Source: Candidatus Falkowbacteria bacterium (GTDB lineage: Bacteria; Patescibacteriota; Patescibacteriia; CAIXNZ01). Taken from it: 64,000 nucleotides of DNA. Below, piece after piece: positions 1 to 64,000 of this stretch. The position numbers were made by a program, and so were the translations under genes. Under the pieces are notes generated by a model, which had not been told where the DNA came from, searched no databases, and saw only the letters and a program-made list of their open reading frames with translations. The stretch lies in assembly GCA_963774955.1 (NCBI GenBank), contig CAVZGV010000003.1, positions 256,771 through 320,770 of the forward strand. The letters run 5' to 3'. Position 1 is the first letter of the stretch, and every line of letters starts with the position of its first letter.

Positions 1-1
1 C

Positions 2-112
2 ACAACTAATAGTGACGGCAGTGTGAGTGCTACATCTGTTCAGATTAGACCGGCTACTCCTGATGGCAATTCGGTCACCCCACCAAATTTACCCCCTCCG
101 GCAGGAAATTAA
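2..112 (+). CDS. 3' end of an upstream gene (partial; ends ...VTPPNLPPPAGN*), product unknown
   Basis: Open frame from the window edge to TAA at 110-112, followed by a hairpin and T-run. Only 37 codons are visible, so the product is unknown. Confidence 0.25.
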   Translation, partial: TTNSDGSVSATSVQIRPATPDGNSVTPPNLPPPAGN

Positions 113-134
113 ATTCAAGTATTACCAAAAGTCG

Positions 135-170
135 TCCTCACTTTGGGGGCGACTTTTTAGTTTTTAAAAA
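135..170 (+). terminator. Putative rho-independent terminator of the upstream partial gene
   Basis: Imperfect hairpin AGTCGTCC...GGGGCGACT followed by TTTTTAGTTTTT. Confidence 0.35.
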
Positions 171-178
171 CATACAAT

Positions 179-207
179 AAAAAAAGCCCCGTTCCACTTA
201 ATGGAAC
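179..207 (-). terminator. Putative rho-independent terminator of the 223..1530 minus-strand gene
   Basis: Perfect 6-bp stem GTTCCA/TGGAAC with a 5-nt loop, then GGGGC and a U-run on the minus strand (complement of AAAAAAA at 179-185). Confidence 0.45.
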
Positions 208-222
208 AGAGCTTAGTCTTGG

Positions 223-1530
223 CTATTTTTTATCACCAAGATATTGGTCGTAGGCGGCTTTTAGTTCGCTCAGAGTATTGACTCTTTGCGGCCCGGTTTG
301 CCTGATCAGTAAATCTTTGAGAAAATCGGTCAAAAAATCCTTGATTTTGTCAATGAAGGTCGCAGCCTGTTTGCCGAAATCATTATTTTCCTGAATGTTC
401 ATTTGCGAAGTGAAAAAGCTAACAACCACTTCGGCTTCCTGGCTGAAGGGATAATCCAGCATCAAGGAGTGAGAGCCGTTAAGTATACTGCTGATTTCCT
501 GGGTAATCAGGTTAATGATCGCGGGTATTGTCTCTTTTTCACTTGTCATTTCTTTTTTGAAATGCAAGGTAAAGACAATTAAGACATGGTGAAAAGCTTG
601 GGTTAAAAGCTGATTGTCGTCAGGTACCTCCGGCTCTATAGGTACGACTTCATAATCCAGGAGTTGTTCCTTCGGGAATTCAGGCAGGTCAGGATCAGGC
701 TGTTTCGAAGTTTGAGAAAGTTTCAACCGGTCTTGGAGCCTCTGGTTCTCCTCCCGGACTATATCCAGCTTGGCTCTCAGTTCGGTCAGTTGTGCCTGCA
801 AAGGTTCAATCTGCTGCTGAGATTTTTTAGCCGCAGATATTGCCTCTCTACGGAGTTTCTCATTTTGTTGCTGCAGCCCAGCAATATCCTTAACCATTTT
901 TTCAACCGGAATTTGAGGCAGTTCTTCCAACTCGGAAAGGATAATTTCCGGAAGATCGGCATTTTGTTTCGCCATTTTTTTGTATTCTTCCAGTTGCCTA
1001 TGGGTTTGAAGCAAGAGTGCTTCCCGGTTTCGGTCAGTGGCCATCAGCTCTTTTTCCGTTTGCCTTAATTGTTCACGGACAATTTCGCACTGGGTAGTCA
1101 TCTGCTGCAAGATTATCTTTTGTTCAGCTTGTAAGGTTCTGATCTCCTGCTTATGAGCTTGTTCCATCTCGTCGATTTGCGTTTGAAGTTGTTGAACTAC
1201 GCTATTCGGCGTAATGGTAGTCTGATCAGCTGTTTGGCACCTGCGTTCAATATGGGAGTGAGCAAAGTAGGGAATGCCGTCAATGGTCAGAATATCAGCT
1301 GATTCTGCCTTATCATTTGCTTCCCCAACTAATTGTAGGGTCGGCAATTTACTCAATTCATCCAGTTGCGGGATTTTTTCCCTGCTGTTGATATAAAGGG
1401 TATTACCGAGAATGAAGGCATCAGTCCCTTTGGGACCGAAAATCGCGCTTAAGCCAGTTAAATTGTGGCCTTCGATTGTTGCCAGGACGCCAAATGGTCT
1501 CTGGATAATAACTTTTATCTGATCTGTCAT
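223..1530 (-). CDS. Hypothetical protein with a long central coiled-coil and globular N- and C-terminal domains
   Basis: 435-aa ORF. The central ~200 aa are Q/E/L/R/K-rich heptad-like sequence (LQAEQKIILQQMTTQCEIVREQLRQTEKEL...). I recognise no catalytic motif. Confidence 0.5.
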   Translation of the reverse strand: MTDQIKVIIQRPFGVLATIEGHNLTGLSAIFGPKGTDAFILGNTLYINSREKIPQLDELSKLPTLQLVGEANDKAESADILTIDGIPYFAHSHIERRCQTADQTTITPNSVVQQLQTQIDEMEQAHKQEIRTLQAEQKIILQQMTTQCEIVREQLRQTEKELMATDRNREALLLQTHRQLEEYKKMAKQNADLPEIILSELEELPQIPVEKMVKDIAGLQQQNEKLRREAISAAKKSQQQIEPLQAQLTELRAKLDIVREENQRLQDRLKLSQTSKQPDPDLPEFPKEQLLDYEVVPIEPEVPDDNQLLTQAFHHVLIVFTLHFKKEMTSEKETIPAIINLITQEISSILNGSHSLMLDYPFSQEAEVVVSFFTSQMNIQENNDFGKQAATFIDKIKDFLTDFLKDLLIRQTGPQRVNTLSELKAAYDQYLGDKK

Positions 1531-1698
1531 AGAGTTATCCTCCTCTGTTTTTTTGTTAAAGAGCTAATAATACAAAATAACATTTTTAGTGTTATTAGTC
1601 AAGGTTTTTTTGCTGGTCTTCAGGTACCTGCTGTATAACATAAATAAAGATTTATGGAAAGTTTAAATTAAATATAAATCGTTAAATTCTAGATTTTT

Positions 1699-1707
1699 TG
1701 GTATAAT
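1699..1707 (+). promoter_or_regulatory. Extended -10 promoter element (TGgTATAAT) upstream of msrB
   Basis: TGGTATAAT lies ~34 nt upstream of the ATG at 1741. The same TGnTATAAT pattern recurs upstream of many genes in this window. Confidence 0.4.
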
Positions 1708-1740
1708 ATGTTAAGAACTAAGGATTAAGAATTGAGGTTC

Positions 1741-2127
1741 ATGCTAAATAAAAGTGAACAAGAGTGGAGAAAAAAATTAACACCTGAGCAGTATCGGGTT
1801 TTAAGAGAAAAGGGGACTGAGCCGGCTTTTACCGGCGAGTATGTTAATACCAATGAGAAGGGGATGTATGTTTGTGCCGCCTGCGGTAATGAATTATTTT
1901 CCTCTGAGACCAAATTTGACGCTGGTTGCGGCTGGCCCAGTTTTTGGCAGGCGGTTGATAACAAGAAAATTATTTTACAGCCGGATCACAGTCATGGCAT
2001 GAATCGCACTGAAGCTGTCTGTGCCCGCTGCGGTGGTCACCTGGGGCATGTTTTTGATGACGGCCCCCAGCCGACCGGTAAAAGATTTTGTATTAATTCA
2101 GTCAGTTTAAATTTCAAAAAACAGTAA
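1741..2127 (+). CDS. msrB: Peptide-methionine (R)-S-oxide reductase MsrB (SelR domain)
   Basis: Two CxxC pairs (CAACGNELF...[12 protein letters not shown]) and a conserved GWPSF-like motif. GAGG lies 4 nt upstream of the ATG at 1741. The track ORF begins at an in-frame TTG at 1732. Confidence 0.9.
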
Positions 2128-2207
2128 TTTCTGTAACATTTTGGCTAATTAGCCGTCTTTTATAGTATCTGCCTTCCTGCTAATCGGGGAGGCGGTTAAT
2201 TATATTC

Positions 2208-3962
2208 ATGAAAGATTTCACAAAAAAAACACTGCTAACCTACTGGCATTACAGTTGGCATTACAAAATTACGACCATCTTAACGGTGGGCGGTATTTTT
2301 TGCGCTTCAATTTTACAGCTGATTGAACCGTTATATTTTAAAAAATTCTTTGATTTATTGGTCCAGGGCAATGGTTCTGATATAACTAGTCAGTTAATAG
2401 GCATTTTAGTAATTATTGGCTGTCTGTCAGCCGCATCCTGGCTGAGTTGGCGCACCATGGGATTTTCTATTGTTTATTTAACGTCCAGAACCATGGCTGA
2501 TTTATCCAATTTATGCTTTGCTAAACTGCATTTGCATTCTTTTTCGTATTTTAATAATAATTTTGTCGGTACTTTGGTGAAAAGGGTTCAGTGGTTTGTT
2601 AAAGCCTATGAAAATGTTACAGACCGGATCCTTTTTGATTTGACCACTTTGGCTATCAATATTGTTTTTATTGTGACCGTACTTTTTCTGAGAAATTTTT
2701 ACTTGGGCTTAATTATTCTGATCTGGCTGATAATTTTTATGATTGTTAATTATTTTTTCAGTAAGTATAAATATAAATATGATCTGGCCAGAAATGAAGC
2801 CCAATCAGAGTCAACCGGTTATCTGGCTGATACAGTGACTAATAATGCCAATCTGAAATTGTTTAATGCCTATGAACGCGAAAAACAGGGGTTTGCCGCC
2901 AAGCAGGAAAAAGTCCGAAAGTTAATGTCGTTTTCCTGGAATTTAAGTGAGGTCTTTAATGCTATTCAGGGCGCATTCATGATAAGTTTGGAATTGGGTA
3001 TTTTTTATCTGGCGATCAGGTTGTGGCAGCAGAGCTTAATTACTTTAGGGGATTTTGTCCTGATTCAGTCTTATCTGATCAATATTTTTCAGCGTATCTG
3101 GAATTTTGGCCGTACTATTATGAGAATATACGAAGGCTTATCTGATGCTGAAGAAATGACCGTTATTCTAAACACAAAGCCGGAAATTCAGGATGTACTT
3201 AAAGCTAAGAATTTATCAGTTAATAAGGGCGAGATTCAATTTAAGGAAGTTGGTTTTAATTATCACCAGACCAGGGAAGTGCTGAAAAACTTCAATCTGA
3301 CAATTAAACCAGGGGAACGGGTGGCTTTAATCGGACCTTCAGGCGCTGGAAAAACTACAATTGCCAAAATACTTTTACGTATGCATGATTTGTCAGGGGG
3401 CAAGATTTTAATTGACGGTCAAAATATAGCCCAGGTAACCCAGGAGAGTTTATGGGGAAATATCAGTTTGGTGCCCCAGGATCCGATTTTATTCCACCGG
3501 CCTTTGCTGGAAAATATCAGATATGGTCAGCCAAAAGCCAGTAAAAAAGACATAATTGCCGCGGCTACGGCAGCCAATTGCCATGAATTTATTGAAAATT
3601 TACCGCAGGGTTATGAAACATATGTCGGTGAACGAGGCATTAAATTGTCAGGTGGTGAACGCCAGCGCGTGGCTATTGCCCGAGCGATTTTGCACAATGC
3701 ACCGATTTTAATCCTGGACGAAGCGACTTCAAGTTTGGATTCAGAATCTGAAGGCTTGATTCAGGACGCCTTGGATAAATTGATGAAGGATAAAACCGTG
3801 ATTGTCATTGCCCATCGTTTATCAACGATCAGGAAAATGGATCGGATTGTTGTCATTGATCAGGGTAAAATTATGGAAGAGGGAACACATAAGGAGTTAA
3901 TTACCAAGAAAGCTGGTATCTATAAAAAACTGTGGGAATTACAGGCTGGCGGGTTTATTTAA
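2208..3962 (+). CDS. ABC exporter, fused permease and ATPase (MsbA/ABCB-like)
   Basis: N-terminal 6-TM region, then Walker A GPSGAGKTT, ABC signature LSGGERQRVAIARA and Walker B ILILDEATSSLD. Confidence 0.9.
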   Translation: MKDFTKKTLLTYWHYSWHYKITTILTVGGIFCASILQLIEPLYFKKFFDLLVQGNGSDITSQLIGILVIIGCLSAASWLSWRTMGFSIVYLTSRTMADLSNLCFAKLHLHSFSYFNNNFVGTLVKRVQWFVKAYENVTDRILFDLTTLAINIVFIVTVLFLRNFYLGLIILIWLIIFMIVNYFFSKYKYKYDLARNEAQSESTGYLADTVTNNANLKLFNAYEREKQGFAAKQEKVRKLMSFSWNLSEVFNAIQGAFMISLELGIFYLAIRLWQQSLITLGDFVLIQSYLINIFQRIWNFGRTIMRIYEGLSDAEEMTVILNTKPEIQDVLKAKNLSVNKGEIQFKEVGFNYHQTREVLKNFNLTIKPGERVALIGPSGAGKTTIAKILLRMHDLSGGKILIDGQNIAQVTQESLWGNISLVPQDPILFHRPLLENIRYGQPKASKKDIIAAATAANCHEFIENLPQGYETYVGERGIKLSGGERQRVAIARAILHNAPILILDEATSSLDSESEGLIQDALDKLMKDKTVIVIAHRLSTIRKMDRIVVIDQGKIMEEGTHKELITKKAGIYKKLWELQAGGFI

Positions 3963-4040
3963 ATGTTTAGGTTTTAAGTAGACGTATATGAAAAAAGAGC
4001 TCCGCGGTTGCGGGGCTCTTTCGATTTTAATTTTTTGCCA

Positions 4041-4607
4041 TTATCTGGCAAAGGGGTCGATGGTATCCATCTTTTTGGTGCGGAAGGTTTCTTCGGTTGC
4101 TTCCGTGGTGATGGTTTTGCTCAGTTCATCCAGGTTGATTCTGGGGAAGCCGAAAATACCGGCGACCAGGCTGTTGGGGAAAGTCAGCAGGCTTTCCCTG
4201 TACACTCGTATTCTGTCGATTTTGTCCCGCTGTTTGGCCTCGAAACTGTTGTAGCCGGCTTCGATCACGGCTTGCAACTTGAGAAAGACAGCTGAGTCGA
4301 TCGTAGGATTTTGTTCCGTGATCAGGCTGATGGCAGCTTTGGAGCCACCGTCGCCGTAACGGCCGGTCATGGAGGCGTCAATAGCCTTGATAACCATGTC
4401 ACCGTATTTTTCCACGGACAGGCCCTGGGACTTGATGTTGTTGTAGATGCTGGCATGCACGTTTTTCATGTCTTCATGGCTAGCCAGGATGCCCTGTTCC
4501 TGTCTGATCAGGTTATTGTATGAGCCGAGTACGTAGATACCGCAGCCACCGACAACGGCGACCAGACCACAGACGATGACCAATACGAACACTCCAACCG
4601 TTTTCAT
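4041..4607 (-). CDS. lemA: LemA family membrane protein
   Basis: N-terminal TM helix (MKTVGVFVLVIVCGLVAVVGG) followed by a LemA-like domain (NNLIRQEQGILASHEDMKNVHASIYNN...YNSFEAKQRDKIDRIRV). AGGAGG lies 6 nt upstream of the ATG at 4607. The track ORF is extended upstream through the neighbouring gene. Confidence 0.85.
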   Translation of the reverse strand: MKTVGVFVLVIVCGLVAVVGGCGIYVLGSYNNLIRQEQGILASHEDMKNVHASIYNNIKSQGLSVEKYGDMVIKAIDASMTGRYGDGGSKAAISLITEQNPTIDSAVFLKLQAVIEAGYNSFEAKQRDKIDRIRVYRESLLTFPNSLVAGIFGFPRINLDELSKTITTEATEETFRTKKMDTIDPFAR

Positions 4608-4627
4608 TTTCTTCCTCCTAATAGGGG

Positions 4628-5944
4628 TTAATTGCGCCATTTGTTGTTGACAAGGATAAAGGAAGTCAGCCAAGAGGTTGCTCCACCCAAAAGCACGATC
4701 AGAACCTGGCACCACCAGGGCAGGGAAATTTCCGAGACCAGGTATTCCAAGTTAGCCATGGGCAGTCGTTCAAAACCACCTGCGTTCGGCGGTTTGGCGA
4801 TCTGATCCACAATGATATCGCCGACTTCCTGAGGATTGGTCAGGAGCGGCAATTTCATCAGCCGATCGCGCAATTCAATCTTGAAGGCCTCCACTTCGGT
4901 CCAGGCCAGGATATGGACAAAGTTTTTTTCCGGGAAATTGGTAATCCCCAGAATAACCACCACGTCATTTTTCTTGCTGTTGACCCAGGCTTGTTCCAGA
5001 GCATAACCGAATTTGGGATCAGAGGTGTTAACCAGATAGACTATGATGTTAACCTGTTTGTGATGTCCCAGTCTGGTTAAGGCAATATCAAGCTGTTTGT
5101 CCAGTTGATTTACCCAATCCTTGGGGAGCTTAACTCCGGCATCAATGACCCGATTGATTTCAATCGGACCAAATTTGGAGCCATAAACTCTAGGATAAGG
5201 TTTAATCAGGGTTTGGAACCCGGTTTGGCCGCGTCTTTTCCTGATCGAATCAGAGGCGCGTAAGTAATTGACATAGTCGTGTTCGCGGCTGGCCGGGATT
5301 AGTTTCTCAGGCTTATTGTCATAAGCGGCATAAAACATATCGCCGTCACCGACACTGACTTGGTTTGAATGATGTAGGTCTACTTTTTTCTCATTACCAA
5401 AGTGCTGGACATAGGACCGGTAGATATTTCTATCAGTGTCAAAATTACCGGCCGTGGTCTGAACTTTCCATTCGGGGTCATGACGGACATTGTAATATTC
5501 AGTGTGCGAACTGGTGCAGTGTCCATCTTTATCCCGTGCATCGCAAACACTTCTTGATTTTCTTTCAGTCCAGGCTTCATAATATTCAGCCCGGGAAGTG
5601 TAGCCATTCCAGACTTCTGTATCAATCAGTTCGGTTGAAGTCCGGAAAAACAGGGCAAAAAGACCGGTAATAACCACAAAGGATACAAGGATTTGGATCG
5701 GCAGTTCAATCCACATGAATTCTTTGGGGTTGGTAAGTTTTCTAAAAAAGCCGAAAACACCGGCCACAAAGACCATAATCCAAAAGCCGATGTTGTGGGT
5801 AATGACAATTGAAAGTTTGCCACCGGCCTCATAGGCATACCAAATTGAGCCGATAATGCCTCCGATAACTGCCAAGGCAAAAAGACCCAAAATGACCACA
5901 GCCTTGATAGTTTCCCAATCCCAGTTGCTCTGCCTGTATCTCAT
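4628..5944 (-). CDS. Hypothetical polytopic membrane protein with a large extracytoplasmic domain, in an operon with lemA
   Basis: 438 aa with 3-4 N-terminal TM helices, a ~300-aa soluble domain and a C-terminal TM. Its stop is 20 nt upstream of the lemA start. A strong AGGAGG SD sits at 5956-5961. Confidence 0.6.
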   Translation of the reverse strand: MRYRQSNWDWETIKAVVILGLFALAVIGGIIGSIWYAYEAGGKLSIVITHNIGFWIMVFVAGVFGFFRKLTNPKEFMWIELPIQILVSFVVITGLFALFFRTSTELIDTEVWNGYTSRAEYYEAWTERKSRSVCDARDKDGHCTSSHTEYYNVRHDPEWKVQTTAGNFDTDRNIYRSYVQHFGNEKKVDLHHSNQVSVGDGDMFYAAYDNKPEKLIPASREHDYVNYLRASDSIRKRRGQTGFQTLIKPYPRVYGSKFGPIEINRVIDAGVKLPKDWVNQLDKQLDIALTRLGHHKQVNIIVYLVNTSDPKFGYALEQAWVNSKKNDVVVILGITNFPEKNFVHILAWTEVEAFKIELRDRLMKLPLLTNPQEVGDIIVDQIAKPPNAGGFERLPMANLEYLVSEISLPWWCQVLIVLLGGATSWLTSFILVNNKWRN

Positions 5945-6073
5945 TTTTTAAGTATTCCTCCTTATTTGAATTTAATTTTAAAGGACATTATATAATATCA
6001 AATTATGGTCATTATGTCAATGGGGGCGATGGTGTTAAAGTACCCTTGATTTTTTTATGGTTTTATGATATTC

Positions 6074-6082
6074 TGCTATAAT
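6074..6082 (+). promoter_or_regulatory. Extended -10 (TGcTATAAT) promoter; the transcript is probably leaderless
   Basis: TGCTATAAT ends 15 nt before the ATG at 6098. Confidence 0.4.
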
Positions 6083-6097
6083 AATAAAAAGAACCAT

Positions 6098-7303
6098 ATG
6101 ATTAAAGATTATTTCATTCCACATAGCCTAAATAACTACCAGCCGCATATTTTGCATCCTAAGCGTCTGCTTTTTCACGGTACGGCTGCAATATTGATTA
6201 AAGTTTTTGTGCTGGTCTCTCTTTTAGTGTTGCCGGCTTCAGGTTGGTTGACTCCGGATGTCATGACTGAACAAAGCCACGAGATTATTAATCTTACCAA
6301 CCAGTTGCGTCAAGAGTCCGGACTCGAGCCTTTAGTTGAAAATGCCCAATTAAATCAAGCCGCCTACAATAAGGTTCAGGATATGATGATCGGACAATAT
6401 TTTTCACATCTGAGCCCCGCCAATCTCGGTTTGGCAGACTGGTTAAAATTAGCTGACTATCCTTATGCCGTGGCCGGTGAAAATTTGGCCATGGGTTTTT
6501 CATCAGCTAAACAGGTGGTGGCTGCCTGGCAAAAAAGTAAAACTCATAATGCCAATCTGCTCGATCCTGATTTTAAGGAAATCGGAGTGGCTATGGTCAG
6601 CAATATATATAAAAAGCATGATACCACAATGGTAGCTCAATATTTCGGCACACAAAAAGTCAGTCTGGGTTTAAAACCAGCAACGCAGTTAACTCAGTCG
6701 GACTATAATACAACTCCTGATTCTCAAGTACTAGGCGTTAAGATTTTTGATGATAAATCTTTAGGAAGTAATACTTTACCGGTTATTGATCTAACCAAAA
6801 CCAAAATATATTTAAACCAACCTATCGGTCAAGAAGATAAAGTAATTCAGGTCATGGCATTTTTAAGCGCAGATACAGTTTCTGCCGGCGCCAATTTTGG
6901 CAGTTATCATTTAGAATTACAAAAGGATGATCAGGGAAATAACTGGTTTGGTAATCTATTCATCCCGGCTGAAGATGCAGAGGGAATTTTTGATCCGATT
7001 GTATTAGCCAGCCTGACCGCCATGGACGCGACCGGCAATACCACCACCAGTGACATTGACTGGGCAAATATTGAAACGATCAAACCATCTTTGGTCAAAC
7101 AGTACTTGTTTATTAAAAACAGCTCCTCTTGGGGGGTTAGAACTTTAGTCGGAGCCAGTAGAATCTATTTTTCACTTTTATTACTAATCGGCATTATTGT
7201 TTTATGCCTGAATATTTTTATTGAGATACGAAAACAGTGCGCTCATATAATTACTTCGTCCCTGGCTTTAATCGGGTTATTAATAATTTTAATAATATTT
7301 TAA
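6098..7303 (+). CDS. CAP/SCP/PR-1-like domain protein with N- and C-terminal TM anchors
   Basis: CAP-domain motifs (NQLRQESGLEPLVENAQLNQAAY... HNANLLDPDFKEIGVAMV), an N-terminal TM and a C-terminal hydrophobic stretch. The start is taken at MIKDYF because the -10 box overlaps the upstream in-frame ATG at 6065. Confidence 0.7.
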   Translation: MIKDYFIPHSLNNYQPHILHPKRLLFHGTAAILIKVFVLVSLLVLPASGWLTPDVMTEQSHEIINLTNQLRQESGLEPLVENAQLNQAAYNKVQDMMIGQYFSHLSPANLGLADWLKLADYPYAVAGENLAMGFSSAKQVVAAWQKSKTHNANLLDPDFKEIGVAMVSNIYKKHDTTMVAQYFGTQKVSLGLKPATQLTQSDYNTTPDSQVLGVKIFDDKSLGSNTLPVIDLTKTKIYLNQPIGQEDKVIQVMAFLSADTVSAGANFGSYHLELQKDDQGNNWFGNLFIPAEDAEGIFDPIVLASLTAMDATGNTTTSDIDWANIETIKPSLVKQYLFIKNSSSWGVRTLVGASRIYFSLLLLIGIIVLCLNIFIEIRKQCAHIITSSLALIGLLIILIIF

Positions 7304-7326
7304 TATTTAATTTTAATTTAAAAATT

Positions 7327-9330
7327 ATGTCAAACAAAGGGAAATTAATATCTTTAGGCGCAGTTTTTTTCTTTTTAGCGCTGATGTTTATGCCTCAGGC
7401 CTCAAAAGCTTTTACAGTTTTTCCGACTTCAGCAGCTTGTACCGCTTCTGGCGGAGTTATGGGAGATTTGAATCATGATACGAAAATAAATGATTTGGAT
7501 GTCGCCGTAATTAGTCATATATTTGTTGGTACCGAACCATATACCCCTTGTGGCGATTTTGATAGTGATGGCATTATTGGTCCCGGAGAAATGTCGCAAC
7601 TCAGGACTTTATCCTGGGATATTGACGCCGGCCGAGTAATAGCTCCGACAGCTGAACTTTGGACCAATAGTTTTTATAATCCTTACAGAATCCCGGCTTG
7701 TCAGACAGTATTTGGCGATGTAAACGGTGATTTAAAAGCTGATTATCAGGATGTGTCCATTATTCAGTATATGATTGTGATGAAATTGCCTGCTAGTTTA
7801 TGCGGTGATTCTAATAGTAACGGTATTATCTCACCTGTTGATTATTCAGTTTCTCAAGGAATTAGCCTAGGCCTTTCATATGCTCATTTGGAAAAACCAA
7901 TTATTACCTTGATTGGCTCTAACCAAATTACTTTACAAGTTGGTACCGTCTATACTGAATTGGGAGCTACCGCGAATGATACTCAAGATGGTGATTTGAC
8001 CGCTTCTATTTTAATTGATTCTTCTGCTGTAAATACTGCTGTTGTGGGGACATATGTTGTTACCTATAATGTGACTGATTCCAACGGCAATAACGCTATG
8101 GAACGACTACGACAAGTAAATGTTGTTGATACAACCATTCCAGTCATTACATTATTAGGGGTAAATCCTCAGGCTATTGCCAGAGGACGTGCTTATGTTG
8201 AATTAGGAGCCACAGCTAATGATAATTATGACGGTGATATTACCGCTTCAATTCTTATAGATGCGTCTGCTGTTAATATCAGCGTGGCCGGAACATATAC
8301 TGTGACCTATGATGTTACTGATGCCAACGGCAATCCGGCAACTCAGGTAACCAGAACCGTGAATGTTATTTCAACAGGCTCTGGCAGCGGAGATGTGACT
8401 CCACCGACAAATTTAAGCTTGGTCATTAATGACGACGCTAATATTTCAAATAATATAAATGTAATTTTGACCATTGGAGCTACGGATGCCAGTCAAATGG
8501 TTATAAGTAATGATTCTGAATTTGACGTTGCTCAATGGGAGCCTTTTAGCACCAGTAAAGATTGGCAGTTGACAGAAGGTTCTGGCCGTAAAGTCGTTTA
8601 TGCAAAATTTAGAGATTCCGCAGGTAATGTTTCGGCTACAATTTCGGACGAAATTACCTTAGTACCGGAAGTCGTGCCAGTTGATGAAACAGAAGGCGCC
8701 ATTATTGAAGAAGGCGAAGTTTTGGGCGAAAAAATTGTGGCAGCCGGAACATTAATAAAAAGAGCGGATATTAGCAGTGTATATTTTATAGGCGCTGACG
8801 ATCGCAGGCACGCTTTTCCGAATGAACCTACCTTTTTCAGTTATTATTCTGATTTTTCAGAGGTGTTGACTGTTTCCGCTGAAACTTTGGCAGCCATACC
8901 TATGGGCAGCAATGTAACTATGAATCCGGGCACCTGGCTGGTAAAAATTCAGTCTGAACCCAGCGTTTATGCTGTGGAGCCATCCGGAGTATTGCGCTGG
9001 ATTTCCAGCGAACAAATTGCTTTAAACTTGTATGGCAGCGGCTGGGAGACTAAAATTGTCGATATTGAACCTACCTTTTTCGTTAATTATCAGATCGGTT
9101 CTGAAATAAAGATAGCCAGTTATCCGACCGGCCAATTGATTTCATACCAGGGCAGCGACAAAGTGTATTACGTTGATCAGGGGCAAATAAGACTTGTTGC
9201 CGCTAATGTTTTCCAGAACAATAATTATCAGAGCAAATTTGTTATAAATAACGCATCCACTTTGATGGCTTATGAAAACGGTCTTGATTTGCCGGCTTCC
9301 GGCATGGAAGTGGTGATTGCCTTGAGATAA
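7327..9330 (+). CDS. Secreted multidomain protein with four dockerin/EF-hand-like Ca-binding repeats, two Ig-like (DUF5011-type) domains and a C-terminal domain
   Basis: Signal peptide (MSNKGKLISLGAVFFFLALMFMPQASKA). Four repeats match Dx[ND]xDxxI spacing (GDLNHDTKINDLDVAVI, GDFDSDGIIGPGEM, GDVNGDLKADYQDVSI, GDSNSNGIISPVDY). Two ~75-aa tandem repeats read PxITLxGxNxxxxxxGxxYxELGATANDxxDGDxTASILIDxSAVN...GTYxVTYxVTDxNGN. Confidence 0.7.
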   Translation: MSNKGKLISLGAVFFFLALMFMPQASKAFTVFPTSAACTASGGVMGDLNHDTKINDLDVAVISHIFVGTEPYTPCGDFDSDGIIGPGEMSQLRTLSWDIDAGRVIAPTAELWTNSFYNPYRIPACQTVFGDVNGDLKADYQDVSIIQYMIVMKLPASLCGDSNSNGIISPVDYSVSQGISLGLSYAHLEKPIITLIGSNQITLQVGTVYTELGATANDTQDGDLTASILIDSSAVNTAVVGTYVVTYNVTDSNGNNAMERLRQVNVVDTTIPVITLLGVNPQAIARGRAYVELGATANDNYDGDITASILIDASAVNISVAGTYTVTYDVTDANGNPATQVTRTVNVISTGSGSGDVTPPTNLSLVINDDANISNNINVILTIGATDASQMVISNDSEFDVAQWEPFSTSKDWQLTEGSGRKVVYAKFRDSAGNVSATISDEITLVPEVVPVDETEGAIIEEGEVLGEKIVAAGTLIKRADISSVYFIGADDRRHAFPNEPTFFSYYSDFSEVLTVSAETLAAIPMGSNVTMNPGTWLVKIQSEPSVYAVEPSGVLRWISSEQIALNLYGSGWETKIVDIEPTFFVNYQIGSEIKIASYPTGQLISYQGSDKVYYVDQGQIRLVAANVFQNNNYQSKFVINNASTLMAYENGLDLPASGMEVVIALR

Positions 9331-9352
9331 CTTTACTCTAAAAATAACAAAG

Positions 9353-9380
9353 CTCCCTCACGTACGGGGGAGTTTTTGTT
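9353..9380 (+). terminator. Rho-independent terminator
   Basis: CTCCC-TCACGTACG-GGGGAG hairpin followed by TTTTTGTT. Confidence 0.5.
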
Positions 9381-9449
9381 AATCTCGCCAGATAAGCCTT
9401 TTTTTGCTATAATTAAATTGTAATTATGTAATATGTTTTTTTTGAGTCT

Positions 9450-10361
9450 ATGGCCAGAAAAATAGTAAAATTTGGGGGCATTACCTGGGTAAATATTGAA
9501 AAATTTGATCAGGAGGAGGAGAAATACCTCCGGGAAAATTATAAATTTCATCCTTTAACCGTGAAAGATTGTTACGATATCAGCCAAAATGCCAAGGTGG
9601 ATTTTTATGAAAATTATCTTTTTTTAATTCTGCATTTTCCTCACTTGAATAAAGTTGAATTTCGTATTGGTATCAATGAACTGGCAATGTTTGTCGGCCC
9701 AGATTTTTTCATTACCGTAACCACGGGGAAATTTAAAAAAATTAGTAAATTATTTTTTTTAATCCAGCATAATTCCAAACTGAGGCAGGAGTATCTGTCT
9801 TCGGGCGTTAATTATCTGGCGTATATGGTTGTTAAAAGTCTTTTTGAAAAGGGAACCAGACCCATTAGTAATTATTTGAAGCAAAGAATAAGAGATATTG
9901 AAACAGAGATTTTTGAGGAAGGTAAACGTCAAACCTCGGTTAAAAAACTCGCTTTGATCCGACGCAATATTTTAAATTTTAGAAGTGTCTTGGAGCCGCA
10001 AAAGGCTGTGGTTAAAAGTTTGACCACGAGTAAATTATTGGCTGATTTTAAAGATTATTTTGATGATATTAATGACTATTTGGAGAAATTATGGTCGACT
10101 TCCGCCAATTACAAGGAGTTGATCGACGGGTTTAACGAAGCTAATGAATCTTTAATTTCTTTCCGGACCAATCAGATAATTACAACTTTGACGGTGATTT
10201 CTGTGGCTTTACTGCCTTTGACTTTGTTCTCCAGCATTTATGGTATGAATATTGAGCTGCCGTATGCTGAATATCCTCATGTGATTTGGGGCGTCTTTAT
10301 AACCGTCTTTGCCGCCATAATTATTTCACTTTTATATTTAAAGCGAAAAAATAGAATCTAA
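9450..10361 (+). CDS. corA: CorA-family Mg2+/Co2+ transporter
   Basis: Two C-terminal TM helices carrying the YGMN motif (IYGMNIELPY) after a ~230-aa cytoplasmic domain. A TGCTATAAT promoter sits at 9405-9413. Confidence 0.8.
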   Translation: MARKIVKFGGITWVNIEKFDQEEEKYLRENYKFHPLTVKDCYDISQNAKVDFYENYLFLILHFPHLNKVEFRIGINELAMFVGPDFFITVTTGKFKKISKLFFLIQHNSKLRQEYLSSGVNYLAYMVVKSLFEKGTRPISNYLKQRIRDIETEIFEEGKRQTSVKKLALIRRNILNFRSVLEPQKAVVKSLTTSKLLADFKDYFDDINDYLEKLWSTSANYKELIDGFNEANESLISFRTNQIITTLTVISVALLPLTLFSSIYGMNIELPYAEYPHVIWGVFITVFAAIIISLLYLKRKNRI

Positions 10362-10366
10362 AATTT

Positions 10367-10933
10367 ATGTCAAAAATTCAAGTTGAAGTTTCAGCCCGTC
10401 ATTGTCATTTGAGCCAAAAAGATGCTGATACTTTGTTCGGTAAAAATTATCAGTTTAAAGTCATGAAAATGGTGTCCCAGCCTGGCCAGTTTGCCACGGT
10501 TGAGGAGGTTACGGTTAAAGGACCTAAAGGAGAATTTAAATTAAGAATAGTCGGGCCGATTCGTAACGATACTCAGGTGGAACTGGCGGTGACTGATTGT
10601 TTCCGTTTGGGTGTGAAGCCGATTATCAGGGTTTCCGGTGACATTAAAGGGACTTCAGGCGCAGTTTTGATCGGACCAAAAGGACAGGTGAGCATCAAGG
10701 AAGGTGTTATTGCGGCCCAAAGACATTTGCATATTGCTCCAGCTGAAGCCAAAGTCCTGAAAGTTAAAACCGGTCAAATTGTTTCTATGAAAATAAAAGG
10801 TCCCAGGGGTTTAATCTTTAATAATGTAATTGTGCGTTCAGGACCTGGTCATAAAAAGTCATTTCAGATTGATACTGATGAAGGCAATGCCTGCGGTTGG
10901 GTGCCGGGGATGACCGCGGATTTAATTGTGTAA
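10367..10933 (+). CDS. pduL: PduL/EutD-like phosphate acyltransferase
   Basis: VEVSARHCHLSQKDADTLFG and a second AQRHLHIAPAEA repeat fit the two-repeat HxH architecture of the PduL family. The gene starts 5 nt after the corA stop. Acetate kinase follows two genes downstream, and no classical pta is present in the window. Confidence 0.75.
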   Translation: MSKIQVEVSARHCHLSQKDADTLFGKNYQFKVMKMVSQPGQFATVEEVTVKGPKGEFKLRIVGPIRNDTQVELAVTDCFRLGVKPIIRVSGDIKGTSGAVLIGPKGQVSIKEGVIAAQRHLHIAPAEAKVLKVKTGQIVSMKIKGPRGLIFNNVIVRSGPGHKKSFQIDTDEGNACGWVPGMTADLIV

Positions 10934-11016
10934 GGCGAAAACGCCTACGGTTTTATAAACCGTAGGCGACACAAGCTTGTGTCGCCTACAAAAACATATT
11001 TTGGGCGTTTTCGCCC
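10934..11016. other. Nested palindromic element: an outer inverted repeat GGCGAAAACGCC/GGGCGTTTTCGCC enclosing two perfect hairpins
   Basis: Hairpin 1 is GCCTACGGTTT-TATA-AAACCGTAGGC (10943-10967). Hairpin 2 is GTAGGCGACACAAG/CTTGTGTCGCCTAC (10962-10989). The outer arms are at 10934-10945 and 11003-11016. The element is intergenic between pduL and the MBL hydrolase gene. Confidence 0.45.
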
Positions 11017-11026
11017 GAACAACCTT

Positions 11027-11620
11027 ATGAATAAACAATTAGCTCGAGTAAAAATATTACTTACTGGCTATTTTAAATGGCTGAGTGTCTTTAAAAATAA
11101 ATTTAAAGCCAGCTCAACCGTGACTTTGATTCGTGATGGCCGTGTTAATATTTTGGTTGATACCGGTCATCATGAGGTTGAAAAAAAGTTAGTGGCAGCT
11201 TTAAAAAAGGAAGGCTTAAAGCCCAATGATATTCATTATGTGATTGTCTCTCATCATCATCCTGATCATGTGGCGAATAATCATTTATTTAAAAAAGCTA
11301 TTATTACTGATGTTCTGACCAGCTATAAGGGTGATCGGTTTAAGGTTGATTTGGACATATTATATAAAGGTAAAAATATAATTACGCCAAATGTCTATAT
11401 AATCAGCACACCCGGCCATGAACTGGATGAATGTACGGTTATGGCGAAAACTGAAAAGGGAATCATTGCTATTGTCGGTGATGTCTTTTGGTCTAAGCAA
11501 AGAGAAAGAAATATTATGGTCAAGGATAAGAAGGCTTTGGCTAAAAGTCAGGCTAAGGTTGTGAAATTAGCTGATTATGTAATTCCCGGACATGCGGGAA
11601 TGTTTAAAATTAGTAAATAG
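11027..11620 (+). CDS. MBL-fold metallo-hydrolase
   Basis: HxHxDH motif (VSHHHPDHVANN) with later His/Asp ligands (TPGHELDE...GDVF...PGHAG). Confidence 0.75.
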   Translation: MNKQLARVKILLTGYFKWLSVFKNKFKASSTVTLIRDGRVNILVDTGHHEVEKKLVAALKKEGLKPNDIHYVIVSHHHPDHVANNHLFKKAIITDVLTSYKGDRFKVDLDILYKGKNIITPNVYIISTPGHELDECTVMAKTEKGIIAIVGDVFWSKQRERNIMVKDKKALAKSQAKVVKLADYVIPGHAGMFKISK

Positions 11621-11765
11621 TACGAGGTGTATAGGTTAGGAATCTAGTTAAGTTAACGGTGTATTGTGTTGTACTATTCACTAAACACCTAACTTACATC
11701 TTAACCCTAATACTAAGCACCAATTATAAGATTATAAAAATTTGATTAGTTAATACTATCAATTT

Positions 11766-12899
11766 ATGAAAGTTAAATATATTTTAGTTCTCAATGCGGG
11801 CAGTGCGACACTAAAGTTTAAAATTTTTAATTTCTCTGATTTAAAATTGGTTAAAGAGGGGATTATTGAGCGCATCGGACTGATGAATTCTTTTATCAGA
11901 ATTGGAGACAAAAAAGAAGTTTACGAAGTGGAAACTCATGAGCAGGCTTTCCGTCTTTTGATTTCTAAAATAGAAGATCTTAAAGATAACATTGTTCTGA
12001 TCGGACACCGTGTAGTTCATGGCGGCGAAGAATTTACTAAGCCGACCCTGATTACCAAAAAGCTCCTGAAAAAACTGGAAAAGTATAATAAACTGGCGCC
12101 TTTGCATAATCCCGTGGGTATTAGCTGTATTAAAGCCAGTCAAAAATATATGCCCCAGGCCGCTGATGTGGCTGTTTTTGATACCGGGTTTTATCAGACT
12201 TTGCCCAAGCATGCTTTTATTTATGCCATACCTTTGAAATATTATAACCGCGATAAAATCAGGCGTTATGGTTTTCATGGTATTTCTCATCAGTACATTG
12301 CCGGTCAGGCGGCTTTGAAACTGAAAAAGCCGTTATCTAAATTAAATCTGATAACCTGCCATTTGGGTTCCGGCTGCAGTATTACGGCGATTAAAAACGG
12401 CCAGGCAGTCGATACTTCCATGGGCTTTACACCGCTTGAGGGTCTGGTCATGTCCACCCGCAGCGGTAGTATTGATCCTGCGATTCCTTTGTATTTAATG
12501 CGCAAGGAAAAAATGACTGAAGATGAGATTAATGACCTTTTAAATAAGCGTTCAGGCATTTTTGGCTTATCAGGCAGTATGGATATGCGCGAACTTTTAA
12601 GCAAGGCCGGTTTTAGCGTTAACGGTTTTAAATTAACCGGGAAAATTAAGGCTAAAGACAAGGAAATTGCCAAGTTGACATTGGACATTTTTGTCTATAA
12701 TATAAAGAAGTATATAGGCGCCTATGCGGCAATTCTCGGCAAGATAGATGCTGTGGTTTTTACGGGCGGGATTGGAGAACGAAGCGAAATTATCCGCAGT
12801 TTAATTCTGAAAGATTTACCGAAATATCTCAGTTTAGTTATTCCGGCTAATGAGGAAAAATTAATTGCTGAGCAGTCTAAACAGTTAGTAAGGGATTAG
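11766..12899 (+). CDS. ackA: Acetate (propionate) kinase
   Basis: N-terminal ILVLNAGSATLKFKIF, then HRVVHGG, FDTGFYQT and a C-terminal VFTGGIGE motif. These are typical ASKHA acetate-kinase motifs. Confidence 0.9.
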   Translation: MKVKYILVLNAGSATLKFKIFNFSDLKLVKEGIIERIGLMNSFIRIGDKKEVYEVETHEQAFRLLISKIEDLKDNIVLIGHRVVHGGEEFTKPTLITKKLLKKLEKYNKLAPLHNPVGISCIKASQKYMPQAADVAVFDTGFYQTLPKHAFIYAIPLKYYNRDKIRRYGFHGISHQYIAGQAALKLKKPLSKLNLITCHLGSGCSITAIKNGQAVDTSMGFTPLEGLVMSTRSGSIDPAIPLYLMRKEKMTEDEINDLLNKRSGIFGLSGSMDMRELLSKAGFSVNGFKLTGKIKAKDKEIAKLTLDIFVYNIKKYIGAYAAILGKIDAVVFTGGIGERSEIIRSLILKDLPKYLSLVIPANEEKLIAEQSKQLVRD

Positions 12900-12949
12900 G
12901 GGTGAGGTAATCTGGTCTTTGAGCGAAAAGTTTTTATTTATATAAAAAT

Positions 12950-13813
12950 ATGAAAAATAATTATAAAATTATTTTATTACTACTGGTGCTGATAATAGCG
13001 CCATTCTTAATGTTTGGGGTAGATCAGGTTTTGGCGCAGCCGGCTGAAAATAGTGTGCTTTGTGAGGCCGGCAATAACGGTTGTACCCAGCAGGGTTTGC
13101 AATTGGCGACTATGCTGGAAAACAGGGGTATAAGTTTCGCCTTGATCGCCACAGCAGGTCTTTTGGATGGAGTTAATCCCTGTGCCATTGGCATGCTGAT
13201 TTTATTACTGGGGTATTTGCTGGTTTTTGTTCATGATACACATCGCATGGTCAGGCTAGGTTTAATTTATATCGTGACAGTTTTTGCCACTTACTTTTTA
13301 ATTGGTATAGCTTTTTCTCAGTTTGTTTATCAATTATTAGCTCAGTCATGGTATCAGGAAATTTCTCATATTATTAAATATATTATTATAGCGGCGATCT
13401 GGATGGCCGCAATTATTAATATCAAAGATTTTTTTGCCTACGGCAAATGGTTTTCTTTGGGCGTTTCCAAGGGCGAGGTTCCGTTGTTACTAAAGTTGAT
13501 TAAAAAGGTTGACTGGCATACGACGATTTTATTAGGTATTGCGGTTACTATTTTTGAACTGCCTTGTTCTCTGCCATTGTACGTCGGTTCGATCGCAATT
13601 ATGACGCAAACTTTTCACTACGTAAAAACCATATTATATCTTTTGGTTTATAATTTGATGTTTATTACGCCTTTGTTTATTGTTTACGCAATTTTAGTAA
13701 AAACCCATCATATATTTGAAGCTAAAGATGTCCAGGAAAAGTTTAATAAATGGATGAAATTGAGTATGGGGATAGCGCAGGTTTTAATTGGCATAGGTTT
13801 ATTATTATTGTAA
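12950..13813 (+). CDS. ccdA: Cytochrome c biogenesis / thiol-disulfide transfer membrane protein (CcdA/DsbD family)
   Basis: Polytopic membrane protein with the conserved GVNPCA motif in TM1 and a second Cys in a later TM (ELPCSLPLY). Confidence 0.7.
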   Translation: MKNNYKIILLLLVLIIAPFLMFGVDQVLAQPAENSVLCEAGNNGCTQQGLQLATMLENRGISFALIATAGLLDGVNPCAIGMLILLLGYLLVFVHDTHRMVRLGLIYIVTVFATYFLIGIAFSQFVYQLLAQSWYQEISHIIKYIIIAAIWMAAIINIKDFFAYGKWFSLGVSKGEVPLLLKLIKKVDWHTTILLGIAVTIFELPCSLPLYVGSIAIMTQTFHYVKTILYLLVYNLMFITPLFIVYAILVKTHHIFEAKDVQEKFNKWMKLSMGIAQVLIGIGLLLL

Positions 13814-13890
13814 TAAGTCATTTATTAGAATAACCAAACTACAAGCATCAACCTCCAAATAAATCACAAATTCTAAGTACTAAAATTAAA

Positions 13891-13946
13891 GATTAATTTG
13901 TAATTTAAGATTTGGGATTCGGAGATTATTTGGGATTTGGGATTTG
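13891..13946. repeat. Short tandem ATTTGGG repeats (4 units) preceded by AATTTGTAAT
   Basis: GATTTGGGATTCGGAGATTATTTGGGATTTGGGATTTGG lies immediately upstream of murJ. Confidence 0.4.
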
Positions 13947-13970
13947 GTTTTTGAAGCTTTACACGAATTT

Positions 13971-15623
13971 ATGATCAAGAGTCTAATTAACGGTGAATCA
14001 AAGACAATTACCTCAGCAGCGATTATAGTGGGCGCGGCTTCATTGGCAAGCCGTTTTTTAGGTGTAGTCAGAGATAGGATTTTAGCTGGTGAATTTGGTG
14101 CCGGCGATACCTTGGACGCATATTATGCCGCCTTCAGAATCCCTGATTTGATTTTTAATCTTTTAGTCTTGGGAGCTTTGTCAGCCGGTTTTATCCCAAT
14201 TTTCACTTTATATTTACAGCGACAGGAAAATGACAAAGCCTGGCGTTTGACCAATGAGATTTTGAATATGTTAATTGTCGGTCTGTTGGTCTTATGCTGT
14301 TTGCTTTTTATTTTTGCTCCGCAATTGATGAAAGTCATCACGCCTGGTTTTAGCAGTGACAAAATAGCTACCGCCGTTACCTTAACTCGGATTATGTTTT
14401 TAAGTCCGATACTTTTGGGAATCAGTAGCGTTATGGGCGGAATTTTACAGTCTTTCAAAAGATTTTTTGTTTATTCTCTTGCCCCCATCTTTTATAATCT
14501 GGGAATCGTTTTTGGTGCACTAGTTTTTGTGCCCTGGTGGGGGATTAAAGGCTTGGCCTGGGGGGTGGTTTTGGGAGCTTTTTTACACTTACTCGTTCAA
14601 ATCCCCACCTGTACCTGGTTAGGTTACCGTTATCAATTAGTTCTAAATTTTAAAGACGAGGCGATTAAAAAAATCGGTAAAATAATGGTGCCCAGAACTC
14701 TGACTTTGGGTATTAATCAGCTAAATCTTGTTGTTATTACAATTATTGCCTCAACCCTGGCGGGCGGATCTTTGGCCATATTTAATCTGGCTAATAATTT
14801 ACAGGTTTTTCCGGTCGGCATTTTCGGGATTTCTTTTGCGATTGCTGCTTTCCCGACGCTGGCGGCTTTGGCGATTAAAGATGATAAAAAGGAATTTATT
14901 CATAGTTTTTCCAATACAACTCGTCAGATATTATTTTTTATAATACCGGCGTCAGTTTTGCTTTTAGTTTTACGCGCCCAGATCGTGCGTGTGATATTAG
15001 GTTCAGGTCAGTTTACCTGGGAGGACACAGTTTTAACCATAGATACTTTAGCGATGTTTACGATCAGTTTGTTTGCTCAGGCTTTGATTCCTCTACTGAT
15101 TCGCGGGTTTTATGCTTTTCAAAATTCTTTAACGCCATTCATTTTGGGTATGGCAGCTTCGGTTTTAAATATAATTCTAAGCTTGATTTTAATTAAGCCG
15201 TTTACGTTTTTAGGTTACAATTTTGATTTGGGCATCAGCGGCTTAGCCCTGGCTTTTTCTATCTCCACTATTTTTAATTTCGCCTTATTGTGGATTGGCT
15301 TGAGAATTCGGGCCGGAAGCTTGGATGAGAAACACGTTATCTGGTCAGTTTTTAAAATTTCACTGGCAACTTTGGCTATGGCCATGGTGACCCAGTTTAT
15401 GAAATTCGGCATTGAGCCATATTTTGGCACTACGACATTTCTAGGTATATTTTTGCAGGGTTTAATCGCCGGGCTGGTCGGTATTGCCGTATTTATTGTT
15501 GCCGGTTTAGCCTTGAAGTCTCAGGAAATGATTACTTTTGTTGACTCTATGAAAAAACGTATTTTTAAGGAAAAAAGTTTTTATCCTAAAGAAAATATTG
15601 ATGAAAACGTGGAAGTTAAGTAA
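13971..15623 (+). CDS. murJ: Lipid II flippase MurJ (MviN)
   Basis: N-terminal SAAIIVGAASLASRFLGVVRDRILAGEFGAG...LDAYYAAFRIPDL with ~14 TM helices. The start is taken at the ATG for MIKSLING; the track ORF begins at an upstream TTG. Confidence 0.85.
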   Translation: MIKSLINGESKTITSAAIIVGAASLASRFLGVVRDRILAGEFGAGDTLDAYYAAFRIPDLIFNLLVLGALSAGFIPIFTLYLQRQENDKAWRLTNEILNMLIVGLLVLCCLLFIFAPQLMKVITPGFSSDKIATAVTLTRIMFLSPILLGISSVMGGILQSFKRFFVYSLAPIFYNLGIVFGALVFVPWWGIKGLAWGVVLGAFLHLLVQIPTCTWLGYRYQLVLNFKDEAIKKIGKIMVPRTLTLGINQLNLVVITIIASTLAGGSLAIFNLANNLQVFPVGIFGISFAIAAFPTLAALAIKDDKKEFIHSFSNTTRQILFFIIPASVLLLVLRAQIVRVILGSGQFTWEDTVLTIDTLAMFTISLFAQALIPLLIRGFYAFQNSLTPFILGMAASVLNIILSLILIKPFTFLGYNFDLGISGLALAFSISTIFNFALLWIGLRIRAGSLDEKHVIWSVFKISLATLAMAMVTQFMKFGIEPYFGTTTFLGIFLQGLIAGLVGIAVFIVAGLALKSQEMITFVDSMKKRIFKEKSFYPKENIDENVEVK

Positions 15624-15685
15624 CAGCTATAAGCTTATTTAATCAAGGCCTTTTGGGGCAGAATTTAAAAGATCAGGGAGGGAAC

Positions 15686-15916
15686 ATGGATATTTTTTTA
15701 AATTGGGTTGCGAAGGTTTTGGTTTTTATTTTAGATTTGTTCCTTGGAAATCCGTCGGCAGCTGCAACGGAAGAAAAAAACAAAAAAAAGGTGCAGTCTG
15801 AGTCTCCTAAATCCGGAGCCAACTGCCATTTGTGTTCTCGCTGGGTCGATGATGCACATCCCAAAGGGGAATTTGTGGTTTGCGAACATTGTCTGACCCT
15901 CAAGCCGAGCCAATAG
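15686..15916 (+). CDS. Small membrane-anchored zinc-ribbon protein (hypothetical)
   Basis: Strong SD GGGAGGG lies 4 nt upstream of the ATG for MDIFLNW. The protein has an N-terminal TM and C-terminal CHLC...CEHC. Confidence 0.45.
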   Translation: MDIFLNWVAKVLVFILDLFLGNPSAAATEEKNKKKVQSESPKSGANCHLCSRWVDDAHPKGEFVVCEHCLTLKPSQ

Positions 15917-15927
15917 CTCGGCTTTTT
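15904..15927 (+). terminator. Rho-independent terminator
   Basis: GCCGAGC-CAATA-GCTCGGC followed by TTTTT. Confidence 0.55.
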
Positions 15928-16003
15928 AATTAATGCGAATGGCTAGATAAACTATTGGAACGAAAGTAATTTGAGGCATGCGAATGGGTTTATAAATGAA
16001 TGA

Positions 16004-16040
16004 AATTTGTAATTCGTAGATAATTTGTACATTTGTAGCT
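16004..16040. repeat. ATTTGTA motif cluster (3 copies) sharing two 10-mers with the 23225-23298 array
   Basis: AATTTGTAAT (16004-16013) and ATTTGTAGCT (16031-16040) are identical to 23261-23270 and 23272-23281. The cluster lies upstream of the 16115 gene. Confidence 0.35.
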
Positions 16041-16114
16041 TAACGTTTGACTTTCTTTCTTTGTTATGATAAATTTTAATTCAAAATCAGTACTTTTTAA
16101 AAGGGAGGTTAAGC

Positions 16115-16522
16115 ATGATAGATTATAATGAAAATGATTTAAGGGAATTTTTAGCAAGTTTAGGTTGGCCAGAAGAAATGATTGAAAAATGGTTTGAAGA
16201 AGTGAAGGCAAGACCACCTAATCCTGTGTTAGAAAAAATTGTAAGCATTGTGGCTGCAGTAAAGGAATATGTAGAAAAGCAACTAAATGAATTCTATGAT
16301 GACTTATATGTAAAGACTGGCAGAGGAACGCTTTTGCCTAGTGAGTGCATTGAGATTCTTTTGCCGTTTGAAATCGCAAAGGCCTGGATAGATCTAGAAA
16401 GAAAACCGTTGAATCAGCTTACACTTTGCGAAGGATATGTGGCAAAGGGTTGGAAAATGGTTTGGGTGGAAGAGAGGATAAATTCAAATGACAAAGAATT
16501 TGTCATTGTTTTTCAGGCTTAA
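16115..16522 (+). CDS. Hypothetical cytoplasmic protein
   Basis: 135-aa ORF with a strong SD (AAGGGAGG) 7 nt upstream. Its codon usage (AGA/AGG Arg, GAA-rich) looks different from neighbouring genes. I recognise no motifs. Confidence 0.5.
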   Translation: MIDYNENDLREFLASLGWPEEMIEKWFEEVKARPPNPVLEKIVSIVAAVKEYVEKQLNEFYDDLYVKTGRGTLLPSECIEILLPFEIAKAWIDLERKPLNQLTLCEGYVAKGWKMVWVEERINSNDKEFVIVFQA

Positions 16523-16576
16523 TATTGAGGGAGAAATAGTTGATTCTCTCTCTTTTTTTTGCTAAGATAACTTTAT

Positions 16577-18451
16577 ATGAATTCGAGTAATATTCGCAAT
16601 TTCTGTATTATCGCGCATATTGATCACGGTAAGTCCACTTTGGCTGACCGTTTTTTGGAATTGACCGGGACTGTGGAAAAAAGGAATATGAAAGCTCAGA
16701 TTTTGGATGCTATGGATTTGGAACGGGAAAGGGGAATTACCATCAAACTTAACGCCTGTACAGATGAAATATCAGGAGTATGTTTTGAATTTAATTGATA
16801 CTCCCGGCCATGTTGATTTTACTTATGAAGTTTCGCGTTCTTTAGCTTGTGTTGAAGGGGCGATTCTTTTGGTTGACGCGACACAGGGTATTCAGGCTCA
16901 GACAATTGCCAATTTGTATTTGGCTCTGGAACAGAATTTAACCATTATTCCGGTTATTAATAAAATTGATTTGCCCAATGCCGAGGTAGACTAAAACTAA
17001 AATGGAAATTATTAATTTGCTGGGTTGTAAGGAAGATGAGATTTTAATGTGTTCAGCCAAAACAGGGGAGGGTGTCAAGGAAATTTTGGATGAGGTTATT
17101 AAAAAAGTTCCCGCACCATTGACTAACACAGTAAGAGCCTTTTCGCGCTTTAATTTTTGATTCTTTTTATGATGAATATAAAGGCGTGATTGTTTATGTT
17201 CGGGTTTTTGACGGAGAATTAAAAAAGGGTCAACCGATATACTTTTATTGCCAGTCAGACTATCAACCGAAACGTTGGAAGTGGGCAGTATGAGACATCA
17301 AATTAGTTCCCGATGAAATTTATGCAGCCGGTCAGATCGGTTATATTGTGACTGGTTTGAAAGAAGTGGAAAAATCTCGTGTCGGCGATACTATTACTTT
17401 AAAAGGTGCTAGAAGTTGAACCTTTGCCTGGTTATAAAGAAGTTCGGCCAATGGTTTTTGCCGGTATTTTTTGTAAAGAAGGCAGTGAATTTAATCAGTT
17501 TACGTGAAGCAGTCAATAAATTAAAATTAAATGATGCGGCTTTGTTTTTTGAACCGGAACATTCTTCAGCCTTGGGTTTTGGTTTTCGCTGCGGTTTTTT
17601 GGGCTTGCTGCATTTGGAAATTTTTCAGGAACGATTAAAGCGGGAATTTAATTTGGATTTAATTGTGACAGTGCCTAGTGTTGGCTTATAAAGTAACTTT
17701 AAAATCAGCAGGTTTGAAAAAGGAACTGGAAGCCAAATTAAAAAGCCGGGACTTTTTGGCAGAAAATTTGGAAGCTAATCAGATTGTTATTAAAAGTCCG
17801 ATTGATTTACCAGATCCAAATTATATTGAAAAAATTGAAGAACCAATGATTAAAGTTGATATTGTTTCGCCCAAGGATTTTATGGGCGGTATTATGCAGT
17901 TAGTGGCGGAAAAACGAGGTGAATATATTAATACTGAATATCTGTATGTCAGTAGCTGAAATTGATCAGCGGGTGATTTTGCATTATAAAATGCCCTTGG
18001 CTTCAATTTTGACTGATTTTTACGATAAATTAAAAAGTCTTAGTTCTGGTTATGCTTCTTTGAATTATGAATTTATGCGGTTATCAACAGGCTGAAGTTG
18101 AACGTTTGGATATTTTTGTGGCAGAAGAAATAGTAGAATCATTGGCAATTATTGTTTATAAAGATGATGCTTATAAGGTCGGCAAAAAAATAGTTGAATA
18201 CTCTGAAAGAAAGTCTGCCCAAACAATGGTTTGTGGTTAAATTGCAAGCAGCAGTTGGCGGTAAGATTATGGCCAGTGAACGTTTGGGCGCTTATCGTAA
18301 AGATGTGATTGCCAAGCTTTATGGTGGTGATGTTACCCGTAAAAATAAACTTTTGGATAAACAGAAAAAAGGCAAAAAGAAAATGGCCGAACTCGGCGCC
18401 GGGTCAGTGGATATTCCGACCGAGACATTTTTGAAAATATTGAAGCGATAG
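16577..18451 (+). pseudogene. lepA: lepA (elongation factor 4) pseudogene, fragmented by at least 6 frameshifts or stops
   Basis: Successive ORF fragments in different frames match LepA in order: G1 [12 protein letters not shown]...ERERGITIK (16577-16798), G3/G4 [17 protein letters not shown]...[12 protein letters not shown]...NKIDLP (16707-16994), CSAKTGEGV (frame 1), [33 protein letters not shown] (17416-17691), a domain IV fragment (17678-17959) and the C-terminal [24 protein letters not shown] (18194-18451). A 1-nt shift is visible near 16755 and another near 16992. Confidence 0.8.
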
Positions 18452-18614
18452 TGGTTGGTAATTGGTTAATGATTAATTTTTAATTTATAATTTTTAGTTA
18501 ACAAAAAATTATTTAAAATTTAATGAAAACATTTCGGCATTAGAAATTTATTAAAAATTAGTAATTAATAATTAAAAATTTAGTCAAATATTTATTTTTT
18601 GCTATAATAACTAC

Positions 18615-18713
18615 ATGAAAAAGAATAACATAATCAAAATCGTCTGGATCTTCCTCAGTATTATTGTGGTTTTATCCATGCTGATCTGGACAATCGGACC
18701 AGGCTTATTTTAG
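18615..18713 (+). CDS. Possible 32-aa single-TM micro-protein
   Basis: Extended -10 TGCTATAAT (18600-18608) is followed 6 nt later by ATG. MKKNNIIKIVWIFLSIIVVLSMLIWTIGPGLF* is hydrophobic. It is too short for the ORF track. Confidence 0.25.
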   Translation: MKKNNIIKIVWIFLSIIVVLSMLIWTIGPGLF

Positions 18714-18737
18714 ATTTAATTAATTATTTATAATCTC

Positions 18738-20501
18738 ATGCTTAAAAAGTGGGTTTTGAAAGAGCCGGTAAGTTTGGAATTGAAAAAACAGTTTCCGGAA
18801 ATGCCGGGTGTAATTTTGCAATTGCTGGTTAACCGAGGGTTAACGACTCAAAAGCAGATTGATGGTTTTTTAACCCCGGATTATGGTCAGGATGTGCTTG
18901 ACCCTTTTTTATTTCCGGACATGGATAAGGCAGTGGCCAGAATTTATCAGGCTGTGGCCAATAAAGAGAAAATTGCCATCCATGGTGATTATGACGCAGA
19001 TGGTGTTACCAGCAGTGCTTTGGTCGCTGATGTTTTGGGTAAGCTAGGCGCTGATTTTGAGGTTTATATTCCGCATCGGGAAAAAGAAGGTTATGGTCTT
19101 TTTGAGAAAACTATAAAATATTTTGTCAAACAAAAAATTAAGCTGATTATAACTGTTGATTGTGCGATCAGTAATTTTGCTGAAATCGAATTTGCCAATC
19201 AAAAGGGGATTGATGTGATTGTAACTGACCATCATGCTGAGCCAATGAAATTACCGCCGGCGTATGCGATTATTAATCCCAAAGTTAAATCATGTAATTA
19301 TCCATTTTATGATCTGGCCGGTGTGGGCGTGGCTTATAAACTTGCTCAAGCCATCATATCTAGAGACAAAAAGGGAATTTTTCCTGCGGGCTATGAAAAA
19401 TGGTTGCTTGATTTGGTGGCCATCGGCACAGTGACTGATGTCATGCCGTTATTGGGAGAAAATCGCACCTTGGTTAAATACGGCTTGATAGTTTTAAATA
19501 AAACGAAAAGAATCGGTTTAAAGCTTTTGGCGCAAAAATCCGGAATTTGGCCGGTAACTGAATCAGAATTAATGAATTCGGAGAATATTGGCTATGTTTT
19601 GGGCCCGCGTCTGAATGCTGCCGGTCGCATGGATCATGCCAATGGCGCTTATGAACTTTTAAAAACCGATGATCAGCTAGAAGCGGAAAAATTAGCTGAT
19701 GCTCTGGAAAAAAATAATAAAAAACGTCAGGGGGTGACTGAAAAAATAATGACAGATATTAAAAAAGAAGTTATAGATATTGATAAACAGCTGATAATTT
19801 TGTCTGAGGGCAATAATTGGCCACTGGGGATAATCGGTTTAGCTGCCGGTAAAATAAAAGACGAATATAATCGGCCGATATTGATCATCACAAAAACTTT
19901 GACTAAAATTGCGGGTTCCGGCCGCTCAATTCCAGAATTTAATATGATTGCGGCTTTGGATAAAGTCGCTGATTGTTTTAAGGTTTATGGTGGACATCCG
20001 GGCGCGGCCGGTTTTACCATGAAAAGCCGGAAATTTATTGCTGATTTTAAAAAACGAATTACTGAAATAGCTGAAAGTGAATTAAAGGGTCAGGATTTAT
20101 CACCGAAACTGGAAATTGAAGGCGAGCTGGATTTAAAGGATCTGACCTGGGAACTTTTTGAACAGATTGAAAAATTTGAGCCGTTTGGTACGGGTAACCC
20201 CAAGCCGGTATTTTTAGTTAAAAATTTACGGGTGGAAAATATCCGCACCGTCGGTAGCGACAATAAACATCTGAAATTGTTTCTCAAACATGACAATATG
20301 GTCAAAAGTTTTGAAGCCATTGGTTTTGGGATGGGGAATTTAATTAATGAGGTTAAATATGAGGATTTAGTGGATGTTGTTTGCGAGGTAAATTTGAATG
20401 AATTTAATGGAACTAGAAAGTTAGAGTTGAGGCTGGTAGATATAAAAAAGGTCAAAGAGGAAGATTTTGTTTCGACCTTAGACAAAAAAATAATAAAGTA
20501 G
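18738..20501 (+). CDS. recJ: Single-stranded-DNA-specific exonuclease RecJ
   Basis: DHH motifs (IHGDYDADGVTS; VIVTDHHAEP), a DHHA1-like GGHPGAAG and a C-terminal OB-fold region. Confidence 0.9.
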   Translation: MLKKWVLKEPVSLELKKQFPEMPGVILQLLVNRGLTTQKQIDGFLTPDYGQDVLDPFLFPDMDKAVARIYQAVANKEKIAIHGDYDADGVTSSALVADVLGKLGADFEVYIPHREKEGYGLFEKTIKYFVKQKIKLIITVDCAISNFAEIEFANQKGIDVIVTDHHAEPMKLPPAYAIINPKVKSCNYPFYDLAGVGVAYKLAQAIISRDKKGIFPAGYEKWLLDLVAIGTVTDVMPLLGENRTLVKYGLIVLNKTKRIGLKLLAQKSGIWPVTESELMNSENIGYVLGPRLNAAGRMDHANGAYELLKTDDQLEAEKLADALEKNNKKRQGVTEKIMTDIKKEVIDIDKQLIILSEGNNWPLGIIGLAAGKIKDEYNRPILIITKTLTKIAGSGRSIPEFNMIAALDKVADCFKVYGGHPGAAGFTMKSRKFIADFKKRITEIAESELKGQDLSPKLEIEGELDLKDLTWELFEQIEKFEPFGTGNPKPVFLVKNLRVENIRTVGSDNKHLKLFLKHDNMVKSFEAIGFGMGNLINEVKYEDLVDVVCEVNLNEFNGTRKLELRLVDIKKVKEEDFVSTLDKKIIK

Positions 20502-20526
20502 TTCGGAATCACAAAAAAAATTCACT

Positions 20527-20562
20527 AAAAACACGAAAATAGCTTTCGTGTTTTTTCGTGAT
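20527..20562. repeat. CACGAAAA-motif palindrome (AAAACACGAAAATAGCTTTCGTGTTTT + TTTTCGTGAT)
   Basis: Perfect inverted repeat ACACGAAA/TTTCGTGT followed by a third copy of TTTCGTG. It is related to the TIRs at 35707 and 36157 and to the motif at 44242. Confidence 0.5.
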
Positions 20563-20596
20563 AAAGATTTAGTGGTTCAGTTATCCTTGCAATTAT

Positions 20597-20634
20597 AAAA
20601 CCCCGAGGAACAAGTCCGCGGGGCTTTGGTTTTT
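20597..20634. terminator. Bidirectional terminator between recJ and the convergent 833-aa gene
   Basis: Hairpin CCCCGAGG...CCGCGGGG flanked by AAAA and TTTGGTTTTT. Confidence 0.5.
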
Positions 20635-23134
20635 AATCCTCGTCAGGATCGCTGCCGACAAAGAAGGTGTGAAATTCTCGATCAACAATTTTTGCTCCTG
20701 ATTTGAGGTCACCGCCCATTGAATCCGAATATTCGAATTCGTTGAGTGACGGCGGTAATTCCAGACGCAGGGTTCTGGTTTTGATCTTGGACTTGGGTAG
20801 GACCTCTTTGAGCAGGTCTACCAGTTCCTGGTCCTTGACTGCAATCATTACCGGTAAATCATTATCCCTGCTGATTTTGCCGGCTTTGGCTATCAGCCAT
20901 TGCAGCATGCCGATGCCGATCTCCCTGGACCAGGCTTTGCAGTACGGCCTTTCCATCAAAAGCAGGGGAATGGTTTCCTTATCCGTGTGGCCGTATTCAA
21001 ACGGCAAGAGGCGCATAATGCTGCGGCCAATGATGTCAAAATGATTATTTCTGATCCACAGTACTCGTTTGTTGGCATCAACCACATAAGCCGCCAGGCA
21101 TTGATTATGACCAGTCCATTCGTGCCAGCGTTGACAGCTTTGAACAGGTAAAGTACCGACTTTCATCAGCTCATAAGGCTTATCACTGTCTTCAAAGGTC
21201 AGATGCGAGATAGCTGAAGTGTCAGTGCTATTGAGCAGCTCAATAATTTGCTGCGTCAATTCTTTGGCTTCGGACGTGCCCAGCTTCTGAGCAATTTGGG
21301 ATAAATGACGCTGGATGTCTTTGAGCATTGTAACCGTGATCGCATTGATTTTCAACAACTCGCAGATGATTTTGATCAGGCCATATTCTTTTTTGATCTG
21401 ACCGAGTCTGGCGCCAATTTGCTTACGCTCTTCGGGAGACAAATCAGTGCCTCTGAGTTTCTTAACAAGATCTTCGTTTTCAGCGTCAATATCTGAGGTG
21501 ACTGGCTTGCCCGTGTGTTTTTCCCAGAGTACAGCTAGTTGTCCGGCTAAACGTTGGATAGCGTTGAGGCGCTGCTGGAGCGCGTCTGTCAGTCCGACAA
21601 TCATGGCATGCCGATGATCATCTTTCCACGCTTTCGGATTTGACAAGAAGTTGATTTGTTTGCCACTTGTTTTGTTACTGTAGCGCCAATGGTCAAAATG
21701 CTTGGCCATGGCTTGTTTGAGTGTTTCTGAGGCCAGCTCGGCCCCGCGCTCATAGCCATTGGCTTTGCATAATGAGGCATAGGTAAAGCACATTTCCAGC
21801 AGACCGTTTCTAGCCACAAGCTGCCAGATGTTATCCTGGGTCAGCAGGTTTAATTCTTCATCACTAAGATTAAGAATCTTTTTGTACATGGCTTTGGTTC
21901 CGTTTTCAACTTGGTAAACCAGATCTTCCATGGAAGCGCAATCAGCCGGATAGTTTAGATCCGATCTGGAACGAAGGCTAAGCATCTCAATGGCTTGTAA
22001 GCCCCGCAATAATTCCTCGCAGGAATTGGCCAGACTGATGAAATGACACAGTGATTTTTCAGCCTGCCCGGCATAGCGGAAGATATTCAGACAGCGCCAC
22101 AGCAATCTCTTGTCATCGCGTGACTTCTGGAAATGCTTGTCCGTGGTCAGCTCTTCCAGCTTGGCAATGATCTCTCGGGCCTGAGGCATTTCAAACTGAT
22201 ATTTGGTCAGAATGAGAAAGCCCAGACTCAGGGGCAGATTTTTCAGCGCTTGCAGCAGTTCCAGCCGTTCTGGCTGCTCGAAACATTGTTGCCAATCGAG
22301 ACTGCTTAGTGGATAGTCTATCAGGCTGCCGGCTTTGTAGTGGATGTTTTGCAGGATGACGGTAATGGCAAAACAGAATTTATCAGCTGTGTTTAGACAG
22401 GCTTGGATATCTTCAAGTTGCATTTTGAGCTGATCAAAATCCTTGGCTGAATTCTTGGTTTCTTTGGCCAGGTACGCAAGCAGGGAAGTGACCTCAGTCA
22501 GGGATAATCTTTGCAGAAAAAACGGGACCAGCTCGATGATGGCCGCAATATCATTGCCGGCGCCATCTTGATGCAGGGTTAAGAGGCTCCAGAATGCGTT
22601 CTGATAGTCTCTTTCGTTTAGACAATCATCCGCTGTATGCTCGGATAATTTATTTTGGTACGATTGCCAAATTGAGGAAGGCAGAGCATTGGCATGAGCC
22701 ATGGCCAAACTTAATTTGATGACCAAAAGCTGCCAGCTTCTCCAGTTTAGATATGTATCTTCCAGACATGAATTTTGCGGGCAGTGATCTGTCAGGTTAA
22801 GTAATGCCTGGGCCAATTCTGGAAGGCGGACTTGGCTGCGCATTTTGGGGCTTAGATTACCGCGCGAAGAAAATTTCGGTTTGACTGCTTTGGCCGTACT
22901 TTCTTTGGCCAGAAACTGTTTCCAGTCCTCAAAGGCAGAAAAACCTTTATTCAGCAGTTTCTGGTATCTTTCCAGCTGAAAGATTTCATAAAGAGCTTCT
23001 TTGTTGCCGTCATTCAGCAACCCCAGCTGTATTCCCAAATTTTGAGCCAGCACAAGACGTTGTTCTAAGCGCTGTTCTAACCTTGCCTCTTGCCGTAATT
23101 CCGGCCGGCAACACATCATAAGACCTAGTGCCAT
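20633..23134 (-). CDS. Large (833 aa) predominantly alpha-helical hypothetical protein, first gene of the high-GC island
   Basis: Long ORF with high-GC codon usage (CTG, GCC, CAG). It contains no Walker, HxH, GGDEF or other motifs I can recognise and has an acidic C-terminus (VGSDPDED). Confidence 0.6.
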   Translation of the reverse strand: MALGLMMCCRPELRQEARLEQRLEQRLVLAQNLGIQLGLLNDGNKEALYEIFQLERYQKLLNKGFSAFEDWKQFLAKESTAKAVKPKFSSRGNLSPKMRSQVRLPELAQALLNLTDHCPQNSCLEDTYLNWRSWQLLVIKLSLAMAHANALPSSIWQSYQNKLSEHTADDCLNERDYQNAFWSLLTLHQDGAGNDIAAIIELVPFFLQRLSLTEVTSLLAYLAKETKNSAKDFDQLKMQLEDIQACLNTADKFCFAITVILQNIHYKAGSLIDYPLSSLDWQQCFEQPERLELLQALKNLPLSLGFLILTKYQFEMPQAREIIAKLEELTTDKHFQKSRDDKRLLWRCLNIFRYAGQAEKSLCHFISLANSCEELLRGLQAIEMLSLRSRSDLNYPADCASMEDLVYQVENGTKAMYKKILNLSDEELNLLTQDNIWQLVARNGLLEMCFTYASLCKANGYERGAELASETLKQAMAKHFDHWRYSNKTSGKQINFLSNPKAWKDDHRHAMIVGLTDALQQRLNAIQRLAGQLAVLWEKHTGKPVTSDIDAENEDLVKKLRGTDLSPEERKQIGARLGQIKKEYGLIKIICELLKINAITVTMLKDIQRHLSQIAQKLGTSEAKELTQQIIELLNSTDTSAISHLTFEDSDKPYELMKVGTLPVQSCQRWHEWTGHNQCLAAYVVDANKRVLWIRNNHFDIIGRSIMRLLPFEYGHTDKETIPLLLMERPYCKAWSREIGIGMLQWLIAKAGKISRDNDLPVMIAVKDQELVDLLKEVLPKSKIKTRTLRLELPPSLNEFEYSDSMGGDLKSGAKIVDREFHTFFVGSDPDED

Positions 23135-23224
23135 ATCGTCCTCCTATAAAGGGTTTTTAATTTTCAAGGATCCAAGTCCCCTGAATAGAGAAATTTAGCA
23201 TGTAAATTTAAAAAAGTCAATTGT

Positions 23225-23298
23225 AAGCTACAAATATACAAATAAATACAAATGACTACAAATTTGTAATAATTTGTAGCTGATTTGTATATTTGTAA
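23225..23298. promoter_or_regulatory. Palindromic array of 4 direct + 4 inverted TACAAAT heptamers in the promoter region of the 833-aa gene
   Basis: TACAAAT occurs at 23229, 23237, 23247 and 23257. ATTTGTA occurs at 23263, 23272, 23284 and 23292. The array is symmetric about ~23262 and lies 90-165 nt upstream of the start at 23134. Confidence 0.5.
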
Positions 23299-23304
23299 CA
23301 GAAT

Positions 23305-23345
23305 TAAAAAAGCCCCGCGTGGATTTGATCCATGGCGGGGTCTTT
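23305..23345. terminator. Bidirectional rho-independent terminator
   Basis: AAAAAAG-CCCCGCGTGGAT-TTG-ATCCATGGCGGGG-TCTTTTGTT. Confidence 0.55.
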
Positions 23346-23353
23346 TGTTATTT

Positions 23354-23695
23354 CTAGGCTGCCTTGCTATCTTTGTTTTTTTCCATAGCCGGGAAAGGGA
23401 CAATCTCTGCAAATTCGATTGGCAGTAGGTTGTTGTCAATCCAGCTCTCGGAAAAGCCCTGGCTCTGCAACCAGCGCCGGCGATGGCCTTCATCTTGAAA
23501 GAGGAGCAGGTCATTGCCGTGGTTCAGATAGCGAGGAGCCATGCCCAGACGGAGCAGACCGTTGCAGAATGCTGATTTTATCCGCTGCGGATCAATTAAG
23601 CTCCGATGCGGATAACAGCTGATCTGAGTTTGACTGTCGACTACCTCCAGTTTTTCAACCTCGGAGGAGCAACGCGCAATTTCCCAAAATTCCAT
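23354..23695 (-). CDS. Small hypothetical protein (113 aa), paralog-like to the upstream gene
   Basis: AGGAGG lies 6 nt upstream of the ATG at 23695 (MEFWEIARC...). It shares a [FW]LQxxGF motif with the upstream small protein. The track ORF is extended upstream. Confidence 0.5.
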   Translation of the reverse strand: MEFWEIARCSSEVEKLEVVDSQTQISCYPHRSLIDPQRIKSAFCNGLLRLGMAPRYLNHGNDLLLFQDEGHRRRWLQSQGFSESWIDNNLLPIEFAEIVPFPAMEKNKDSKAA

Positions 23696-23708
23696 AATTG
23701 TCCTCCTT

Positions 23709-24017
23709 TTAGGCGGCTTGGGCCAGGCATTTGCCGGCGCACTGCACGCAGTATGGCTGGCAGGGAAGCTGGCCAGGCAGTTTGTCAAAGCCGTTTTGGA
23801 GAAAAAATTTTTCAATTTCCTCCATGCTTTTGCCGATGATGACTGGTTGGTTGTCCACTACTTCCAAGAAGATTCCGTCTCCGCAGATGCTTCTGGGAGT
23901 AATGTCATAGCGGACGTCTTTGGGTTTGTACAGCGGGTTGGTTGTCTGGTTCAAGATGGTAAACATCAGCCAGACTCCCAGATTACTGACGCGCAAAATC
24001 CTCTGGCTAATCGGCAT
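23709..24017 (-). CDS. Small hypothetical protein (102 aa) with a C-terminal Cys cluster
   Basis: AGGAG lies upstream of the ATG at 24017 (MPISQRIL...). The C-terminus reads CQPYCVQCAGKC. The stop is 13 nt before the next gene's start, so this is a two-gene operon. Confidence 0.5.
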   Translation of the reverse strand: MPISQRILRVSNLGVWLMFTILNQTTNPLYKPKDVRYDITPRSICGDGIFLEVVDNQPVIIGKSMEEIEKFFLQNGFDKLPGQLPCQPYCVQCAGKCLAQAA

Positions 24018-24454
24018 GATTTTTCTCCTTGGTTCGGTAGGCTGTTTGGTTGACAAAGGCCAATATTTATGGTTAAATCTATTGATTCTGGATTTATTAT
24101 CATATCATATTTATTCAATTTTGTCAAGGTTTAGTGCATTTCTTTGGATTAAATTGGCTAATTTTAGTCAATTATATAGTTAGTTGCTAATTTGGGGCAC
24201 AAGCATAGGTCATGAAAGCATTATTAGACTGTAAAATTTGACAACTTTGTTTTATTTGTTTAAGATTGGAAATTGTTTTATCATAGAAGTAGAGGAGGAT
24301 AGGTTACGACGGAATTGCATCTTGATTGGACATTTAAAATAATGAAGGCCCTCCTACACTAAAGCTTCGGAGGGCAAAGGAGGTGAATTAGTCGCGGCAA
24401 AGGAAAGTGTTGGATGTTAACTCGAACCAGAAAATTCACGGCAAGGAGGCCAAA

Positions 24455-27274
24455 ATGAGCAACAAAAAAGGAGGTGCCAATAAGCGCCTCAAATTGCTCA
24501 AAACAAGGGCCAGACCAGCTTTGAACTTCCCAGAGCTGGTTGGGATAGCCAGACATAGCTCAACTCCAAATGAGGCTGCCAAAAAAGCCACTGAGGAATT
24601 GTGTTATGAGCTGGCTTATCTCGCTGCCGGCGATCGGGTTGAAGCCTTAAAACAAGTCAAAGTTCTGCAAAGCGCTGTTCATCAGCTGACTGTAATCAGA
24701 AGAGATTATGGTCGTGCAGAATTTGGCAAGTTTGTGGCTGCCAATTCCGTGTCGACGGCAGACTCTACCAGTCCACGCTTACTGAAAAATGTAAGCACGG
24801 ACCAGAGCAAACAAGGAGAAAAGGATATGAACAGAAAAAAAGGAACAGCGGTCAAGGTCGAGAAGCAGGAAACTAACGTCCAGCCGAGCATTCCGCTCAA
24901 GCACATTACGTATAATGTTGCTTTGAACGGCGCACATGCCCGGGTGCGTTCCATCCAGGAATTCACCAATGACGCTGATCATCCGGTGGAAGCGATTTAC
25001 GTTTTTCCACTGCCTGATGAAGCCAGTGTCACGGCATGTTCGATGAAGATCGGTCGCAAGACCATCAAGGCTGAACTCAAGGAACGAGAACTGGCGCGCA
25101 GGGAATATGACCAGGCGATCAGCTCCGGTCATCACGGCGCTTTGATGGAACAGGAACGGCCAAACATTTTCACCATGAACGTGGGCGGCATCGAACCGAA
25201 AGAAACCATCAAAGTGGAAATCACCTATGTGCAGCGTATTCATTGGCAGGACGGCGGCGGTCGCTTTCGCGTGCCTCTGGTCGTAGCGCCCAGGTTTATC
25301 CCCGGTGTTCCGACCGGCAAGCAGGCTGGTGGCTGGGCTCCGGATACTGACGAAGTGCCGGATGCTTCGCGCATCACTCCGAATGTGGCGCCTGAAGGCG
25401 TGCTTTATAACGCCAGCATCAATGTCTCGTTCGCACCAGGTTTCCGCTGCCAAATGACTTCACCGTCACACGACATGATCGTCAAGGACCAGACTGTGGC
25501 CAAAGACGCCAAGATCGAACTGAAAACCGGCGACATCCGGACTGACAGGGACTTCACTCTGGTTTACAAATCCTTGTCCAAACGGCCTGAAGTCGCGGTT
25601 TTCCAGAATGCGGGCAAGGACGAAAGTTTTTGCCTGGTCAACATTCTGCCTCCGGGTGATGTGGCGACTGTTCCCAGCGATGTGGTTTTCCTGCTCGACA
25701 TTTCCGGCAGCATGGACGGTCCCAAACTCGAGGGCCTGAAAGTCCTGGCCAAAAAAGTCCTGACCAAAATCAGGGACCAGAAGCTGGGACATCGGGTTTC
25801 CATCATTGCTTTTGAAAGCAGGCCGCATCTGATCGTGCCGCTGAGTGACATCTCTGATGTGCATTTGCAGGGTATTGATCGGCTTAGCGACACGGGTGGA
25901 ACCGAACTCGGACCGGCGCTGACAGCGGCTCATCAGCAATTGGGTGACAGTGGTCGTCCACGTATTATTTTCCTGATCAGTGACGGCCAGACCGAAAGCC
26001 TGAATTACCAGGGACACGGAGTTCGGATCATTGCGGCTGGCATCGACAGCGCAGTCAATGATTCCACGCTCAAACAGCTGGCGCAGAAGACCAACGGTAC
26101 CTATGTGAATTACTTCCCGGGCGAAGACTTTGACCGCGCAGCCAACAGCCTGATCGGCATGCTTTCCGGACCGGTTCTGCGTGAAGTCAAAGTGGACAGT
26201 CAGGCTGAAGTGGCCGGGCTGACCGATGTCTTTACCGGACGGCCGGCTTCCATTGCTCTGCGTTTTGACCAGGGTCTGCCTGCTGAAATAAAAATCAGCG
26301 GTCAGGATCCTTCGGGTCAGGAGCAGACTTGGAATTTCAAACCGGCCAGTGGCAAAGATTGCGACTTCGCTGCTCAGATCTGGGCGCGCGAGGCTATCCG
26401 TGAAACGCCGGACAAAACCAAACAGGTGCAAATCAGTTTGAAACACGGCGTCATCTGCAGCGGAACTTCTTTCGTGGCCATTTCCGAAAAGGAAGTGCCG
26501 GGTGAGAAACCGGTGCGGGTGGAGATCCCGGTGAACCTGCCCATGGGCTGGGTCTATGACAAGATCTTTGGCGGAGCCAGTTCTCACGTTAAGGGTCTGG
26601 GATTGAACAGTTCCAGAATCGGCGCTCCGATGGCGCTTCATGCCTTTGCACCTCCGTCTCGCAGCAGCTTTGGGCTTGTTGATGATGACTTTGGCAGCGG
26701 TCATGTTGACTCTTTCGAGTGCTGCTTCGAGGATTCGCCAGTCTACGGAGACGCAGAATGCATCGAGGAAGTTTGCGAGTGCTGCGGATGCGAAGACGAG
26801 GACGATGTGTCCGGTGGCGGACAGGAAATTTTGGACGACTTTGGATATGAGCGTTTCAACTTGGAATCACTTGATCTGGTTGACCGGCTGATCGCCATCA
26901 TGATCAACATCCAGCTGCCTGGTTATCCTTCTCAGAACGCCGAAGCCACTTTCATCGAGCTTGAACGCAACTTGACTGTCAAGGAAATCAAGTCCTGGAG
27001 CGATGAAAAACGGGCCATGGCACTGTACTTCGTGATGCGCCTGAGATCTTGTGGCCTCAAATTGGAAGACCCGAAGGTGATGGATGCTCTGGCTGTGCCG
27101 TCCAAAAATTCCAAAGAAGCGGACTGCTGGCAGTATCTCACGGCCAAGGAAATCGGACTCGGCACTCAGGGTGTTCCTGCTGTTCCAAATTCCATGGACG
27201 GCGCGGACTACATCATGTGGAAAATCAATCCGATCAATCCGCAGCCGACCGGTGACTGGTCGCTTGTTCCTTAA
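24455..27274 (+). CDS. VIT (vault/inter-alpha-trypsin) + von Willebrand factor A domain protein with an acidic Cys-cluster C-terminal region
   Basis: The VIT-like region runs ITYNVALNGAHARVRSIQEFTND...VFPLPDEASVTACSMKIGRKTIKAELKER...TYVQRIHWQDGGGRFRVPL. The vWA has a complete MIDAS (VVFLLDISGSMDG...SDTGGTELGPAL...FLISDGQ). The tail reads CCFEDSPVYGDAECIEEVCECCGCEDEDD. AAGGAGG lies upstream of the ATG at 24455. Confidence 0.8.
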   Translation: MSNKKGGANKRLKLLKTRARPALNFPELVGIARHSSTPNEAAKKATEELCYELAYLAAGDRVEALKQVKVLQSAVHQLTVIRRDYGRAEFGKFVAANSVSTADSTSPRLLKNVSTDQSKQGEKDMNRKKGTAVKVEKQETNVQPSIPLKHITYNVALNGAHARVRSIQEFTNDADHPVEAIYVFPLPDEASVTACSMKIGRKTIKAELKERELARREYDQAISSGHHGALMEQERPNIFTMNVGGIEPKETIKVEITYVQRIHWQDGGGRFRVPLVVAPRFIPGVPTGKQAGGWAPDTDEVPDASRITPNVAPEGVLYNASINVSFAPGFRCQMTSPSHDMIVKDQTVAKDAKIELKTGDIRTDRDFTLVYKSLSKRPEVAVFQNAGKDESFCLVNILPPGDVATVPSDVVFLLDISGSMDGPKLEGLKVLAKKVLTKIRDQKLGHRVSIIAFESRPHLIVPLSDISDVHLQGIDRLSDTGGTELGPALTAAHQQLGDSGRPRIIFLISDGQTESLNYQGHGVRIIAAGIDSAVNDSTLKQLAQKTNGTYVNYFPGEDFDRAANSLIGMLSGPVLREVKVDSQAEVAGLTDVFTGRPASIALRFDQGLPAEIKISGQDPSGQEQTWNFKPASGKDCDFAAQIWAREAIRETPDKTKQVQISLKHGVICSGTSFVAISEKEVPGEKPVRVEIPVNLPMGWVYDKIFGGASSHVKGLGLNSSRIGAPMALHAFAPPSRSSFGLVDDDFGSGHVDSFECCFEDSPVYGDAECIEEVCECCGCEDEDDVSGGGQEILDDFGYERFNLESLDLVDRLIAIMINIQLPGYPSQNAEATFIELERNLTVKEIKSWSDEKRAMALYFVMRLRSCGLKLEDPKVMDALAVPSKNSKEADCWQYLTAKEIGLGTQGVPAVPNSMDGADYIMWKINPINPQPTGDWSLVP

Positions 27275-27310
27275 ACATCAACTCTAACCGTTAGCTGGCA
27301 ACAGTTAACG

Positions 27311-27346
27311 AGGGGCTTGTGGTGAAAACCGCAGGCCCCTTTTTTA
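27311..27346 (+). terminator. Rho-independent terminator after the VIT-vWA gene
   Basis: AGGGGC...GCCCC hairpin followed by TTTTTTATTT. Confidence 0.5.
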
Positions 27347-27584
27347 TTTGGTCAATAGTGTTGTGGTTAAGATGTCGGTTTTGTAATTGGTGTTTCGGGT
27401 AATGTTTTTTGTTACGTGAAATGAAATTTGTCTATGTTATCAACAGTTTTATAGTTTATGTTTTTAAAATATTATGCTATAATTTAAATAATAAATAATA
27501 TTTACTTTAGTTGAGATTGTCGCTTTGTCAGGGGGGTGAGGAAATATTCCAAGGGGATATTTTTTTAGTTATAAGGAGGGAAAG

Positions 27585-28067
27585 ATGGTTAGTAGTGAAA
27601 AGGATCGTCCTGACAGTAATTTGCCGGTTGAAAAACGGCAAGCTCCCAGAAAGGTTGTTCCAGCAAGCGAACGGTTTTCCGTTGTTTTGGGACAACCAGA
27701 TGGTACTTTTAAACCGCCTAGAGAAGTCAGCAGGAAAATACCGACTGAAGCTCTGAATGCAAGATTACTTGCGGCCCAAAATGCCAATTGCACCATAGTG
27801 GATATTTCAGAAATTGGTCTGCGCATTTGCCACAGCGTCAACTTGAATGAGGGCGAAACCGTCGGAATTTTTTTTCAGATTTTTTTAGGACTACCCAACG
27901 AAGAGAAAGGCATTACGTTGATCTGTCAGGTGATTTGGCATAAACCATGGAAAGCCGCTAAGGGCTTGGGCCATTTGACCGGCTTAAACATCATTCACAA
28001 TTCAGACGACGTAAGCTACAAGCAATTTGTAGCCAGCCTACCAACTTTAGCACAAGCCCGCGCCTAG
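27585..28067 (+). CDS. Putative PilZ-domain (c-di-GMP-binding) protein
   Basis: An RxxxR motif (RQAPR) is followed by DxSxxG (DISEIG) ~50 aa later. AGGAGGG SD. A TGCTATAAT promoter sits at 27475-27483. The spacing between the motifs is longer than canonical. Confidence 0.4.
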   Translation: MVSSEKDRPDSNLPVEKRQAPRKVVPASERFSVVLGQPDGTFKPPREVSRKIPTEALNARLLAAQNANCTIVDISEIGLRICHSVNLNEGETVGIFFQIFLGLPNEEKGITLICQVIWHKPWKAAKGLGHLTGLNIIHNSDDVSYKQFVASLPTLAQARA

Positions 28068-28082
28068 CGCGGGCTTTTTTTA
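28056..28082 (+). terminator. Rho-independent terminator; the stop codon lies in its loop
   Basis: GCCCGCGC-CTAG-GCGCGGGC followed by TTTTTTT. Confidence 0.6.
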
Positions 28083-28136
28083 TTGTTAAAAAAATGTTAT
28101 TATTAAATTAATTTTTAGGAATTAGAGATTATATAT

Positions 28137-28544
28137 ATGAATAAAAAAATTAAAATGTTTACTGATGGAGGTGCCCGCGGAAATCCCGGTCCGGCGGCAA
28201 TCGGCATTGTGATTAAAGATGATAAAGATAAAATTATCAAAGAATATGCTGAATGTATCGGCGAGGCAACCAATAATCAGGCGGAATATAGAGCCCTAAT
28301 TAAAGGTTTGGAGTTGGTGTCAGAATTTAAGCCCTCCGAGCTTGATTGTTTTTTGGATAGCGAGCTTTTGGTTAAACAGATGAAACAGGAATATCGGGTT
28401 AAAGATATGAAATTACAGCCTTTATTTGTGAAAGTTTGGAATCTGGCCCTTAATTTAGGCAAGGTCAAGTATCATCATATTCCGCGAATATTAAATAAAG
28501 AAGCTGATAAACTGCTCAATCTGGAGTTGGATAGGCAAGACTAG
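28137..28544 (+). CDS. rnhA: Ribonuclease HI
   Basis: TDGGARGNPGPAAIG...TNNQAEYRALIKGLE...DSELLVKQM...HIPRILNKEADKL carries the DEDD catalytic residues in RNase H order. Confidence 0.85.
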   Translation: MNKKIKMFTDGGARGNPGPAAIGIVIKDDKDKIIKEYAECIGEATNNQAEYRALIKGLELVSEFKPSELDCFLDSELLVKQMKQEYRVKDMKLQPLFVKVWNLALNLGKVKYHHIPRILNKEADKLLNLELDRQD

Positions 28545-28656
28545 GTGTGTTTTGGCGATTTTTATGGTATAATATAAATAGATTTTGGATTTTAGATCTT
28601 AGGTTCTAGTTAATAATCCAAAATCTATAATCTAAAACACTAAAATCTAAATTAAA

Positions 28657-29736
28657 ATGGCTAAACCAGTCAGTTATTTAGGTATTGATTTATCGCCTGA
28701 TTCCATCAAACTGGTGGAATTAATTTCAGAAAACGGTAGGCCAAAATTAGTTACTTATGGCTATACCGAATCAAAAAGTGATATTTTAAAGGGCGATTTT
28801 GTCAATAATAAAAATTTAACATCTACCTTGCTTAAAGAGCTGGCGGATCGGGCCGGAGTGACAACCAATCTGGCTTCGGCTGCCTTGCCGGTGGCTTCGG
28901 TTTTTACCTCGGTAATTAAATTGCCTAATTTGATCAAAAAAGACGTTGATAATAAAAGCAAAATTAAAGGCCTTTTGTCCGAGGAATTGAAAAAAATTTC
29001 CTCTGTACCTTTGGCGGACATGGTTTTTGATTTTAATCTAATTCCTGATCAGGAGGTAGAGAAAGCGGCTGCAAACGCTAAAATATCAATGGCCAGATTT
29101 TTAATTACAGCCTCGACTAAGGATGTAGTCAAGAATTATGTTGATATTTTTAAGCAAGCCAATTTTCAATTGACTAATTTGGATATCGAGTCTTTTTCTT
29201 TAGTTCGTTCTTTGGTCGGTATTGATAAGTCTCTGATTATGCTGATTGATATCGGTGAAAATTTAACTTCAGTGGAAATAGTTAATCTGGCCATCCCGAT
29301 TATTAACCGCAGTATAAATTATGGCGGATCAGTGATTACCAAAGCAGTGGCTGATAGTTTGAATATTGCCATTGCTGAAGCTGAAAATTATAAACTGGAT
29401 TTGTCTATCATGATGCAGCAGTCAAATATGCCAAATTTTCCGAAACCAATTGAAGAAGGCCTGGCTCCATTAGTTACGGAAATAAAATATTTGCTGCAGA
29501 CATATTATGAACAATTTGGCCAGGAGAAGATTTTAGATAAAATAATTTTAACAGGCGGAGGCGCAATGCTCGGTAATTTTTTGGACAGATATTTAACGGA
29601 ACAATTAAATGTCCGAACTTACATTGGTGACCCCTGGGCCAGAATAATGTATCCGGAAGAATTAAAGCCAGTGCTTTTGGAAATCGGCCCGCGTTTTAGC
29701 GTTGCCCTGGGTTTGGCAATGAGAGATATAATTTAA
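28657..29736 (+). CDS. pilM: Type IV pilus assembly protein PilM (actin-like)
   Basis: N-terminal LGIDLSPDSIKLVEL and an ASKHA-fold layout. A TGGTATAAT promoter sits at 28565-28573. Confidence 0.8.
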   Translation: MAKPVSYLGIDLSPDSIKLVELISENGRPKLVTYGYTESKSDILKGDFVNNKNLTSTLLKELADRAGVTTNLASAALPVASVFTSVIKLPNLIKKDVDNKSKIKGLLSEELKKISSVPLADMVFDFNLIPDQEVEKAAANAKISMARFLITASTKDVVKNYVDIFKQANFQLTNLDIESFSLVRSLVGIDKSLIMLIDIGENLTSVEIVNLAIPIINRSINYGGSVITKAVADSLNIAIAEAENYKLDLSIMMQQSNMPNFPKPIEEGLAPLVTEIKYLLQTYYEQFGQEKILDKIILTGGGAMLGNFLDRYLTEQLNVRTYIGDPWARIMYPEELKPVLLEIGPRFSVALGLAMRDII

Positions 29737-29745
29737 ATATAATAT

Positions 29746-30714
29746 ATGGCGATCGATTTTTTAGGTAAAGAAGGGGAAAAACTGGCCAAAAAGGAGGCAA
29801 TTGCCATAAAGATGCATAACCCTGAAAAACAGGTTGTGGCAACTTCTAAGCAAAAAGAAAAACCTAAAGTTAAACCGAAAAAAGAAACGCCTAAGATTCA
29901 GAGTCGGGAGAAGTTCGAGCAGGTCAATTTAATCTTTTCTTTCAAGCAATATATTTTAAAGCGCAGGTTAACTTTTATTCTAATTTTTGTTATAATTATT
30001 GCAGTCCTAGCTGTTTTCGTCTATTGGTTGCTAACCAGACCAAAACCGATTTCGCCACCACCGCCGCCTATTCCCGTTTGCGGTAATGAGAAGATTGAAG
30101 CGGGAGAACAATGCGATTCGAGCGGCTGTATTACTGATCAGGTCTGTGTAGATTGTCAGTGTCAAAATATCATTATATCGCCACCACCGCCGCCGGCACC
30201 TGTTTGTGGTAATGGACAAATTGAAACAGGGGAACAATGTGACCAGATTGGCTGCTCAACAAATCAGACTTGTGTAAATTGTCAGTGCCAAGGAGTTATT
30301 GCCCCACCACCTCCGCCACCACCGCCTCCGCCGGCACCTGTTTGCGGTAATGGTCAGGTTGAAACAGGTGAGCAATGCGATTTGACTGGTTGTACTCCTG
30401 AGCAAACTTGCCTTGATTGCCAATGCCAAATAGTAATTTTGCCGGATACTGAATTAGCGCCTTTACGCGGTGCTCTTATCAAATTTAGTTCAGATAATAA
30501 TATTTATTTGATTGATTATAACGGTGAATTGCGATTAGTCGATCCCTTAACAGCAAGCTTTAAAAACAATCAAACCATCAGGGATATAAAAATAGATGAA
30601 ATTTATTTAATCGCTGATCAATATAAAACGGTACGAATGGGCCAGCCAGTTTTAGGTAAAGTTGACTGGGATCCCCGAATATTAAGTTCTGCAGAACTAA
30701 TTCCTTTTCAATAA
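29746..30714 (+). CDS. Membrane-anchored protein with three Myxococcus-type Cys-rich repeats and poly-Pro linkers (PilN position)
   Basis: A cytoplasmic N-terminus and one TM precede 3x [P-rich]-VCGNGxIExGEQCDxxGCxxxQxCxxCQCQ and a ~90-aa C-terminal domain. The gene starts 10 nt after the pilM stop. Confidence 0.55.
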   Translation: MAIDFLGKEGEKLAKKEAIAIKMHNPEKQVVATSKQKEKPKVKPKKETPKIQSREKFEQVNLIFSFKQYILKRRLTFILIFVIIIAVLAVFVYWLLTRPKPISPPPPPIPVCGNEKIEAGEQCDSSGCITDQVCVDCQCQNIIISPPPPPAPVCGNGQIETGEQCDQIGCSTNQTCVNCQCQGVIAPPPPPPPPPPAPVCGNGQVETGEQCDLTGCTPEQTCLDCQCQIVILPDTELAPLRGALIKFSSDNNIYLIDYNGELRLVDPLTASFKNNQTIRDIKIDEIYLIADQYKTVRMGQPVLGKVDWDPRILSSAELIPFQ

Positions 30715-30843
30715 TTATTAATCGGATAGTTAAACCACGGAATTTTCATTCATTGCCTGTCGGCAGGTTGATAATACGGATAAACTAAGGAATCCGTGTA
30801 ATCAGTGAAATTAACTCAGTGGTTTAGTAACCAATAAAAACAT

Positions 30844-31233
30844 ATGGCAGACGCAAAAATCAAAATTTTATTAGTCGAAGACGACACTTTTTTAGTAGAA
30901 ATGTATACAACTAAATTTGAGCTTGAAGGCTTTTCAGTTATGGCTGCGGAAGACGGTAAAAAGGGCCTGGAAATGGCTGATAAAGAAAAACCGGATATAA
31001 TCCTGCTGGATATTTTAATGCCCAAAATGGACGGATTCGCAGTTCTGGATGCCTTGAAACAAAATAAGGATTTAGCGAGTATCCCTGTTGTTTTGCTGAC
31101 AAATTTGGGGCAAAAAGATGATGTCAAAAAAGGGTTTGAAAAAGGCGCTGTGGGTTATTTGATCAAGGCTCATTTTATGCCTTCGGAGGTAGTGGATAAA
31201 ATTAAAAAGATTTTAAAGGAAAACAAGAAATAA
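30844..31233 (+). CDS. Stand-alone CheY-like response-regulator receiver domain
   Basis: ILLVEDD...ILLDILMPKMDGF...VVLLTN...GYLIK carries the receiver-domain D/D/T/K residues. Confidence 0.85.
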   Translation: MADAKIKILLVEDDTFLVEMYTTKFELEGFSVMAAEDGKKGLEMADKEKPDIILLDILMPKMDGFAVLDALKQNKDLASIPVVLLTNLGQKDDVKKGFEKGAVGYLIKAHFMPSEVVDKIKKILKENKK

Positions 31234-31251
31234 ATCTAGATTATATAATAA

Positions 31252-31719
31252 ATGAAAAATGGCTTTACAAAAATAGAAGTATTGATTTTTATTTTACTTA
31301 TTGTTATGGTAGTGGCAATGGATGTCGCTGTAATTTGGTATTTATCTTTAAAAAACAAGGACATCCAAGTATTGTCTGAAATTGATCAAATTAAAAGCGG
31401 ACTGGAAGTTTATTTACTGACCAATGATTTTTATCCTGAGTCAAATGGCGTGATAAATTTAAGTGATGCCTATAGCGGTACAGAAAAATTATGCGGGGAA
31501 GGCTTTAAAAAACAAACCGACCCTTGTGATCGAAATATCCTAAAACCGATTCCGAATCAATATCTGGCTGAAGGTAATATTTATCAGTATAAACGAAGCG
31601 AAGACGGCCAAAATTATCAGCTGGAATTCAATTTAATTACCAACTTTAAAAATTTGGGCTTAACCAAGGGGAAAAATTGTTCAAATAATATACAAATAAT
31701 TAGTCAACCGTGTTTTTAA
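31252..31719 (+). CDS. Type IV pilin/pseudopilin-like protein
   Basis: Class III signal MKNG|FTKIEVLIFILLIV (G-1, F+1, E+5). Confidence 0.6.
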   Translation: MKNGFTKIEVLIFILLIVMVVAMDVAVIWYLSLKNKDIQVLSEIDQIKSGLEVYLLTNDFYPESNGVINLSDAYSGTEKLCGEGFKKQTDPCDRNILKPIPNQYLAEGNIYQYKRSEDGQNYQLEFNLITNFKNLGLTKGKNCSNNIQIISQPCF

Positions 31720-31723
31720 CTAT

Positions 31724-32191
31724 ATGATTCGAGATAAAAAACAAGGAGGATTTTCATTAGTAGAATTATTAATTGTGGTTGCCATTATTATACTTTTGGC
31801 GACTATATCGGTCATTGCTTTAAATGACCAGCGGGCCAAGGCAAGAGATGCGAAAAGAACTAGTGATGTCAGACAAATCCGGACTGCGTTGGAGTTTTAT
31901 CATAGTGACGAAGATCAATATCCTGTATTTGATAATCCTATAGTTTTGGGTCAAAAGGGTGGCGAAAAATTATGTGCCAAGTCAGCTGGAGCAATCGTTT
32001 CACTTGAAACTCCCTGCAGTCAGGATACAACGTATATGGCAATTATTCCCAAAGATCCTTTGCCGGACAGACAATATATATATAAGGGTAATATTAAGGA
32101 TTATGAAATAATTTTTACCACGGAAAAGCCAAGTGGTTTGGGTGAAGCTGGTCAGTATATTGCCACGGCTGAAGGTATTAATATAAAGTAA
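31724..32191 (+). CDS. Type IV pilin (prepilin N-terminal cleavage/methylation domain)
   Basis: KKQGG|FSLVELLIVVAIIILLA, a canonical prepilin leader with E+5. Confidence 0.75.
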   Translation: MIRDKKQGGFSLVELLIVVAIIILLATISVIALNDQRAKARDAKRTSDVRQIRTALEFYHSDEDQYPVFDNPIVLGQKGGEKLCAKSAGAIVSLETPCSQDTTYMAIIPKDPLPDRQYIYKGNIKDYEIIFTTEKPSGLGEAGQYIATAEGINIK

Positions 32192-32298
32192 AATAAAACA
32201 AAATTAGCTTGTACATATAAAAAATCCCTAAAATTTTAGGGATTTTTTAGTTTTAAAACATGATTTATATTTAAGCTAAAAACTGCTATAATTTAAGC

Positions 32299-33039
32299 AT
32301 GATTACTAGCAGTTTATTTTTGTTTTTGTTAGGTATTATTGGCGGCAGTTTCTTGAATTGCTGTCTGTATCGCGTTGTCAGAAAAGTTCCGCTTTGGGGC
32401 CGGTCTTTTTGCCCCCAGTGCCGTAAGCAAATATTAAATCTGGATTTAGTGCCCTTGCTTAGTTACCTGTGGCTTAAAGGCAAATGCCGATTCTGTAAAA
32501 AACCGATTGGTTGGCAGTATTTCGGCATAGAATTGGTCACCGGCTTGCTCTTTGTCTTGTTTTTTATAAAATATGGAGCGGTCAGTTGGTTTTTAGTCCG
32601 AGATTTGTTTTTTATTTCAATTTTGCTGTTTATTCTGATTTTCGACTGGCGTCATTATTTAATTTTGGATAAGGTGATTTGGCCTGCTTTGGTTTTTAGT
32701 TTTATATTTAATGTTTGCCTGGGGCGGCCATGGCAGGAATTAATCTTGGCCGGTTTGATTGGCGCCGGTTTTTTCTTTTTACAACACCTTGTATCTGGCG
32801 GTAAATGGATTGGCCAGGGCGATATAAACTTGGGTTTACTTTTGGGGGTAATGTTGGGCTGGCAATTTACTTTACTGACGTTAGCCTTAGCTTATATAAT
32901 CGGAGGAGTAATTGCTACGATATTATTATTGACTAAGAGAAAAAAAATCGGTGATATCCTGCCCATGGGCAGTTTTTTGGCCGGTGCTGCCATTTTTGTT
33001 TTGCTTTGGGGAAATTTGATATTAGCTATCATTTATTAA
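32299..33039 (+). CDS. pilD: Prepilin peptidase (A24 family) PilD
   Basis: N-terminal CPQCRK...CRFCKK tetra-Cys zinc finger between TM1 and TM2, and a polytopic membrane region with conserved Asp residues. TGCTATAAT ends 6 nt before the ATG, so the transcript is probably leaderless. Confidence 0.85.
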   Translation: MITSSLFLFLLGIIGGSFLNCCLYRVVRKVPLWGRSFCPQCRKQILNLDLVPLLSYLWLKGKCRFCKKPIGWQYFGIELVTGLLFVLFFIKYGAVSWFLVRDLFFISILLFILIFDWRHYLILDKVIWPALVFSFIFNVCLGRPWQELILAGLIGAGFFFLQHLVSGGKWIGQGDINLGLLLGVMLGWQFTLLTLALAYIIGGVIATILLLTKRKKIGDILPMGSFLAGAAIFVLLWGNLILAIIY

Positions 33040-33060
33040 TTAGTTGATTAAATAATAAAA

Positions 33061-33082
33061 GCACCACTAGGTGGTGCTTTTG
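33061..33082. terminator. Bidirectional terminator between pilD and the convergent kinase gene
   Basis: AAAA-GCACCAC-TAG-GTGGTGC-TTTTG. The minus-strand stop codon lies in the loop. Confidence 0.5.
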
Positions 33083-33522
33083 GGTTCGGTGGTGATTTTT
33101 AATTCCCGCCAGAAAGGAAGCGAGGTCTCAAACTGCTGGCAATATTGTTGATTCCGCTCTAGTGGGATTTCATGGATTCCTCGGCTGGTGGCAATCAGGG
33201 GTGAGCAGGTAATCGTGACGATCAGCACCTGATAACCGAAAACCATTCCGGTCAGGTAATAAGGCGAGACTTCCCAGCGTTGGATATTGGTGTTGTCCTC
33301 CACAATCACTGGGTGGCCTTCAGCGACAGCGTTCAGAAATTTGGCAAAGCATTCCTGATGAGCTTGGCCAATCAGGTCATGATTATGTTTGTATAGTCCG
33401 TCTACATGTGCGGCGAAAAAATCGTCAGCGCTGCAGACAATGGCTTCAGGGTAATTATTTTTGTGATACGTTGTTTTGCCTGAGCCAGAAAGACCCCTCA
33501 TGATTATGATTTGTTTGTCCAA
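33067..33522 (-). CDS. P-loop NTPase / small-molecule or polynucleotide kinase-like (AAA_33-type)
   Basis: Walker A IIMRGLSGSGKTTY sits at the N-terminus. The start is taken at a TTG with an AAGGAG SD; the upstream ATG at 33567 is an alternative. Confidence 0.55.
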   Translation of the reverse strand: MDKQIIIMRGLSGSGKTTYHKNNYPEAIVCSADDFFAAHVDGLYKHNHDLIGQAHQECFAKFLNAVAEGHPVIVEDNTNIQRWEVSPYYLTGMVFGYQVLIVTITCSPLIATSRGIHEIPLERNQQYCQQFETSLPFWRELKITTEPKSTT

Positions 33523-33618
33523 ATTTATCTCCTTTTGTGTGATTTTCCGGATATTACAGCCTATCACAAATTTGGGGATTTGTCAATTATAGCCATAAAA
33601 TTATTGGTTGTTTTATGA

Positions 33619-35691
<2,073 letters not shown>

Positions 35692-35706
35692 TTACGAAAG
35701 TTGGAC

Positions 35707-36173
35707 ACGAAAAAACACGAAAAATTGATGGCGTAATAAAAAGTTAAAACAAAAGGTGAAAAAATATGGGGGAAATAATATATAAAGATTTGAGTTATCA
35801 AGTTATGGGATCAGTTTTTAGGGTATTTAAGAAGTTGGGCTTTGGTTATAGAGAAAAATATTATCAGAGAGCCATTGAGGAAGAATTAAAAATAGAAAAT
35901 CTGGGATATATTAAGGAATGTTGCGTGAAACTAGAATATAATGGGAGAATTATTGGTAGATATTTTATAGATTTCGTTATTGAAGATAAGATTGCCTTAG
36001 AGATTAAGATAGCAAAAGATTTTTACACAAAAGATGTTAAGCAACTTTTAAGTTATTTGAAGGCAAAAAAATTAAAATTAGGAATTCTTATAATTATTAC
36101 TAAAGATGGGATTAGATATAAGCGTTTTGTTAATTAATTAAATTTGAACTGCGTATTTCGTGTTTTTTCGTGA
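35707..36173. mobile_element. GxxExxY-protein cassette bounded by 17-bp perfect terminal inverted repeats (CACGAAAAAACACGAAA)
   Basis: The left arm (35707-35723) is the exact reverse complement of the right arm (36157-36173). Between them lies a single GxxExxY-family ORF. Related motifs occur at 20527 and 44242. Confidence 0.45.
35766..36137 (+). CDS. GxxExxY family protein
   Basis: GYREKYY matches the Gxx-E-xx-Y signature. The length (123 aa) and composition fit this family, which is often found as an insertion cargo (for example in 23S rRNA intervening sequences). Confidence 0.65.
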   Translation: MGEIIYKDLSYQVMGSVFRVFKKLGFGYREKYYQRAIEEELKIENLGYIKECCVKLEYNGRIIGRYFIDFVIEDKIALEIKIAKDFYTKDVKQLLSYLKAKKLKLGILIIITKDGIRYKRFVN

Positions 36174-36209
36174 TTATTATTTCGTGGTTCATAATAACCT
36201 AATAAAACT

Positions 36210-36527
36210 ATGCAAATCAACATCAAAGGTACCAATATGGATCTGACCCCGGCAATTAAAGATTATGTCAATGAAAAAGTCGGCAGTTTGGAAAAGTTTT
36301 TTGACCAGGCTATTATAGCCAGGGTAGATGTAGGTCGTACTTCCAACCATCACCAAAAGGGCGATGTGTTCCGCGCGGAAATAAATATGGATGTGCCCCA
36401 AAAGCATGTATTGCGGGCTGAGTCAGTTAAAGAAGATTTGTATTTAGCCATTAATGACGCTAAGGCTGATTTGGAACGTCAGATTAAAAAATATAAGGAA
36501 AAAATGCGGGGGAATGATAAATATTAA
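36210..36527 (+). CDS. hpf: Ribosome hibernation promoting factor (HPF/RaiA, short form)
   Basis: MQINIKGTNMDLTPAIKDYVNEKVGSLEKFF...RAEINMDVP...AINDAKADLERQIKKYKEK. Confidence 0.8.
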   Translation: MQINIKGTNMDLTPAIKDYVNEKVGSLEKFFDQAIIARVDVGRTSNHHQKGDVFRAEINMDVPQKHVLRAESVKEDLYLAINDAKADLERQIKKYKEKMRGNDKY

Positions 36528-36546
36528 GCTGAAATCAATATAAAAA

Positions 36547-36577
36547 AGCCCTTCTGAATTACAGGAGGGCTTTTTGT
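36547..36577 (+). terminator. Rho-independent terminator after hpf
   Basis: AGCCCT...AGGGCT hairpin followed by TTTTTGT. A TGCTATAAT promoter for the next gene sits at 36607-36615. Confidence 0.5.
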
Positions 36578-36633
36578 ATATGATATGGCCAATTTTAGCT
36601 AAGGATGCTATAATTAAAAAGTAATAAATATAC

Positions 36634-39600
36634 ATGATAAATCCAAGGAAAATCAGACAAAAAGTGGTTTTCTTGAAGTTTTTTAGTTTTAAAACTAAGC
36701 TTATTTTAAGTTTGGTTTTTGTTTTAATTATCGCTATCATCTTCTCAGTTAATTACTTTGTCCCGGTCAGCGCGGACAATTTCTTAGTGACTGAAAATTT
36801 TACCACTGATACTTTGAAAGATGCGAATGCCACTACTGGTATTTGGGACACTACTTTGAATCAAGCTCGGTTGTTAGGTAAAGATTGGATTAATATGGAG
36901 GAAACTAAAGATACTTACGGACCGTTTACAACTTTAACCGATTCTGTGTTGAATTATAATATTACTTATGATACAAGTGCAAATCCTTATATTGTTTGGG
37001 TGTCAAATGGAGTGGGCGGGGTTGGCGATGTTTATTTTACCAAATGGACGCCCGGGACAGGCTGGACAGGTATGGACTGTATCTCAGCGTATGACAATAT
37101 TTCCAGCTCCACAGCACTTTCTTCGCAGCCTAAAATAAAATTAGACGGCGCCGACGATCCGATTATAATTTGGTCTGAAAGTTCGACTTCGACTGATATC
37201 TATTTAGCTCATTGGGATAGCGGTAATAACCGCTGGGCCAATATGGCGGGTAATGCGAGTGCTCCCGAAAACATCAGCCAAGATTCAGTTAATAACACTT
37301 TTTTTACCCTGGAAGTAGATGGTACTGGTAAACCGGCCATTGTTTTTACTAGAAATGTGGGCCCAACTATAAATGATTTGTATTTTACGACTTGGAATGG
37401 CACAACATGGACCGGTGCGGACGGGGTTGATACTGATTTTAATCCTTTAATCTATGAAAACGATAAGATATCTGATTCCTCTACCAGTTATGGCAATGAA
37501 AATATTAAGTTGAGATTTAACAGTTTGAACGAACCCTATATTGCTTGGTGGCAAATAATTGTTAGTCCGACCAGAGTCTTATTTACAAAATGGACACCCG
37601 CAGTTGGTTGGACGCATATGGACGGAACTACATTAGGTTTTGAACCAATCAGCGATCTTACCAAGGTAGGTTCCCAGCCTAATTTGGAGATGGGTACTGA
37701 TGATTTTCCTTATATTACTTATGTGGAAGCTCCCGTTGGCGGTGGCCCTAGTTCAAATTTAGAAATATTATTTGCCCATTGGACCGGTTCAGGCTGGTAC
37801 GGTATGGATGGAATAGTTTTACGTGATAATGTTTCTATAAACACCAGTTCATCGCAGGTACCTCAGATGAAACTTGATGCCGGGAATAACCCCATTGTTA
37901 TTTGGCGCGATACTACTCCACCCGGAGGTGGCGCAGTTACCCAATTAGAAGTCTACTTACGCAAATGGACAGGTGTTGCCTGGACGGCCATGGATGGTAT
38001 TGCTACCTATGATAATATCTCAAATACTCCTGCCGCCAGGTCATATACTTATAATTTAGCTGTAGATAGTACGGGTGAGCCAAATCTTTTCTGGGGAGAC
38101 GGTCCTTCATCTTTGTTAAATTATTATTTCACCCGCTGGGTGGTTGGTAGTGGTTGGGAAAAAATTGACGGTACTTTAGGCCAAGATGCGGTATTGTCCG
38201 GTGCCGCGATTAATAGTTTTTCAGTTGGACCCGATGATACCCCCTATGTTTTATTTGCAGATCCACCGTCAACTGGACAGCCACAGCTGATCAAAGGTAA
38301 AGATATTTATGCGTCTACTTCTGATATTGTTTCTTTGAATATGAATACAGGTTCTGATTTCGTAGTATCGGCCAAGATTTCCGCGGCGGAAACTCTTAAT
38401 GGCCAAACAGTAAATTATTTTTTATCCAATGACGGTGGCGCTACTTGGGAGGTTGTCAGTAATAATGTGGCGCATGATTTTATTACCTCTCATGGTTTTG
38501 ATTTGCGCTGGAAAGCGGAACTGGTGACAATTTTGAATTCGGTTACACCTGTAGTTGATGATCTGGACATTACTTATAGAACAAAAAAAATATTCTGCAG
38601 TCTTTCTCCGACTTCTGTACTTCAGGGACAGCCGGTGACTATTGCAGCGACTACCAGTTTTGTGCCTGGTGCAGTTTGGGCTACGGTGGAAAAAAACGGT
38701 GAGGTTTTAAGCACGGTAACAATGAATAATGTCGGTGGCAATAACTTTAGCGTTAATTACAGTACCGCGGGAACCAATTTAGGTAGAAATGACGTGGCAG
38801 TATTTGCCTCCAATGCCACAGATACTTATGTCTGTAATCCTTCTACCGGTGTTGACTGGCAGCGGATGTCAACCAATGATATCCCTTGGGACCCACGGAC
38901 TTTTCACGGCTCTGTCAGTTTGGGAAATTATATTTATCTCTTTGGAGGTTTATCGGACAGATTTTTAAGTGATGTTTGGCGTTCTCAAGATGGTTATAAT
39001 TGGCAGCAGATGCCTGATGCCCCCTGGGCCGCAAGAGGGATGTTTGATCCTATTGTTTTTAACGACAAAATTTGGGTCATGGGCGGTCGAAGTTATGTTT
39101 ACTTAAGCTCTCCAGTGAACTACGGTGATGTCTGGTATAGCTCAGACGGCCAATCATGGACACAATCAACTAATGATCTGCCGTCATCACCTGCAGTTAC
39201 CCGCAGGACTTATGCCTCGACAGTTTTTAATAATAAATTATGGATTTCCGGCGGCAATTCAGGCGGGCCTACCAATGATGTCTGGTATAATGATGATCCC
39301 ATAACTAATGCCTGGGTTCAGGCGACACCAGCTGCCAGCTGGTCAGTTAGGACTCTTCATCAAATGGTTACTTTTGATAATAAAATGTGGGTAATGGGTG
39401 GCAATGGTCCTTTAAACGATATCTGGCATTCAACAGACGGTGTTAATTGGTATGATACTTTTTGCCAGGGAGGAGTTGATGACGGCCAAGCCTGTGTTAT
39501 TGGCGGGGATTGCGATTCAAGTTCTTGTTTGTCAGAAACAGCAGCCTGGCCTGCCAGAGTAGATTTTCAAGCCTTGGTTTTTGATGAAGATGGTAGCGGG

Positions 39601-42600
39601 CCTCAGCCGGAAAAAATGTGGGTCATGGGCGGTGCTGATTTCCTAGCTGAAGGCAGAACAAATTATAACGATGTTTGGTCCTCCGTAGACGGATCAACCT
39701 GGATTTTAAGAAGCAATCCGCTTTGGACGGCATCTTATCCGTTAAATTCCGCACCCGCAACCTGGGAAATGTGGTCAGCCAGAAATGGACTTCAGGTAGT
39801 TAAGCATAATAACGGTGCAGGGGATAAGTTATATTTATTAGGAGGTTATGAATATCGAGCTGCATCTCAAAATGATGTTTGGATTTCCAGTGACGGTTCA
39901 AATTGGGATATATTAAATACTTCATATAATGCTCCGTTTTCGCCAAGATTTAATACAAAAATAATTGATTTTAAACCTGCTTTAGGCACTGATCAACTTT
40001 GGTTATTAGGGGGTAAGACCAGGAGTGGGGGATTAGCTAATGATATTTGGAGTACTGCTGACGGACGGACTTGGTCATTAAAGGTTGATAATGGTATAAC
40101 GCCCTGGTCTGCACGTTTTGGCCACAACGTGTTTACTTTTGATAATAAATTATGGATTTTAGGCGGTTGCGCCAATGATAAAGAAAGAGCAGATCCAAAT
40201 ACTCAGCCTCAACCCGGAGCATATTGCTTGGGCAAATGTGACGGTGGCACTAATAATGGTGCTTATTGTAATGTAGCAACTGATTGTAATTCCTTTAAAT
40301 GCAAATGGCAGGGATTAAATGATATTTGGAATTCAAATGACGGAGAAAATTGGACTTGTGTTGTTGGTAGCGGCTGTCCTAATCCTGTGGCCTGGGCTGG
40401 ACGCTATGGCCAGACAGTGGCAACTTATAATGGCAAAATATATTTAATAGGTGGCATTACCCGCGGAGCCTGTTTAGGTGCTCCTGTGTTAGGTTCGGCT
40501 TGTACTGGCAATGCTCAATGCGTTGCCGGTGGCGGAACTCAATGTGCGGGCGTGTGTTTGTCAGGTACAAATGCTGGAAATCCTTGTCTTAATGATGCTG
40601 CTTGTGGGGGAAATAAATGTTCTAATTATGCTAACGTTTTTAATCGGGATGTTTTATCTTCCTCAAACGGCTATACTTGGACACAAGAAATTGCTAGTGC
40701 TCCCTGGCCTCTAAGATATAATTCCAGCGCTATTAGTTTTAATGACGGTTATGCAGAGAAATTATATTTTTTTGGTGGTTATTATGTAGGTCCTATATAT
40801 TACAACGATGTTTGGTGGACAACTGATGGCGCTACCTGGCGCAATACTTTTTGCCAAGGGGGGATCTATGAAGGCAAGGCTTGTATTATCGCTGGTGATT
40901 GCGGTACTGGAATTTGTGCTGCTAAGACAGCTGAATGGCCGGGTAGAATGACATTTGCCCTCCAAAAATATAATGATAAATTATGGGTTTATTCTGGTCA
41001 GACTTTGGGAGATATTCCTGGGCCGGGAACCCAGTTATTACCAGCTCTTTGGACAAATGATGTTTGGTGGTCAAATAACGGTTCTTTTTGGACTCAAGCA
41101 AATAATACGGCTGAGTTTCCTGGCCGTGATTATTTTACTTCTGCAGTTTTTGATAATCGTTTATTTTTGACTGGTGGTGATTCAAACTGGGGCACTATGA
41201 ATGATGTCTGGGCCTCAAGTTATGATTATAGCAGTATGAATTTTACCGTGAGTTCGGCACCCGGTTCAACCGGTTCGAGTTGTACAGATACAGTGCCGGA
41301 AGATCCCGGAGATGTTGTGGCTCCGTCTTTGCCCTGTGTAGCTACTAGCTCAGCAGCCATTGACTGGGATTTTGTGGATAATGCGGCCTGTGAAATGGGA
41401 TACAGACTTTATGACGCTGCTACGGATGTCAGAATAAAATATGTAGAACAGCCGAATTTGAGTTTAATTTCGGAAACCGGTTTGGATGTAAATAATCAAT
41501 ATAGCCGCTATGTCACAGCATATAATGCGGCCGGCGAATCAGCCGCAACCACAGCTGCCAGCTGTTTTACCCTGGCCAAAGTGCCGAATAAGCCGATCAT
41601 TTTAAGCGCCAACGAAAATGAAATAATATTGCAAATAGATCCTAATGACGGTAATCCCGTGGGTACAGAATATGAAATCAAGGAACTATTGACTAACCAA
41701 TTTGTTCAGGCCGACGGAACCTTTGGAGCCGGAGAAACCTGGCAAACTTATGATAATTGGGGAGGCGACAGCGGATTAGCAGTTATCGGTGAATTGCCAG
41801 CAGCAGAACAGCCGCTATATGAGGAACCATATCAACAGCCTGATTTAAATAATAATGAAAATATTAATGCCGCCTTTCATATTAGTTTAACCAGCGGCCA
41901 GAATTATAATTTTACCGTGCAGGCGAAAAACGGCGACGGGATACCAACGGGATTTTCGGCAACTACTTCTGCTACTACAGTTACGACAGGGCCTGGAACA
42001 GTTTTAGCACCGAATGTAGGCGCAGAGAAAGGCGTATTCAAAAAAATAACCTGGCATTCTTCCTTTGGTCTTTTTAATGTTGCTCTGGCCAGCAATAAAT
42101 TGTTAATTAATGCGAGCGGACCAATTAGTCACGTGTTGGCAGTTTTGTCCTGGTTGTTGAATCTAACGTTGTTGATTTTATTAGTTATGTTAGGTTTGAG
42201 TCTGTACCAGACCTTAAAATATCTTAAACATGAAATTAAGTACCCTGATACGTTCCGATTAATCTGGTCAATTTTAAGCAGGGAAGCGCAGCATAGTTAT
42301 AAAAGTGATGCTTTAAGGACAGCAGACGGTGTTTATTATATAAGTGCTTTTGGGCAACATAAAAAACTGCAGAATTTAAGTCAACAGACTTTTAAAGGTA
42401 CTTTAGCGGCTATGGGTATAAAATTGATAATATTGGGAACATTATTTACGGGGCTGATCACTGTAAATCACAGTAGCTTAGCGCTTCTGCAGCCATATAA
42501 TTTGGGCGGGGAGACTTTAAAAGTTGGTGATGTTTTGACTTATGATTTGGAGGTTTCTAATAAAGGTACGGCTCCGGCTCAAAATATCGTCATCAAAGAT

Positions 42601-44091
42601 ACTCTGAGTAATTATTTAACTTTTCGTAATGGCACTAGCGGTTTGAATTTTGACGTAAATACTAACACAGTAACTTTTACCCTTCCAAGTATGCAAGTTA
42701 ATGGGTTGGCTAATTTTATTATTAATGTGGTTGTTAAGAAAGGCAGCGAAGGGAAGGTCATTATTAATCAGGCTCAAGTTTCAGGCGATAATTTTATGAC
42801 GGTTTCCACTAATATAGTCCGCAATGAAGTCGAACCCGCAGTTTTATCTCTTTGCGGGAATAATAAAATTGATCCTGGTGAACAGTGTGATCCGACAGGC
42901 TGTGCCAGTGATGAACGTTGTGTTTCTTGCCGTTGCCAGCCAATTCCGCCAGCCCCGGTTTGCGGAAACAGCATAGTTGAAACAGGAGAACAGTGCGATA
43001 ATACTGCCTGCGGAGCAGATCAGATATGCAGTAATTGCGCCTGTCTGCCAGTCGCCATCCCGCCGGTTATCCCGCCAATTCCGCCTGTCATCCCGCCGCC
43101 AGTCACACCACCTGGCACTCTACCGCCAGGCACTCCTCCGGGCACTTTACCACCATCAACACCGCCGGGGATCCCGCTAATCACGCCGATAATCAGTTCC
43201 ATTTCAGGCGTCATCGACCAAATAGTGTCGGAACAGTTAAAGGAATTCATGGATAATTCGCAAGTTGAACAAACGAGCCAGAATGTCGTGACGCCGATAT
43301 TGTTGGGCTTAGCGCTATTAAATACAGTGCCATTAATCTTGGCTTTGAGTATTTACCTGTTGCCGTATCTGCATCTGCTTTTCCTGGAGCCGTTATTAAT
43401 TTTGTTCGGCAAGAAAAGGAAAAAGTGGGGCGTAGTTTACAATTCACTGAGTAAAGTGCCTGTTGATTTGGCTTTGGTAAGATTGTACCGTAAAAATGAT
43501 AATATGCTGGTGCAGACTAGGGTAACGGATAAGGAAGGCAGATATATCATAATCGCCAAAGAACCTGGTAAATATTACCTGAGCGTCACTAAGCCTGGAT
43601 TTACCAGCCCAACAAAATATCTGAAAGATGAAAAACAAGATCTGAAATACCTAGATTTGTATCATGGAGAAATGCTTGAGATCACTGAAAAGGATGCGGT
43701 CATAACTGCCAATATACCATTGGATCCGGCAGAAAAGATGGCCTTGCCGCTCAAGGAAGTGCTTAGGAGCTATTTATTGAAAAATTTAAGGTTAATCATC
43801 TCGTATGTGGGCATTATTCTGGCCTTACTGATAGTGATCATTTATCCGACCGTAATTACCATTGGAGCTTTGATTTTGCATGTTATTTTATTCTTGATTT
43901 TCCGCAGGCTGATAGTGCCGGCCAAGCCCAAACGCTGGGGCATTGTTTATGATGCCGAAAACAAGGCGCCATTGCATCAGGCCGTGGTAAGAATTTTTGA
44001 CACGAAATTTAACAAGCTGCTGGAAACGCAGGTGACAGACCGCAAAGGACGTTATGCTTTCTTGTGGGAAAAAATGAATACCAGCTGTTGA
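36634..44091 (+). CDS. Giant cell-surface protein, paralog 1 (2485+ aa). Domains: N-terminal TM anchor, W-repeat beta-propeller, Kelch/Asp-box propellers with Cys-rich loops, FN3-like, DUF11/CARDB-like, two Myxo-type Cys-rich repeats, Pro-rich linker, and a C-terminal module of TM helices and CarboxypepD_reg-like domains
   Basis: The ORF is continuous. Kelch motifs (IYLFGG...NDVWRSQDGYNWQQ). An FN3-like region (LPCVATSSAAIDW...YSRYVTAYNAAGES). CGNNKIDPGEQCDPTGCASDERCVSCRCQ and VCGNSIVETGEQCD repeats. The CarbopepD_reg-like domain reads KKWGVVYNSLSKVPVDLALVRLY...TDKEGRYII. The reading frame breaks ~40 codons before the end (compare the paralogs), so the track ORF ends early at 44091. The homologous C-terminus continues in another frame to ~44190. 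Confidence 0.85.
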   Translation: MINPRKIRQKVVFLKFFSFKTKLILSLVFVLIIAIIFSVNYFVPVSADNFLVTENFTTDTLKDANATTGIWDTTLNQARLLGKDWINMEETKDTYGPFTTLTDSVLNYNITYDTSANPYIVWVSNGVGGVGDVYFTKWTPGTGWTGMDCISAYDNISSSTALSSQPKIKLDGADDPIIIWSESSTSTDIYLAHWDSGNNRWANMAGNASAPENISQDSVNNTFFTLEVDGTGKPAIVFTRNVGPTINDLYFTTWNGTTWTGADGVDTDFNPLIYENDKISDSSTSYGNENIKLRFNSLNEPYIAWWQIIVSPTRVLFTKWTPAVGWTHMDGTTLGFEPISDLTKVGSQPNLEMGTDDFPYITYVEAPVGGGPSSNLEILFAHWTGSGWYGMDGIVLRDNVSINTSSSQVPQMKLDAGNNPIVIWRDTTPPGGGAVTQLEVYLRKWTGVAWTAMDGIATYDNISNTPAARSYTYNLAVDSTGEPNLFWGDGPSSLLNYYFTRWVVGSGWEKIDGTLGQDAVLSGAAINSFSVGPDDTPYVLFADPPSTGQPQLIKGKDIYASTSDIVSLNMNTGSDFVVSAKISAAETLNGQTVNYFLSNDGGATWEVVSNNVAHDFITSHGFDLRWKAELVTILNSVTPVVDDLDITYRTKKIFCSLSPTSVLQGQPVTIAATTSFVPGAVWATVEKNGEVLSTVTMNNVGGNNFSVNYSTAGTNLGRNDVAVFASNATDTYVCNPSTGVDWQRMSTNDIPWDPRTFHGSVSLGNYIYLFGGLSDRFLSDVWRSQDGYNWQQMPDAPWAARGMFDPIVFNDKIWVMGGRSYVYLSSPVNYGDVWYSSDGQSWTQSTNDLPSSPAVTRRTYASTVFNNKLWISGGNSGGPTNDVWYNDDPITNAWVQATPAASWSVRTLHQMVTFDNKMWVMGGNGPLNDIWHSTDGVNWYDTFCQGGVDDGQACVIGGDCDSSSCLSETAAWPARVDFQALVFDEDGSGPQPEKMWVMGGADFLAEGRTNYNDVWSSVDGSTWILRSNPLWTASYPLNSAPATWEMWSARNGLQVVKHNNGAGDKLYLLGGYEYRAASQNDVWISSDGSNWDILNTSYNAPFSPRFNTKIIDFKPALGTDQLWLLGGKTRSGGLANDIWSTADGRTWSLKVDNGITPWSARFGHNVFTFDNKLWILGGCANDKERADPNTQPQPGAYCLGKCDGGTNNGAYCNVATDCNSFKCKWQGLNDIWNSNDGENWTCVVGSGCPNPVAWAGRYGQTVATYNGKIYLIGGITRGACLGAPVLGSACTGNAQCVAGGGTQCAGVCLSGTNAGNPCLNDAACGGNKCSNYANVFNRDVLSSSNGYTWTQEIASAPWPLRYNSSAISFNDGYAEKLYFFGGYYVGPIYYNDVWWTTDGATWRNTFCQGGIYEGKACIIAGDCGTGICAAKTAEWPGRMTFALQKYNDKLWVYSGQTLGDIPGPGTQLLPALWTNDVWWSNNGSFWTQANNTAEFPGRDYFTSAVFDNRLFLTGGDSNWGTMNDVWASSYDYSSMNFTVSSAPGSTGSSCTDTVPEDPGDVVAPSLPCVATSSAAIDWDFVDNAACEMGYRLYDAATDVRIKYVEQPNLSLISETGLDVNNQYSRYVTAYNAAGESAATTAASCFTLAKVPNKPIILSANENEIILQIDPNDGNPVGTEYEIKELLTNQFVQADGTFGAGETWQTYDNWGGDSGLAVIGELPAAEQPLYEEPYQQPDLNNNENINAAFHISLTSGQNYNFTVQAKNGDGIPTGFSATTSATTVTTGPGTVLAPNVGAEKGVFKKITWHSSFGLFNVALASNKLLINASGPISHVLAVLSWLLNLTLLILLVMLGLSLYQTLKYLKHEIKYPDTFRLIWSILSREAQHSYKSDALRTADGVYYISAFGQHKKLQNLSQQTFKGTLAAMGIKLIILGTLFTGLITVNHSSLALLQPYNLGGETLKVGDVLTYDLEVSNKGTAPAQNIVIKDTLSNYLTFRNGTSGLNFDVNTNTVTFTLPSMQVNGLANFIINVVVKKGSEGKVIINQAQVSGDNFMTVSTNIVRNEVEPAVLSLCGNNKIDPGEQCDPTGCASDERCVSCRCQPIPPAPVCGNSIVETGEQCDNTACGADQICSNCACLPVAIPPVIPPIPPVIPPPVTPPGTLPPGTPPGTLPPSTPPGIPLITPIISSISGVIDQIVSEQLKEFMDNSQVEQTSQNVVTPILLGLALLNTVPLILALSIYLLPYLHLLFLEPLLILFGKKRKKWGVVYNSLSKVPVDLALVRLYRKNDNMLVQTRVTDKEGRYIIIAKEPGKYYLSVTKPGFTSPTKYLKDEKQDLKYLDLYHGEMLEITEKDAVITANIPLDPAEKMALPLKEVLRSYLLKNLRLIISYVGIILALLIVIIYPTVITIGALILHVILFLIFRRLIVPAKPKRWGIVYDAENKAPLHQAVVRIFDTKFNKLLETQVTDRKGRYAFLWEKMNTSC

Positions 44092-44241
44092 CGGAAAAAG
44101 AAGGTTACAAACCCAGGGAAGTTAAGCCGGTTGATCTGGTTAAAAATGAGGAGATTGTCAATTTGGATGTCGGATTGAGTAAAAATTGATATCGGAATCA
44201 CCTGCCTACGCCAAGGCTTCGGCAGGCAGGCGGAAATTGAT

Positions 44242-44264
44242 TCACGAAAATACACGAAAACGAA
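44242..44264. repeat. CACGAAAA motif pair (TCACGAAAATACACGAAAACGAA)
   Basis: Third locus of the same motif family. It follows an imperfect hairpin (CCTGCC...GGCAGG, 44195-44232) downstream of giant gene 1. Confidence 0.4.
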
Positions 44265-44428
44265 TACTGGAACGAAAACTGGATTTAGTGTATTTCGTTA
44301 TAACTTTATAATTCATTTATCCAATATTAAAAGCTCCCATTATTGTGGTTGGAGGAGTTTTTATATTGGCGATTTTTATTTTGGCTAGTTTTAGCCAGAT
44401 GATATAATAAAATTGTAATCAAAGACAC

Positions 44429-47400
44429 ATGCTGAACCCAAGGAAAATCAGACAAAATATGTTTTTCTTGAAATTTTTTAGTTTTAAAACTAAGCTCATT
44501 TTGAGTTTGGTTTTTGTTTTAATTATTGTAGTTACTTTGGGTTATAATTATTTTCAATCTGTTAACGCGGAAAATGTGTCGTTTACTGAAACATTCTCCA
44601 CACTTGCTAATAAAGATGTTAATATCACAACCGGCAAATGGGATACGGTTTTGGGGCTAGCGAGATTGCTGGGTAAAGACTGGGTTAATATGGCGGAAAC
44701 AAAAGATGGCTTAGAAACCATTAGTTCCAGTGGTATCAATTACATTTACGACGTTGAATATGATTCAGCGGGCAATCCTTATATAGTGGGTATAGATAAA
44801 AGTAGGGGCAGAAATTTGCCGTTTTTTGTCAAATGGACGCCCAGTATGGGCTGGACCAATATGGCAGAAACAATTGCAGGCCAGGAAATTTTATATGATA
44901 CGGGATTTTCTGCGTCTTCCCCAGAACTTGCTTTAGATAGTAATGATAATCCCTATCTTATCTGGGGTCAGCTTATTCCACCGTCTGGATCTGAAGCGGA
45001 CATCTTTTTTACTAAATGGTCGCCCTCTGCCTGCGGCGGAGCAGGTTGTTGGACAAATATGGCGGGAACAACCGCTGGTCCGGAAGAAATTGCGCATAAC
45101 GGCTATCGTTATAATATTGTGAATGATATTAAAATTGATTCCAGCAATTATCCCCAAGTGCTTTATAGTCTTGATATGACAGGATCAAATATTCATGATT
45201 TGTTTTTTTCCAGATGGAATGGCGCAAGCTGGACCAAAGCTAATGGTATTGACGCTGACAGTGATCCTGCGACTTATGAAAGTGATAATATTACTAACAC
45301 TCCTGCTGCTGATGATCAATTGGCTGGTTTAAATTTAGTTAATGATAATCCTTATGTCGCTTGGTATGGCTTTTCAAATACAGATGTACTTTTTAGCAAA
45401 TGGACTCCCGGGTTAGGTTTGTGCGCTGATCCCGTGGGTTGCTGGACAAATATGCAGGAAACAATTTTAGGGCCGGAAAAGGTTGATCAGCCAAATGTCG
45501 TAGGTTACCCAGGCACTTATTTTTCCGCACCAAAAAATAATTTTAAAATCGCTACCGACAATAATGTTTATATTAGCTGGTCTTATGAGACTCCTGCGGC
45601 TGTACCCGGCCAGCCACTAGACGTTTATATCAGAAAAGGCATAGCAGGTGTTGGTTGGAGTCAGATTGATAATTCTCCCGGCTATACAAATGTTTCTAAT
45701 AGTGCCCTTGACAATTCAAATTTAAAGGGTTTTTCACTGGATTCAGCTAATAATCCTAATGTTATCTGGGGGGAAAGACCTGGCGGATGGGGTGGTACAA
45801 ATAACGATGTCTATTTTGCTCGTTGGAATGGTTCTTCTTGGGTAAAAATGGATGGTACTCCGGCTCCAGAAAATATAACGAATTCAGCAGATACTATTAC
45901 AGCGCCTGAATTTATTGTTTTAGATTCTTTTAATACGCCCTATGTTTTGTATTATGAATCAAGCGGAAGACAGCTAAAAAAATGGAGCGGTTCAATCTGG
46001 GGGAAGATGGATGGTAGTGCCGGATATGAATTATTAACCCCTCCTTCTGTAGCTGTAAGATCTTTGGATATAATTAACAGCAATCCTCAGTTTATCGGTG
46101 ATAATAACGTTGTCGAATCAGCATATTTTAGTAAATATCTACCGACATATAATACTACTTCAACTATTCAGTCAGTAAATGTTAGTACCGCCGGTACGGA
46201 TTTTATCAAGAGCGCAGCTTTAACCGCGAACCAAACACTTAACGGCCAAAATATTATTTATTCAATTTCAAATGATGGCGGTGCGACTTGGACAATTGTG
46301 CCAGGTACGGGCACTCTGTTAGATTTTAGTACTGCTGGCAATGATTTACGCTGGAAGGCAGATTTGCAAGGAACTTCTTCGGTTACGCCGATAATTAATG
46401 ATTTATCTCTTAGTTATCAGACCAGAAAAATCACTTGTAGTCTGACCCCAAACTCAGTTTTACAGGGACAGTCGGTGACTATTTCCGCAAGCACTGGTTT
46501 TGCGGCTCCGAAGGTCTGGGCAACTGTGGAAAAAGACGGTTCAGTTTTAAGTACCGTAGATCTTGTCGGTGGGCCTAATAATTGGAGTTATCAGTTTCCG
46601 ACTGGTAGCCAGAATTTTGGGCAAAATGATGTGGCCGTGTTTACTACAGATGGAACTGATACCTTTGTCTGCAATCCTTCAACAGGCGCTGATTGGCAGA
46701 TGATGACCAAGGAAGATATTCCCTGGGATAGGCGGTATACTCATAGTGCTGTTTCGTTTAATAATCGTTTGTTTGTTATGGGTGGGATAACTGATCGTAA
46801 TCAGAATGATATCTGGTATTCAGCTGACAATGGAGTCAATTGGACCGGTCCGGCCACAGCCGCCTGGAGTCCCAGAAGCTATTTTGGTTTGGTTAATTTT
46901 CAAGGTCAATTGTGGCTATTGGGTGGGTCATATATGGAAGACACTGCTAATGATGTCCCGAGTACTACTACTTATAATGATATTTGGGTTTCTAGTAATG
47001 GCCTTAATTGGACTCCAAGCACTCCTGCAAATGCGCCATGGATCGGACGTTTAGGTTTTGGGTCTACGGTTTATGATGGCAAAATTTGGATAGCGGGAGG
47101 TTATGATTATTTGTCCGCTACTTATATGAATGATGTTTGGTCTTTTGATGGTACAACCTGGGTAAATGAAACCACTCTTCCGACCGGACGTTATGGGCTG
47201 CAATTGGCTGCTTGGGATGAAGATGGAAGCGGACTAGAACCTGAAAAATTATGGGTTATTGCCGGCCGTAGTACAGGCGGTGTGAGGGAAGAAGATGTTC
47301 ATTCTTATGATACTATTTCTGGCTGGAATTGTGTTGCCGGTCCAGTCGCTTATGGTTGTCCGGCCGCTTCAATTCCTGCTTGGGGAGCGCCTCCAGTCGT

Positions 47401-50400
47401 TGGTGATGGCAGACTTTTTCACCAAGTGCTTATTTATAATGATCCCAACGACGCTTTAGATACCCCAAATATGTATTTAATGGGTGGGCAGACAGTATTT
47501 TCAGGCGAATATAATTTTAATGATGTTTGGGTTACTACGACTGCAGATGCCAAGCCTGGCGCTGATTGGAATTTGGTAGTTGATCCGGATGATTATTATC
47601 CATATACAGATCCGCCAACTTTACCGCAACAATGGACGAGTTGGAGCGGACGACGCAATTTTGCGGCTACTATTCATGATGGAAAAATGTGGGTTTTGGG
47701 TGGCTATGGAATTACTACCCGTTCAACCTGGAATGATGTTTGGTACTCTGATAACGGAAATGACTGGAATCTTGTAGGAGAAAATTATGGGGGTATTTTT
47801 CAGAAGCGTTGGGGTACTCAGCTTACTCATCTAGATCCTGATGGCCCTTTAGGACCTATTCCTGATAAATTATTTATTTTAGGAGGGACTACAGGCGCAG
47901 TCGGCAGTACTAATGATGTTTGGTCATCTGTAAATGGCACTGATTGGACCTTAGAATTGTATTCAGACCCTTATGATATTCCTACTCCCACGCGTTGGCT
48001 GCCGCGTAATGCACATCAGGTAGTAACATATAATAATAATTTATATCTGGTCGGGGGTTGTAGTCAGGGCGGTTCTTTTTGTTACGGTTATTGTTCGATT
48101 ACCAAAAAACGCTGTACGAATGACATTTTAATACCCGCAATCGCAGCAGTTAATTGTGATTCTGTAACTGAAGGTATATGTCTGCCGGGTAATTTTAATG
48201 ATGTTTGGTCGTCACCAGATGGTGTCAGCTGGAATTTGGTGACTGATACTCCTGCCTGGGAAGGTAGATATTATCCTACGGTATCAGTTTTTGATGATGG
48301 CACAGGCGAAAAAATTTGGATGCTGGGCGGCCAAGGGTGGCGTCGTTGTATCGGCGGAGTAGAAGATGGCGCTGTTTGTGATAAAAATGCAAGTTGCGAC
48401 AGTAATGTTTGTTCTCGCATTTGCTATGGAGGCGATAGAAAAGGTTTAAGTTGTACTACAGATGCAAATTGTCCGGCCTCGGTTTGCGCCGGCGGGCAAC
48501 CGAGTGTAGACGCTTATAGATTTTTAAAAGATGTTTGGTTTACATCCGATGGTAGTGTCTGGTATTCTGGTTTTTGTACTGGCGGTGCTAATGCTGGCGC
48601 TGCTTGTAATAAAAACAGTGATTGTGCCAGCTTGGTATGTACAGCTAATAAGGCTGCGTGGTCAGCGAGGAATGGTCATAGTTCGGTTGCTTATAACGAC
48701 GGTTCAGGTGAAAAATTGTATGTTATGGGTGGTTGGGATTCAAGCCCTGCCAGCAGTTTAAATGATGTCTGGTCAACTTCGGATGGCAAAAATTGGTCAC
48801 AAATTGCTTTACTTGATGAACCAGGCTGGCTTAGACGTTATACTCATCAAATATATAATTATGATGATAAAATATTTTTACTTGGGGGCAACACCTTTAG
48901 AACCTCGGCTCCGAATAGGAATTTGCTACCAGCTTTATGGACGGATGAGGTTTGGACATCGGTTACCGGCAATGGCAGTGATTGGACTCCTGTTACCACT
49001 GATGCTCCATGGCGCGGTCGTGATTTTTTTAGTAGTACTATTTTTAATAATCGAATGTGGTTAACAGGTGGCGATTCATCAACCTCAGCTATGAATGATG
49101 TCTGGGCCAGTACATATGATTATAGCAGTATGAATTTCACAGTCAGTACGCCGCCCGGTTCAACCGGTTCAAATTGTACAGATACTAAACCTGAAGATCC
49201 AGGAGATGTTGTGGCCCCGACTTTACCCTGTGTCGCTACTAGCTCGGCAGAGATTGACTGGAATTTTGTGGATAATGCGGCCTGTGAAATGGGATACAGG
49301 CTTTATGACGCTACTACAGATATCAGAATGAAATATGTAGAACAGCCGAATCTGAGCACAATCGAAGAAACAGGATTAGCCACCAATATCCAATACAGCC
49401 GCTATGTCACAGCATATAATGCAGCCGGTGAATCAGGAGCGACTAGCCCAGCCAGCTGCTATACCCTGGCCAAAGTGCCAAATAAGCCGATAATATTGAG
49501 CGCCAATGAAAATGAAATAATATTGCAAATTGATCCCAATGACGGGAATCCTCCAGGCACAGAATATGAAATCAAGGAATTATTGACTAACCAATTTGTT
49601 CAGGCCGATGGGACCTTTGGAACCGTAGAAACCTGGCAGACTTATGCTGCTTGGGGAGGCGACAGCGGATTAGCAGTGATTGGTGAATTGCCAGCAGCAG
49701 AACAACCGCTCTATGAGGAACCATCTCAACAGCCGGATTTGAATGCCGCTTTTCATATTAGTTTAACCGCCGGCCAGAATTATAGTTTTGTTGTGCAGGC
49801 GAAAAACGGCGACGGGATCCTGACTGGATTTTCTCCGGCCACGGGCAGTACTTCAGGCCCAACCGGACCTGCTCCCGTATTAGCACCGATAATAACAGCC
49901 GCTAAAGGCGTGGCTATTAATTTAGTCAGAAACAGTAATTATAACGTAAATATTTTTGCCGCTGCCCTGGCTGAAAGCGGCTTTGGCTTTAATGCCAATA
50001 CCAGTAAGACAGAAAGTCTGCTGCGGGAATTTTCATTGATTTTAAACCTGCTGATCCTGATATTGCTGGGCTTTTTGTCAGGCAGTATCATCAGCTCCTT
50101 CAGCCATCTGGGCAAAGATTTAAACTGGCAAAAAAGACTGAAACTACTGGGACAGATGTTTGTGAAAGAGCCGGCAGTAATGTTCAGCGAGCAGGCGCAG
50201 CCTGATAAAAACGGGATTTACCAGATATCATTTGAAAAACACAAGCAAAGCCAGCTCAATGCGCAAAAACACGTCAAACGAGCTTTGGGTTTAATTGCCA
50301 TTAAAGCCGTAGTTTTGGTCACGCTTTTAACCGGCTTGGCCGGAGTCAATCATTTGGGCAAAGCGCAAACAGCGCCGTATGACCAGAGCGGCACAGCAGT

Positions 50401-52087
50401 GAATGTGGGCGATAAGCTGAGCTATATAATTGAAATCAGCAATTCAGGTACAGCCGCGGCCAATGACGCAGTAGTTATGGATACGATAGACAGCAATCTG
50501 GAAAATTTTACAGTTACCGGAATAATTAATTGTGGTACATATACTGACAAGTCAACAGCAACAGTTTTAAACGTAGACGGAGTTGATGTGGCCGAGGCAT
50601 CAACCTGTGTCATTACCTATACAGCGAAAGTAAAAACAGGCACAGAAGGAAATACCATTACCAATCAGGCTTTGGCCTTGGGTCCAGACTTTGCCACAGT
50701 GACAACGAATATAACCATTAATAGTATAAATGCTGCGCCAGCATTAGTTTGCGGGAATAATAAAATTGATCCGGGTGAACAATGTGATCCGACAGGTTGT
50801 GCCAGTGATGAACGTTGTGTTTCTTGCCGTTGCCAGCCAATCCCGCCCACACCGGTTTGCGGTAACAACATAGTGGAAACAGGGGAACAGTGCGATAATA
50901 CTGCCTGCGGAGCAGATCAGATATGCAGTAATTGCGCTTGCCAATCCGTTATCCCGCCAATCCCGCCAGTAATCCCGCCGCCAGTCACACCACCAGGAAC
51001 TCTACCGCCAGGAACTTTACCACCAGGCACCCCGCCGGGCACTTTACCACCATCGACACCTCCGGGCATACCGTTAATTACGCCGATAATCAGTTCAATT
51101 TCAGGCGCTATAGACCAAATATTGCCGGAACAGTTAAAGGCAATTTTGGATAATCCGCAAGTTGAACAAACGAGCCAGAATATTGTGACGCCGATACTTT
51201 TAGCCTTGGCGCTATTAAATACAGTGCCATTAATATTGGCTTTGAGTATTTACCTGTTGCCGTATCTGCATCTGCTTTTCCTGGAGCCGTTATTAATTTT
51301 GTTCGGCAAGAAGAGGAAAAAGTGGGGCGTAGTTTACAATGCTTTAACCAAAATACCAATAGATTTAGCTTTGGTCAGATTGTACCGTAAAAATGATAAT
51401 ATGCTGGTGCAGACGAGGGTCACGGATAAGGAAGGCAGATATATCATCATTGCCAAAGAACCCGGTAAATATTATCTGAGCGTAACCAAACCGGGATTTA
51501 TCAGCCCGACCAGGTATCTGAGAGATGAAAATCAAGATACAAAATATCTGGATCTGTATCACGGTGAAGTGATTGAAGTGACAGAAAAAGATGCGGTCAT
51601 CACCGCCAATATCCCGTTGGATCCAGCGGAAAAGATGGTTTTACCGATAAAAGAGGTTGTCAGAAGTTATCTGCTCAAGAACTTAAGATTAATTATTTCC
51701 TATATCGGGATGGTCCTGGCTTTGCTGATAGTGATTATTTATCCCACAGTAATAACCATTGGAGCTTTGATTTTGCATGTTATTTTGTTCTTGATTTTCC
51801 GCAGAATGATAGTGCCGGCCAAGCCCAAACGCTGGGGCATTGTTTATGATGCCGAAAACAAGGCGCCATTACATCAGGCTATTGTCAGAATCTTTGATAC
51901 CAGATTTAATAAATTGCTGGAAACCCAGGTGACTGACCGCAATGGCCGCTATGCCTTTTTGGTGGGTAAAAATGAATACCAGCTGTTGACTGAAAAAGAA
52001 GGTTACAAACCCAAAGAAGTTAAGCCTGTTGACCTGGTTAAAAATGAGGAGATTGTCAATCTGGATGTTGGCTTAAATAGAATTTAA
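44429..52087 (+). CDS. Giant cell-surface protein, paralog 2 (2552 aa), same architecture as paralog 1
   Basis: Continuous ORF. The N-terminus (MLNPRKIRQNMFFLKFFSFKTKLILSLVFVLII) is nearly identical to paralog 1. Kelch/Asp-box blades with CxxxGxxCxxxxDCxSxxC loops. The FN3/DUF11/Cys-repeat/Pro-linker/TM/CarbopepD_reg C-terminal module is present. TGATATAAT sits at 44400-44408. Confidence 0.9.
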   Translation: MLNPRKIRQNMFFLKFFSFKTKLILSLVFVLIIVVTLGYNYFQSVNAENVSFTETFSTLANKDVNITTGKWDTVLGLARLLGKDWVNMAETKDGLETISSSGINYIYDVEYDSAGNPYIVGIDKSRGRNLPFFVKWTPSMGWTNMAETIAGQEILYDTGFSASSPELALDSNDNPYLIWGQLIPPSGSEADIFFTKWSPSACGGAGCWTNMAGTTAGPEEIAHNGYRYNIVNDIKIDSSNYPQVLYSLDMTGSNIHDLFFSRWNGASWTKANGIDADSDPATYESDNITNTPAADDQLAGLNLVNDNPYVAWYGFSNTDVLFSKWTPGLGLCADPVGCWTNMQETILGPEKVDQPNVVGYPGTYFSAPKNNFKIATDNNVYISWSYETPAAVPGQPLDVYIRKGIAGVGWSQIDNSPGYTNVSNSALDNSNLKGFSLDSANNPNVIWGERPGGWGGTNNDVYFARWNGSSWVKMDGTPAPENITNSADTITAPEFIVLDSFNTPYVLYYESSGRQLKKWSGSIWGKMDGSAGYELLTPPSVAVRSLDIINSNPQFIGDNNVVESAYFSKYLPTYNTTSTIQSVNVSTAGTDFIKSAALTANQTLNGQNIIYSISNDGGATWTIVPGTGTLLDFSTAGNDLRWKADLQGTSSVTPIINDLSLSYQTRKITCSLTPNSVLQGQSVTISASTGFAAPKVWATVEKDGSVLSTVDLVGGPNNWSYQFPTGSQNFGQNDVAVFTTDGTDTFVCNPSTGADWQMMTKEDIPWDRRYTHSAVSFNNRLFVMGGITDRNQNDIWYSADNGVNWTGPATAAWSPRSYFGLVNFQGQLWLLGGSYMEDTANDVPSTTTYNDIWVSSNGLNWTPSTPANAPWIGRLGFGSTVYDGKIWIAGGYDYLSATYMNDVWSFDGTTWVNETTLPTGRYGLQLAAWDEDGSGLEPEKLWVIAGRSTGGVREEDVHSYDTISGWNCVAGPVAYGCPAASIPAWGAPPVVGDGRLFHQVLIYNDPNDALDTPNMYLMGGQTVFSGEYNFNDVWVTTTADAKPGADWNLVVDPDDYYPYTDPPTLPQQWTSWSGRRNFAATIHDGKMWVLGGYGITTRSTWNDVWYSDNGNDWNLVGENYGGIFQKRWGTQLTHLDPDGPLGPIPDKLFILGGTTGAVGSTNDVWSSVNGTDWTLELYSDPYDIPTPTRWLPRNAHQVVTYNNNLYLVGGCSQGGSFCYGYCSITKKRCTNDILIPAIAAVNCDSVTEGICLPGNFNDVWSSPDGVSWNLVTDTPAWEGRYYPTVSVFDDGTGEKIWMLGGQGWRRCIGGVEDGAVCDKNASCDSNVCSRICYGGDRKGLSCTTDANCPASVCAGGQPSVDAYRFLKDVWFTSDGSVWYSGFCTGGANAGAACNKNSDCASLVCTANKAAWSARNGHSSVAYNDGSGEKLYVMGGWDSSPASSLNDVWSTSDGKNWSQIALLDEPGWLRRYTHQIYNYDDKIFLLGGNTFRTSAPNRNLLPALWTDEVWTSVTGNGSDWTPVTTDAPWRGRDFFSSTIFNNRMWLTGGDSSTSAMNDVWASTYDYSSMNFTVSTPPGSTGSNCTDTKPEDPGDVVAPTLPCVATSSAEIDWNFVDNAACEMGYRLYDATTDIRMKYVEQPNLSTIEETGLATNIQYSRYVTAYNAAGESGATSPASCYTLAKVPNKPIILSANENEIILQIDPNDGNPPGTEYEIKELLTNQFVQADGTFGTVETWQTYAAWGGDSGLAVIGELPAAEQPLYEEPSQQPDLNAAFHISLTAGQNYSFVVQAKNGDGILTGFSPATGSTSGPTGPAPVLAPIITAAKGVAINLVRNSNYNVNIFAAALAESGFGFNANTSKTESLLREFSLILNLLILILLGFLSGSIISSFSHLGKDLNWQKRLKLLGQMFVKEPAVMFSEQAQPDKNGIYQISFEKHKQSQLNAQKHVKRALGLIAIKAVVLVTLLTGLAGVNHLGKAQTAPYDQSGTAVNVGDKLSYIIEISNSGTAAANDAVVMDTIDSNLENFTVTGIINCGTYTDKSTATVLNVDGVDVAEASTCVITYTAKVKTGTEGNTITNQALALGPDFATVTTNITINSINAAPALVCGNNKIDPGEQCDPTGCASDERCVSCRCQPIPPTPVCGNNIVETGEQCDNTACGADQICSNCACQSVIPPIPPVIPPPVTPPGTLPPGTLPPGTPPGTLPPSTPPGIPLITPIISSISGAIDQILPEQLKAILDNPQVEQTSQNIVTPILLALALLNTVPLILALSIYLLPYLHLLFLEPLLILFGKKRKKWGVVYNALTKIPIDLALVRLYRKNDNMLVQTRVTDKEGRYIIIAKEPGKYYLSVTKPGFISPTRYLRDENQDTKYLDLYHGEVIEVTEKDAVITANIPLDPAEKMVLPIKEVVRSYLLKNLRLIISYIGMVLALLIVIIYPTVITIGALILHVILFLIFRRMIVPAKPKRWGIVYDAENKAPLHQAIVRIFDTRFNKLLETQVTDRNGRYAFLVGKNEYQLLTEKEGYKPKEVKPVDLVKNEEIVNLDVGLNRI
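49640..52087. repeat. ~2.4 kb 3' block of giant gene 2, near-identical (only scattered SNPs) to 56660-59099 in giant gene 3
   Basis: Long stretches are identical by direct comparison. For example, 50150-50400 equals 57170-57420. The embedded spurious track ORFs 50422..50613 and 57434..57625 are identical. Confidence 0.85.
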
Positions 52088-52112
52088 TTTTGGATAATAG
52101 TCATTATAAAAG

Positions 52113-52135
52113 CCCCTTATTTAAGGGGTTTTTTA
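52113..52135 (+). terminator. Rho-independent terminator after giant gene 2
   Basis: CCCCTTA-TT-TAAGGGG followed by TTTTTTA. A TGGTATAAT promoter sits at 52191-52199. Confidence 0.6.
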
Positions 52136-52235
52136 TCTAAGTTTAGATAAGTTTTTGTTGTTGATAACTCTACTGAATATATATAAATTGTGGTATAATA
52201 AATACAAGTAAAAATATCTAAAATTAAAGCAAATT

Positions 52236-55200
52236 ATGAATAGACTAAAAATAAAGCCATTAATTTTTTGGCGCTTTGTAAATGAAAAAGTAAAATTAAT
52301 ATTTTTAGGATTAATTTTCATTTTGTCCATAGCTACAGTTGGTTTGATAATAAAAAATATTATCAAGGCCGCTCCTGACATATATAGCGAAGATTTTACC
52401 ACTACAATTTTTTATGATCAGGAAAATACTACTGCCGATTGGTCCACCTCAATTGGCCAAGTAAGTGTTGCCAAAGAATGGGTTAAATCAGATGGCACAA
52501 AAACTTATTATGAAAATATCAGCCGGGAATTATACACTTCCAGAAATCCGGCTGTTGTTGTTAATAACAGTAATCAGCCATATATATTTTGGGAAAATGA
52601 TACGACCGGCAGTGGTAGTTATGATTATTATTTTACCCGGGGGAATTTAATTGCTGAGCCGGCTGATTGGCAGAAAATGGACGGGATTAGCGGTTGGGAA
52701 AATATTTCCAGTAATCCCGCCGGAGGTCCTGTTAATGGCAAGATGGCAATTGATTTATCTGATAAGCCTTATTTTGTCTGGCAGGAAGCAAATGACATTT
52801 TTTTTAGTTATTGGACAGGCAGTGCTTGGCGCGGCTTACAGAATCCTGCTGCCAGTTTTGATAATTTAAGCCAAAGCGCTGTTTTAGGCTATACTGCCAG
52901 TTTGCCCCAGATTAGCATTGATCAATGGGACCGCGTTTTTGTGGCTTGGCAAGGTAATACTGCTACTAGCAATGAGATTATGGTTACTATGTGGGATAAG
53001 TTAAATCCGGCAAATAGTAAATGGTCTTCAATAACTGGCAAAAATTATTGTCTGCACGGCAGCAATGACGGAACAGTTTGTACTGACAACAGCGTTTGTA
53101 CAGGCGGAGGGATTTGTGTGGGCTATGAAAATATCAGTAAAACTGATAAGAATTCTGCCAACCCCCGTTTAGCCATTGGGACAGGCTCTTTGCCTTATCC
53201 TCAACTTATTTGGATAGAAAATAACGGTACCTATAATCAAATCGTCTATAGCAAATGGACCTATTTTAGCAATACTGCTTTTTGCGGTAATTCTCAGTAT
53301 GCTTGTTGGACCAATATGGCTGGCACTGTTAAAGGTTTTGAAAATATTAGCCAGTGCGCCACTTTTAATTGTACTTATACATCAAGCGATAATTTTAAGT
53401 TGGATTCCAATGGGTTTCCTCAGCTTATTTGGCACACAGGACTTTCAAGTAATACTAGATTGAATTTTATTCATTGGGACGGCAGTCTGTGGTCTGGCAT
53501 GGCTGGTCTTCCGGGTAGGGAAATACCTGATCCGACACCAATATATAATAATGATTATAAATTGGCCATCAATCAAGATGACTATCCCCAGCTGGTCTTT
53601 TCCGCTGGTAGCACTAGGTCTGCTTTATTATTTATTCACTGGAATGGCAGCGCTTGGACCGGCATTAATAATGTGCCTGGCGTGGAGGTGGTTAGAAATT
53701 TTCCCGCCAGAGAGCCCAAAATAGTGGTTGATAATAATAATCAGGTTAATTTATTATGGTTAGATGATTCTGTTGATGATGGGCTCAATTATTTTAATGT
53801 TTATTTTACCAAAAGCAATAACAATGTTTGGACCAGATATTCAGGCAGTGGCAATTGTACTGTCGGCGGAGCGCTTTGTACCAGTGATTTTGATTGCAGC
53901 GGCAGCGGTTATTGCCAAAAAATAGGTTTTGATAATTTATCCAATACAGCCTGGAATAATAATAACCCGAATATCGCTATGGCTGAAAATGGTAATTTGT
54001 ATGTTGTTTGGTCAGCTGGTGATCTTAGTTATACTTTTAAGCCGGAAATAAACTTTACTTATTTGGACAGTGTTTCTAAAAGCTGGTCCGTACTAAGGCC
54101 CGGCGCAGAATCTACAACCACGCTTTTGGGCGAAAAACATTCTTATGCTACGAGTTTAAAAATTGCCACTAGTCCTTTGGCTCCTTATTCTCCTTATATG
54201 ATGTGGGAAGACGATTGCTCGGTTAGTCCTTATCCCACTATAAGTGATGAAAATCAGGACGATGTTTGTTTTATGCGTTGGGATGGTAATAATTGGGTTG
54301 ATATGAACGGTAATTTAGGCAATGAGGAGGTAACTGATAATTTTATAGAAAGAAGATTTTTTAGCAAATACTATAGTCCATTTAGAGGCTCTAATAATTT
54401 ATTATTTGACAGTTTGGGCAATCCTTATTTAATCTGGGTTGATCAACTGAGCGGTAGTAATAATAAGGATCTTAATTTGACCAAATGGAATGGGTCTTCT
54501 TGGGTCAATATGGATAACCAGCGGCGTTGTGTGTATGGAGTTAATGCCGGCAATGTCTGTTTGCTTGATCGCGACTGTTTTGATGATTTGGATTTAGCAG
54601 TGCCTCGCTCATTGACTGGCGACGGCCGCTGTATTTCTGACTTGTGCGACGGTGGTGTTTCGGATGGTTATGTATGCTCTAGAGACCTTGAGTGCATGGA
54701 TAAATTAAATGATGGTTATTGCACCGGTGTTGAAAATATTTCTAATGATCCGGAAGGAAATTATTTGATTACTGGCGATTATTATTCCCATCAAGCAGCT
54801 GTTATTGATTCGGCTGATAATTTATATTTAGTCTGGCCTGAAGAAACAAGTCCGGGCAATCCAGATGACATTTTTTTTACCAAATGGAACGGTTTTGCCT
54901 GGGTTAATATGGATGGCGTGACTTTGGGCAAAGAAAATATTAGTAATTCAGCTAAAGTCTCCTATAAGCCAATTATTGTTTTTGATAACTTGGCTAATCC
55001 CTATATTATCTGGCAAGAATCTCCCATTGGAACATATTTGTTAGATCCAGAAGTTTGGCTGACTCATTGGGATAGTGGCACAAATTCCTGGAAAAGCATG
55101 GATTTATCCAGCTCTATTGAGAAAATCGATGTTTTAGCCGGAGGCAGATCAACTATAAATGAAGATTCTGTGCAGTTCGATGGCAGCAATAGGCCGAATA

Positions 55201-58200
55201 TACTTTATAATTATTATGATGCATTTGGTAATTATAAAGTATTTTTTTTAAGATGGGATGGTTCTTCCTGGGTAGATATGGCTGGCACTGGCAGTTACGA
55301 TCAATTTACTAATTTTTACGATGGGCAATTAAAATTTGATAGCAGTTATAACCCCCACATTGTCATGGTTGATGAAATTAACAGATTGGTGAAATTTACT
55401 CGTTGGTTTGGCGGTCAATGGTCAACCATGGCCGGCAGTCCCGGGATAGAAACTATTATTGAAAATACCGAGCCTTATTCAGCGCCTATTTGGGAATTGG
55501 ATACCTTTGATCGGCCGCGTGTTTTTTGGATGGATGAAACTGAAGGTTATGCTATTAATGCTAGGGATGTTTTTTACACTCAGTGGAATGGAAGCGACTG
55601 GGTTGATGTTTATAATAATCCAGGTTATACCAATATAACCCATCATTATGTGGCGCCCATGTTAGATTTTGATGTGGTTAAAGACGGTAATGATAATTTG
55701 CATTTGATCAACAATAAATTCGAATATAATGTAAATTTATATTATTCCAAGTTAAGCGTGCCTACTGATTATTATCGTATTGTTCAGTCCTCCGATGTTT
55801 ACCCCGGGCCATTAACCGACATTGTTAAATCAGCTACTTTAACAACTGTAACTGATAATGCCGGCGGCAATGTGACCATTAATTACGCAGTCAGTAATGA
55901 TTATGGCAATACCTGGCTACCGGCGCCGCTGGGCACGGAGATAGTTTTTAACAGCGCTCCAACTTTGAAATGGCGGGCTTATTTGAAAACCACAAATGAA
56001 ACAATTGTCCCCACCATTAATGATTTAACAATCAATTATTCTACTTTAGCACCGCCAGTCGGTCTTTATTGCGGTGATGGTATTTGTAATAATGGAGAAA
56101 TATGTACAAGCTGTTCAGCTGATTGTGGAATTTGTCCGCCTCCGCCGATTATTCTTGTTACACCCGCTGGTACATCTGATACAATCTGTTGGGATAGTAT
56201 TCCTGAAGATCCGAGCGATGTTGTTTTGCCGGTATTACCGTGTACAGCCACAAGCCCAAGCGCCATCAGCTGGAATTTTACAGACAATGCCGTTTGTGAA
56301 GCCGGTTATCGTCTTTATGACGCTGCTACAGATATCAGAATGAAATATGTAGAACAGCCGAACCTGAGCACAATCGAAGAAACGGGCTTAGCCACCAATA
56401 TCCAATACAGCCGCTATGTCACAGCATATAACGCGGCCGGTGAATCAGGTTCAAATACAGCATTAAGCTGTTTTACCCTGGCTAAAGTGCCGAATAAGCC
56501 GATCATTTTAAGCGCCAACGAAAATGAAATAATATTGCAAATAGATCCTAATGACGGTAATCCCGTGGGTACAGAATATGAAATCAAGGAACTATTGACT
56601 AATCAATTTGTTCAAGCAGACGGAACCTTTGGCTCCGGAGAAACCTGGCAGACATATGCTGCTTGGGGCGGCGACAGCGGATTAGCAGTGATTGGTGAAT
56701 TGCCAGCAGCAGAACAACCGCTCTATGAGGAACCATCTCAACAGCCGGATTTGAATGCCGCTTTTCATATTAGTTTAACCGCCGGCCAGAATTATAGTTT
56801 TGCAGTGCAGGCCAAAAACGGCGACGGCATTCCGACAGGATTTTCTTCAGCCACAGGCAGTACTTCAGGCCCAACCGGACCTGCTCCCGTATTAGCACCG
56901 ATAATAACAGCCGCTAAAGGCGTGGCTATTAATTTAGTCAGAAACAGTAATTATAATGTCAATATTTTTGCCGCTGCCCTGGCTGAAAGCGGCTTTGGCT
57001 TTAATGCCAATACCAGTAAGACAGAAAGTCTGCTGCGGGAATTTTCATTGATTTTAAACCTGCTGATCCTGATATTGCTGGGCTTTTTGTCAGGCAGTAT
57101 CATCAGCTCCTTCAGCCATCTGGGCAAAGATTTAAACTGGCAAAAAAGACTGAAACTACTGGGACAGATGTTTGTGAAAGAGCCGGCAGTAATGTTCAGC
57201 GAGCAGGCGCAGCCTGATAAAAACGGGATTTACCAGATATCATTTGAAAAACACAAGCAAAGCCAGCTCAATGCGCAAAAACACGTCAAACGAGCTTTGG
57301 GTTTAATTGCTATTAAAGCCGTAGTTTTGGTCACGCTTTTAACCGGCTTGGCCGGAGTCAATCATTTGGGCAAAGCGCAAACAGCGCCGTATGACCAGAG
57401 CGGCACAGCAGTGAATGTTGGTGATAAGCTGAGCTATATAATTGAAATAAGCAATTCAGGTACAGCCGCGGCCAATGACGCAGTAGTTATGGATACGATA
57501 GACAGCAATCTGGAAAATTTTACAGTTACCGGAATAATTAATTGTGGTACATATACTGACAAGTCAACAGCAACAGTTTTAAACGTAGACGGAGTTGATG
57601 TGGCCGAGGCATCAACCTGTGTCATTACCTATACAGCGAAAGTAAAAACAGGCACAGAAGGCAATACTATTACAAATCAGGCTTTGGCCTTGGGTCCAGA
57701 CTTTGCCACAGTGACAACGAATATAACCATTAATAGTATAAATGCTGCGCCAGCATTAGTTTGCGGGAATAATAAATTGGATCCGGGTGAACAATGTGAT
57801 CCGACAGGTTGCGCCAGCGATGAACGCTGTGTTTCCTGCCGTTGCCAGCCAATCCCGCCCGCACCAGTCTGCGGTAACAGCATAGTAGAAACAGGGGAAC
57901 AGTGCGATAATAGTGCCTGCGGAGCAGATCAGATATGCAGTAATTGCGCTTGCCAATCCGTTATCCCGCCAATCCCGCCAGTAATCCCGCCGCCAGTCAC
58001 ACCACCAGGAACTCTACCGCCAGGAACTTTACCACCAGGCACCCCGCCGGGCACTTTACCACCATCGACACCTCCGGGCATACCGTTAATTACGCCGATA
58101 ATCAGTTCAATTTCAGGCGCTATAGACCAAATATTGCCGGAACAGTTAAAGGCAATTTTGGATAATCCGCAAGTTGAACAAACGAGCCAGAATATTGTAA

Positions 58201-59099
58201 CGCCGATACTTATAGCTTTGGCGCTATTAAATACAGTGCCTTTAATCTTGGCTTTGAGTATTTACCTGTTGCCGTATCTGCATCTGCTTTTCCTGGAGCC
58301 GTTATTAATTTTGTTCGGCAAGAAGAGGAAAAAGTGGGGCGTAGTTTACAATGCTTTAACCAAAATACCAATAGATTTAGCTTTGGTCAGATTGTACCGT
58401 AAAAATGATAATATGCTGGTGCAGACGAGGGTCACGGATAAGGAAGGCAGATATATCATCATTGCCAAAGAACCCGGTAAATATTATCTGAGCGTAACCA
58501 AACCGGGATTTATCAGCCCGACCAGATATTTGAAAGATGAAAAGCAAGATACAAAATATCTGGATCTGTATCACGGTGAAGTGATTGAAGTGACAGAAAA
58601 AGATGCGGTCATCACCGCCAATATCCCGTTGGATCCAGCGGAAAAGATGGTTTTACCGATAAAAGAGGTTGTCAGAAGTTATCTGCTCAAGAACTTAAGA
58701 TTAATTATTTCCTATATCGGGATGGTCCTGGCTTTGCTGATAGTGATTATTTATCCCACAGTAATAACCATTGGAGCTTTGATTTTGCATGTTATTTTGT
58801 TCTTGATTTTCCGCAGGATGATAGTGCCGGCCAAACCTAAACGTTGGGGCATTGTTTATGATGCCGAAAACAAGGCGCCATTACATCAGGCTATTGTCAG
58901 AATATTTGATACCAGATTTAATAAATTGCTGGAAACGCAGGTGACTGACCGTAATGGCCGCTATGCCTTTTTGGTGGGTAAAAATGAATACCAGCTGTTG
59001 ACTGAAAAAGAAGGTTACAAACCCAAAGAAGTTAAGCCTGTTGACCTGGTTAAAAATGAGGAGATTGTCAATCTGGATTTGGGGTTAAGTAAAAATTAA
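52236..59099 (+). CDS. Giant cell-surface protein, paralog 3 (2287 aa). A different N-terminal anchor and ~15 W-repeat blades replace the Kelch region; the C-terminal module is shared with paralogs 1 and 2
   Basis: Continuous ORF. Repeats of type [VI]xF[TI]xWxGxxWxxMxG run through residues ~100-1500. A CxxC-rich segment (LYCGDGICNNGEICTSCSADCGIC) precedes the conserved FN3, DUF11, Cys-repeat, Pro-linker and TM/CarbopepD_reg module. Confidence 0.9.
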   Translation: MNRLKIKPLIFWRFVNEKVKLIFLGLIFILSIATVGLIIKNIIKAAPDIYSEDFTTTIFYDQENTTADWSTSIGQVSVAKEWVKSDGTKTYYENISRELYTSRNPAVVVNNSNQPYIFWENDTTGSGSYDYYFTRGNLIAEPADWQKMDGISGWENISSNPAGGPVNGKMAIDLSDKPYFVWQEANDIFFSYWTGSAWRGLQNPAASFDNLSQSAVLGYTASLPQISIDQWDRVFVAWQGNTATSNEIMVTMWDKLNPANSKWSSITGKNYCLHGSNDGTVCTDNSVCTGGGICVGYENISKTDKNSANPRLAIGTGSLPYPQLIWIENNGTYNQIVYSKWTYFSNTAFCGNSQYACWTNMAGTVKGFENISQCATFNCTYTSSDNFKLDSNGFPQLIWHTGLSSNTRLNFIHWDGSLWSGMAGLPGREIPDPTPIYNNDYKLAINQDDYPQLVFSAGSTRSALLFIHWNGSAWTGINNVPGVEVVRNFPAREPKIVVDNNNQVNLLWLDDSVDDGLNYFNVYFTKSNNNVWTRYSGSGNCTVGGALCTSDFDCSGSGYCQKIGFDNLSNTAWNNNNPNIAMAENGNLYVVWSAGDLSYTFKPEINFTYLDSVSKSWSVLRPGAESTTTLLGEKHSYATSLKIATSPLAPYSPYMMWEDDCSVSPYPTISDENQDDVCFMRWDGNNWVDMNGNLGNEEVTDNFIERRFFSKYYSPFRGSNNLLFDSLGNPYLIWVDQLSGSNNKDLNLTKWNGSSWVNMDNQRRCVYGVNAGNVCLLDRDCFDDLDLAVPRSLTGDGRCISDLCDGGVSDGYVCSRDLECMDKLNDGYCTGVENISNDPEGNYLITGDYYSHQAAVIDSADNLYLVWPEETSPGNPDDIFFTKWNGFAWVNMDGVTLGKENISNSAKVSYKPIIVFDNLANPYIIWQESPIGTYLLDPEVWLTHWDSGTNSWKSMDLSSSIEKIDVLAGGRSTINEDSVQFDGSNRPNILYNYYDAFGNYKVFFLRWDGSSWVDMAGTGSYDQFTNFYDGQLKFDSSYNPHIVMVDEINRLVKFTRWFGGQWSTMAGSPGIETIIENTEPYSAPIWELDTFDRPRVFWMDETEGYAINARDVFYTQWNGSDWVDVYNNPGYTNITHHYVAPMLDFDVVKDGNDNLHLINNKFEYNVNLYYSKLSVPTDYYRIVQSSDVYPGPLTDIVKSATLTTVTDNAGGNVTINYAVSNDYGNTWLPAPLGTEIVFNSAPTLKWRAYLKTTNETIVPTINDLTINYSTLAPPVGLYCGDGICNNGEICTSCSADCGICPPPPIILVTPAGTSDTICWDSIPEDPSDVVLPVLPCTATSPSAISWNFTDNAVCEAGYRLYDAATDIRMKYVEQPNLSTIEETGLATNIQYSRYVTAYNAAGESGSNTALSCFTLAKVPNKPIILSANENEIILQIDPNDGNPVGTEYEIKELLTNQFVQADGTFGSGETWQTYAAWGGDSGLAVIGELPAAEQPLYEEPSQQPDLNAAFHISLTAGQNYSFAVQAKNGDGIPTGFSSATGSTSGPTGPAPVLAPIITAAKGVAINLVRNSNYNVNIFAAALAESGFGFNANTSKTESLLREFSLILNLLILILLGFLSGSIISSFSHLGKDLNWQKRLKLLGQMFVKEPAVMFSEQAQPDKNGIYQISFEKHKQSQLNAQKHVKRALGLIAIKAVVLVTLLTGLAGVNHLGKAQTAPYDQSGTAVNVGDKLSYIIEISNSGTAAANDAVVMDTIDSNLENFTVTGIINCGTYTDKSTATVLNVDGVDVAEASTCVITYTAKVKTGTEGNTITNQALALGPDFATVTTNITINSINAAPALVCGNNKLDPGEQCDPTGCASDERCVSCRCQPIPPAPVCGNSIVETGEQCDNSACGADQICSNCACQSVIPPIPPVIPPPVTPPGTLPPGTLPPGTPPGTLPPSTPPGIPLITPIISSISGAIDQILPEQLKAILDNPQVEQTSQNIVTPILIALALLNTVPLILALSIYLLPYLHLLFLEPLLILFGKKRKKWGVVYNALTKIPIDLALVRLYRKNDNMLVQTRVTDKEGRYIIIAKEPGKYYLSVTKPGFISPTRYLKDEKQDTKYLDLYHGEVIEVTEKDAVITANIPLDPAEKMVLPIKEVVRSYLLKNLRLIISYIGMVLALLIVIIYPTVITIGALILHVILFLIFRRMIVPAKPKRWGIVYDAENKAPLHQAIVRIFDTRFNKLLETQVTDRNGRYAFLVGKNEYQLLTEKEGYKPKEVKPVDLVKNEEIVNLDLGLSKN
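56660..59099. repeat. Partner copy of the ~2.4 kb near-identical 3' block (see 49640-52087)
   Basis: See the partner feature. In addition, 56460-56640 matches giant gene 1 (41563-41705) rather than gene 2, so the gene is a mosaic. Confidence 0.85.
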
Positions 59100-59110
59100 A
59101 GTTTTCCACA

Positions 59111-59136
59111 AGAGCCCCGCGCTGCGGGGCTTTTTT
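59111..59136 (+). terminator. Rho-independent terminator after giant gene 3
   Basis: AGCCCCGCGCTGCGGGGCTTTTTT. A TGTTATAAT promoter sits at 59158-59166. Confidence 0.65.
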
Positions 59137-59190
59137 ATATAAAATGCCTGTATTTTATGTTATAATATATAAAGAAGGATAATTGATTTA

Positions 59191-62100
59191 ATGAACGAAA
59201 ATTTGCCAAATTATATGAGATATCTAAAAAACACTTCGGTTATTGCTCTGAGTGCTATTATAGTGTTGGTCTCTATTTTTATATTTATTTTTTTTCGTTT
59301 TCAACAGTACATAATTAGGCCGGTAAAGGGGCTGCCGTTAAATAACCCGATTATTTATGAGAATATTACTGGTGAAGTATTTGCCAGCGGTGATTTTAAT
59401 AATGATAATAAAGGTGATTTGGCGACTATCAGTTCCGGGGCTTTAAAAGTTTATTTGGGGACAGGGGCCAGTGCGTTTTCCGCTCCTTTGAGTTTGAATG
59501 TCGGTATAAGCAATCTTAATGATTTGAAAACTGCGGATATAAATAATGACGGTAATTTTGATTTAATTGTTGCAGCCCAAGGCAATACTACCATGGCAAT
59601 TTTTCTTGGCGCCGGTGACGGAACTTTTACTGCTGGTAGCGGCGTTAATATCGGGCTGGTAACAAAAAGTATTACTTTGGCCGATATAAATAATGATAAT
59701 AATGTTGATTTGCTGTATTTAGCAGATAATACTGCGAAGTTTTATTCTAGGCTCGGCAATGGCGCCGGCGCTTTCCAGGCCGCAACAGAATATACAGGGG
59801 TTAGCAACCAGAAATCTATAACCAGTGCAGATTTTAATAATGATAGTTATGCGGACGTCGCGATTATCGGTAATTCAGTCCAAATATTTATAAATGACGA
59901 TAATGGCGGATTTATTGAAGGAGCCAATTATATCCAATCAGGTTCAAAAATTATTGCCGCCGATATTACCAATGATAACTTTGTAGATTTAGTTTTTGTC
60001 GGCAGTAAGGTGGTGACATTAATCAATAAAGGGAATGCTTCTTTTATCCTGGGTGAAATTTATGATGGGAGTTCTTCTGTATACATTACGGGCACATCAC
60101 TATTTACAGGTGATTATAACAACGATGGAGAAAATGACGTCGGTGTTATTTTTAGTAATAAATTGTATCTTTATTATAACCAGAGTGTTTTATATATAAC
60201 TTATTTATCCCCGCCTGGCGTCTTTGTCGGCGAATCTGCCTTTACTTTGACTGTTAATGGCAGTGGTTTTAATAGCAATTCGATTGTCAGATTTAACGGC
60301 AATAATAAAACAACTGTTTATATAAACCCGAATCAAATAGAGGCAACGATAGCCGCCGGTGATGTCAGTGAAACTAGTACTAATGATGTTACGGTCTATG
60401 ATAGCTCCAGCGGAGTAGAATCCGTCATGAGGTTTTTTTATGTTATACCTGGATTTTTTGACGCTCAAAATTTTAGTACCGGCACTCAGCCAACCTCCCT
60501 TTACACAGCAAATTTAAACGGGGATAGTTTTCCAGATTTGGCCGTGGCTAATTCGGGCAGTAATAATATTTCCATAAAACTGGGCCGCGGTGACGGCATG
60601 TTTATACCGGCTAATCCAGAGACCATTGCTGTAAATAACCAGCCGAATTCAATCGCTGGCGGAGATTTTAACGGGGATACTTATATTGATTTGGTTGTAG
60701 CCAATAAAGGTTCTGATAATTTAAGCGTATTGATGGGTAACGGCTTGGGTGGATTTACTGCGGCGACGGCTATCACAGCCGGCAGTCAGCCGGAAAAAGT
60801 CATTGTGACTGATTTTAATAATGACGATAATCTTGATCTGGCTGTTGCTTGTTCCGGCAGTAATAATATAAAAGTATTTTTAGGTAATGGCCTGGGCGGG
60901 TTTGCGCAGTCTGAAGCTGATGCTGTCGGTACTCAACCGCGATCCTTAGCTTCTGCTGATTTTAATAAAGACGGATTTAAAGATTTGGCGGTCGCTAATT
61001 ATGGTAGTACATCCATTTCAATTTTATTAGGTAATGGTAACGGTACCTTCATGGCAGCAGATCCAGCGACAATTACGACTGGCTTACAACCTATTTCAGT
61101 GGCTGACGCTGATTTTAACGGCGATAATTTTCCTGACCTAATTGTGGCTAATTACGGTGAAAATACAGTCAAGATTTTTCTTGGTGATGGCGAAGGTCAT
61201 TTTGCAGAATCAGCTGAATTAAATACTGATATTCAACCGCGGGTTGTCAGTACACAGGATTTTAACGGTGATGATATTGATGATTACGCGGTAGTAAACT
61301 ATGGCGCAAATAATATGATCATGGTTTTAGGCAATGGTGACGGTACTTTTTATTCAGCGATTAATTATGATTTGGGGACTCAACCACTAGGTATAATAAA
61401 TGGTGATTTTAATAATGATAGCAGAATAGATTTTGCGGTCGCTAATAATGGTAGTAATAATATATCCATCATTTTAAAAAGAAAAATAATTGATATTAAT
61501 ATTTTAAAGCCTGAAAATCGTTATAATGTCAATTTATGGCCTAAGGGGCTTGTAAGTGGCGATATTGATGGCGATGGTTATAAAGATTTAATGGTGGTCA
61601 ATGAAGGACCAAATACTGTTAGTCTTTTACATAATGATAGAGATGGAACGTTCACAGCCCTATCAGAATTTGACGTAGCTGATAGACCTATTGGTGTAGA
61701 TTCTGCTGATTTAAACGCAGATGGCCGTGAAGATATGGTGGTAACAACTGGTAACAGTGCTAATTATTCTGTTTTTTTAGGTAAACCAGACGGAACGTTG
61801 CCAAATGTAAAAAATTATAACCTGCCGACTTATCCAAATGGTTTCACGGCTGGTGATTTCAATGGTGACAGTATTTATGATGTCGCCGTTTCTCTACAAC
61901 CGACAGCGGAAATTGGTCAAATAGGTGTTTTTTTAGGAAATGGTGATACAAGTTTTACTGCTGGTGATACTTATACTGTAGGTAGGTGGCCGAGTGGGGT
62001 AACATCGGGTGATTTTAATAATGATAATATATTAGATGTAGCTGTCTTTAATAGTTATATTGGAAATATTTCCGTGTTGTTGGGAAATGGTGACGGAACA

Positions 62101-64000
62101 TTTCAAGCTCCTCAAGATTTTGATTTAGGTGCTGACCCTGCAACCGGTGATAACGCAGTTATCAGTATTGATATCAATAATGATAATAATTTAGATATAA
62201 TAGTATCCAGATTCTGGCACGGAGGTGGTGATCCAAATTATAATCGTTGTCTGTCTTATAATTGTTACACTGCACATCCATATCCTATATGTGCAACTTT
62301 AACTTGCCCCGTATTGAGTGGAGATGGAATTTTTATTTTATTGGGAGATGGTGACGGTACTTTTCAGAATTATCAGGGCTATGGCGATTTAATAAATTCT
62401 CATTTTGTTATCGCCGCTAAAATTAATAACGATAATTACTATGATTTAATCACTAGCAAGGTGGATGATAATCAACTAGTTGTTTTATTTAATAATACAA
62501 CTGGGGGTTTTGATTCTGAAGATATAGTAACTTATGATTTTACTAATCCTTACCCCGCTATAGCTGCAAGTGGTGACCTTGATAATGATGGTGATAATGA
62601 TCTTGCTGTCGCTACAGCTTTAGAAAACAAATTGTATATAATGATGAATGATGGTTCGGGATCATTAACAACTAATGAAGTAAAATCTATTGATATTTCA
62701 CCTTCTAATTTAAGAATTATTGATTTTAATAATGATGGATTTGAAGATATTGTAATATCAACCCAAAATGCAACAAATGAGGTTCCTGTATATTTGAATA
62801 ATGGTGATGGTACATTTAGCAACCCTGTTAATTATTCTGGTGCAGCGGATACGATGAGTATGGAATTTTTTGATAATAACAATGATGACATTGTTGATAT
62901 TATTTCTTTAAGTAATTCAAAACAATTAGTTTCTACTTTGGTTAGTAATGGTGATGGAACTTTTGATACCCCAAGGATTTTTGGCGGCGCTGATGGTCCG
63001 ATTTCTCATGTTTTGCATGATGATTTTAATAATGATGGTAACTTGGATTTATTGGTGGGGCCTAGAGTTGAATTTGGAGATGGAACAGGGCAATTTTCAT
63101 CGGCTGTTGATTCGGTAGAAGGAATGTCTTTTTATTCTAATACCAGTGGTGATTTTGATGAAGATGGAGATATTGATTTAGCCGGACTTGATTGGCCAGG
63201 TATGGACAGAATGGCGGTTTCTTTTAACGATGGCAATGGAAATTTCGGTAGCCCGACATATTATTCTGTTTCTTCTTTACCTTGGGACATTATTTCGGCT
63301 GATTTTAATAATGATGGTCATCTGGATTTAGCGGTGGCTAGTCAATATGCCGCTCAAATTTCTATGTTTATGGGTAACGGAACTGGTTATTTTAGTAATG
63401 CAGTACCAGCAAATTTATATTATAGTGTTCAGTCGTTAATTAATGAAGATTTTAATGGCGATGGCAGGGAAGATCTGGTTGTCTTGAACAGTCCTAATTA
63501 CTTATCAATTTTATTGGGTAACGATAATTTAACTTTCCAGCCGCCCGTTGATTATAATGTGGGTAGCGGACCGTATCAGGTAATTACTGATGATTTTAAT
63601 AATGATCAGCGACCCGATCTGGCATCTACAAATACTGACCTTTCTAATATCTCAGTATTTTTAGGCGATGTTATTACCGCACCGCAAATTTATCATCCCG
63701 GGGTTGGGGTGATTGGAACTCCCAGCAAGCCGGTTGAATTTGATTGTCAGGCTTTATCCGGCCAAACAATACGTTGGTCATTTGATAACATCTCAGCCGA
63801 TGCTATCGGCTTTAATTTATATGCCACTGATGGATTAATTTACAGTACTGAGGGTGAAGATATTACGGATTTAAATTATATTGATGAATCAGACTTGGAG
63901 CCAAATACTTTATATGAGGATAGATTTGTCAGGATATTTAATAACAATGGAGAATCTCCCGCATCTAATGATGCCAGTTGCTATACCCTGGTTAATGAAC
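59191..64000 (+). CDS. Giant surface protein 4 (partial, >1600 aa, runs off the window). Domains: N-terminal TM, more than 20 FG-GAP/VCBS (integrin-alpha-like) repeats, an IPT/TIG-like domain, and an FN3-like module related to paralogs 1-3
   Basis: The frame from the ATG at 59191 stays open to the window end. I checked codons at 60481 and 63961. Repeats of type TGxxPxSxxxADFNGDGxxDLAVANxGSNNISVLLGNGxGxF. The end reads ...NNNGESPASNDASCYTLVNE, which resembles ...YNAAGES...ASCYTLAKV of paralogs 1-3. Confidence 0.8.
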   Translation, partial: MNENLPNYMRYLKNTSVIALSAIIVLVSIFIFIFFRFQQYIIRPVKGLPLNNPIIYENITGEVFASGDFNNDNKGDLATISSGALKVYLGTGASAFSAPLSLNVGISNLNDLKTADINNDGNFDLIVAAQGNTTMAIFLGAGDGTFTAGSGVNIGLVTKSITLADINNDNNVDLLYLADNTAKFYSRLGNGAGAFQAATEYTGVSNQKSITSADFNNDSYADVAIIGNSVQIFINDDNGGFIEGANYIQSGSKIIAADITNDNFVDLVFVGSKVVTLINKGNASFILGEIYDGSSSVYITGTSLFTGDYNNDGENDVGVIFSNKLYLYYNQSVLYITYLSPPGVFVGESAFTLTVNGSGFNSNSIVRFNGNNKTTVYINPNQIEATIAAGDVSETSTNDVTVYDSSSGVESVMRFFYVIPGFFDAQNFSTGTQPTSLYTANLNGDSFPDLAVANSGSNNISIKLGRGDGMFIPANPETIAVNNQPNSIAGGDFNGDTYIDLVVANKGSDNLSVLMGNGLGGFTAATAITAGSQPEKVIVTDFNNDDNLDLAVACSGSNNIKVFLGNGLGGFAQSEADAVGTQPRSLASADFNKDGFKDLAVANYGSTSISILLGNGNGTFMAADPATITTGLQPISVADADFNGDNFPDLIVANYGENTVKIFLGDGEGHFAESAELNTDIQPRVVSTQDFNGDDIDDYAVVNYGANNMIMVLGNGDGTFYSAINYDLGTQPLGIINGDFNNDSRIDFAVANNGSNNISIILKRKIIDINILKPENRYNVNLWPKGLVSGDIDGDGYKDLMVVNEGPNTVSLLHNDRDGTFTALSEFDVADRPIGVDSADLNADGREDMVVTTGNSANYSVFLGKPDGTLPNVKNYNLPTYPNGFTAGDFNGDSIYDVAVSLQPTAEIGQIGVFLGNGDTSFTAGDTYTVGRWPSGVTSGDFNNDNILDVAVFNSYIGNISVLLGNGDGTFQAPQDFDLGADPATGDNAVISIDINNDNNLDIIVSRFWHGGGDPNYNRCLSYNCYTAHPYPICATLTCPVLSGDGIFILLGDGDGTFQNYQGYGDLINSHFVIAAKINNDNYYDLITSKVDDNQLVVLFNNTTGGFDSEDIVTYDFTNPYPAIAASGDLDNDGDNDLAVATALENKLYIMMNDGSGSLTTNEVKSIDISPSNLRIIDFNNDGFEDIVISTQNATNEVPVYLNNGDGTFSNPVNYSGAADTMSMEFFDNNNDDIVDIISLSNSKQLVSTLVSNGDGTFDTPRIFGGADGPISHVLHDDFNNDGNLDLLVGPRVEFGDGTGQFSSAVDSVEGMSFYSNTSGDFDEDGDIDLAGLDWPGMDRMAVSFNDGNGNFGSPTYYSVSSLPWDIISADFNNDGHLDLAVASQYAAQISMFMGNGTGYFSNAVPANLYYSVQSLINEDFNGDGREDLVVLNSPNYLSILLGNDNLTFQPPVDYNVGSGPYQVITDDFNNDQRPDLASTNTDLSNISVFLGDVITAPQIYHPGVGVIGTPSKPVEFDCQALSGQTIRWSFDNISADAIGFNLYATDGLIYSTEGEDITDLNYIDESDLEPNTLYEDRFVRIFNNNGESPASNDASCYTLVNE

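What the first reader, a model, noticed from the sequence alone, without database searches (positions are those of the whole stretch)
35707..36173. Miniature GxxExxY cassette with 17-bp perfect TIRs, and a CACGAAAA motif family at four intergenic loci
CACGAAAAAACACGAAA at 35707-35723 is the exact reverse complement of 36157-36173. The pair brackets one GxxExxY-family gene inserted between ligA and hpf. The same core, (A/T)CACGAAAA, occurs as a perfect palindrome with a third copy at 20527-20562 (after recJ, at the island border), as a direct pair at 44242-44264 (after giant gene 1), and again as TTTCGTGG at 36181-36187. GxxExxY genes are known as cargo of insertions elsewhere, for example in rRNA intervening sequences. 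Here the TIRs suggest a mobile or formerly mobile mini-element, and the solo motif copies may be excision footprints or protein-binding sites. One of them sits exactly at the edge of the high-GC island.
Basis: partly seen in the sequence, partly recalled or inferred. Interest (0 to 1): 0.65.

Follow-up and report, generated by a model that had tools for sequence, protein, structure and literature searches.

The report
Nuclease gene cassette inside phased-heptamer hairpin arms
A small, uncharacterised nuclease gene between ligA and hpf sits between two mirror-image arrays of a repeated 7-base word, and this same layout, with or without the gene, recurs around this gene family in many bacterial phyla, which points to an undescribed kind of mobile or self-maintaining DNA cassette.

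Summary
CACGAAAAAACACGAAA lies at 35706-35722, and its exact reverse complement lies at 36156-36172 and 20544-20560. Each arm has three heptamers, spaced 13/10 and 10/14 nt. The arms bracket a PDDEXK_3/GxxExxY gene (35766-36137).

This layout is family-wide. In 71 of 77 GxxExxY genes sampled from metagenomes, the inverted-repeat score of the flanks exceeded the 95th percentile of 18 control genes. The arms there are also about three phased heptamers, but the word differs by lineage (CACGAAA, CACGAAT, CACGGAT, CACAGAT, CGCAGAT and others). Gene-less hairpins of the CACGAAA type occur in well over ten phyla.

The window holds two gene-less copies of that type (20510-20575, and a decayed one at 44243-44299). 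It also holds a hairpin of a second type, TACAAAT (23229-23297).

Relatives carry the cassette with its arms at the same ligA-hpf site (dN/dS 0.04-0.16). One relative has a repeat-free ligA-hpf site (two others lack the gene but hold unrelated hairpins), and one carries the same cassette lineage at pgk-eno.

Heptamer cores are conserved and spacers are not, and the arms show no G.U bias. I read the arms as DNA-level protein sites, most likely for the encoded nuclease, in a mobile unit comparable to REPIN-RAYT. Binding and mobilisation are inferred, not shown. I found no Rfam family and no paper describing this.

The parts
35692..35722 (.). Left arm of the cassette. It has three phased units: tTACGAAA at 35692-35699 (degenerate outer unit, directly after the ligA stop codon at 35689-35691), CACGAAA at 35706-35712 and CACGAAA at 35716-35722. 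Unit spacing is 13 and 10 nt.
   Evidence: Read directly from the sequence. A relaxed phased-heptamer scan finds this arm, with 0.1 such arrays expected from shuffles. The orthologous arms in L204 and L207 start with CCAC(T/G)AAA at the same place after the ligA stop codon.
35766..36137 (+). GxxExxY / PDDEXK_3 gene of 123 aa. It encodes a minimal PD-(D/E)XK nuclease fold. E30, D69, E79 and K81 are invariant.
   Evidence: PF13366 at 93.5 bits and TIGR04256 at 92.1 bits. Invariant columns come from a 44-sequence alignment. The AF2 model has pLDDT 94.7. The nearest solved folds are Cas4 SSO0001, lambda exonuclease, tRNA-splicing endonuclease, I-Bth0305I and Hjc. dN/dS is 0.04-0.16 against the orthologues.
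36156..36187 (.). Right arm of the cassette. Units are TTTCGTG at 36156-36162, TTTCGTG at 36166-36172 and TTTCGTGG at 36180-36187. Spacing is 10 and 14 nt, the mirror image of the left arm.
   Evidence: It is 89% identical over 36 nt to 20544-20579. As RNA, the arms are predicted to pair and close off the whole ORF.
20510..20575 (.). Gene-less hairpin copy of the same element, with 3+3 units and a 5-nt loop. It lies in the convergent spacer between recJ (which ends at 20501) and the minus-strand gene 20633-23134.
   Evidence: The single-stranded DNA fold is -16 kcal/mol with z = -5.6. recJ is confirmed by Pfam.
44243..44299 (.). Decayed gene-less copy. It reads CACGAAA at 44243 and 44253, then ACGAAT and AACGAAA, opposite TTTAGTG at 44284 and TTTCGTT at 44293.
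   Evidence: The fold is weak (z = -1.0). It shares the left-end decamer TCGGAATCAC (44192-44201) with locus 20503-20512; this was read, and about 0.1 such matches are expected by chance in the window.
23229..23297 (.). Compact hairpin of a second heptamer type, TACAAAT, with four units per arm. It belongs to the same architectural family. The window holds no cognate gene for it.
   Evidence: Found by the relaxed scan, with the sequence. The single-stranded DNA fold has z = -5.9.
16012..16037 (.). Solo arm of the TACAAAT/TACGAAT type, with no partner arm.
   Evidence: No hairpin forms (z = +0.6).
33631..35691 (+). ligA, the upstream host gene. Its stop codon abuts the left arm.
   Evidence: Pfam domains.
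36210..36527 (+). hpf, the downstream host gene. It starts 22 nt after the right arm.
   Evidence: Pfam and NCBIfam.

Best explanation
Positions 35692-36187 are one member of a family-wide cassette. The cassette is a promoter-less gene for a small PD-(D/E)XK nuclease (GxxExxY), bracketed by two mirror-image arrays of three heptamers (here CACGAAA) spaced about one helical turn apart.

**Shown**
- The layout is the rule for the sampled members of this protein family.
- Arms and gene are inherited together and relocate together.
- Gene-less hairpins built from the same arms are spread through many phyla and occur in several copies within genomes.
- At this locus, both the gene and the heptamers are held by purifying selection.

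**Inferred**
- The heptamers are DNA-level binding sites for a dimeric or oligomeric protein, most likely the encoded nuclease itself.
- That protein brings the two arms together, or recognises the hairpin or cruciform they can form.
- In doing so it mobilises, maintains or regulates the unit.
- The gene-less hairpins (20510-20575, 44243-44299) are non-autonomous or decayed derivatives that would depend on the protein in trans. This is how REPINs depend on RAYT.
For: **The layout is general.**
- The flanks of 77 metagenomic GxxExxY genes have a median inverted-repeat score of 36. Controls have a median of 15-16.
- 71 of 77 exceed the 95th percentile of other genes in the same loci (only 18 control genes). 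59 of 77 exceed the 95th percentile of the cross-locus control.
- The arms are about three units phased at 9-12 nt, with lineage-specific heptamers.

**The spacer between arm pairs is empty, short or a GxxExxY ORF.**
- Of the 66 convergent CACGAAA arm pairs in genome loci, spacer sizes of up to 500 nt cluster at 1-27 nt, 38-169 nt and 395-464 nt.
- All four in the largest of these classes contain a GxxExxY ORF. These are the window plus an Acidobacteriota, a Chloroflexia and a Ktedonobacteria MAG.
- The four wider pairs (1.1-5.4 kb) span ordinary genes or an adjacent IS and are probably separate elements.

**The signature fits protein sites rather than a plain stem.**
- Heptamer cores are conserved. 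Mismatches concentrate at positions 4 and 7.
- Spacers are identical between the two arms in only 24 of 96 cases.
- Mismatches between arms show no G.U bias on the sense strand: 93 against 93 transitions, plus 288 transversions.
- In the orthologues W, L204 and L207, the heptamers and the 13/10 and 10/14 spacing persist while spacers change and dS exceeds 1.

**The gene and arms behave as one unit and have moved.**
- One relative's ligA-hpf site (L211) has neither gene nor heptamers; L210 and L212 also lack the gene but hold other hairpins.
- The same cassette lineage (72% aa identity, same arm spacing) sits at pgk-eno in STA_35.
- At loci without flank homology, arm similarity rises with protein identity: 41% of pairs at 60% identity or more, against 5% below 50%.
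- Other phased arrays on a contig share the cassette's heptamer type in 19 of 41 cases, against 0 of 41 for a random other cassette.

**Several heptamer types coexist in one genome.** Examples are L036 and window positions 23229-23297. This argues against a single host factor.

**The protein looks like an active, dimeric nuclease.**
- E30, D69, E79 and K81 are invariant.
- Many relatives are two-domain tandem fusions, which is expected of a protein that works as a dimer.
Against: - No binding, cleavage or transposition has been shown for any GxxExxY protein.
- No target-site duplication or clean insertion junction was found.
- The cassette at ligA-hpf has stayed in place across lineages that differ by about 25% in LigA. 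Mobility here is therefore rare or extinct.
- An unrelated family (four-helix-bundle / S23p) also sits between arrays of short repeats. The arms could therefore reflect a shared insertion or RNA-processing mechanism rather than cognate binding.
- Co-inheritance of gene and arms fits the model but does not prove recognition.
- The 80 metagenome loci were the best tblastn matches to four arm-flanked queries. The sample may over-represent arm-bearing subfamilies.
Confidence: 0.5

Rival explanations
1. RNA-level stem. The cassette is transcribed by read-through inside host operons. The two arms pair in the transcript into a long stem, and RNase III or a similar enzyme processes it, as happens for rRNA intervening sequences. 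This insulates the host genes and releases or silences the cassette mRNA. The heptamer periodicity would be incidental.
For: - The GxxExxY gene is co-oriented with its upstream neighbour in 49 of 53 cases and with its downstream neighbour in 49 of 51.
- In many loci the arm lies too close to the start codon to leave room for a promoter. No promoter-like site precedes the gene here.
- As RNA, the arms are predicted to pair across the 433-nt interior.
- The Coxiella 23S intervening sequence has a 28-bp terminal stem cut by RNase III, plus three tandem GACAGAT heptamers upstream of its ORF (PMC4990558).
Against: - There is no excess of G.U-compatible mismatches on the sense strand (93 against 93). 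Most arm differences are transversions such as G/T at core position 4, which a stem would not tolerate.
- Spacers between cores are mostly non-complementary, while the cores are conserved.
- Direct repetition inside an arm is not needed for a stem.
- Gene-less copies sit in convergent, divergent and tandem spacers alike, 11/9/19.
- The whole-region RNA fold is not significant (z = -1.7).
Confidence: 0.2
2. Conventional MITE or transposon ends. The arms are terminal inverted repeats recognised by a transposase encoded elsewhere, for example a DDE enzyme. GxxExxY is only a frequent passenger gene.
For: - Multi-copy gene-less elements with conserved interiors lie at different loci in several genomes.
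- An IS1595-family transposase lies next to one element in Methylovulum (L103).
- Transposon ends with several phased binding sites are known from Tn7 and Mu. This last point rests on my own knowledge.
Against: - The only ORF recurrently found between close arm pairs is GxxExxY (4 of the 4 pairs with 395-464-nt spacers).
- The IS1595 gene lies beside its element, not inside it.
- No target-site duplication was seen.
- The heptamer word tracks the GxxExxY lineage. A mere passenger should not show this.
Confidence: 0.12
3. Host regulatory or structural sites. The heptamer arrays are operators for a host transcription factor or nucleoid protein, or they are bidirectional terminators. The GxxExxY gene merely tends to lie near them.
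For: - They are intergenic and palindromic, and some lie at 3' ends, such as window 20510-20575 between convergent genes.
- Phased A-tracts could bend DNA.
Against: - No terminator-like site was predicted at the cassette. The stems are followed by A-runs, not T-runs.
- Several different heptamer types coexist within one genome and even within one spacer (window 23229-23297).
- The same word appears in phyla with GC content ranging from 27% to 67%.
- The arms move together with the gene.
Confidence: 0.07

Closest known systems
REPIN-RAYT systems (REP doublet hairpins and their REP-associated tyrosine transposase; Bertels & Rainey 2011, PMC3116915; bioRxiv 10.1101/2021.07.10.451892)
   Same: - A single small gene is flanked by the same palindromic repeats that occur gene-less, as hairpin doublets, at many intergenic sites.
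- Tandem clusters of hairpins occur.
- Several repeat types coexist in one genome.
- The gene is inherited vertically over long periods at a fixed locus under purifying selection.
   Different: - The protein is a PD-(D/E)XK nuclease fold, not an IS200-like HUH/Y1 transposase.
- The arms are three phased heptamers, not a 20-40-nt REP carrying a GTAG or CGTC tag.
- GxxExxY genes are often multi-copy per genome. This point rests on my own knowledge and was not tested here.
- The family, and even identical repeat words, span many phyla.
23S rRNA intervening sequences carrying S23p / four-helix-bundle ORFs (Coxiella, Leptospira; PMC4990558)
   Same: - A small ORF of about 120 codons is enclosed by roughly 28-bp terminal inverted repeats.
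- Tandem heptamer repeats (GACAGAT x3) lie next to the ORF.
- The element is inserted in the sense orientation within a host transcription unit.
   Different: - The location is an rRNA helix, not a spacer between protein-coding genes.
- The cargo belongs to an unrelated protein family.
- The repeats there are contiguous (7-nt period), not spaced one helical turn apart.
- Excision of the intervening sequence by RNase III at the RNA level has been demonstrated. Here the mismatch pattern gives no support for an RNA stem.
MITEs and other bacterial palindromic repeats (Correia/NEMIS, ERIC, BIME)
   Same: - Short non-coding elements with terminal inverted repeats.
- Multi-copy and intergenic.
- Able to form hairpins.
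   Different: - No target-site duplication was found.
- No DDE transposase partner is present.
- The arms are internally periodic.
- Those repeat families are confined to a genus or family, whereas this one crosses phyla.
Free-standing PD-(D/E)XK homing endonucleases (such as I-Bth0305I) and Cas4/RecB-like nucleases
   Same: - The minimal PD-(D/E)XK core is shared, with the E...D...ExK catalytic set.
- These are the nearest solved folds.
- Both are selfish or mobile-element-associated nucleases.
   Different: - There is no intron or intein context.
- The protein is only 123 aa, with no extra DNA-binding domain and no Cas4 Fe-S cluster cysteines.
- The arms flank the gene itself rather than an empty allele.
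- Sequence identity to these proteins is 10-20% only.

Membership tests
GxxExxY / PDDEXK_3 protein family (PF13366, TIGR04256) | Profile match above the curated cut-offs | tested here: met
   PF13366 scores 93.5 bits against a cut-off of 22. TIGR04256 scores 92.1 bits against a cut-off of 35.
GxxExxY / PDDEXK_3 protein family (PF13366, TIGR04256) | PD-(D/E)XK catalytic residues and fold | tested here: met
   E30, D69, E79 and K81 are invariant in 44 sequences. The AF2 model has pLDDT 94.7 and an alpha-alpha-beta-beta-beta-alpha-beta-beta order of elements. The best solved folds are Cas4, lambda exonuclease and related nucleases.
GxxExxY / PDDEXK_3 protein family (PF13366, TIGR04256) | Nuclease activity | not testable with these tools
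   No biochemical data for any member appeared in the searchable literature. No sequence relative exists in the PDB.
REPIN-RAYT | Gene flanked by the same palindromic repeats that occur gene-less as inverted doublets elsewhere in the genome | tested here: met
   The window has the cassette plus gene-less copies at 20510-20575 and 44243-44299. The pattern is general.
REPIN-RAYT | The associated protein is an IS200/IS605-like Y1 (HUH) transposase | tested here: not met
   The only Pfam match is PDDEXK_3.
REPIN-RAYT | REP unit carrying a GTAG or CGTC tag at one end (PMC3733652 abstract) | tested here: not met
   The arms begin with (C)CACGAAA and end with TTTCGTG(G). No such tag is present.
MITE / DNA transposon | Terminal inverted repeats | tested here: met
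   There is a 17-nt exact inverted repeat within arms of about 31 nt.
MITE / DNA transposon | Target-site duplication | tested here: inconclusive
   No direct repeat was seen at the cassette ends, or at the ends of a five-member gene-less family aligned with its flanks. Divergence from the empty sites is too great to define exact junctions.
MITE / DNA transposon | Occupied and empty sites among relatives | tested here: met
   The site is occupied in the window, L204 and L207. L211 is a clean empty site; L210 and L212 lack the gene but hold unrelated hairpins. The same cassette lineage sits at pgk-eno in STA_35.
rRNA intervening sequence | Located inside a 23S (or 16S) rRNA helix | tested here: not met
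   The cassette lies between ligA and hpf. No rRNA or any other Rfam family was found in the window.
rRNA intervening sequence | Terminal stem processed by RNase III | not testable with these tools
   Long-range pairing is predicted. The mismatch spectrum shows no RNA-specific bias.
Intrinsic terminator | GC-rich stem followed by a T-run | tested here: not met
   No terminator-like sites were found in 35500-36400. In relatives, the arms are followed by A-runs.
Described structured RNA (Rfam 15) | Match to any covariance model | tested here: not met
   No hit appeared at gathering thresholds in the window or in ten loci, apart from an unrelated cobalamin riboswitch. At E up to 10, only generic hairpin (miRNA) models far below threshold matched.
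Known anti-phage defence system | Match to PADLOC models | tested here: not met
   No PADLOC family matched. Only a weak PHROG of unknown function matched.

The most novel reading that the evidence does not exclude
GxxExxY proteins are the trans-acting nucleases of a previously unrecognised, pan-bacterial class of hairpin replicators. They would be a PD-(D/E)XK counterpart of RAYT. Each protein lineage would read its own heptamer word (consensus roughly C-R-C-N-R-A-W), presented three times per arm at helical spacing. The family would then carry a simple protein-DNA recognition code that has diversified. The four-helix-bundle / S23p cassettes, including rRNA intervening sequences, would be a parallel system built on the same principle.
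Probability: 0.3. Interest if true: 0.85.

Novelty: new variant of a known kind. Interest (0 to 1): 0.72.

Why it matters
- **Size of the family.** PF13366/GxxExxY is a very large family: 22,485 clusters at 50% identity match the profile. It has no known function and almost no literature.
- **A testable substrate.** If its genes are systematically bracketed by phased heptamer arrays, and the same arrays exist gene-less across many phyla, then the family has a concrete DNA substrate that can be tested.
- **Unannotated repeats explained.** A class of intergenic repeats that goes unannotated in MAGs, including tiny CPR genomes, gains an explanation.
- **A candidate second long-lived replicator.** Alongside REPIN-RAYT, this would be a second case of a vertically persistent intragenomic replicator paired with a dedicated protein.
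- **Possible engineering value.** If the heptamer word co-varies with the protein, the family could offer a compact, diversified DNA-recognition module.

Tried and rejected
- **Chance repeat.** Rejected.
- **'Frequent word or common terminator'.** The 17-mer is found in more than 120 genome stretches. About 70 matches are expected by chance in 596 Gb, so the count alone proves nothing. What excludes chance is the context: a third unit, a partner arm in inverted orientation at short distance, and 66 pairs. No terminator signature is present.
- **Known RNA family.** None matched.
- **Literature by sequence words and by family names.** I found nothing describing the repeats or the association.
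- **Phage vector.** Most of the 30 viral-contig hits are an unrelated conserved coding region of giant viruses. Four contigs (three sharing one sequence) show an arm-like third unit, and none carries a clear GxxExxY gene.
- **IS1595 transposase as cargo (L103) and pheS as cargo (L093).** These are neighbours of separate elements, not cargo.
- **Target-site duplications.** None were found.
- **Terminator-like preference of gene-less copies for 3' ends.** Not seen: 11 convergent, 9 divergent, 19 tandem.
- **Source DNA by exact protein look-up.** Only two short Logan contigs turned up, without DNA. They show the same gene order.
- **Genome-wide count in the source genome.** Not possible.
Full report
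**1. The observation**

CACGAAAAAACACGAAA is at 35706-35722. Its exact reverse complement is at 36156-36172 and again at 20544-20560. A one-mismatch copy is at 44243-44259. That gives four matches at up to three mismatches, against 0.48 expected from shuffles.

The heptamer itself is not over-represented (12 occurrences against 8.3 expected), but 10 of the 12 fall in these three loci.

The enclosed ORF 35766-36137 is a GxxExxY/PDDEXK_3 protein. It is flanked by NAD-dependent ligA and by hpf. It is the only such gene in the window.

Reading the sequence shows three units per arm, not two:
- Left arm: tTACGAAA at 35692-35699, directly after the ligA stop codon, then CACGAAA at 35706 and at 35716.
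- Right arm: TTTCGTG at 36156, 36166 and 36180, the last followed by G.
- Spacing: 13/10 on the left and 10/14 on the right, a mirror image.

The palindrome after recJ (20510-20575) has the same 3+3 units and nearly the same spacing around a 5-nt loop. Its right arm is 89% identical to the cassette's right arm over 36 nt. It folds as single-stranded DNA with z = -5.6. It is therefore a complete gene-less copy, not a footprint. The 44243 locus is a decayed copy.

**2. The repeat outside this genome**

I scanned one genome per species for the 17-mer. About 70 matches are expected by chance in 596 Gb, so the count alone means little. The contexts are what matter.

In most hits the 17-mer is followed by a third unit, usually ending in TTTCGTGG. 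A mirror-image arm (CCACGAAAnnCACGAAAnnnCACGAAA) lies upstream. I found 66 such convergent pairs. Apart from four wide pairs of 1.1-5.4 kb, which span ordinary genes or an adjacent IS and are probably separate elements, their spacers fall into three classes:
- 1-27 nt.
- 38-169 nt.
- 395-464 nt. All four members of this class enclose a GxxExxY ORF: the window, plus a Pyrinomonadales, a Chloroflexia and a Ktedonobacteria MAG.

The carriers span Acidobacteriota, Lentisphaerota, Kiritimatiellota, Verrucomicrobiota, Bacteroidota, Planctomycetota, Nitrospinota, Chloroflexota, Desulfobacterota, several proteobacterial classes, Spirochaetota, Fibrobacterota, Patescibacteria and others. Their locus GC content ranges from 27% to 67%.

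The outermost bases co-vary between the two arms (ttagc/gctaa, ttgtc/gacaa, ttaac/gttaa, tttgc/gcaaa).

No Rfam family matches. No paper in the library contains these repeat words or discusses the association. Steczkiewicz et al. 2012 list PDDEXK_3 as 'unknown' with 'multiple transfers'.

**3. The reverse test**

I aligned the four arm-flanked proteins and used the alignment to fetch 80 GxxExxY loci from metagenomes. Almost all of these genes are bracketed by inverted arms of about three direct units phased at 9-12 nt. The heptamer differs between loci: CACGAAA, CACGAAT, ACGAAT, CACGGAT, CACAGAA, CACAGAT, CGCAGAT, CGCGAAT, CGCGGAT, CGCTAAT, AACAGAT, ACCATGAT, GGGGATG and others.

In numbers:
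- The median inverted-repeat score of the flanks is 36, against 15-16 in controls.
- 59 of 77 exceed the 95th percentile of a cross-locus control. That control is itself inflated by shared arm types.
- 71 of 77 exceed the 95th percentile of other genes in the same loci (only 18 control genes). Mann-Whitney p = 2e-9.
- By a strict criterion, 62 of 84 cassettes have clearly phased arms.

One caveat applies. These 80 loci were the best matches to arm-flanked queries, so the fraction may be somewhat inflated.

**4. History at this locus**

Two groups of relatives, with GxxExxY 69% and 73% identical to the window protein, have the gene at the same ligA-hpf site with arms in the same positions. Their heptamers drift between CACGAAA and CACTAAA, their spacers differ, and the 13/10 and 10/14 spacing is kept.

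Between these genomes synonymous sites are saturated (dS of 0.9 or more), dN/dS is 0.04-0.16, LigA is 75-77% identical and Hpf 61-70%. Both the gene and the heptamers are therefore under purifying selection, and the insertion is old.

Three other relatives have ligA directly next to hpf:
- L211 has a 64-nt spacer with no heptamers.
- L210 and L212 hold unrelated hairpins.

L210 comes from the STA_35 MAG. That genome carries a 72%-identical GxxExxY gene with the same arm spacing at a different locus, pgk-eno. It also carries a gene-less hairpin of the same design between rpmF and nusB. The unit of arms plus gene has therefore changed location at least once within this lineage.

More generally, at loci without flank homology, arm similarity rises with protein identity. 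It reaches 41% of pairs at 60% identity or more, against 5% below 50%. Other phased arrays on a cassette's contig share its heptamer type in 19 of 41 cases, against 0 of 41 for a random other cassette.

**5. What the arms are**

Four results point to DNA-level protein sites rather than a plain stem:
- Cores are conserved while spacers are not. Spacers are identical between arms in only 24 of 96 cases, and core mismatches concentrate at positions 4 and 7.
- Differences between the two arms show no G.U bias on the sense strand (93 against 93 transitions), and most are transversions (288).
- Units repeat at about one helical turn.
- Several heptamer types coexist in one genome. A Methylobacter spacer holds three tandem hairpins of two other types where Methylovulum has 40 nt. 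The window itself has a TACAAAT-type hairpin at 23229-23297 (z = -5.9) and a solo arm at 16012-16037. This argues against one host factor.

The protein is a confident minimal PD-(D/E)XK fold (pLDDT 94.7) with invariant E30, D69, E79 and K81. Its nearest solved folds are Cas4 SSO0001, lambda exonuclease, tRNA-splicing endonucleases, the homing endonuclease I-Bth0305I and Hjc. The profile matches 22,485 clusters at 50% identity. Many of the top hits are two-domain tandem fusions, as expected for a protein that acts as a dimer. It is not in PADLOC.

**6. What speaks for the RNA rival**

- The gene is almost always co-oriented with both neighbours (49 of 53 and 49 of 51).
- The arm often abuts the start codon.
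- No promoter-like site precedes the gene here.
- The arms are predicted to pair across the ORF in RNA.
- The Coxiella 23S intervening sequence has a 28-bp terminal stem cut by RNase III and three GACAGAT heptamers next to an S23p ORF (PMC4990558).
- Four-helix-bundle genes in my loci are likewise bracketed by arrays of 7-8-nt repeats.

Two unrelated gene families share the design. The arms could therefore reflect a common insertion or processing mechanism rather than cognate binding. I cannot exclude this.

**7. Verdict**

The cassette architecture, its generality, its inheritance as a unit, and the presence of occupied, empty and relocated sites are shown. Three steps are inferred:
- The heptamers are protein sites. 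I put this at about 0.55.
- The encoded nuclease reads them. About 0.45.
- The nuclease mobilises the unit and the gene-less hairpins in trans. About 0.3.

The closest analogue is REPIN-RAYT (PMC3116915), but two defining features fail: the protein is not a Y1 transposase, and there is no GTAG/CGTC REP tag. It is not an rRNA intervening sequence, not a terminator, and not a known Rfam RNA. I rate it a new variant of a known kind (a repeat-flanked selfish gene with non-autonomous hairpin derivatives). It appears to be undescribed and has a wide reach.

Noticed in passing
window 23229-23297 and 16012-16037: A compact hairpin built from a different heptamer, TACAAAT, with four units per arm (single-stranded DNA fold z = -5.9). 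It lies just upstream of the start of the 833-aa minus-strand gene (20633-23134). A solo arm of the same type lies at 16012-16037. The window holds no GxxExxY gene with such arms.
   Followed up: partly
L201 678-1028; L066 6398-6763; L144 2504-2821: Four-helix-bundle (23S_rRNA_IVP/bAvd-like) genes carry arrays of contiguous 7-8-nt repeats (GCTTGAA, GATAAGC, AGATTGA). The arrays lie on both flanks, in inverted orientation, in L201 and L066. For L144 only the upstream flank was available. This recalls the GACAGAT heptamers and 28-bp stem of the Coxiella 23S intervening sequence (PMC4990558). A second small-gene family therefore seems to share the cassette design.
   Followed up: partly
window 20503-20512, 44192-44201, 35687-35696: The three CACGAAA-type loci share a left-end decamer just outside the outer heptamer: TCGGAATCAC twice, and TCGTAATTAC at the cassette. 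At the cassette it overlaps the last codons and the stop codon of ligA. This suggests the element's end extends beyond the heptamers and may supply the ligA stop.
   Followed up: no
search of protein representatives: Many of the strongest GxxExxY relatives are 250-280 aa proteins with two tandem GxxExxY domains, that is, fused dimers.
   Followed up: no
L210 2830-2960; L212 2861-2960: The gene-less ligA-hpf spacers of two relatives hold a different GC-rich hairpin family (tgtcatggtgagc... / tgtcattccgagc...gaatgac). The same spacer has therefore collected unrelated palindromic inserts in different lineages.
   Followed up: no
L036 6060-6420 versus L090 736-776: An orthologous spacer is 40 nt in Methylovulum. 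In Methylobacter it is about 390 nt and holds three tandem gene-less hairpins of two other heptamer types (CACGGAT once, CGCAGAG twice).
   Followed up: partly
window 44085-44187 (compare 51983-52068 and 58995-59097): The sequence after the stop codon of giant gene 1 (ORF ends at 44091) is 90-93% identical to the C-terminal coding ends of giant genes 2 and 3. The 44091 stop may therefore be a frameshift, a pseudogene lesion or an assembly error. A GC-rich hairpin (cctgcct...aggcagg, about 44201-44231) follows.
   Followed up: no
L011, L020 (two copies), L116 (one Desulfohalobiaceae MAG): A composite repeat carries only one TTTCGTG arm, an internal GC hairpin, and the direct repeat tcttt(t)catgttaa at both ends. 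It is present in at least four copies in this MAG.
   Followed up: partly
L003, L069, L109, L106, L012: A gene-less element with a conserved interior of about 75 nt, and arms extending about 25 nt beyond the heptamers (ATCCTTAAAAC...), sits at different loci in five proteobacterial MAGs. Two of the copies are in one MAG.
   Followed up: partly
L216, L219, L222, L224-L227, L229, L231, L232, L234, L235, L237, L241, L243: In viral contigs, several of them labelled GVMAG (giant-virus MAGs), the 17-mer lies inside what looks like a conserved coding region (...TTTCGTGTTTTTTCGTGAAAATATAAGA...). This appears unrelated to the hairpin family.
   Followed up: no
L103 311-1267: An IS1595-family transposase gene lies immediately beside a gene-less CACGAAA/TACGAAA hairpin in Methylovulum miyakonense HT12. 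It is not inside the hairpin.
   Followed up: partly

Follow-up and report, generated by a model that had tools for sequence, protein, structure and literature searches.

The window, meaning the whole 64,000-nt stretch of DNA analyzed here, contained four very large genes (G1 to G4) arranged head to tail on the plus strand from 36634 to 64000, of which G1, G2 and G3 were complete and G4 was cut by the window end (Table 1). The first-pass annotation had described four tandem giant genes of 2.3-2.55 k aa; three complete ORFs of 2287-2552 aa agreed with this description, and the fourth was incomplete. G1 and G2 were paralogous over their full length, with 48% identity. The end of G1 was shifted by a 1-nt deletion (GG to G, in a G-run) at about 44063/44064 inside the second CarboxypepD_reg domain, and G1 kept the homologous stop codon (44188-44190) in the other frame. 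No RNA genes were detected by Rfam and tRNA scans of the window.

The extended -10 box TGNTATAAT (TGnTATAAT) occurred at 17 sites in the window against 5.1 expected, and one such site was located 20-37 nt 5' of each of the four start codons. Terminator-like hairpins with T-runs were found after G2 and G3, and the hairpin 3' of G1 was weaker than these. The proposal that every gene has its own promoter and terminator was thus upheld for the -10 box at all four genes and for the terminators of G2 and G3, and less clearly for that of G1.

Table 1. Positions of genes, domains and regulatory elements of the giant-gene array in the window.
Feature	Position	Strand	Description
Extended -10 box TGCTATAAT	36606..36614	+	ends 20 nt before G1 start codon
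G1	36634..44091	+	ORF call, 2485 aa as it stands (frameshifted end); signal peptide; WxGxxW blades aa 66-564; Kelch blades aa ~731-1496; C-module from aa 1544
Frameshifted G1 end	44064..44190	+	last 37 codons of second CarboxypepD_reg domain conserved in other frame
Extended -10 box TGATATAAT	44400..44408	+	ends 21 nt before G2 start codon
G2	44429..52087	+	ORF call, 2552 aa
WxGxxW / BNR_4-like blades (G2)	44558..46039	+	8 copies, aa 44-537
Kelch blades (G2)	46655..48997	+	at least 9 with DVWxSxDGxxW; inserted CxGGxxxGxxCx5Cx4C loops
C-module (G2)	49148..52084	+	aa 1574-2552
FN3 pair (G2)	49226..49978	+	fn3 28.9 bits vs cut-off 25
TM1, K/R-rich loop (predicted cytoplasmic), TM2 (G2)	50003..50353	+	
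DUF11 / CLIPPER domain (G2)	50390..50728	+	predicted extracellular
Two CGNxxIxxGEQCD cysteine repeats (G2)	50750..50941	+	12 Cys altogether
Proline-rich PPGT linker (G2)	50942..51106	+	low pLDDT
TM3, conserved amphipathic helix (PYLxxLFxxP), polybasic KKRKK cluster (G2)	51155..51316	+	
First CarboxypepD_reg, transthyretin-like (G2)	51320..51625	+	predicted cytoplasmic
TM5-TM6 helical hairpin (G2)	51647..51811	+	both flanks K/R-rich
Second CarboxypepD_reg (G2)	51830..52084	+	predicted cytoplasmic
Terminator-like hairpin + T-run after G2	52113..52135	+	
Extended -10 box TGGTATAAT	52191..52199	+	ends 37 nt before G3 start codon
G3	52236..59099	+	ORF call, 2287 aa; 15-16 WxGxxW / BNR_4-like blades aa 65-1135, inserted 4-Cys loops; C-module from aa 1309 (nt 56160)
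Terminator-like GC hairpin + T-run after G3	59113..59136	+	
Extended -10 box TGTTATAAT	59158..59166	+	ends 25 nt before G4 start codon
G4	59191..64000	+	ORF call, at least 1603 aa, runs off window

At the N-termini of G1, G2 and G3, a hydrophobic segment preceded an AXA-like site (VSA, VNA, IKA), as in an export signal. A sortase-type anchor, defined by an LPXTG motif, a hydrophobic stretch and a basic tail at the C-terminus, was not found; no LPXTG-type motif occurred near any C-terminus, and no sortase gene was recognised among the scanned ORFs of the window. Behind the export signals, Kelch repeats were identified by Pfam in G1 (E 6e-33) and G2 (E 3e-36), the Kelch models (Kelch_1, Kelch_6, Kelch_KLHDC2_KLHL20_DRC7; cut-offs 50 and 20.1) reaching 114.4 and 73.6 bits in G1 and 125.3 and 89 bits in G2, and no Kelch match was given by Pfam in G3. 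At least nine DVWxSxDGxxW blades with inserted 4-Cys loops were present in each of G1 and G2, in line with the Kelch-type blades and Cys loops read from the sequence at first. The count of WxGxxW blades in G3 likewise matched the earlier estimate of about 15 W-x-G-x-x-W-x-x-M repeats. The same repeat was also strong at the N-termini of G1 and G2, with eight copies each at aa ~100-540 and a weak leading copy near aa 44-66. Because G1 and G2 also carried these eight repeats, the N-termini were not wholly different propeller sets as first claimed.

The identity of the WxGxxW blades was examined with BNR_4 (PF15892, cut-off 27.3 bits), a sialidase-like family with a propeller of 6-7 blades. Its score came slightly short of the cut-off both in G1 (27.2 bits, aa 1-700) and in G3 (24.6 bits, aa 1-1300), and BNR_4 was present in 14 of 19 distant homologues. 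The AlphaFold model of the G3 blades was all-beta, with low to moderate confidence overall (mean pLDDT 60.8 for the N-terminal model), and its best matches were propellers of GH145 enzymes, putative neuraminidases and sialidases and PL25 ulvan lyases together with the lectin CV39L, at TMt ~0.55. Such neighbours, and the BNR_4 domains of the homologues, would fit enzymes that are tethered to the surface and process glycans (sialidase-, GH145- or polysaccharide-lyase-like), serving scavenging instead of adhesion. This reading was considered improbable, since identity to the neighbours was only 8-13% at that TMt and with high rmsd, the lectin scored as well as the enzymes, BNR_4 stayed slightly below its cut-off, and sixteen tandem blades with inserted Cys loops are unlike a single enzyme propeller.

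G4 was built from FG-GAP/VCBS repeats, in agreement with the first reading, with 398.6 bits for FG-GAP_3 over 22 stretches and 191.4 bits for FG-GAP by Pfam. An N-terminal TM anchor and a TIG / CoaZ-like domain were also detected. The last ~100 aa of G4 aligned to the start of the C-terminal module described below (37% identity to G1 aa 1559-1649). FG-GAP repeats were found in two relatives, P0002 and P0031, the latter uniting them with the full module. From these ~100 residues and the composition of P0031, G4 would also bear the conserved tail. A metagenome scan with G4 returned only generic FG-GAP proteins with 26-45% identity, none of them tail-bearing.

A C-terminal module (C-module) of ~940-980 aa was common to G1, G2 and G3, and the modular, shuffled architecture noticed earlier was evident in the differing ectodomains set on this same module. 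Its order was FN3 pair, TM1, loop, TM2, DUF11 (now CLIPPER), two Cys repeats, Pro linker, TM, CarboxypepD_reg, TM hairpin and CarboxypepD_reg. The sharing, the order and the positions of hydrophobic segments bore out the ~900-aa module of the first-pass annotation, and domain searches, named there as a check, placed Kelch, FG-GAP, fn3 and CarboxypepD_reg above cut-off. Of the two TM helices proposed before the first CarboxypepD_reg domain, one was retained as a membrane helix and the second is more likely a conserved amphipathic helix. The fn3 assignment (28.9 bits, E 1.4e-6) was obtained when the 276-aa segment was scanned alone, and scored just 20 bits in whole-protein scans (cut-off 25). 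CarboxypepD_reg (PF13620) matched two stretches in G2 and G3 and one in G1, with 43.8-60.5 bits against a cut-off of 32.3, and was supported by the fold. The Cys repeats had been called Myxococcus-type; the motif resembles that family, but the scores fell below threshold for both TIGR02232 (13.4 bits, E 0.051, cut-off 20.8) and DUF4215 (PF13948; 13.7 bits, E 0.082, cut-off 27), and the call was not sustained. PF13948 was carried by some relatives of the tail family.

DUF11/CLIPPER (PF01345; TIGR01451) was assigned by HMM and a CnaA-like fold, with 40.1, 25.0 and 25.5 bits in G1, G2 and G3 against a cut-off of 24.6. CLIPPER is an extracellular domain type, and many DUF11 domains lack the isopeptide bond (PMC12617251). 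The Cys-rich repeats are likewise of a kind found outside the cell, which fits export of the proteins. The isopeptide-bonded subset is defined by K715, N806 and the catalytic D748 in 9ifr; by eye, the first strand of the CLIPPER segment was without the isopeptide Lys. A PDB sequence search with this segment gave no usable alignment, and 9ifr was not aligned.

In the last 335 aa of the C-module, Pfam and NCBIfam matched only the two CarboxypepD_reg domains, and neither collection held a model for this tail as a unit. An exhaustive search with the tail recovered 4348 cluster representatives; the proteins reached 3858 aa in length, and 1651 of the clusters had E<=1e-30. The tail was found at 30 loci in MAGs of Parcubacteria, Falkowbacteria, Buchananbacteria, Uhrbacteria, Magasanikbacteria, Paceibacter, Moraniibacteriota and Saccharibacteria. 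Among 112 members inspected, in proteins 262 to 1687 aa long, 80 had the end of the tail no more than 40 aa from the C-terminus. The ectodomains above 212 tail matches contained FN3, HINT, beta-helix, FG-GAP, Kelch or Ig domains. The motifs KKRKKWG, DxxGRY, LYHGE, NIPLDP and NKLLET were invariant or nearly invariant in 91 sequences. When family members were defined by a full-length match of ~310-335 aa at or near the C-terminus together with the conserved motifs, the tails of G1, G2 and G3 belonged to the family with 558-610 bits, a score that is partly circular because the model was made from these three tails plus P0001 and P0003. Judged from these sequence matches, the last 335 aa define a large family without a name that is widespread in CPR bacteria. 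The initial impression that the C-module combination matches no known family was therefore revised: the combination is not a one-off, and its last 335 aa represent a CPR-wide family lacking its own Pfam or NCBIfam model. Literature searches found no described TM/CarboxypepD_reg module in CPR; a 2026 preprint on the Pam pilus deals with different proteins. In 10 related loci (L011-L017, L019, L023, L024) a gene for a ~330-aa secreted, TM-anchored protein lay directly 5' of the tail gene. This gene was absent from the window, and its product therefore cannot be an obligatory partner for the subfamily of the window.

The membrane topology of the tail was evaluated by charge, composition and structure prediction. 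Averaged over 231 tails, the net charge of the 15-residue flanks was -1.3 before TM3, +4.8 after TM3/4, +3.5 before TM5, +0.2 in the TM5-6 turn and +4.1 after TM6. The K+R content was 16-19% in the CarboxypepD_reg domains and the TM1-TM2 loop, compared with 11-15% in the cytoplasmic proteins of the window and 3-5.5% in the ectodomains, and the family-wide medians were 12.9 and 15.8% for the CarboxypepD_reg domains versus 4.5% for the ectodomains. In the AlphaFold2 model, TM3/4 formed one continuous helix with confidence of only about 70 and TM5/6 formed a hairpin, and the CarboxypepD_reg domains had pLDDT >90. The C-terminal extensions of relatives were K/E-rich and coiled-coil-like, without a further TM segment. 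The charge flanks, the composition and the model suggested that both CarboxypepD_reg domains are cytoplasmic. In this arrangement, TM1 would lead into the cell and TM2 out of it again, with a short basic loop between them in the cytoplasm; beyond TM2 there would be a second small ectodomain of CLIPPER, two Cys repeats and the Pro linker. TM3 would then cross inwards, and behind it an amphipathic helix at the membrane interface and a polybasic clamp would precede the first CarboxypepD_reg domain in the cytoplasm, to which the TM5/TM6 hairpin would return the second one.

CarboxypepD_reg, CnaB and transthyretin-like sandwiches are extracytoplasmic nearly always, and those of the CarboxypepD_reg and SdrD-B or CnaB type are classical extracellular stalk domains. 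All structural neighbours found were surface or periplasmic domains. An alternative topology was also weighed, in which the proteins are anchored in the way described but TM3/4 and TM5/6 are both hairpins and the CarboxypepD_reg domains form extracellular stalks close to the membrane; the polybasic motifs would then attach, on the outer side, to anionic lipids or to polymers of the wall. TM3/4 could also be a hairpin because its hydrophobic stretch of 36-40 aa with a central conserved Pro is similar to the TM5-P-TM6 unit, and this length suffices for a short one; moreover, the two TM-Pro-TM-basic-WG-CarboxypepD_reg units resemble a duplication, of which the second is clearly a hairpin. This topology would leave about five conserved K/R after TM3/4 and about four in each TM5/6 flank outside, against the positive-inside rule in the 231 sequences. 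It is also at odds with the composition of both domains, which is of the cytoplasmic type and unlike that of the ectodomains, with the continuous TM3/4 helix and with the C-terminal extensions of relatives, which look cytoplasmic. On balance the outside placement was regarded as rather unlikely, although a serious competitor, and the cytoplasmic placement was preferred.

The C-modules of G2 and G3 were 95.6% identical over 978 aa, and those of G1 and G3 69% over 942 aa. At the nucleotide level, the 3' 2907 nt of G2 (49181-52087) aligned without gaps to G3 56193-59099 with 95.2% identity and 139 differing positions. The dS of the G2/G3 module was 0.14 and the dN 0.024, and the resulting dN/dS of 0.17 showed purifying selection at the sequence level; dS was 0.68 at the 5' edge and dropped to 0.02-0.1 deeper inside the module. 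This near-identity is consistent with gene conversion or a recent transfer of the module. G1 and G2 were compared by identity profile instead of dN/dS, since with ectodomains just 29-46% identical their dS would be saturated; the tail was 85-92% identical. The array may have evolved by the joining of new N-terminal ectodomains to the same C-module, with gene conversion keeping the C-modules similar and the promoters remaining separate for each gene.

Comparative genomics, also named as a check at the outset, showed a conserved position of the locus in relatives and a variable copy number. The order of pilin (type IV pilus), prepilin peptidase, LigA, HPF and tail-bearing giant genes was common to the window and three related loci (L002, L006, L007), and syntenic loci contained from one to at least four tail genes. 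The closest homologues were found in MAGs of Parcubacteria, Falkowbacteria and Buchananbacteria, in whose syntenic loci LigA was 65-74% identical. These sequence relations fit an origin from a CPR (Parcubacteria/Buchananbacteria-like) bacterium.

Repeats of 2.9 kb at 95% identity could also arise from assembly, in which case the array would be partly an artefact, with a chimeric join or a wrong copy number at the G2/G3 modules and a sequencing error as the G1 frameshift. Contigs of related MAGs break within these genes, the G1 indel sits in a G-run, and lepA in the window is broken into at least eight ORF fragments in differing frames. Against this, a collapse would not predict 139 differences that are graded and codon-biased; the giant ORFs were otherwise uninterrupted over ~27 kb; tandem tail-bearing genes occurred independently in six loci (L001, L005, L027, L029, L030, L033); and both G3 (P0123) and G1, with the identical truncated end, are public gene calls. 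An artefact of this kind was thus judged very improbable.

Taken together, the array is probably a set of paralogous, Sec-exported giant envelope proteins of a CPR bacterium, with variable propeller ectodomains, a C-terminal membrane module and CarboxypepD_reg domains on the cytoplasmic side. The ectodomain would be long, acidic and K/R-poor, made of beta-propellers with disulfide loops in the blades and then the FN3 pair, and would be of BNR_4/sialidase-like plus Kelch type in G1 and G2, BNR_4-like alone in G3 and FG-GAP in G4. Outside the cell, the variable propellers may bind ligands that are probably glycans or structures on the surface of host or partner cells, and the conserved tail would anchor the protein in the membrane and offer two beta-sandwich domains to a putative cytoplasmic partner. 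Based on the domain types, a role in host attachment is plausible.

The separate promoter of each paralogue, the conserved anchor under variable ectodomains and the copy number varying among relatives would also suit structural components of the envelope or of an S-layer-like coat, or variable surface proteins that shield the cell from phage and predators or act as decoys, with the array serving surface variation and no host attachment. This explanation appeared unlikely. Kelch, BNR and FG-GAP propellers are typical ligand-binding modules, the Pfam and NCBIfam domain scans revealed neither an S-layer homology domain nor a known S-layer family, and comparable CPR giant proteins were tied, by inference, to host contact (PMC8080830). 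The ligand-binding envelope proteins were retained as the preferred reading. As a tentative extension, made with clearly less confidence, the 335-aa tail may be an undescribed, largely CPR-restricted anchor and coupling module which wires hundreds of giant ectodomains, through its two cytoplasmic CarboxypepD_reg domains, to a common intracellular partner such as sorting, positioning or signalling machinery, and may act as an outside-in receptor scaffold for contact between episymbiont and host.

In the array, one strongly conserved membrane module thus carried very different giant ectodomains, and over 1600 protein clusters distributed among CPR classes contained its core. Much of bacterial diversity belongs to the CPR, whose cultivated members grow attached to host cells; their means of holding on to these hosts are, to our knowledge, largely unexplained. 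The tail is an easily searched marker by which the surface-exposed "cargo" proteins encoded in a CPR genome can be catalogued, and if both beta-sandwich domains do face the cytoplasm, it would constitute an unrecognised link from surface binding to the cell interior.

Giant proteins of 1392-4163 aa, predicted to be membrane-located and containing DUF11, integrin-type and fibronectin domains, have been reported in the CPR predator Vampirococcus lugosii (Moreira et al. 2021) and proposed for host recognition and attachment (PMC8080830). Compared by description, both sets are giant CPR membrane proteins with DUF11 and fibronectin domains, but V. lugosii belongs to Absconditabacteria, another CPR lineage, and the available text of that report describes neither a C-terminal TM/CarboxypepD_reg module nor a tandem array sharing one. 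Giant1-5 of Apilactobacillus kunkeei are likewise consecutive genes for very large extracellular proteins (3000-8000 aa), occupying a sizeable share of a small genome, and differ from the window's genes in phylum, domain content and size (PMC12863079). The fibrillar adhesins and MSCRAMMs of monoderm bacteria (SdrD, pilins and CLIPPER-stalk adhesins; PMC12617251) share the modular binding head, the beta-sandwich stalk and the C-terminal anchor, and these proteins, with stalks of CLIPPER/DUF11, SdrD-B/CnaB-like and FN3 domains, were structural neighbours of the window's domains. In contrast to them, the window proteins had a polytopic membrane anchor in place of LPXTG and were without tandem stalk repeats, and by sequence and model their CnaB/transthyretin-like domains are probably on the cytoplasmic side. 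The match to the SlaB-type S-layer anchor covered one sandwich domain only; in SlaB the sandwiches are extracellular and a single TM lies at the C-terminus, and the window showed no evident partner that could form a lattice. Integrins are eukaryotic heterodimers with single-pass subunits and short tails, and no homology was found beyond the FG-GAP repeat. As a functional analogy only, they resemble the present proteins in combining an FG-GAP propeller ectodomain (G4, P0002, P0031), membrane helices and a conserved part predicted to be cytoplasmic, and it may be speculated from this likeness that outside binding is coupled to the cell interior in an integrin-like manner.

The four giant genes annotated in tandem (G1-G4) were recovered as three complete ORFs and a fourth that continues past the window end; public gene calls exist for G1 and G3. 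An extended -10 box, TGNTATAAT, was found upstream of all four start codons, with 20-37 nt between the end of the box and the start. This box had 17 copies in the window, where 5.1 would be expected by chance, and since most of the remaining copies lay directly upstream of genes, it looks like the usual promoter element of the organism. A GC-rich hairpin with a T-run was located 3' of the HPF gene, of G2 and of G3, whereas the hairpin 3' of G1 was weaker.

Features of the window and their coordinates
Feature	Position (nt)	Strand	Description
CAP-domain protein	6065-7303	+	412 aa, predicted secreted
Ig-like/HYR protein	7237-9330	+	697 aa, predicted secreted; Bact_surface_Ig-like, HYR and dockerin-like matches
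Region lacking long ORFs	15623-18738
lepA (EF4)	16577-18451	+	broken into 8 or more ORF fragments that overlap and differ in frame
GC-rich stretch	~20000-28000		GC 0.44-0.49; flanks 0.36-0.39
ACACGAAAA-type motif	20531
ORF without Pfam match	20633-23134	-	833 aa
VIT-VWA protein	24407-27274		955 aa
Type IV pilus cluster	28657-33039		PilM, two 155-aa ORFs (second pilin-like), prepilin peptidase
ACACGAAAA-type motif	35700-35725
PD-(D/E)XK gene	35766-36137	+	123 aa; PDDEXK_3, GxxExxY-type
ACACGAAAA-type motif	36150-36185
G1	36634-44091	+	complete ORF, 2485 aa
1-nt deletion in G1	about 44063/44064		GG to G
Homologous stop of G1	44188-44190		in other frame
ACACGAAAA-type motif	44240-44275
G2	44429-52087	+	complete ORF, 2552 aa
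G3	52236-59099	+	complete ORF, 2287 aa
G4	59191 to at least 64000	+	ORF open at window end, at least 1603 aa

Kelch, FG-GAP_3, fn3 and CarboxypepD_reg, covering the propeller, FN3 and CarboxypepD_reg types proposed from the sequence alone, were all matched in domain searches. Kelch propellers were detected by Pfam scan in G1 (E 6e-33) and G2 (E 3e-36), with at least nine DVWxSxDGxxW motifs per protein in their blades, and G4 had 22 FG-GAP_3 stretches, in line with the FG-GAP/VCBS repeats noted for it, together with a TIG-like domain. With an iterated HMM, the W-x-G-x-x-W repeat was counted 15-16 times in G3 (aa 65-1135), but also eight times at each N-terminus of G1 and G2 (aa ~100 to ~540), in agreement with BLAST matches of about 25% between these regions; the propeller sets thus differ between paralogues only in part. 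Small four-cysteine loops (CxGGxxxGxxCx5Cx4C) were inserted in propeller blades of all three paralogues, of Kelch type in G1 and G2 and BNR-like in G3. Pfam BNR_4 was present in most distant homologues of the W-x-G-x-x-W repeat, and the window proteins scored 27.2 and 24.6 bits, just under the 27.3-bit cut-off. The AlphaFold2 model of G3 aa 39-1238 was all-beta (mean pLDDT 60.8; 85-92 over model residues 810-1060), and its best PDB matches (TMt ~0.55) were mostly 6-7-bladed sialidase-like, GH145 and PL25 enzymes and the lectin CV39L. That the ectodomains are tethered glycan-processing enzymes is an unlikely alternative to a role in attachment. Glycans or proteins are the usual ligands of Kelch, BNR-like and FG-GAP propellers. 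From domain types, export signals and anchoring, G1-G4 are predicted to be surface-exposed binders.

The domain order annotated for the shared C-terminal module of G1-G3 was reproduced by hydrophobicity and alignment: FN3 pair, hydrophobic segment, ~60-aa loop, hydrophobic segment, CLIPPER (formerly DUF11), two Cys repeats, PPGT linker, long hydrophobic stretch, KKRKKWG and CarboxypepD_reg, double hydrophobic segment, KPKRWG and CarboxypepD_reg. DUF11 was matched in each of G1-G3, CarboxypepD_reg in two stretches of G2 and G3 and one of G1, and fn3 rose above the cut-off (28.9 vs 25 bits) when a 276-aa segment was scanned by itself. The two CGNxxIxxGEQCD repeats had been called Myxococcus-type; TIGR02232 and DUF4215 matched them only at E 0.05-0.08, too weakly to place them in that family with confidence. 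Module identity was 95.6% between G2 and G3 (978 aa) and 69-72% between G1 and the other two (~940 aa). In G1, the frame changes 14 codons ahead of the annotated stop through the 1-nt deletion, which is a recent mutation or else a sequencing error; the other frame still has the remaining 37 codons and the homologous stop in conserved form. Since the last ~100 residues of G4 in the window align to the module start (37% identity) and the distant relative P0031 joins FG-GAP repeats to a complete TM1-to-end module (33.6% over 717 aa), G4 probably has this module as well.

The G2 and G3 modules had 2907 nt in common at 95.2% identity without a gap, with dS 0.14, dN 0.024 and a ratio of 0.17; dS was 0.68 across the first 300 nt and dropped to 0.02-0.1 downstream of them. 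This pattern fits purifying selection combined with gene conversion, or with a recent transfer of the module to another N-terminus. G1 and G2 were paralogues along their full length. Their first ~148 aa were 58% identical, most of the ectodomain 29-46%, the FN3 pair 73-87%, TM1-loop-TM2 32%, CLIPPER 52% and everything from the Cys repeats onwards 85-92%; the promoters and 5' ends of the two genes were alike too (74.5% over 330 nt).

The last 335 aa of the module (the tail) were used as search profile. One genome per species was scanned, and 30 loci were found in MAGs labelled Parcubacteria, Falkowbacteria, Buchananbacteria, Uhrbacteria, Magasanikbacteria, Paceibacter, Moraniibacteriota and Saccharibacteria, with the match C-terminal in proteins of about 560-2400 aa and two tail-bearing genes on several related contigs. 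A word-indexed search returned 212 matches below FN3/Pur_ac_phosph_N, HINT, beta-helix, FG-GAP, Kelch, Ig-like and other domains, and in 80 of 112 proteins no more than 40 aa separated the end of the tail from the C-terminus. An exhaustive search, whose profile also included N-terminal columns of the relative P0003, reached E<=1e-3 for 4348 cluster representatives and E<=1e-30 for 1651 of them, the longest protein measuring 3858 aa; the best-scoring stretch ended in tail positions (about 630-963 of the profile) for nearly all of the 150 matches listed. The combination in the module had been noted to match no known family; its tail recurs across CPR bacteria. The longer module (TM1, loop, TM2, CLIPPER) was confined to 22 of 249 tail-family proteins. 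Pfam and NCBIfam hold no description of the tail except its two CarboxypepD_reg domains, its source names being "hypothetical" or "carboxypeptidase regulatory-like domain-containing", and full-text literature searches found no paper describing tail or module. In ten loci (L011-L017, L019, L023, L024), BLAST with the L011 member (7231-8193; signal peptide, C-terminal TM) revealed a ~320-350-aa beta-rich neighbour, directly upstream of the tail gene in most and downstream in L024. Its cluster spans 12 loci, no homologue was found in the window, and it may serve that tail subfamily as partner or chaperone.

Basic flanks of membrane segments face the cytoplasm (the positive-inside rule). In an alignment of 231 tails, the first hydrophobic stretch had an acidic 15-residue flank on its N-terminal side (mean net -1.3) and about five K/R in the 15 residues behind it (net +4.8), while the second, double segment had basic flanks (+3.5 and +4.1) and an uncharged central turn; by this rule the first would cross once, from out to in, and the second would be a hairpin with its ends inside. 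The AlphaFold2 model of G2 aa 1850-2552 (mean pLDDT 74.7, both CarboxypepD_reg domains >90) displayed the second as helix-turn-helix but the first as one continuous 48-residue helix, so that the two TM helices annotated before each CarboxypepD_reg domain would probably hold at the second position only. In the family alignment, the first stretch began as a ~20-residue helix rich in Ala, Val and Thr and continued into a conserved, partly polar motif, PYLxYLFTQPxLLL, which looks interfacial rather than membrane-spanning. Both CarboxypepD_reg domains and the TM1-TM2 loop contained 16-19% K+R and 17-19% N+S+T+G; K+R was 11-15% in cytoplasmic proteins of the window, and the ectodomains had 3-5.5% K+R, 34-37% N+S+T+G and a pI near 4.2. 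Family-wide, median K+R was 12.9 and 15.8% in the two CarboxypepD_reg domains vs 4.5% in upstream ectodomains. The main rival is that both hydrophobic units are hairpins and all domains lie outside, CarboxypepD_reg included, as such sandwiches are normally extracytoplasmic and the structural neighbours of these domains were all surface or periplasmic. Charge, structure prediction and composition are three independent observations that all point to cytoplasmic CarboxypepD_reg domains, in agreement with the C-terminal extensions. These reached at least 25 aa past the second CarboxypepD_reg in 70 of 231 relatives and, among those examined, consisted of a Pro/Ala-rich linker, then a K/E-rich coiled-coil-like segment (P0043, P0045, P0144, P0150, P0156, P0157) or repeated K(I/V)PWELQxLQK-type motifs (P0091, P0179, P0191, P0201, P0207); no further hydrophobic segment was present in these. 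Most likely, the signal peptide would be cleaved (predicted AXA-like sites VSA, VNA and IKA in G1-G3) and the large ectodomain placed outside, followed by TM1, a basic cytoplasmic loop and TM2, a small second ectodomain (CLIPPER, Cys repeats, Pro linker) and TM3, after which both CarboxypepD_reg domains would be cytoplasmic with the membrane hairpin between them.

Upstream of the array lay, among others, genes for an ABC transporter, CorA, Pta/AckA, MurJ, RecJ, the VIT-VWA protein, PilZ, PilM, pilins, prepilin peptidase, LigA and HPF, a ribosome hibernation factor. When the locus was compared in related genomes, the order pilins, prepilin peptidase, LigA, HPF, tail-bearing giant gene recurred in L002 (Buchananbacteria MAG), L006 (Parcubacteria MAG) and L007 (a third MAG), with LigA 65-74% identical to that of the window. 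L010 had a single giant gene at the site, L001, L005 and L006 no fewer than two each and the window at least four; related contigs often ended inside giant genes. With gene order recurring and giant-gene number differing, the array is best read as having expanded at a site that is conserved, in a genome of the CPR; partial mis-assembly of the array is an unlikely alternative. The type IV pilus cluster lies directly upstream of LigA, HPF and the giant genes, and its neighbourhood is conserved in the same three loci. Between LigA and HPF, the PD-(D/E)XK gene is flanked by ACACGAAAA-type motifs in inverted orientation, a motif found again after G1 and once further upstream (4 copies vs 0.68 expected). 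As the syntenic L002, L006 and L007 had no ORF of at least 90 aa there, the gene with its flanking motifs may be a small mobile insertion. Elsewhere, the broken lepA, either a multiply frameshifted pseudogene or local assembly errors, explains the region lacking long ORFs; the GC-rich stretch, which holds the 833-aa ORF and the VIT-VWA protein, may be acquired DNA; and the tail was absent from the Ig-like/HYR and CAP-domain proteins.

For another CPR bacterium, a role in host attachment has been proposed for giant membrane proteins that combine DUF11, integrin-type and fibronectin domains (PMC8080830), and a cultivated Saccharibacterium has adhesin-like surface proteins that are essential (PMC11665869). 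Considering these reports and the domain types, host attachment is the most plausible putative role of the array proteins, a structural or variable coat being one alternative. Tandem giant adhesin-like genes in CPR bacteria are a kind of feature already known. What appears new is that the conserved tail constitutes a very widespread, mainly CPR family without a Pfam or NCBIfam model of its own, that it is placed at or near the C-terminus below highly diverse ectodomains, and that both of its transthyretin-like (CarboxypepD_reg) domains are predicted to face the cytoplasm.

Follow-up and report, generated by a model that had tools for sequence, protein, structure and literature searches.

Results

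Organization of a tandem array of giant surface-protein genes

The stretch of DNA analyzed here (64,000 nucleotides; hereafter, the window) belongs to a Parcubacteria-like (CPR) bacterium. At least four giant surface-protein genes lie in tandem within it, each transcribed separately and each combining a distinct ectodomain "head" with a common C-terminal module. The genes and the elements between them are as follows.

36634–44091, plus strand: gene 1 (g1), 2485 aa, from the ORF list, Pfam, and hydrophobic segments
44429–52087, plus strand: gene 2 (g2), 2552 aa, a colinear full-length paralog of g1
52114–52136, plus strand: terminator-like hairpin and T-run 3' of g2
~52190–52198, plus strand: TGGTATAAT, promoter-like box upstream of g3, after the g2 hairpin
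52236–59099, plus strand: gene 3 (g3), 2287 aa, from the ORF list and Pfam
59115–59136, plus strand: terminator-like hairpin CCCCGCGCTGCGGGG and T-run 3' of g3, by direct sequence reading
59200–64000, plus strand: gene 4 (g4), the 5' 1600 codons, running past the window edge

Genes g1, g2, and g3 are complete open reading frames of 2287 to 2552 aa, each with a start codon and a TGnTATAAT promoter-like box. The g1 protein proceeds from an N-terminal signal-anchor helix through a Kelch propeller head to a tail composed, in order, of an fn3 domain, a central cassette with DUF11, Cys-rich repeats, a Pro-rich linker, and hydrophobic helices with CarboxypepD_reg domains. Kelch families score far over the Pfam cut-off in g1 and g2, and only in these two. 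The g1 and g2 proteins are 48% identical overall. The g3 head is unrelated at the DNA level, with about 25% amino acid identity and no Kelch match in Pfam, and the g3 tail is 95.6% identical to the g2 tail in amino acid sequence. The first-pass annotation's description of diversifying N-terminal propellers thus holds for g1 and g2 and fails for g3. The g4 head consists of FG-GAP repeats, and the full g4 protein is P0020 (2736 aa). CarboxypepD_reg (PF13620) scores were 60.5, 60.4, and 43.8 bits for g2, g3, and g1, respectively (Pfam gathering cut-off 32.3), and DUF11 (PF01345) scores in the array genes were 40.1, 25.0, and 25.5 bits (cut-off 24.6). P0008 and P0007 are the g1 and g3 proteins read from alternative GTG and TTG starts, respectively.

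At the syntenic loci of relatives (L006 and L009), one gene only follows LigA and S30AE; the array is a lineage-specific expansion. Judged from sequence, the heads probably serve in cell or host attachment. Type IV pilus genes (PilM, prepilin peptidase) lie directly upstream of the array. Of enzymes bearing on homologous recombination, only RecJ and LigA were seen within the window, and an Rfam scan of the whole window gave zero matches. The C-terminal anchor module is widespread, being found in 958 representative proteins at E<1e-30 and carries no name beyond its CarboxypepD_reg Pfam matches.

g2 and g3 share a near-identical 3' block

The 3' ends of g2 and g3 form one ungapped BLASTN alignment (49258–52087 with 56270–59099; 110 mismatches in 2830 nt, 96.1% identity) at an offset of 7012 nt; the two heads gave no BLASTN match. 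The first-pass annotation had equated 49640–52087 with 56660–59099. The near-identity stands, and the partner start moves to 56652 (55 mismatches in 2448 nt, 97.75%, for 49640–52087 versus 56652–59099); the offset of 7020 implied by a start at 56660 gives just 25% identity. In a per-100-nt profile, high identity starts at approximately 49300 in g2 and 56312 in g3 and stops approximately 21 nt short of the stop codons.

49300–52066, plus strand: g2 copy of the block, likely donor type; 91 clustered mismatches in 2767 nt versus g3
56312–59078, plus strand: g3 copy of the block, likely recipient
57777–57914 (g2 50765–50902), plus strand: secondary mismatch cluster in the block, local dS 0.28

The g2 copy is continuous with g1-like sequence upstream, with no break. 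The 5' breakpoint in g3 is sharp (~56302–56316) and falls within an fn3-like domain; upstream of it, homology to g1 and g2 persists for approximately 140 nt at just 48 to 61% nucleotide identity. Because this low-identity homology remains upstream of the breakpoint, g3 would be the recipient, its native tail having been overwritten by a g2-type donor.

The mismatches between the copies had been described as scattered SNPs but are in fact clustered (index of dispersion 4.0 versus a null of 0.96, p<2e-4), and the longest perfect runs span 350, 285, 278, and 272 nt. Third codon positions hold 68 of the 91 mismatches, and the differing codons comprise 62 synonymous and 20 nonsynonymous changes. 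Divergence is far from uniform along the block: dS ranges approximately 20-fold, from 0.04 to 0.90, with values of 0.04 to 0.07 in the quiet parts (0.07 over 49643–52084). The low dS of the quiet parts, together with perfect runs of 270 to 350 nt, suggests that conversion may be ongoing. In the secondary cluster at 57777–57914, g3 mostly departs from a state common to g1 and g2; this cluster reflects either a minor exchange of its own or a leftover of older sequence, and smaller mismatch clusters suggest further micro-tracts. Antisense ORFs do recur in both copies, as had been observed (minus strand, 50–68 aa, at +7012); their recurrence follows from duplication of the underlying DNA and is hence uninformative. 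As genes in their own right, the antisense ORFs were rejected, being just 50 to 83 aa and doubled along with the duplicated DNA.

A g1-type tract interrupts the block in g3

Within the g3 copy, a short segment resembles g1 rather than g2.

56452–56641, plus strand: g1-type tract in g3, whose core (56484–56602) equals g1 exactly
41578–41696, plus strand: g1 segment, probable donor, identical to g3 56484–56602

The exact core is the longest perfect run between g1 and g3 (119 nt), with a probability of approximately 2.5e-7 of arising by chance at the local divergence of 12%. The surrounding 143 nt (g1 41563–41705, g3 56469–56611) contain 2 mismatches, and over the same interval g2 departs from g1 at 16 sites, which fall in 41565–41696, and from g3 at 18. 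Identity to g1 had been claimed for all of 56460–56640; it holds for the core, and the full interval contains 10 sites at which g3 differs from g1. The same interval has 29 sites at which g3 differs from g2, consistent with the more than 10 first noted. The dS between g2 and g3 reaches its maximum of 0.90 in this tract, as compared to 0.04 to 0.07 in the flanks. At both edges, g3-unique variants are interleaved with g1-type variants within 10 to 20 nt, and for this reason an unsampled sequence similar to g1, and not g1 proper, may have been the donor.

A Sawyer-type permutation of polymorphic sites (10,000 shuffles; our own implementation, not GENECONV) gave maximal concordant runs of 188 for g2/g3, 14 for g1/g3, and 13 for g1/g2. 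For no pair did any shuffle reach the observed run (0 of 10,000; p<1e-4), which excludes chance as the source of the mosaic. Informative sites along the alignment pass from g1=g2 to g2=g3, then to g1=g3, and back to g2=g3. Segment-wise switching of the closest paralog, as originally proposed, is therefore confirmed for all three pairs by the three-way site pattern and the permutation runs.

g1 and g2 are homogenized in parts

Comparison of g1 with g2 resolved the following segments.

36626–36731, plus strand: 5' homogenized segment of g1, pairing with g2 44421–44526, 90.8% nucleotide identity
41195–41957, plus strand: fn3-region tail segment of g1, homologous to g2 49089–49833, 84% nucleotide identity
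41958–42850, plus strand: divergent central cassette of g1, with two hydrophobic helices and DUF11
42851–44196, plus strand: distal tail of g1 (Cys-rich, Pro-rich, anchor), homologous to g2 50748–52094, 85.7% nucleotide identity
44058–44070, plus strand: single-base deletion in g1 within a T/G run, from a four-way alignment and three-frame translation

The dS between g1 and g2 is saturated over 1500 head codons and lies at 0.3 to 0.8 in most tail windows. Similarity starts abruptly at the fn3-region segment, where dS is 0.56; values for g1 are 0.3 to 0.56 across the fn3 and Cys/Pro segments and approximately 1.0 in the terminal anchor. Since dS is that high in the anchor, purifying selection may explain more of the 85% nucleotide identity of g1 and g2 there than recent conversion does. 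On the dS values, it was rejected as the sole source of tail similarity in g2/g3 and in parts of g1. The central cassette of g1 is 39% identical in amino acid sequence to that of g2 and 50% identical to P0010 from another genome, and g2 is 53% identical to P0001 in this region. The counterparts of the g1 cassette in g2 (49834–50747) and g3 (56846–57759) are mutually near-identical, and the relationships of the cassette are incongruent with those of the flanking segments.

The 5' homogenized segment spans the ribosome-binding region and the first 33 codons (the signal-anchor); at codons for the same amino acid, the third base is common to 24 of 29. At the other end of g1, the single-base deletion (relative to g2, g3, and the external tail on L005) causes a frameshift that truncates g1; the displaced frame keeps the conserved last 41 residues, and homology of the distal tail covers approximately 105 nt past the premature stop.

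Homogenization does not extend across the family

The heads of g1 and g2 are 35% identical, and each is 33 to 34% identical to heads from other genomes. In contrast, tail identity is 87 to 98% within the genome and does not exceed 82% with outsiders, which are family members rather than strict orthologs of g1, g2, and g3. For g1/g2, the fn3, Cys/Pro, and anchor regions are 87, 94, and 89% identical, as compared to at most 70, 61, and 81% for these outsiders. The nearest external tail (L005) has approximately 77% nucleotide identity. The next gene on L005 was rejected as an ortholog, its head being approximately 27% identical to g1/g2; the proposal that homogenized tails account for the breaks of the L005 contig was likewise unsupported, the two ends having just 47 nt at 81% in common.

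The anchor module of g4 is 57% identical in amino acid sequence to those of g1–g3 and 81% identical to that of P0022 from another genome. Similarly, P0011 and P0018, which lie together on one 83 kb contig, are 66% identical. As neither g4 nor the P0011/P0018 pair is homogenized, the near-identity reflects no general constraint on the module; homogenization does not reach the whole family, and g4 lies outside the homogenized set. The earlier view of a homogenized anchoring module is thus accurate in its strong and recent form for g2/g3 only, applies to g1 in parts, and does not extend to g4. As a donor of the g3-unique clusters (56451–56483, 56603–56669, and 57777–57914), g4 was rejected, because an anchor at 57% amino acid identity is too diverged for homologous exchange.

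Discussion

Probable gene conversion among the 3' ends of g1, g2, and g3

The dS between g2 and g3 varies approximately 20-fold within a single gene pair, a pattern that selection on the protein cannot produce and that makes gene conversion the best reading of the mosaic. We consider it likely, from one assembly, that the 3' ends of g1–g3 have repeatedly undergone ectopic gene conversion, by nonreciprocal homologous recombination that presumably depends on RecA. At least three exchange events would be needed. In the first and older one, g1 and g2 would have been homogenized at their 5' ends and along their tails (in the fn3 and Cys/Pro segments and, to a lesser degree, the anchor), with the ancient divergent central cassette of g1 left in place. 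In the second, more recent event, the native homologous tail of g3 would have been overwritten by g2-type sequence over approximately 2.8 kb, from inside an fn3 domain to approximately 21 nt before the stop codon. The third would have placed a short g1-type patch in g3 (119 nt exact, up to approximately 190 nt), either by a new transfer from g1 to g3 or by exchange in an island missed by the large event. The outcome would be a membrane-anchor module that is conserved, evolves jointly across the genes, and experiences strong purifying selection, with heads above it that diverge freely.

A further reading assigns the array a function, namely that the 2.8 kb tail and the g1/g2 5' end are maintained as a recombination handle with which this host-dependent CPR bacterium could swap, duplicate, or delete whole heads within the array. 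For example, recombination between the direct repeats that deletes 7,012 bp would fuse the g2 head to the g3 tail. We regard this as unlikely; if true, the array would be a population-level switch of the attachment-protein repertoire rather than a passive by-product of homology.

Alternative origins of the mosaic

A different origin for g3 is segmental duplication, in which the g2 tail was copied and joined nonhomologously to an unrelated head, with point mutation thereafter. The g2 and g3 heads are indeed unrelated at the DNA level above tails that are 96% identical, and across the family many heads sit on one anchor module in the manner of domain shuffling. However, g3 is homologous to g1 and g2 for approximately 140 nt upstream of the breakpoint and so already had a tail of its own, and subsequent point mutation leaves unexplained the 119 nt exact match to g1, the 20-fold range of dS, and the mismatch clustering. 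Unequal crossing-over should also have doubled a head, and no doubled head is seen. This origin is, on balance, improbable.

Another possibility is that paralogous or strain-variant sequence was threaded into g3 during assembly, by a path switch at shared k-mers or by attachment of a g2 tail from a variant strain to the g3 head, such that the mosaic exists in no single cell. The organism is uncultured, the window proteins lie on a single 565,549 bp contig of one assembly, and the array of the closest relative is on a 7 kb contig with both ends within array genes. In addition, the one-base deletion in the T/G run of g1 resembles a sequencing error. A 2.8 kb repeat with perfect runs of 270 to 350 nt is difficult for short reads, and the first-pass remark on an assembly hazard was a fair one. 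A collapsed or copied repeat should nevertheless be 100% identical, whereas the two copies here differ at 97 sites, mostly synonymous, in frame, and without indels, and both open reading frames are intact. Moreover, switching between g1 and g2 paths cannot make g3-unique variants 10 to 20 nt from g1-type variants. We thus judge an assembly origin to be quite improbable.

Import of the patches through transformation and homologous recombination, with another strain or species as the source instead of paralogs on the same chromosome, would fit the type IV pilus genes (PilM, prepilin peptidase) just upstream, as such pili, with ComEC, are tied to DNA uptake in work on Vampirococcus (PMC8080830), and would also fit the several clusters in which all three paralogs differ or g3 is unique, implying a donor outside the window, and a g1 central cassette nearer to other-genome proteins than to g2; it is very improbable, however, because both main tracts match best within the array (g2 over 2.8 kb; g1 over exactly 119 nt) and the nearest external tail (L005) reaches just ~77% nucleotide identity.

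Mutagenesis of the DGR type was rejected on the grounds that mismatches are mostly synonymous and lack an adenine bias (g2 bases C30, T23, G22, and A22; 53 transitions and 44 transversions); in a search for a reverse transcriptase near the array, the sole RVT_3 match was a 135 aa RNase H-type protein. In the programmed antigenic-variation systems of Neisseria (pilE/pilS), Borrelia (vlsE), and Mycoplasma genitalium (MgPa), silent, promoterless, partial cassettes donate variable segments to one expression site. The array resembles these in the segmental nonreciprocal transfer that gives rise to surface-protein mosaics. Unlike them, its copies are complete open reading frames with their own promoter-like boxes and terminators, and the conserved module is what is exchanged; with no silent, truncated, promoterless donors found, a cassette system of this type was rejected.

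Relation to known systems

The arrangement is reminiscent of the bab paralogs of H. pylori (babA/babB/babC), in which chimeras arise through intragenomic homologous recombination and the adhesins have homologous 5' and 3' regions and a differing middle, the 3' region being the membrane-embedded part (PMC4552749). Both sets are adhesin-like surface paralogs, and g1/g2 likewise have a homogenized 5' end and 3' tail. The bab genes, in contrast, are ~2 kb, occupy dispersed loci in a Gram-negative pathogen, and encode beta-barrels, whereas the array genes are 7 to 8 kb, lie in tandem in a CPR bacterium, and encode proteins whose transmembrane anchor is helical. Conversion of bab is shown experimentally and in populations and is coupled to phase variation via CT repeats; the array is known from one genome's sequence, in which no phase-variation repeats were seen. 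The phenomenon is a known, bab-like one, and the host lineage is new.

Concerted evolution of bacterial paralogs such as rRNA operons and tuf genes has been surveyed across prokaryotes (PMC6053082), and antigen and virulence-associated loci of M. tuberculosis provide a gene-conversion case (PMC13061034). As in those cases, low-dS tracts have sharp boundaries; the paralog tails also appear closer within the genome than to the family members compared from other genomes. Those cases usually involve whole or short antigen genes, whereas in the array only the C-terminal third of giant genes is affected, one internal cassette escapes, and one member (g4) is excluded.

Among CPR bacteria, the giant surface proteins of Vampirococcus lugosii are thought to serve host recognition and attachment (PMC8080830). 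The array proteins are similar in that they are very large, are predicted to lie in the membrane, carry DUF11, integrin/FG-GAP, and fibronectin-type domains, and are encoded next to type IV pilus genes; they come from a different lineage. The Vampirococcus lugosii work treats the protein repertoire only and leaves homogenization aside, the term paralogs having 0 occurrences in its full text (PMC8080830). A full-text literature search returned no paper directly on gene conversion in CPR/Parcubacteria.

The array thus provides a case, from CPR/Parcubacteria, a group with small genomes, in which a membrane-anchor module evolves in concert while the ectodomains above it diverge quickly. As an ordinary kind of evolution, it leaves the general view of bacterial gene-family evolution unchanged. 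At a practical level, a 2.8 kb near-perfect direct repeat at 7 kb spacing is a likely site of misassembly as well as of real deletion and duplication polymorphism, and the conserved tail misleads phylogenies and ortholog calls for these proteins. The C-terminal anchor module is a useful marker with which to catalog candidate attachment proteins. As a minor observation, GC3 is 0.41 to 0.44 in the tails, 0.27 to 0.34 in the heads, and 0.37 to 0.40 in housekeeping genes, a contrast that is no more than suggestive of GC-biased conversion.

The giant gene array

The window is bacterial DNA (~40% G+C) and carries, in order, type IV pilus genes (for PilM and a prepilin peptidase), NAD-dependent DNA ligase (LigA), a PD-(D/E)XK protein, a ribosome hibernation factor, and four very long ORFs on the same strand (g1–g4), which encode giant surface proteins with an N-terminal ectodomain part (head) and a shared C-terminal part (tail):

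36634–44091, g1, ORF
44429–52087, g2, ORF
52236–59099, g3, ORF
59200 to past the window end, g4, ORF

Public gene calls, all on one 565,549 bp contig and with alternative start codons, correspond to g3 (P0007) and g1 (P0008), and P0020 is g4 at its full length of 2736 aa, with 22 FG-GAP matched stretches within the window and a low-complexity Q/N-rich extension at its end that has no counterpart in g1–g3. The closest database relatives are annotated as Candidatus Parcubacteria. Two syntenic loci of related genomes (L006 and L009) carry one giant gene after LigA and S30AE, followed by SecA in L006, and two adjacent giant genes occur among the relatives only in the closest, L005; since the syntenic loci hold a single gene, the array is a lineage-specific expansion. 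A PDDEXK_3 (PD-(D/E)XK nuclease family) gene at 35766–36137, between the LigA and S30AE genes, is missing there in L006. The L005 contig (GCA_026395755.1, JAPLYC010000044.1, 7031 bp) begins within one tail and ends within the fn3 region of the next gene, which suggests that such arrays tend to break up in short-read assemblies; its two ends, when compared, were not near-identical to each other.

Segments of different ancestry in the g2 and g3 tails

BLASTN of g2 against g3 yielded one ungapped match (49258–52087 = 56270–59099, 96.1% identical) and no match between the heads. Identity climbs from ~50–60% to 95% at ~49300/56312 and falls off ~21 nt ahead of the stop codons. The first-pass annotation had described a 2.4 kb near-identical repeat here; the near-identity was borne out (55 mismatches, 97.75%), but at the register of +7012 the partner of 49640–52087 is 56652–59099, rather than a stretch starting at 56660. 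Embedded antisense ORFs (50–83 aa) do recur in both copies as described, solely because the underlying DNA is duplicated. Mismatches are over-dispersed (index 4.0 versus 0.96, p < 2e-4), and the differences comprise 62 synonymous versus 20 other codons, with 68 of 91 at third positions. Observed dS is 0.04–0.07 in quiet stretches, 0.28 in a cluster at 50765–50902, and 0.90 in a g1-type tract of g3 (56452–56641). This 20-fold synonymous range within one gene pair is beyond protein selection, so the segments are of different ancestry.

The g1-type tract had been reported as a 181 nt identity to g1. Across that full length g3 has 10 differences from g1 and 29 from g2, while the match is exact over 119 nt (g3 56484–56602 = g1 41578–41696), where g2 differs at 16 positions; g3-unique variants are interleaved with g1-type variants at both edges. 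In a three-way alignment with each variable site scored by the odd-one-out gene, the agreeing pair along g1 coordinates is g1/g2 at 41195–41410, g2/g3 at 41411–41545, g1/g3 at ~41546–41735, and g2/g3 from there to the end, plus small clusters of other patterns. When the 836 polymorphic sites were permuted (10,000 shuffles), the longest concordant runs of 188 (g2/g3), 14 (g1/g3), and 13 (g1/g2) sites were reached in 0/10,000. The claimed switching of the closest paralog thus holds, with run lengths beyond chance for all pairs; the mosaic is real and well supported, and gene conversion, as read in the first-pass annotation, is its best explanation.

Direction of transfer and alternative explanations

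The ~140 nt of g3 upstream of the breakpoint is still homologous to g1 and g2, as protein and at 48–61% nucleotide identity, and g2 upstream of the block passes without interruption into sequence resembling g1 (87% identity); g3 therefore had its own diverged tail and was probably the recipient. In the proposed event, g2-type sequence would have overwritten that tail from ~56312 onward. The g1-identical core within g2-like flanks makes g3 the probable recipient of the g1-type patch too, and g1 as recipient is disfavored because it calls for a further, coincident event in g2. Older g3 sequence may have survived the large event as an island that later took up a short patch from g1; alternatively, the donor may have been an unsampled g1-like sequence.

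Import from other strains may account for the pieces without a donor in the window. An assembly artifact is disfavored by the 97 in-frame differences, mostly synonymous, and by the intact ORFs, and the interleaving of g3-unique with paralog-type variants argues against simple assembler path-switching. Partial duplication with head replacement as the origin of g3 fails to accommodate its homology upstream of the breakpoint, the g1 patch, and the uneven dS. A programmed system of the pilS or vls type fails on the requirement for silent cassettes, and diversity-generating retroelement (DGR) mutagenesis is ruled out, as mismatches have no adenine bias.

Homogenization of g1 and g2 and its limits

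g1 and g2 align colinearly from end to end (48% aa identity), with dS saturated over the first 1500 codons and 0.3–0.8 in most tail windows, the exception being a central DUF11 cassette (g1 41958–42850; 24–52% aa identity in tail windows). Their heads are 35% identical, versus 33–34% to Kelch-type heads of other genomes. Equal head divergence with tails far more alike within the genome than between genomes fits the pattern of concerted evolution, the outsiders being family members rather than strict orthologs.

Amino acid identity of tail segments between g1 and g2 and to family proteins from elsewhere
Segment; g1–g2; outsider
fn3; 87%; best 70%
Cys/Pro; 94%; best 61%
Anchor; 89%; best 81%
Central cassette; 39%; g1–P0010 50%, g2–P0001 53%

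In the terminal anchor (dS ~1.0, dN 0.05), g1–g2 likeness may come largely from purifying selection. The ribosome-binding region and first 33 codons of g1 and g2 are 90.8% identical in nucleotides, and 24 of their 29 synonymous third positions agree; together with the alike tails, this indicates that both gene ends have been homogenized. The g4 anchor is 57% identical to g1–g3 and 81% to P0022 of another genome, to which it was called orthologous, and P0011 and P0018, paralogs that share another contig of 83 kb, are 66% alike; near-identity is therefore not a property of the module. Homogenization of the anchoring module accordingly applies to g2/g3 and more weakly to g1, but not to g4, and the diversifying propellers of the first-pass annotation fit g1 and g2, the only genes with Kelch propellers (Pfam). 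Third-position G+C is 0.41–0.44 in tails (41194–44091, 49088–52087, 56301–59099), 0.27–0.34 in heads, and 0.37–0.40 in housekeeping genes, which is compatible with GC-biased conversion as well as with AT drift of the fast-evolving heads.

Protein architecture and expression units

Every tail contains fn3, DUF11, SdrD_B/SpaA-like, and two CarboxypepD_reg domains, and g4 carries FG-GAP repeats (Pfam). Tails have six strongly hydrophobic segments, including two helix pairs flanking the first CarboxypepD_reg domain, each pair followed by a basic cluster. In the anchor module (g2 aa 2256–2552, 51194–52087, and its g1/g3 equivalents), a basic cluster (KKRKK, RR..KPKR) and then a CarboxypepD_reg domain come after each helix pair; by the positive-inside rule, these transthyretin-like domains would lie in the cytoplasm, unusual for that fold. 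The C-terminal 323 aa are shared by a large family of 958 representative proteins (E < 1e-30); these range from 334 to 4463 aa, have varied heads, and almost always carry the module at their very C terminus. The label "anchoring module" is fair. By analogy with Vampirococcus giant membrane proteins (PMC8080830), a role of the heads in attachment is probable.

Upstream of each of the four genes, at similar spacing, lies a conserved TGnTATAAT box of the extended −10 type (36586–36614, 44381–44408, ~52190–52198, ~59160–59175), which suggests that each is transcribed on its own, and terminator-like hairpins follow g2 and g3. With these elements the genes appear as independent units, not silent cassettes.

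Comparison with known systems

The closest described analog of g1–g3 is the bab adhesin paralogs of H. pylori, in which chimeras arise by intragenomic gene conversion between genes with homologous 5′ and 3′ regions (PMC4552749); concerted evolution of bacterial paralogs is a broader match (PMC6053082, PMC13061034). Searching full texts for gene conversion in Candidate Phyla Radiation (CPR) bacteria turned up nothing directly relevant. The present case adds an example from a new lineage and in unusually large genes, with an unsurprising mechanism; its main practical use is as a caution for assembly and orthology work on giant CPR surface proteins.

Additional observations

Just downstream of pilM, an ORF without Pfam match (29746–30714) contains three tandem repeats of 126–138 nt (30049–30438) encoding a Cys-rich "CGN...GEQCD" unit as in the giant-gene tails (51–57% aa identity, tblastn). 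Positions 20000–28000 form a G+C-rich island (0.44–0.49 versus 0.36–0.40 around it) with an 833 aa minus-strand ORF lacking a Pfam match (20633–23134) and a VIT-VWA gene (24407–27274) whose GC3 of 0.60, versus ~0.40 in housekeeping genes, suggests a foreign source; this gene encloses an antisense ORF of 412 aa (25466–26704). Relative to g2, g3, and L005, g1 lacks one base in a T/G run (44058–44070, within the affected stretch 44058–44196), giving a premature stop at 44089–44091; the conserved final 41 residues remain encoded, stop-free, in the displaced frame. The public g1 call has the same truncation, and the missing base reflects a sequencing error or a frameshift of very recent origin.
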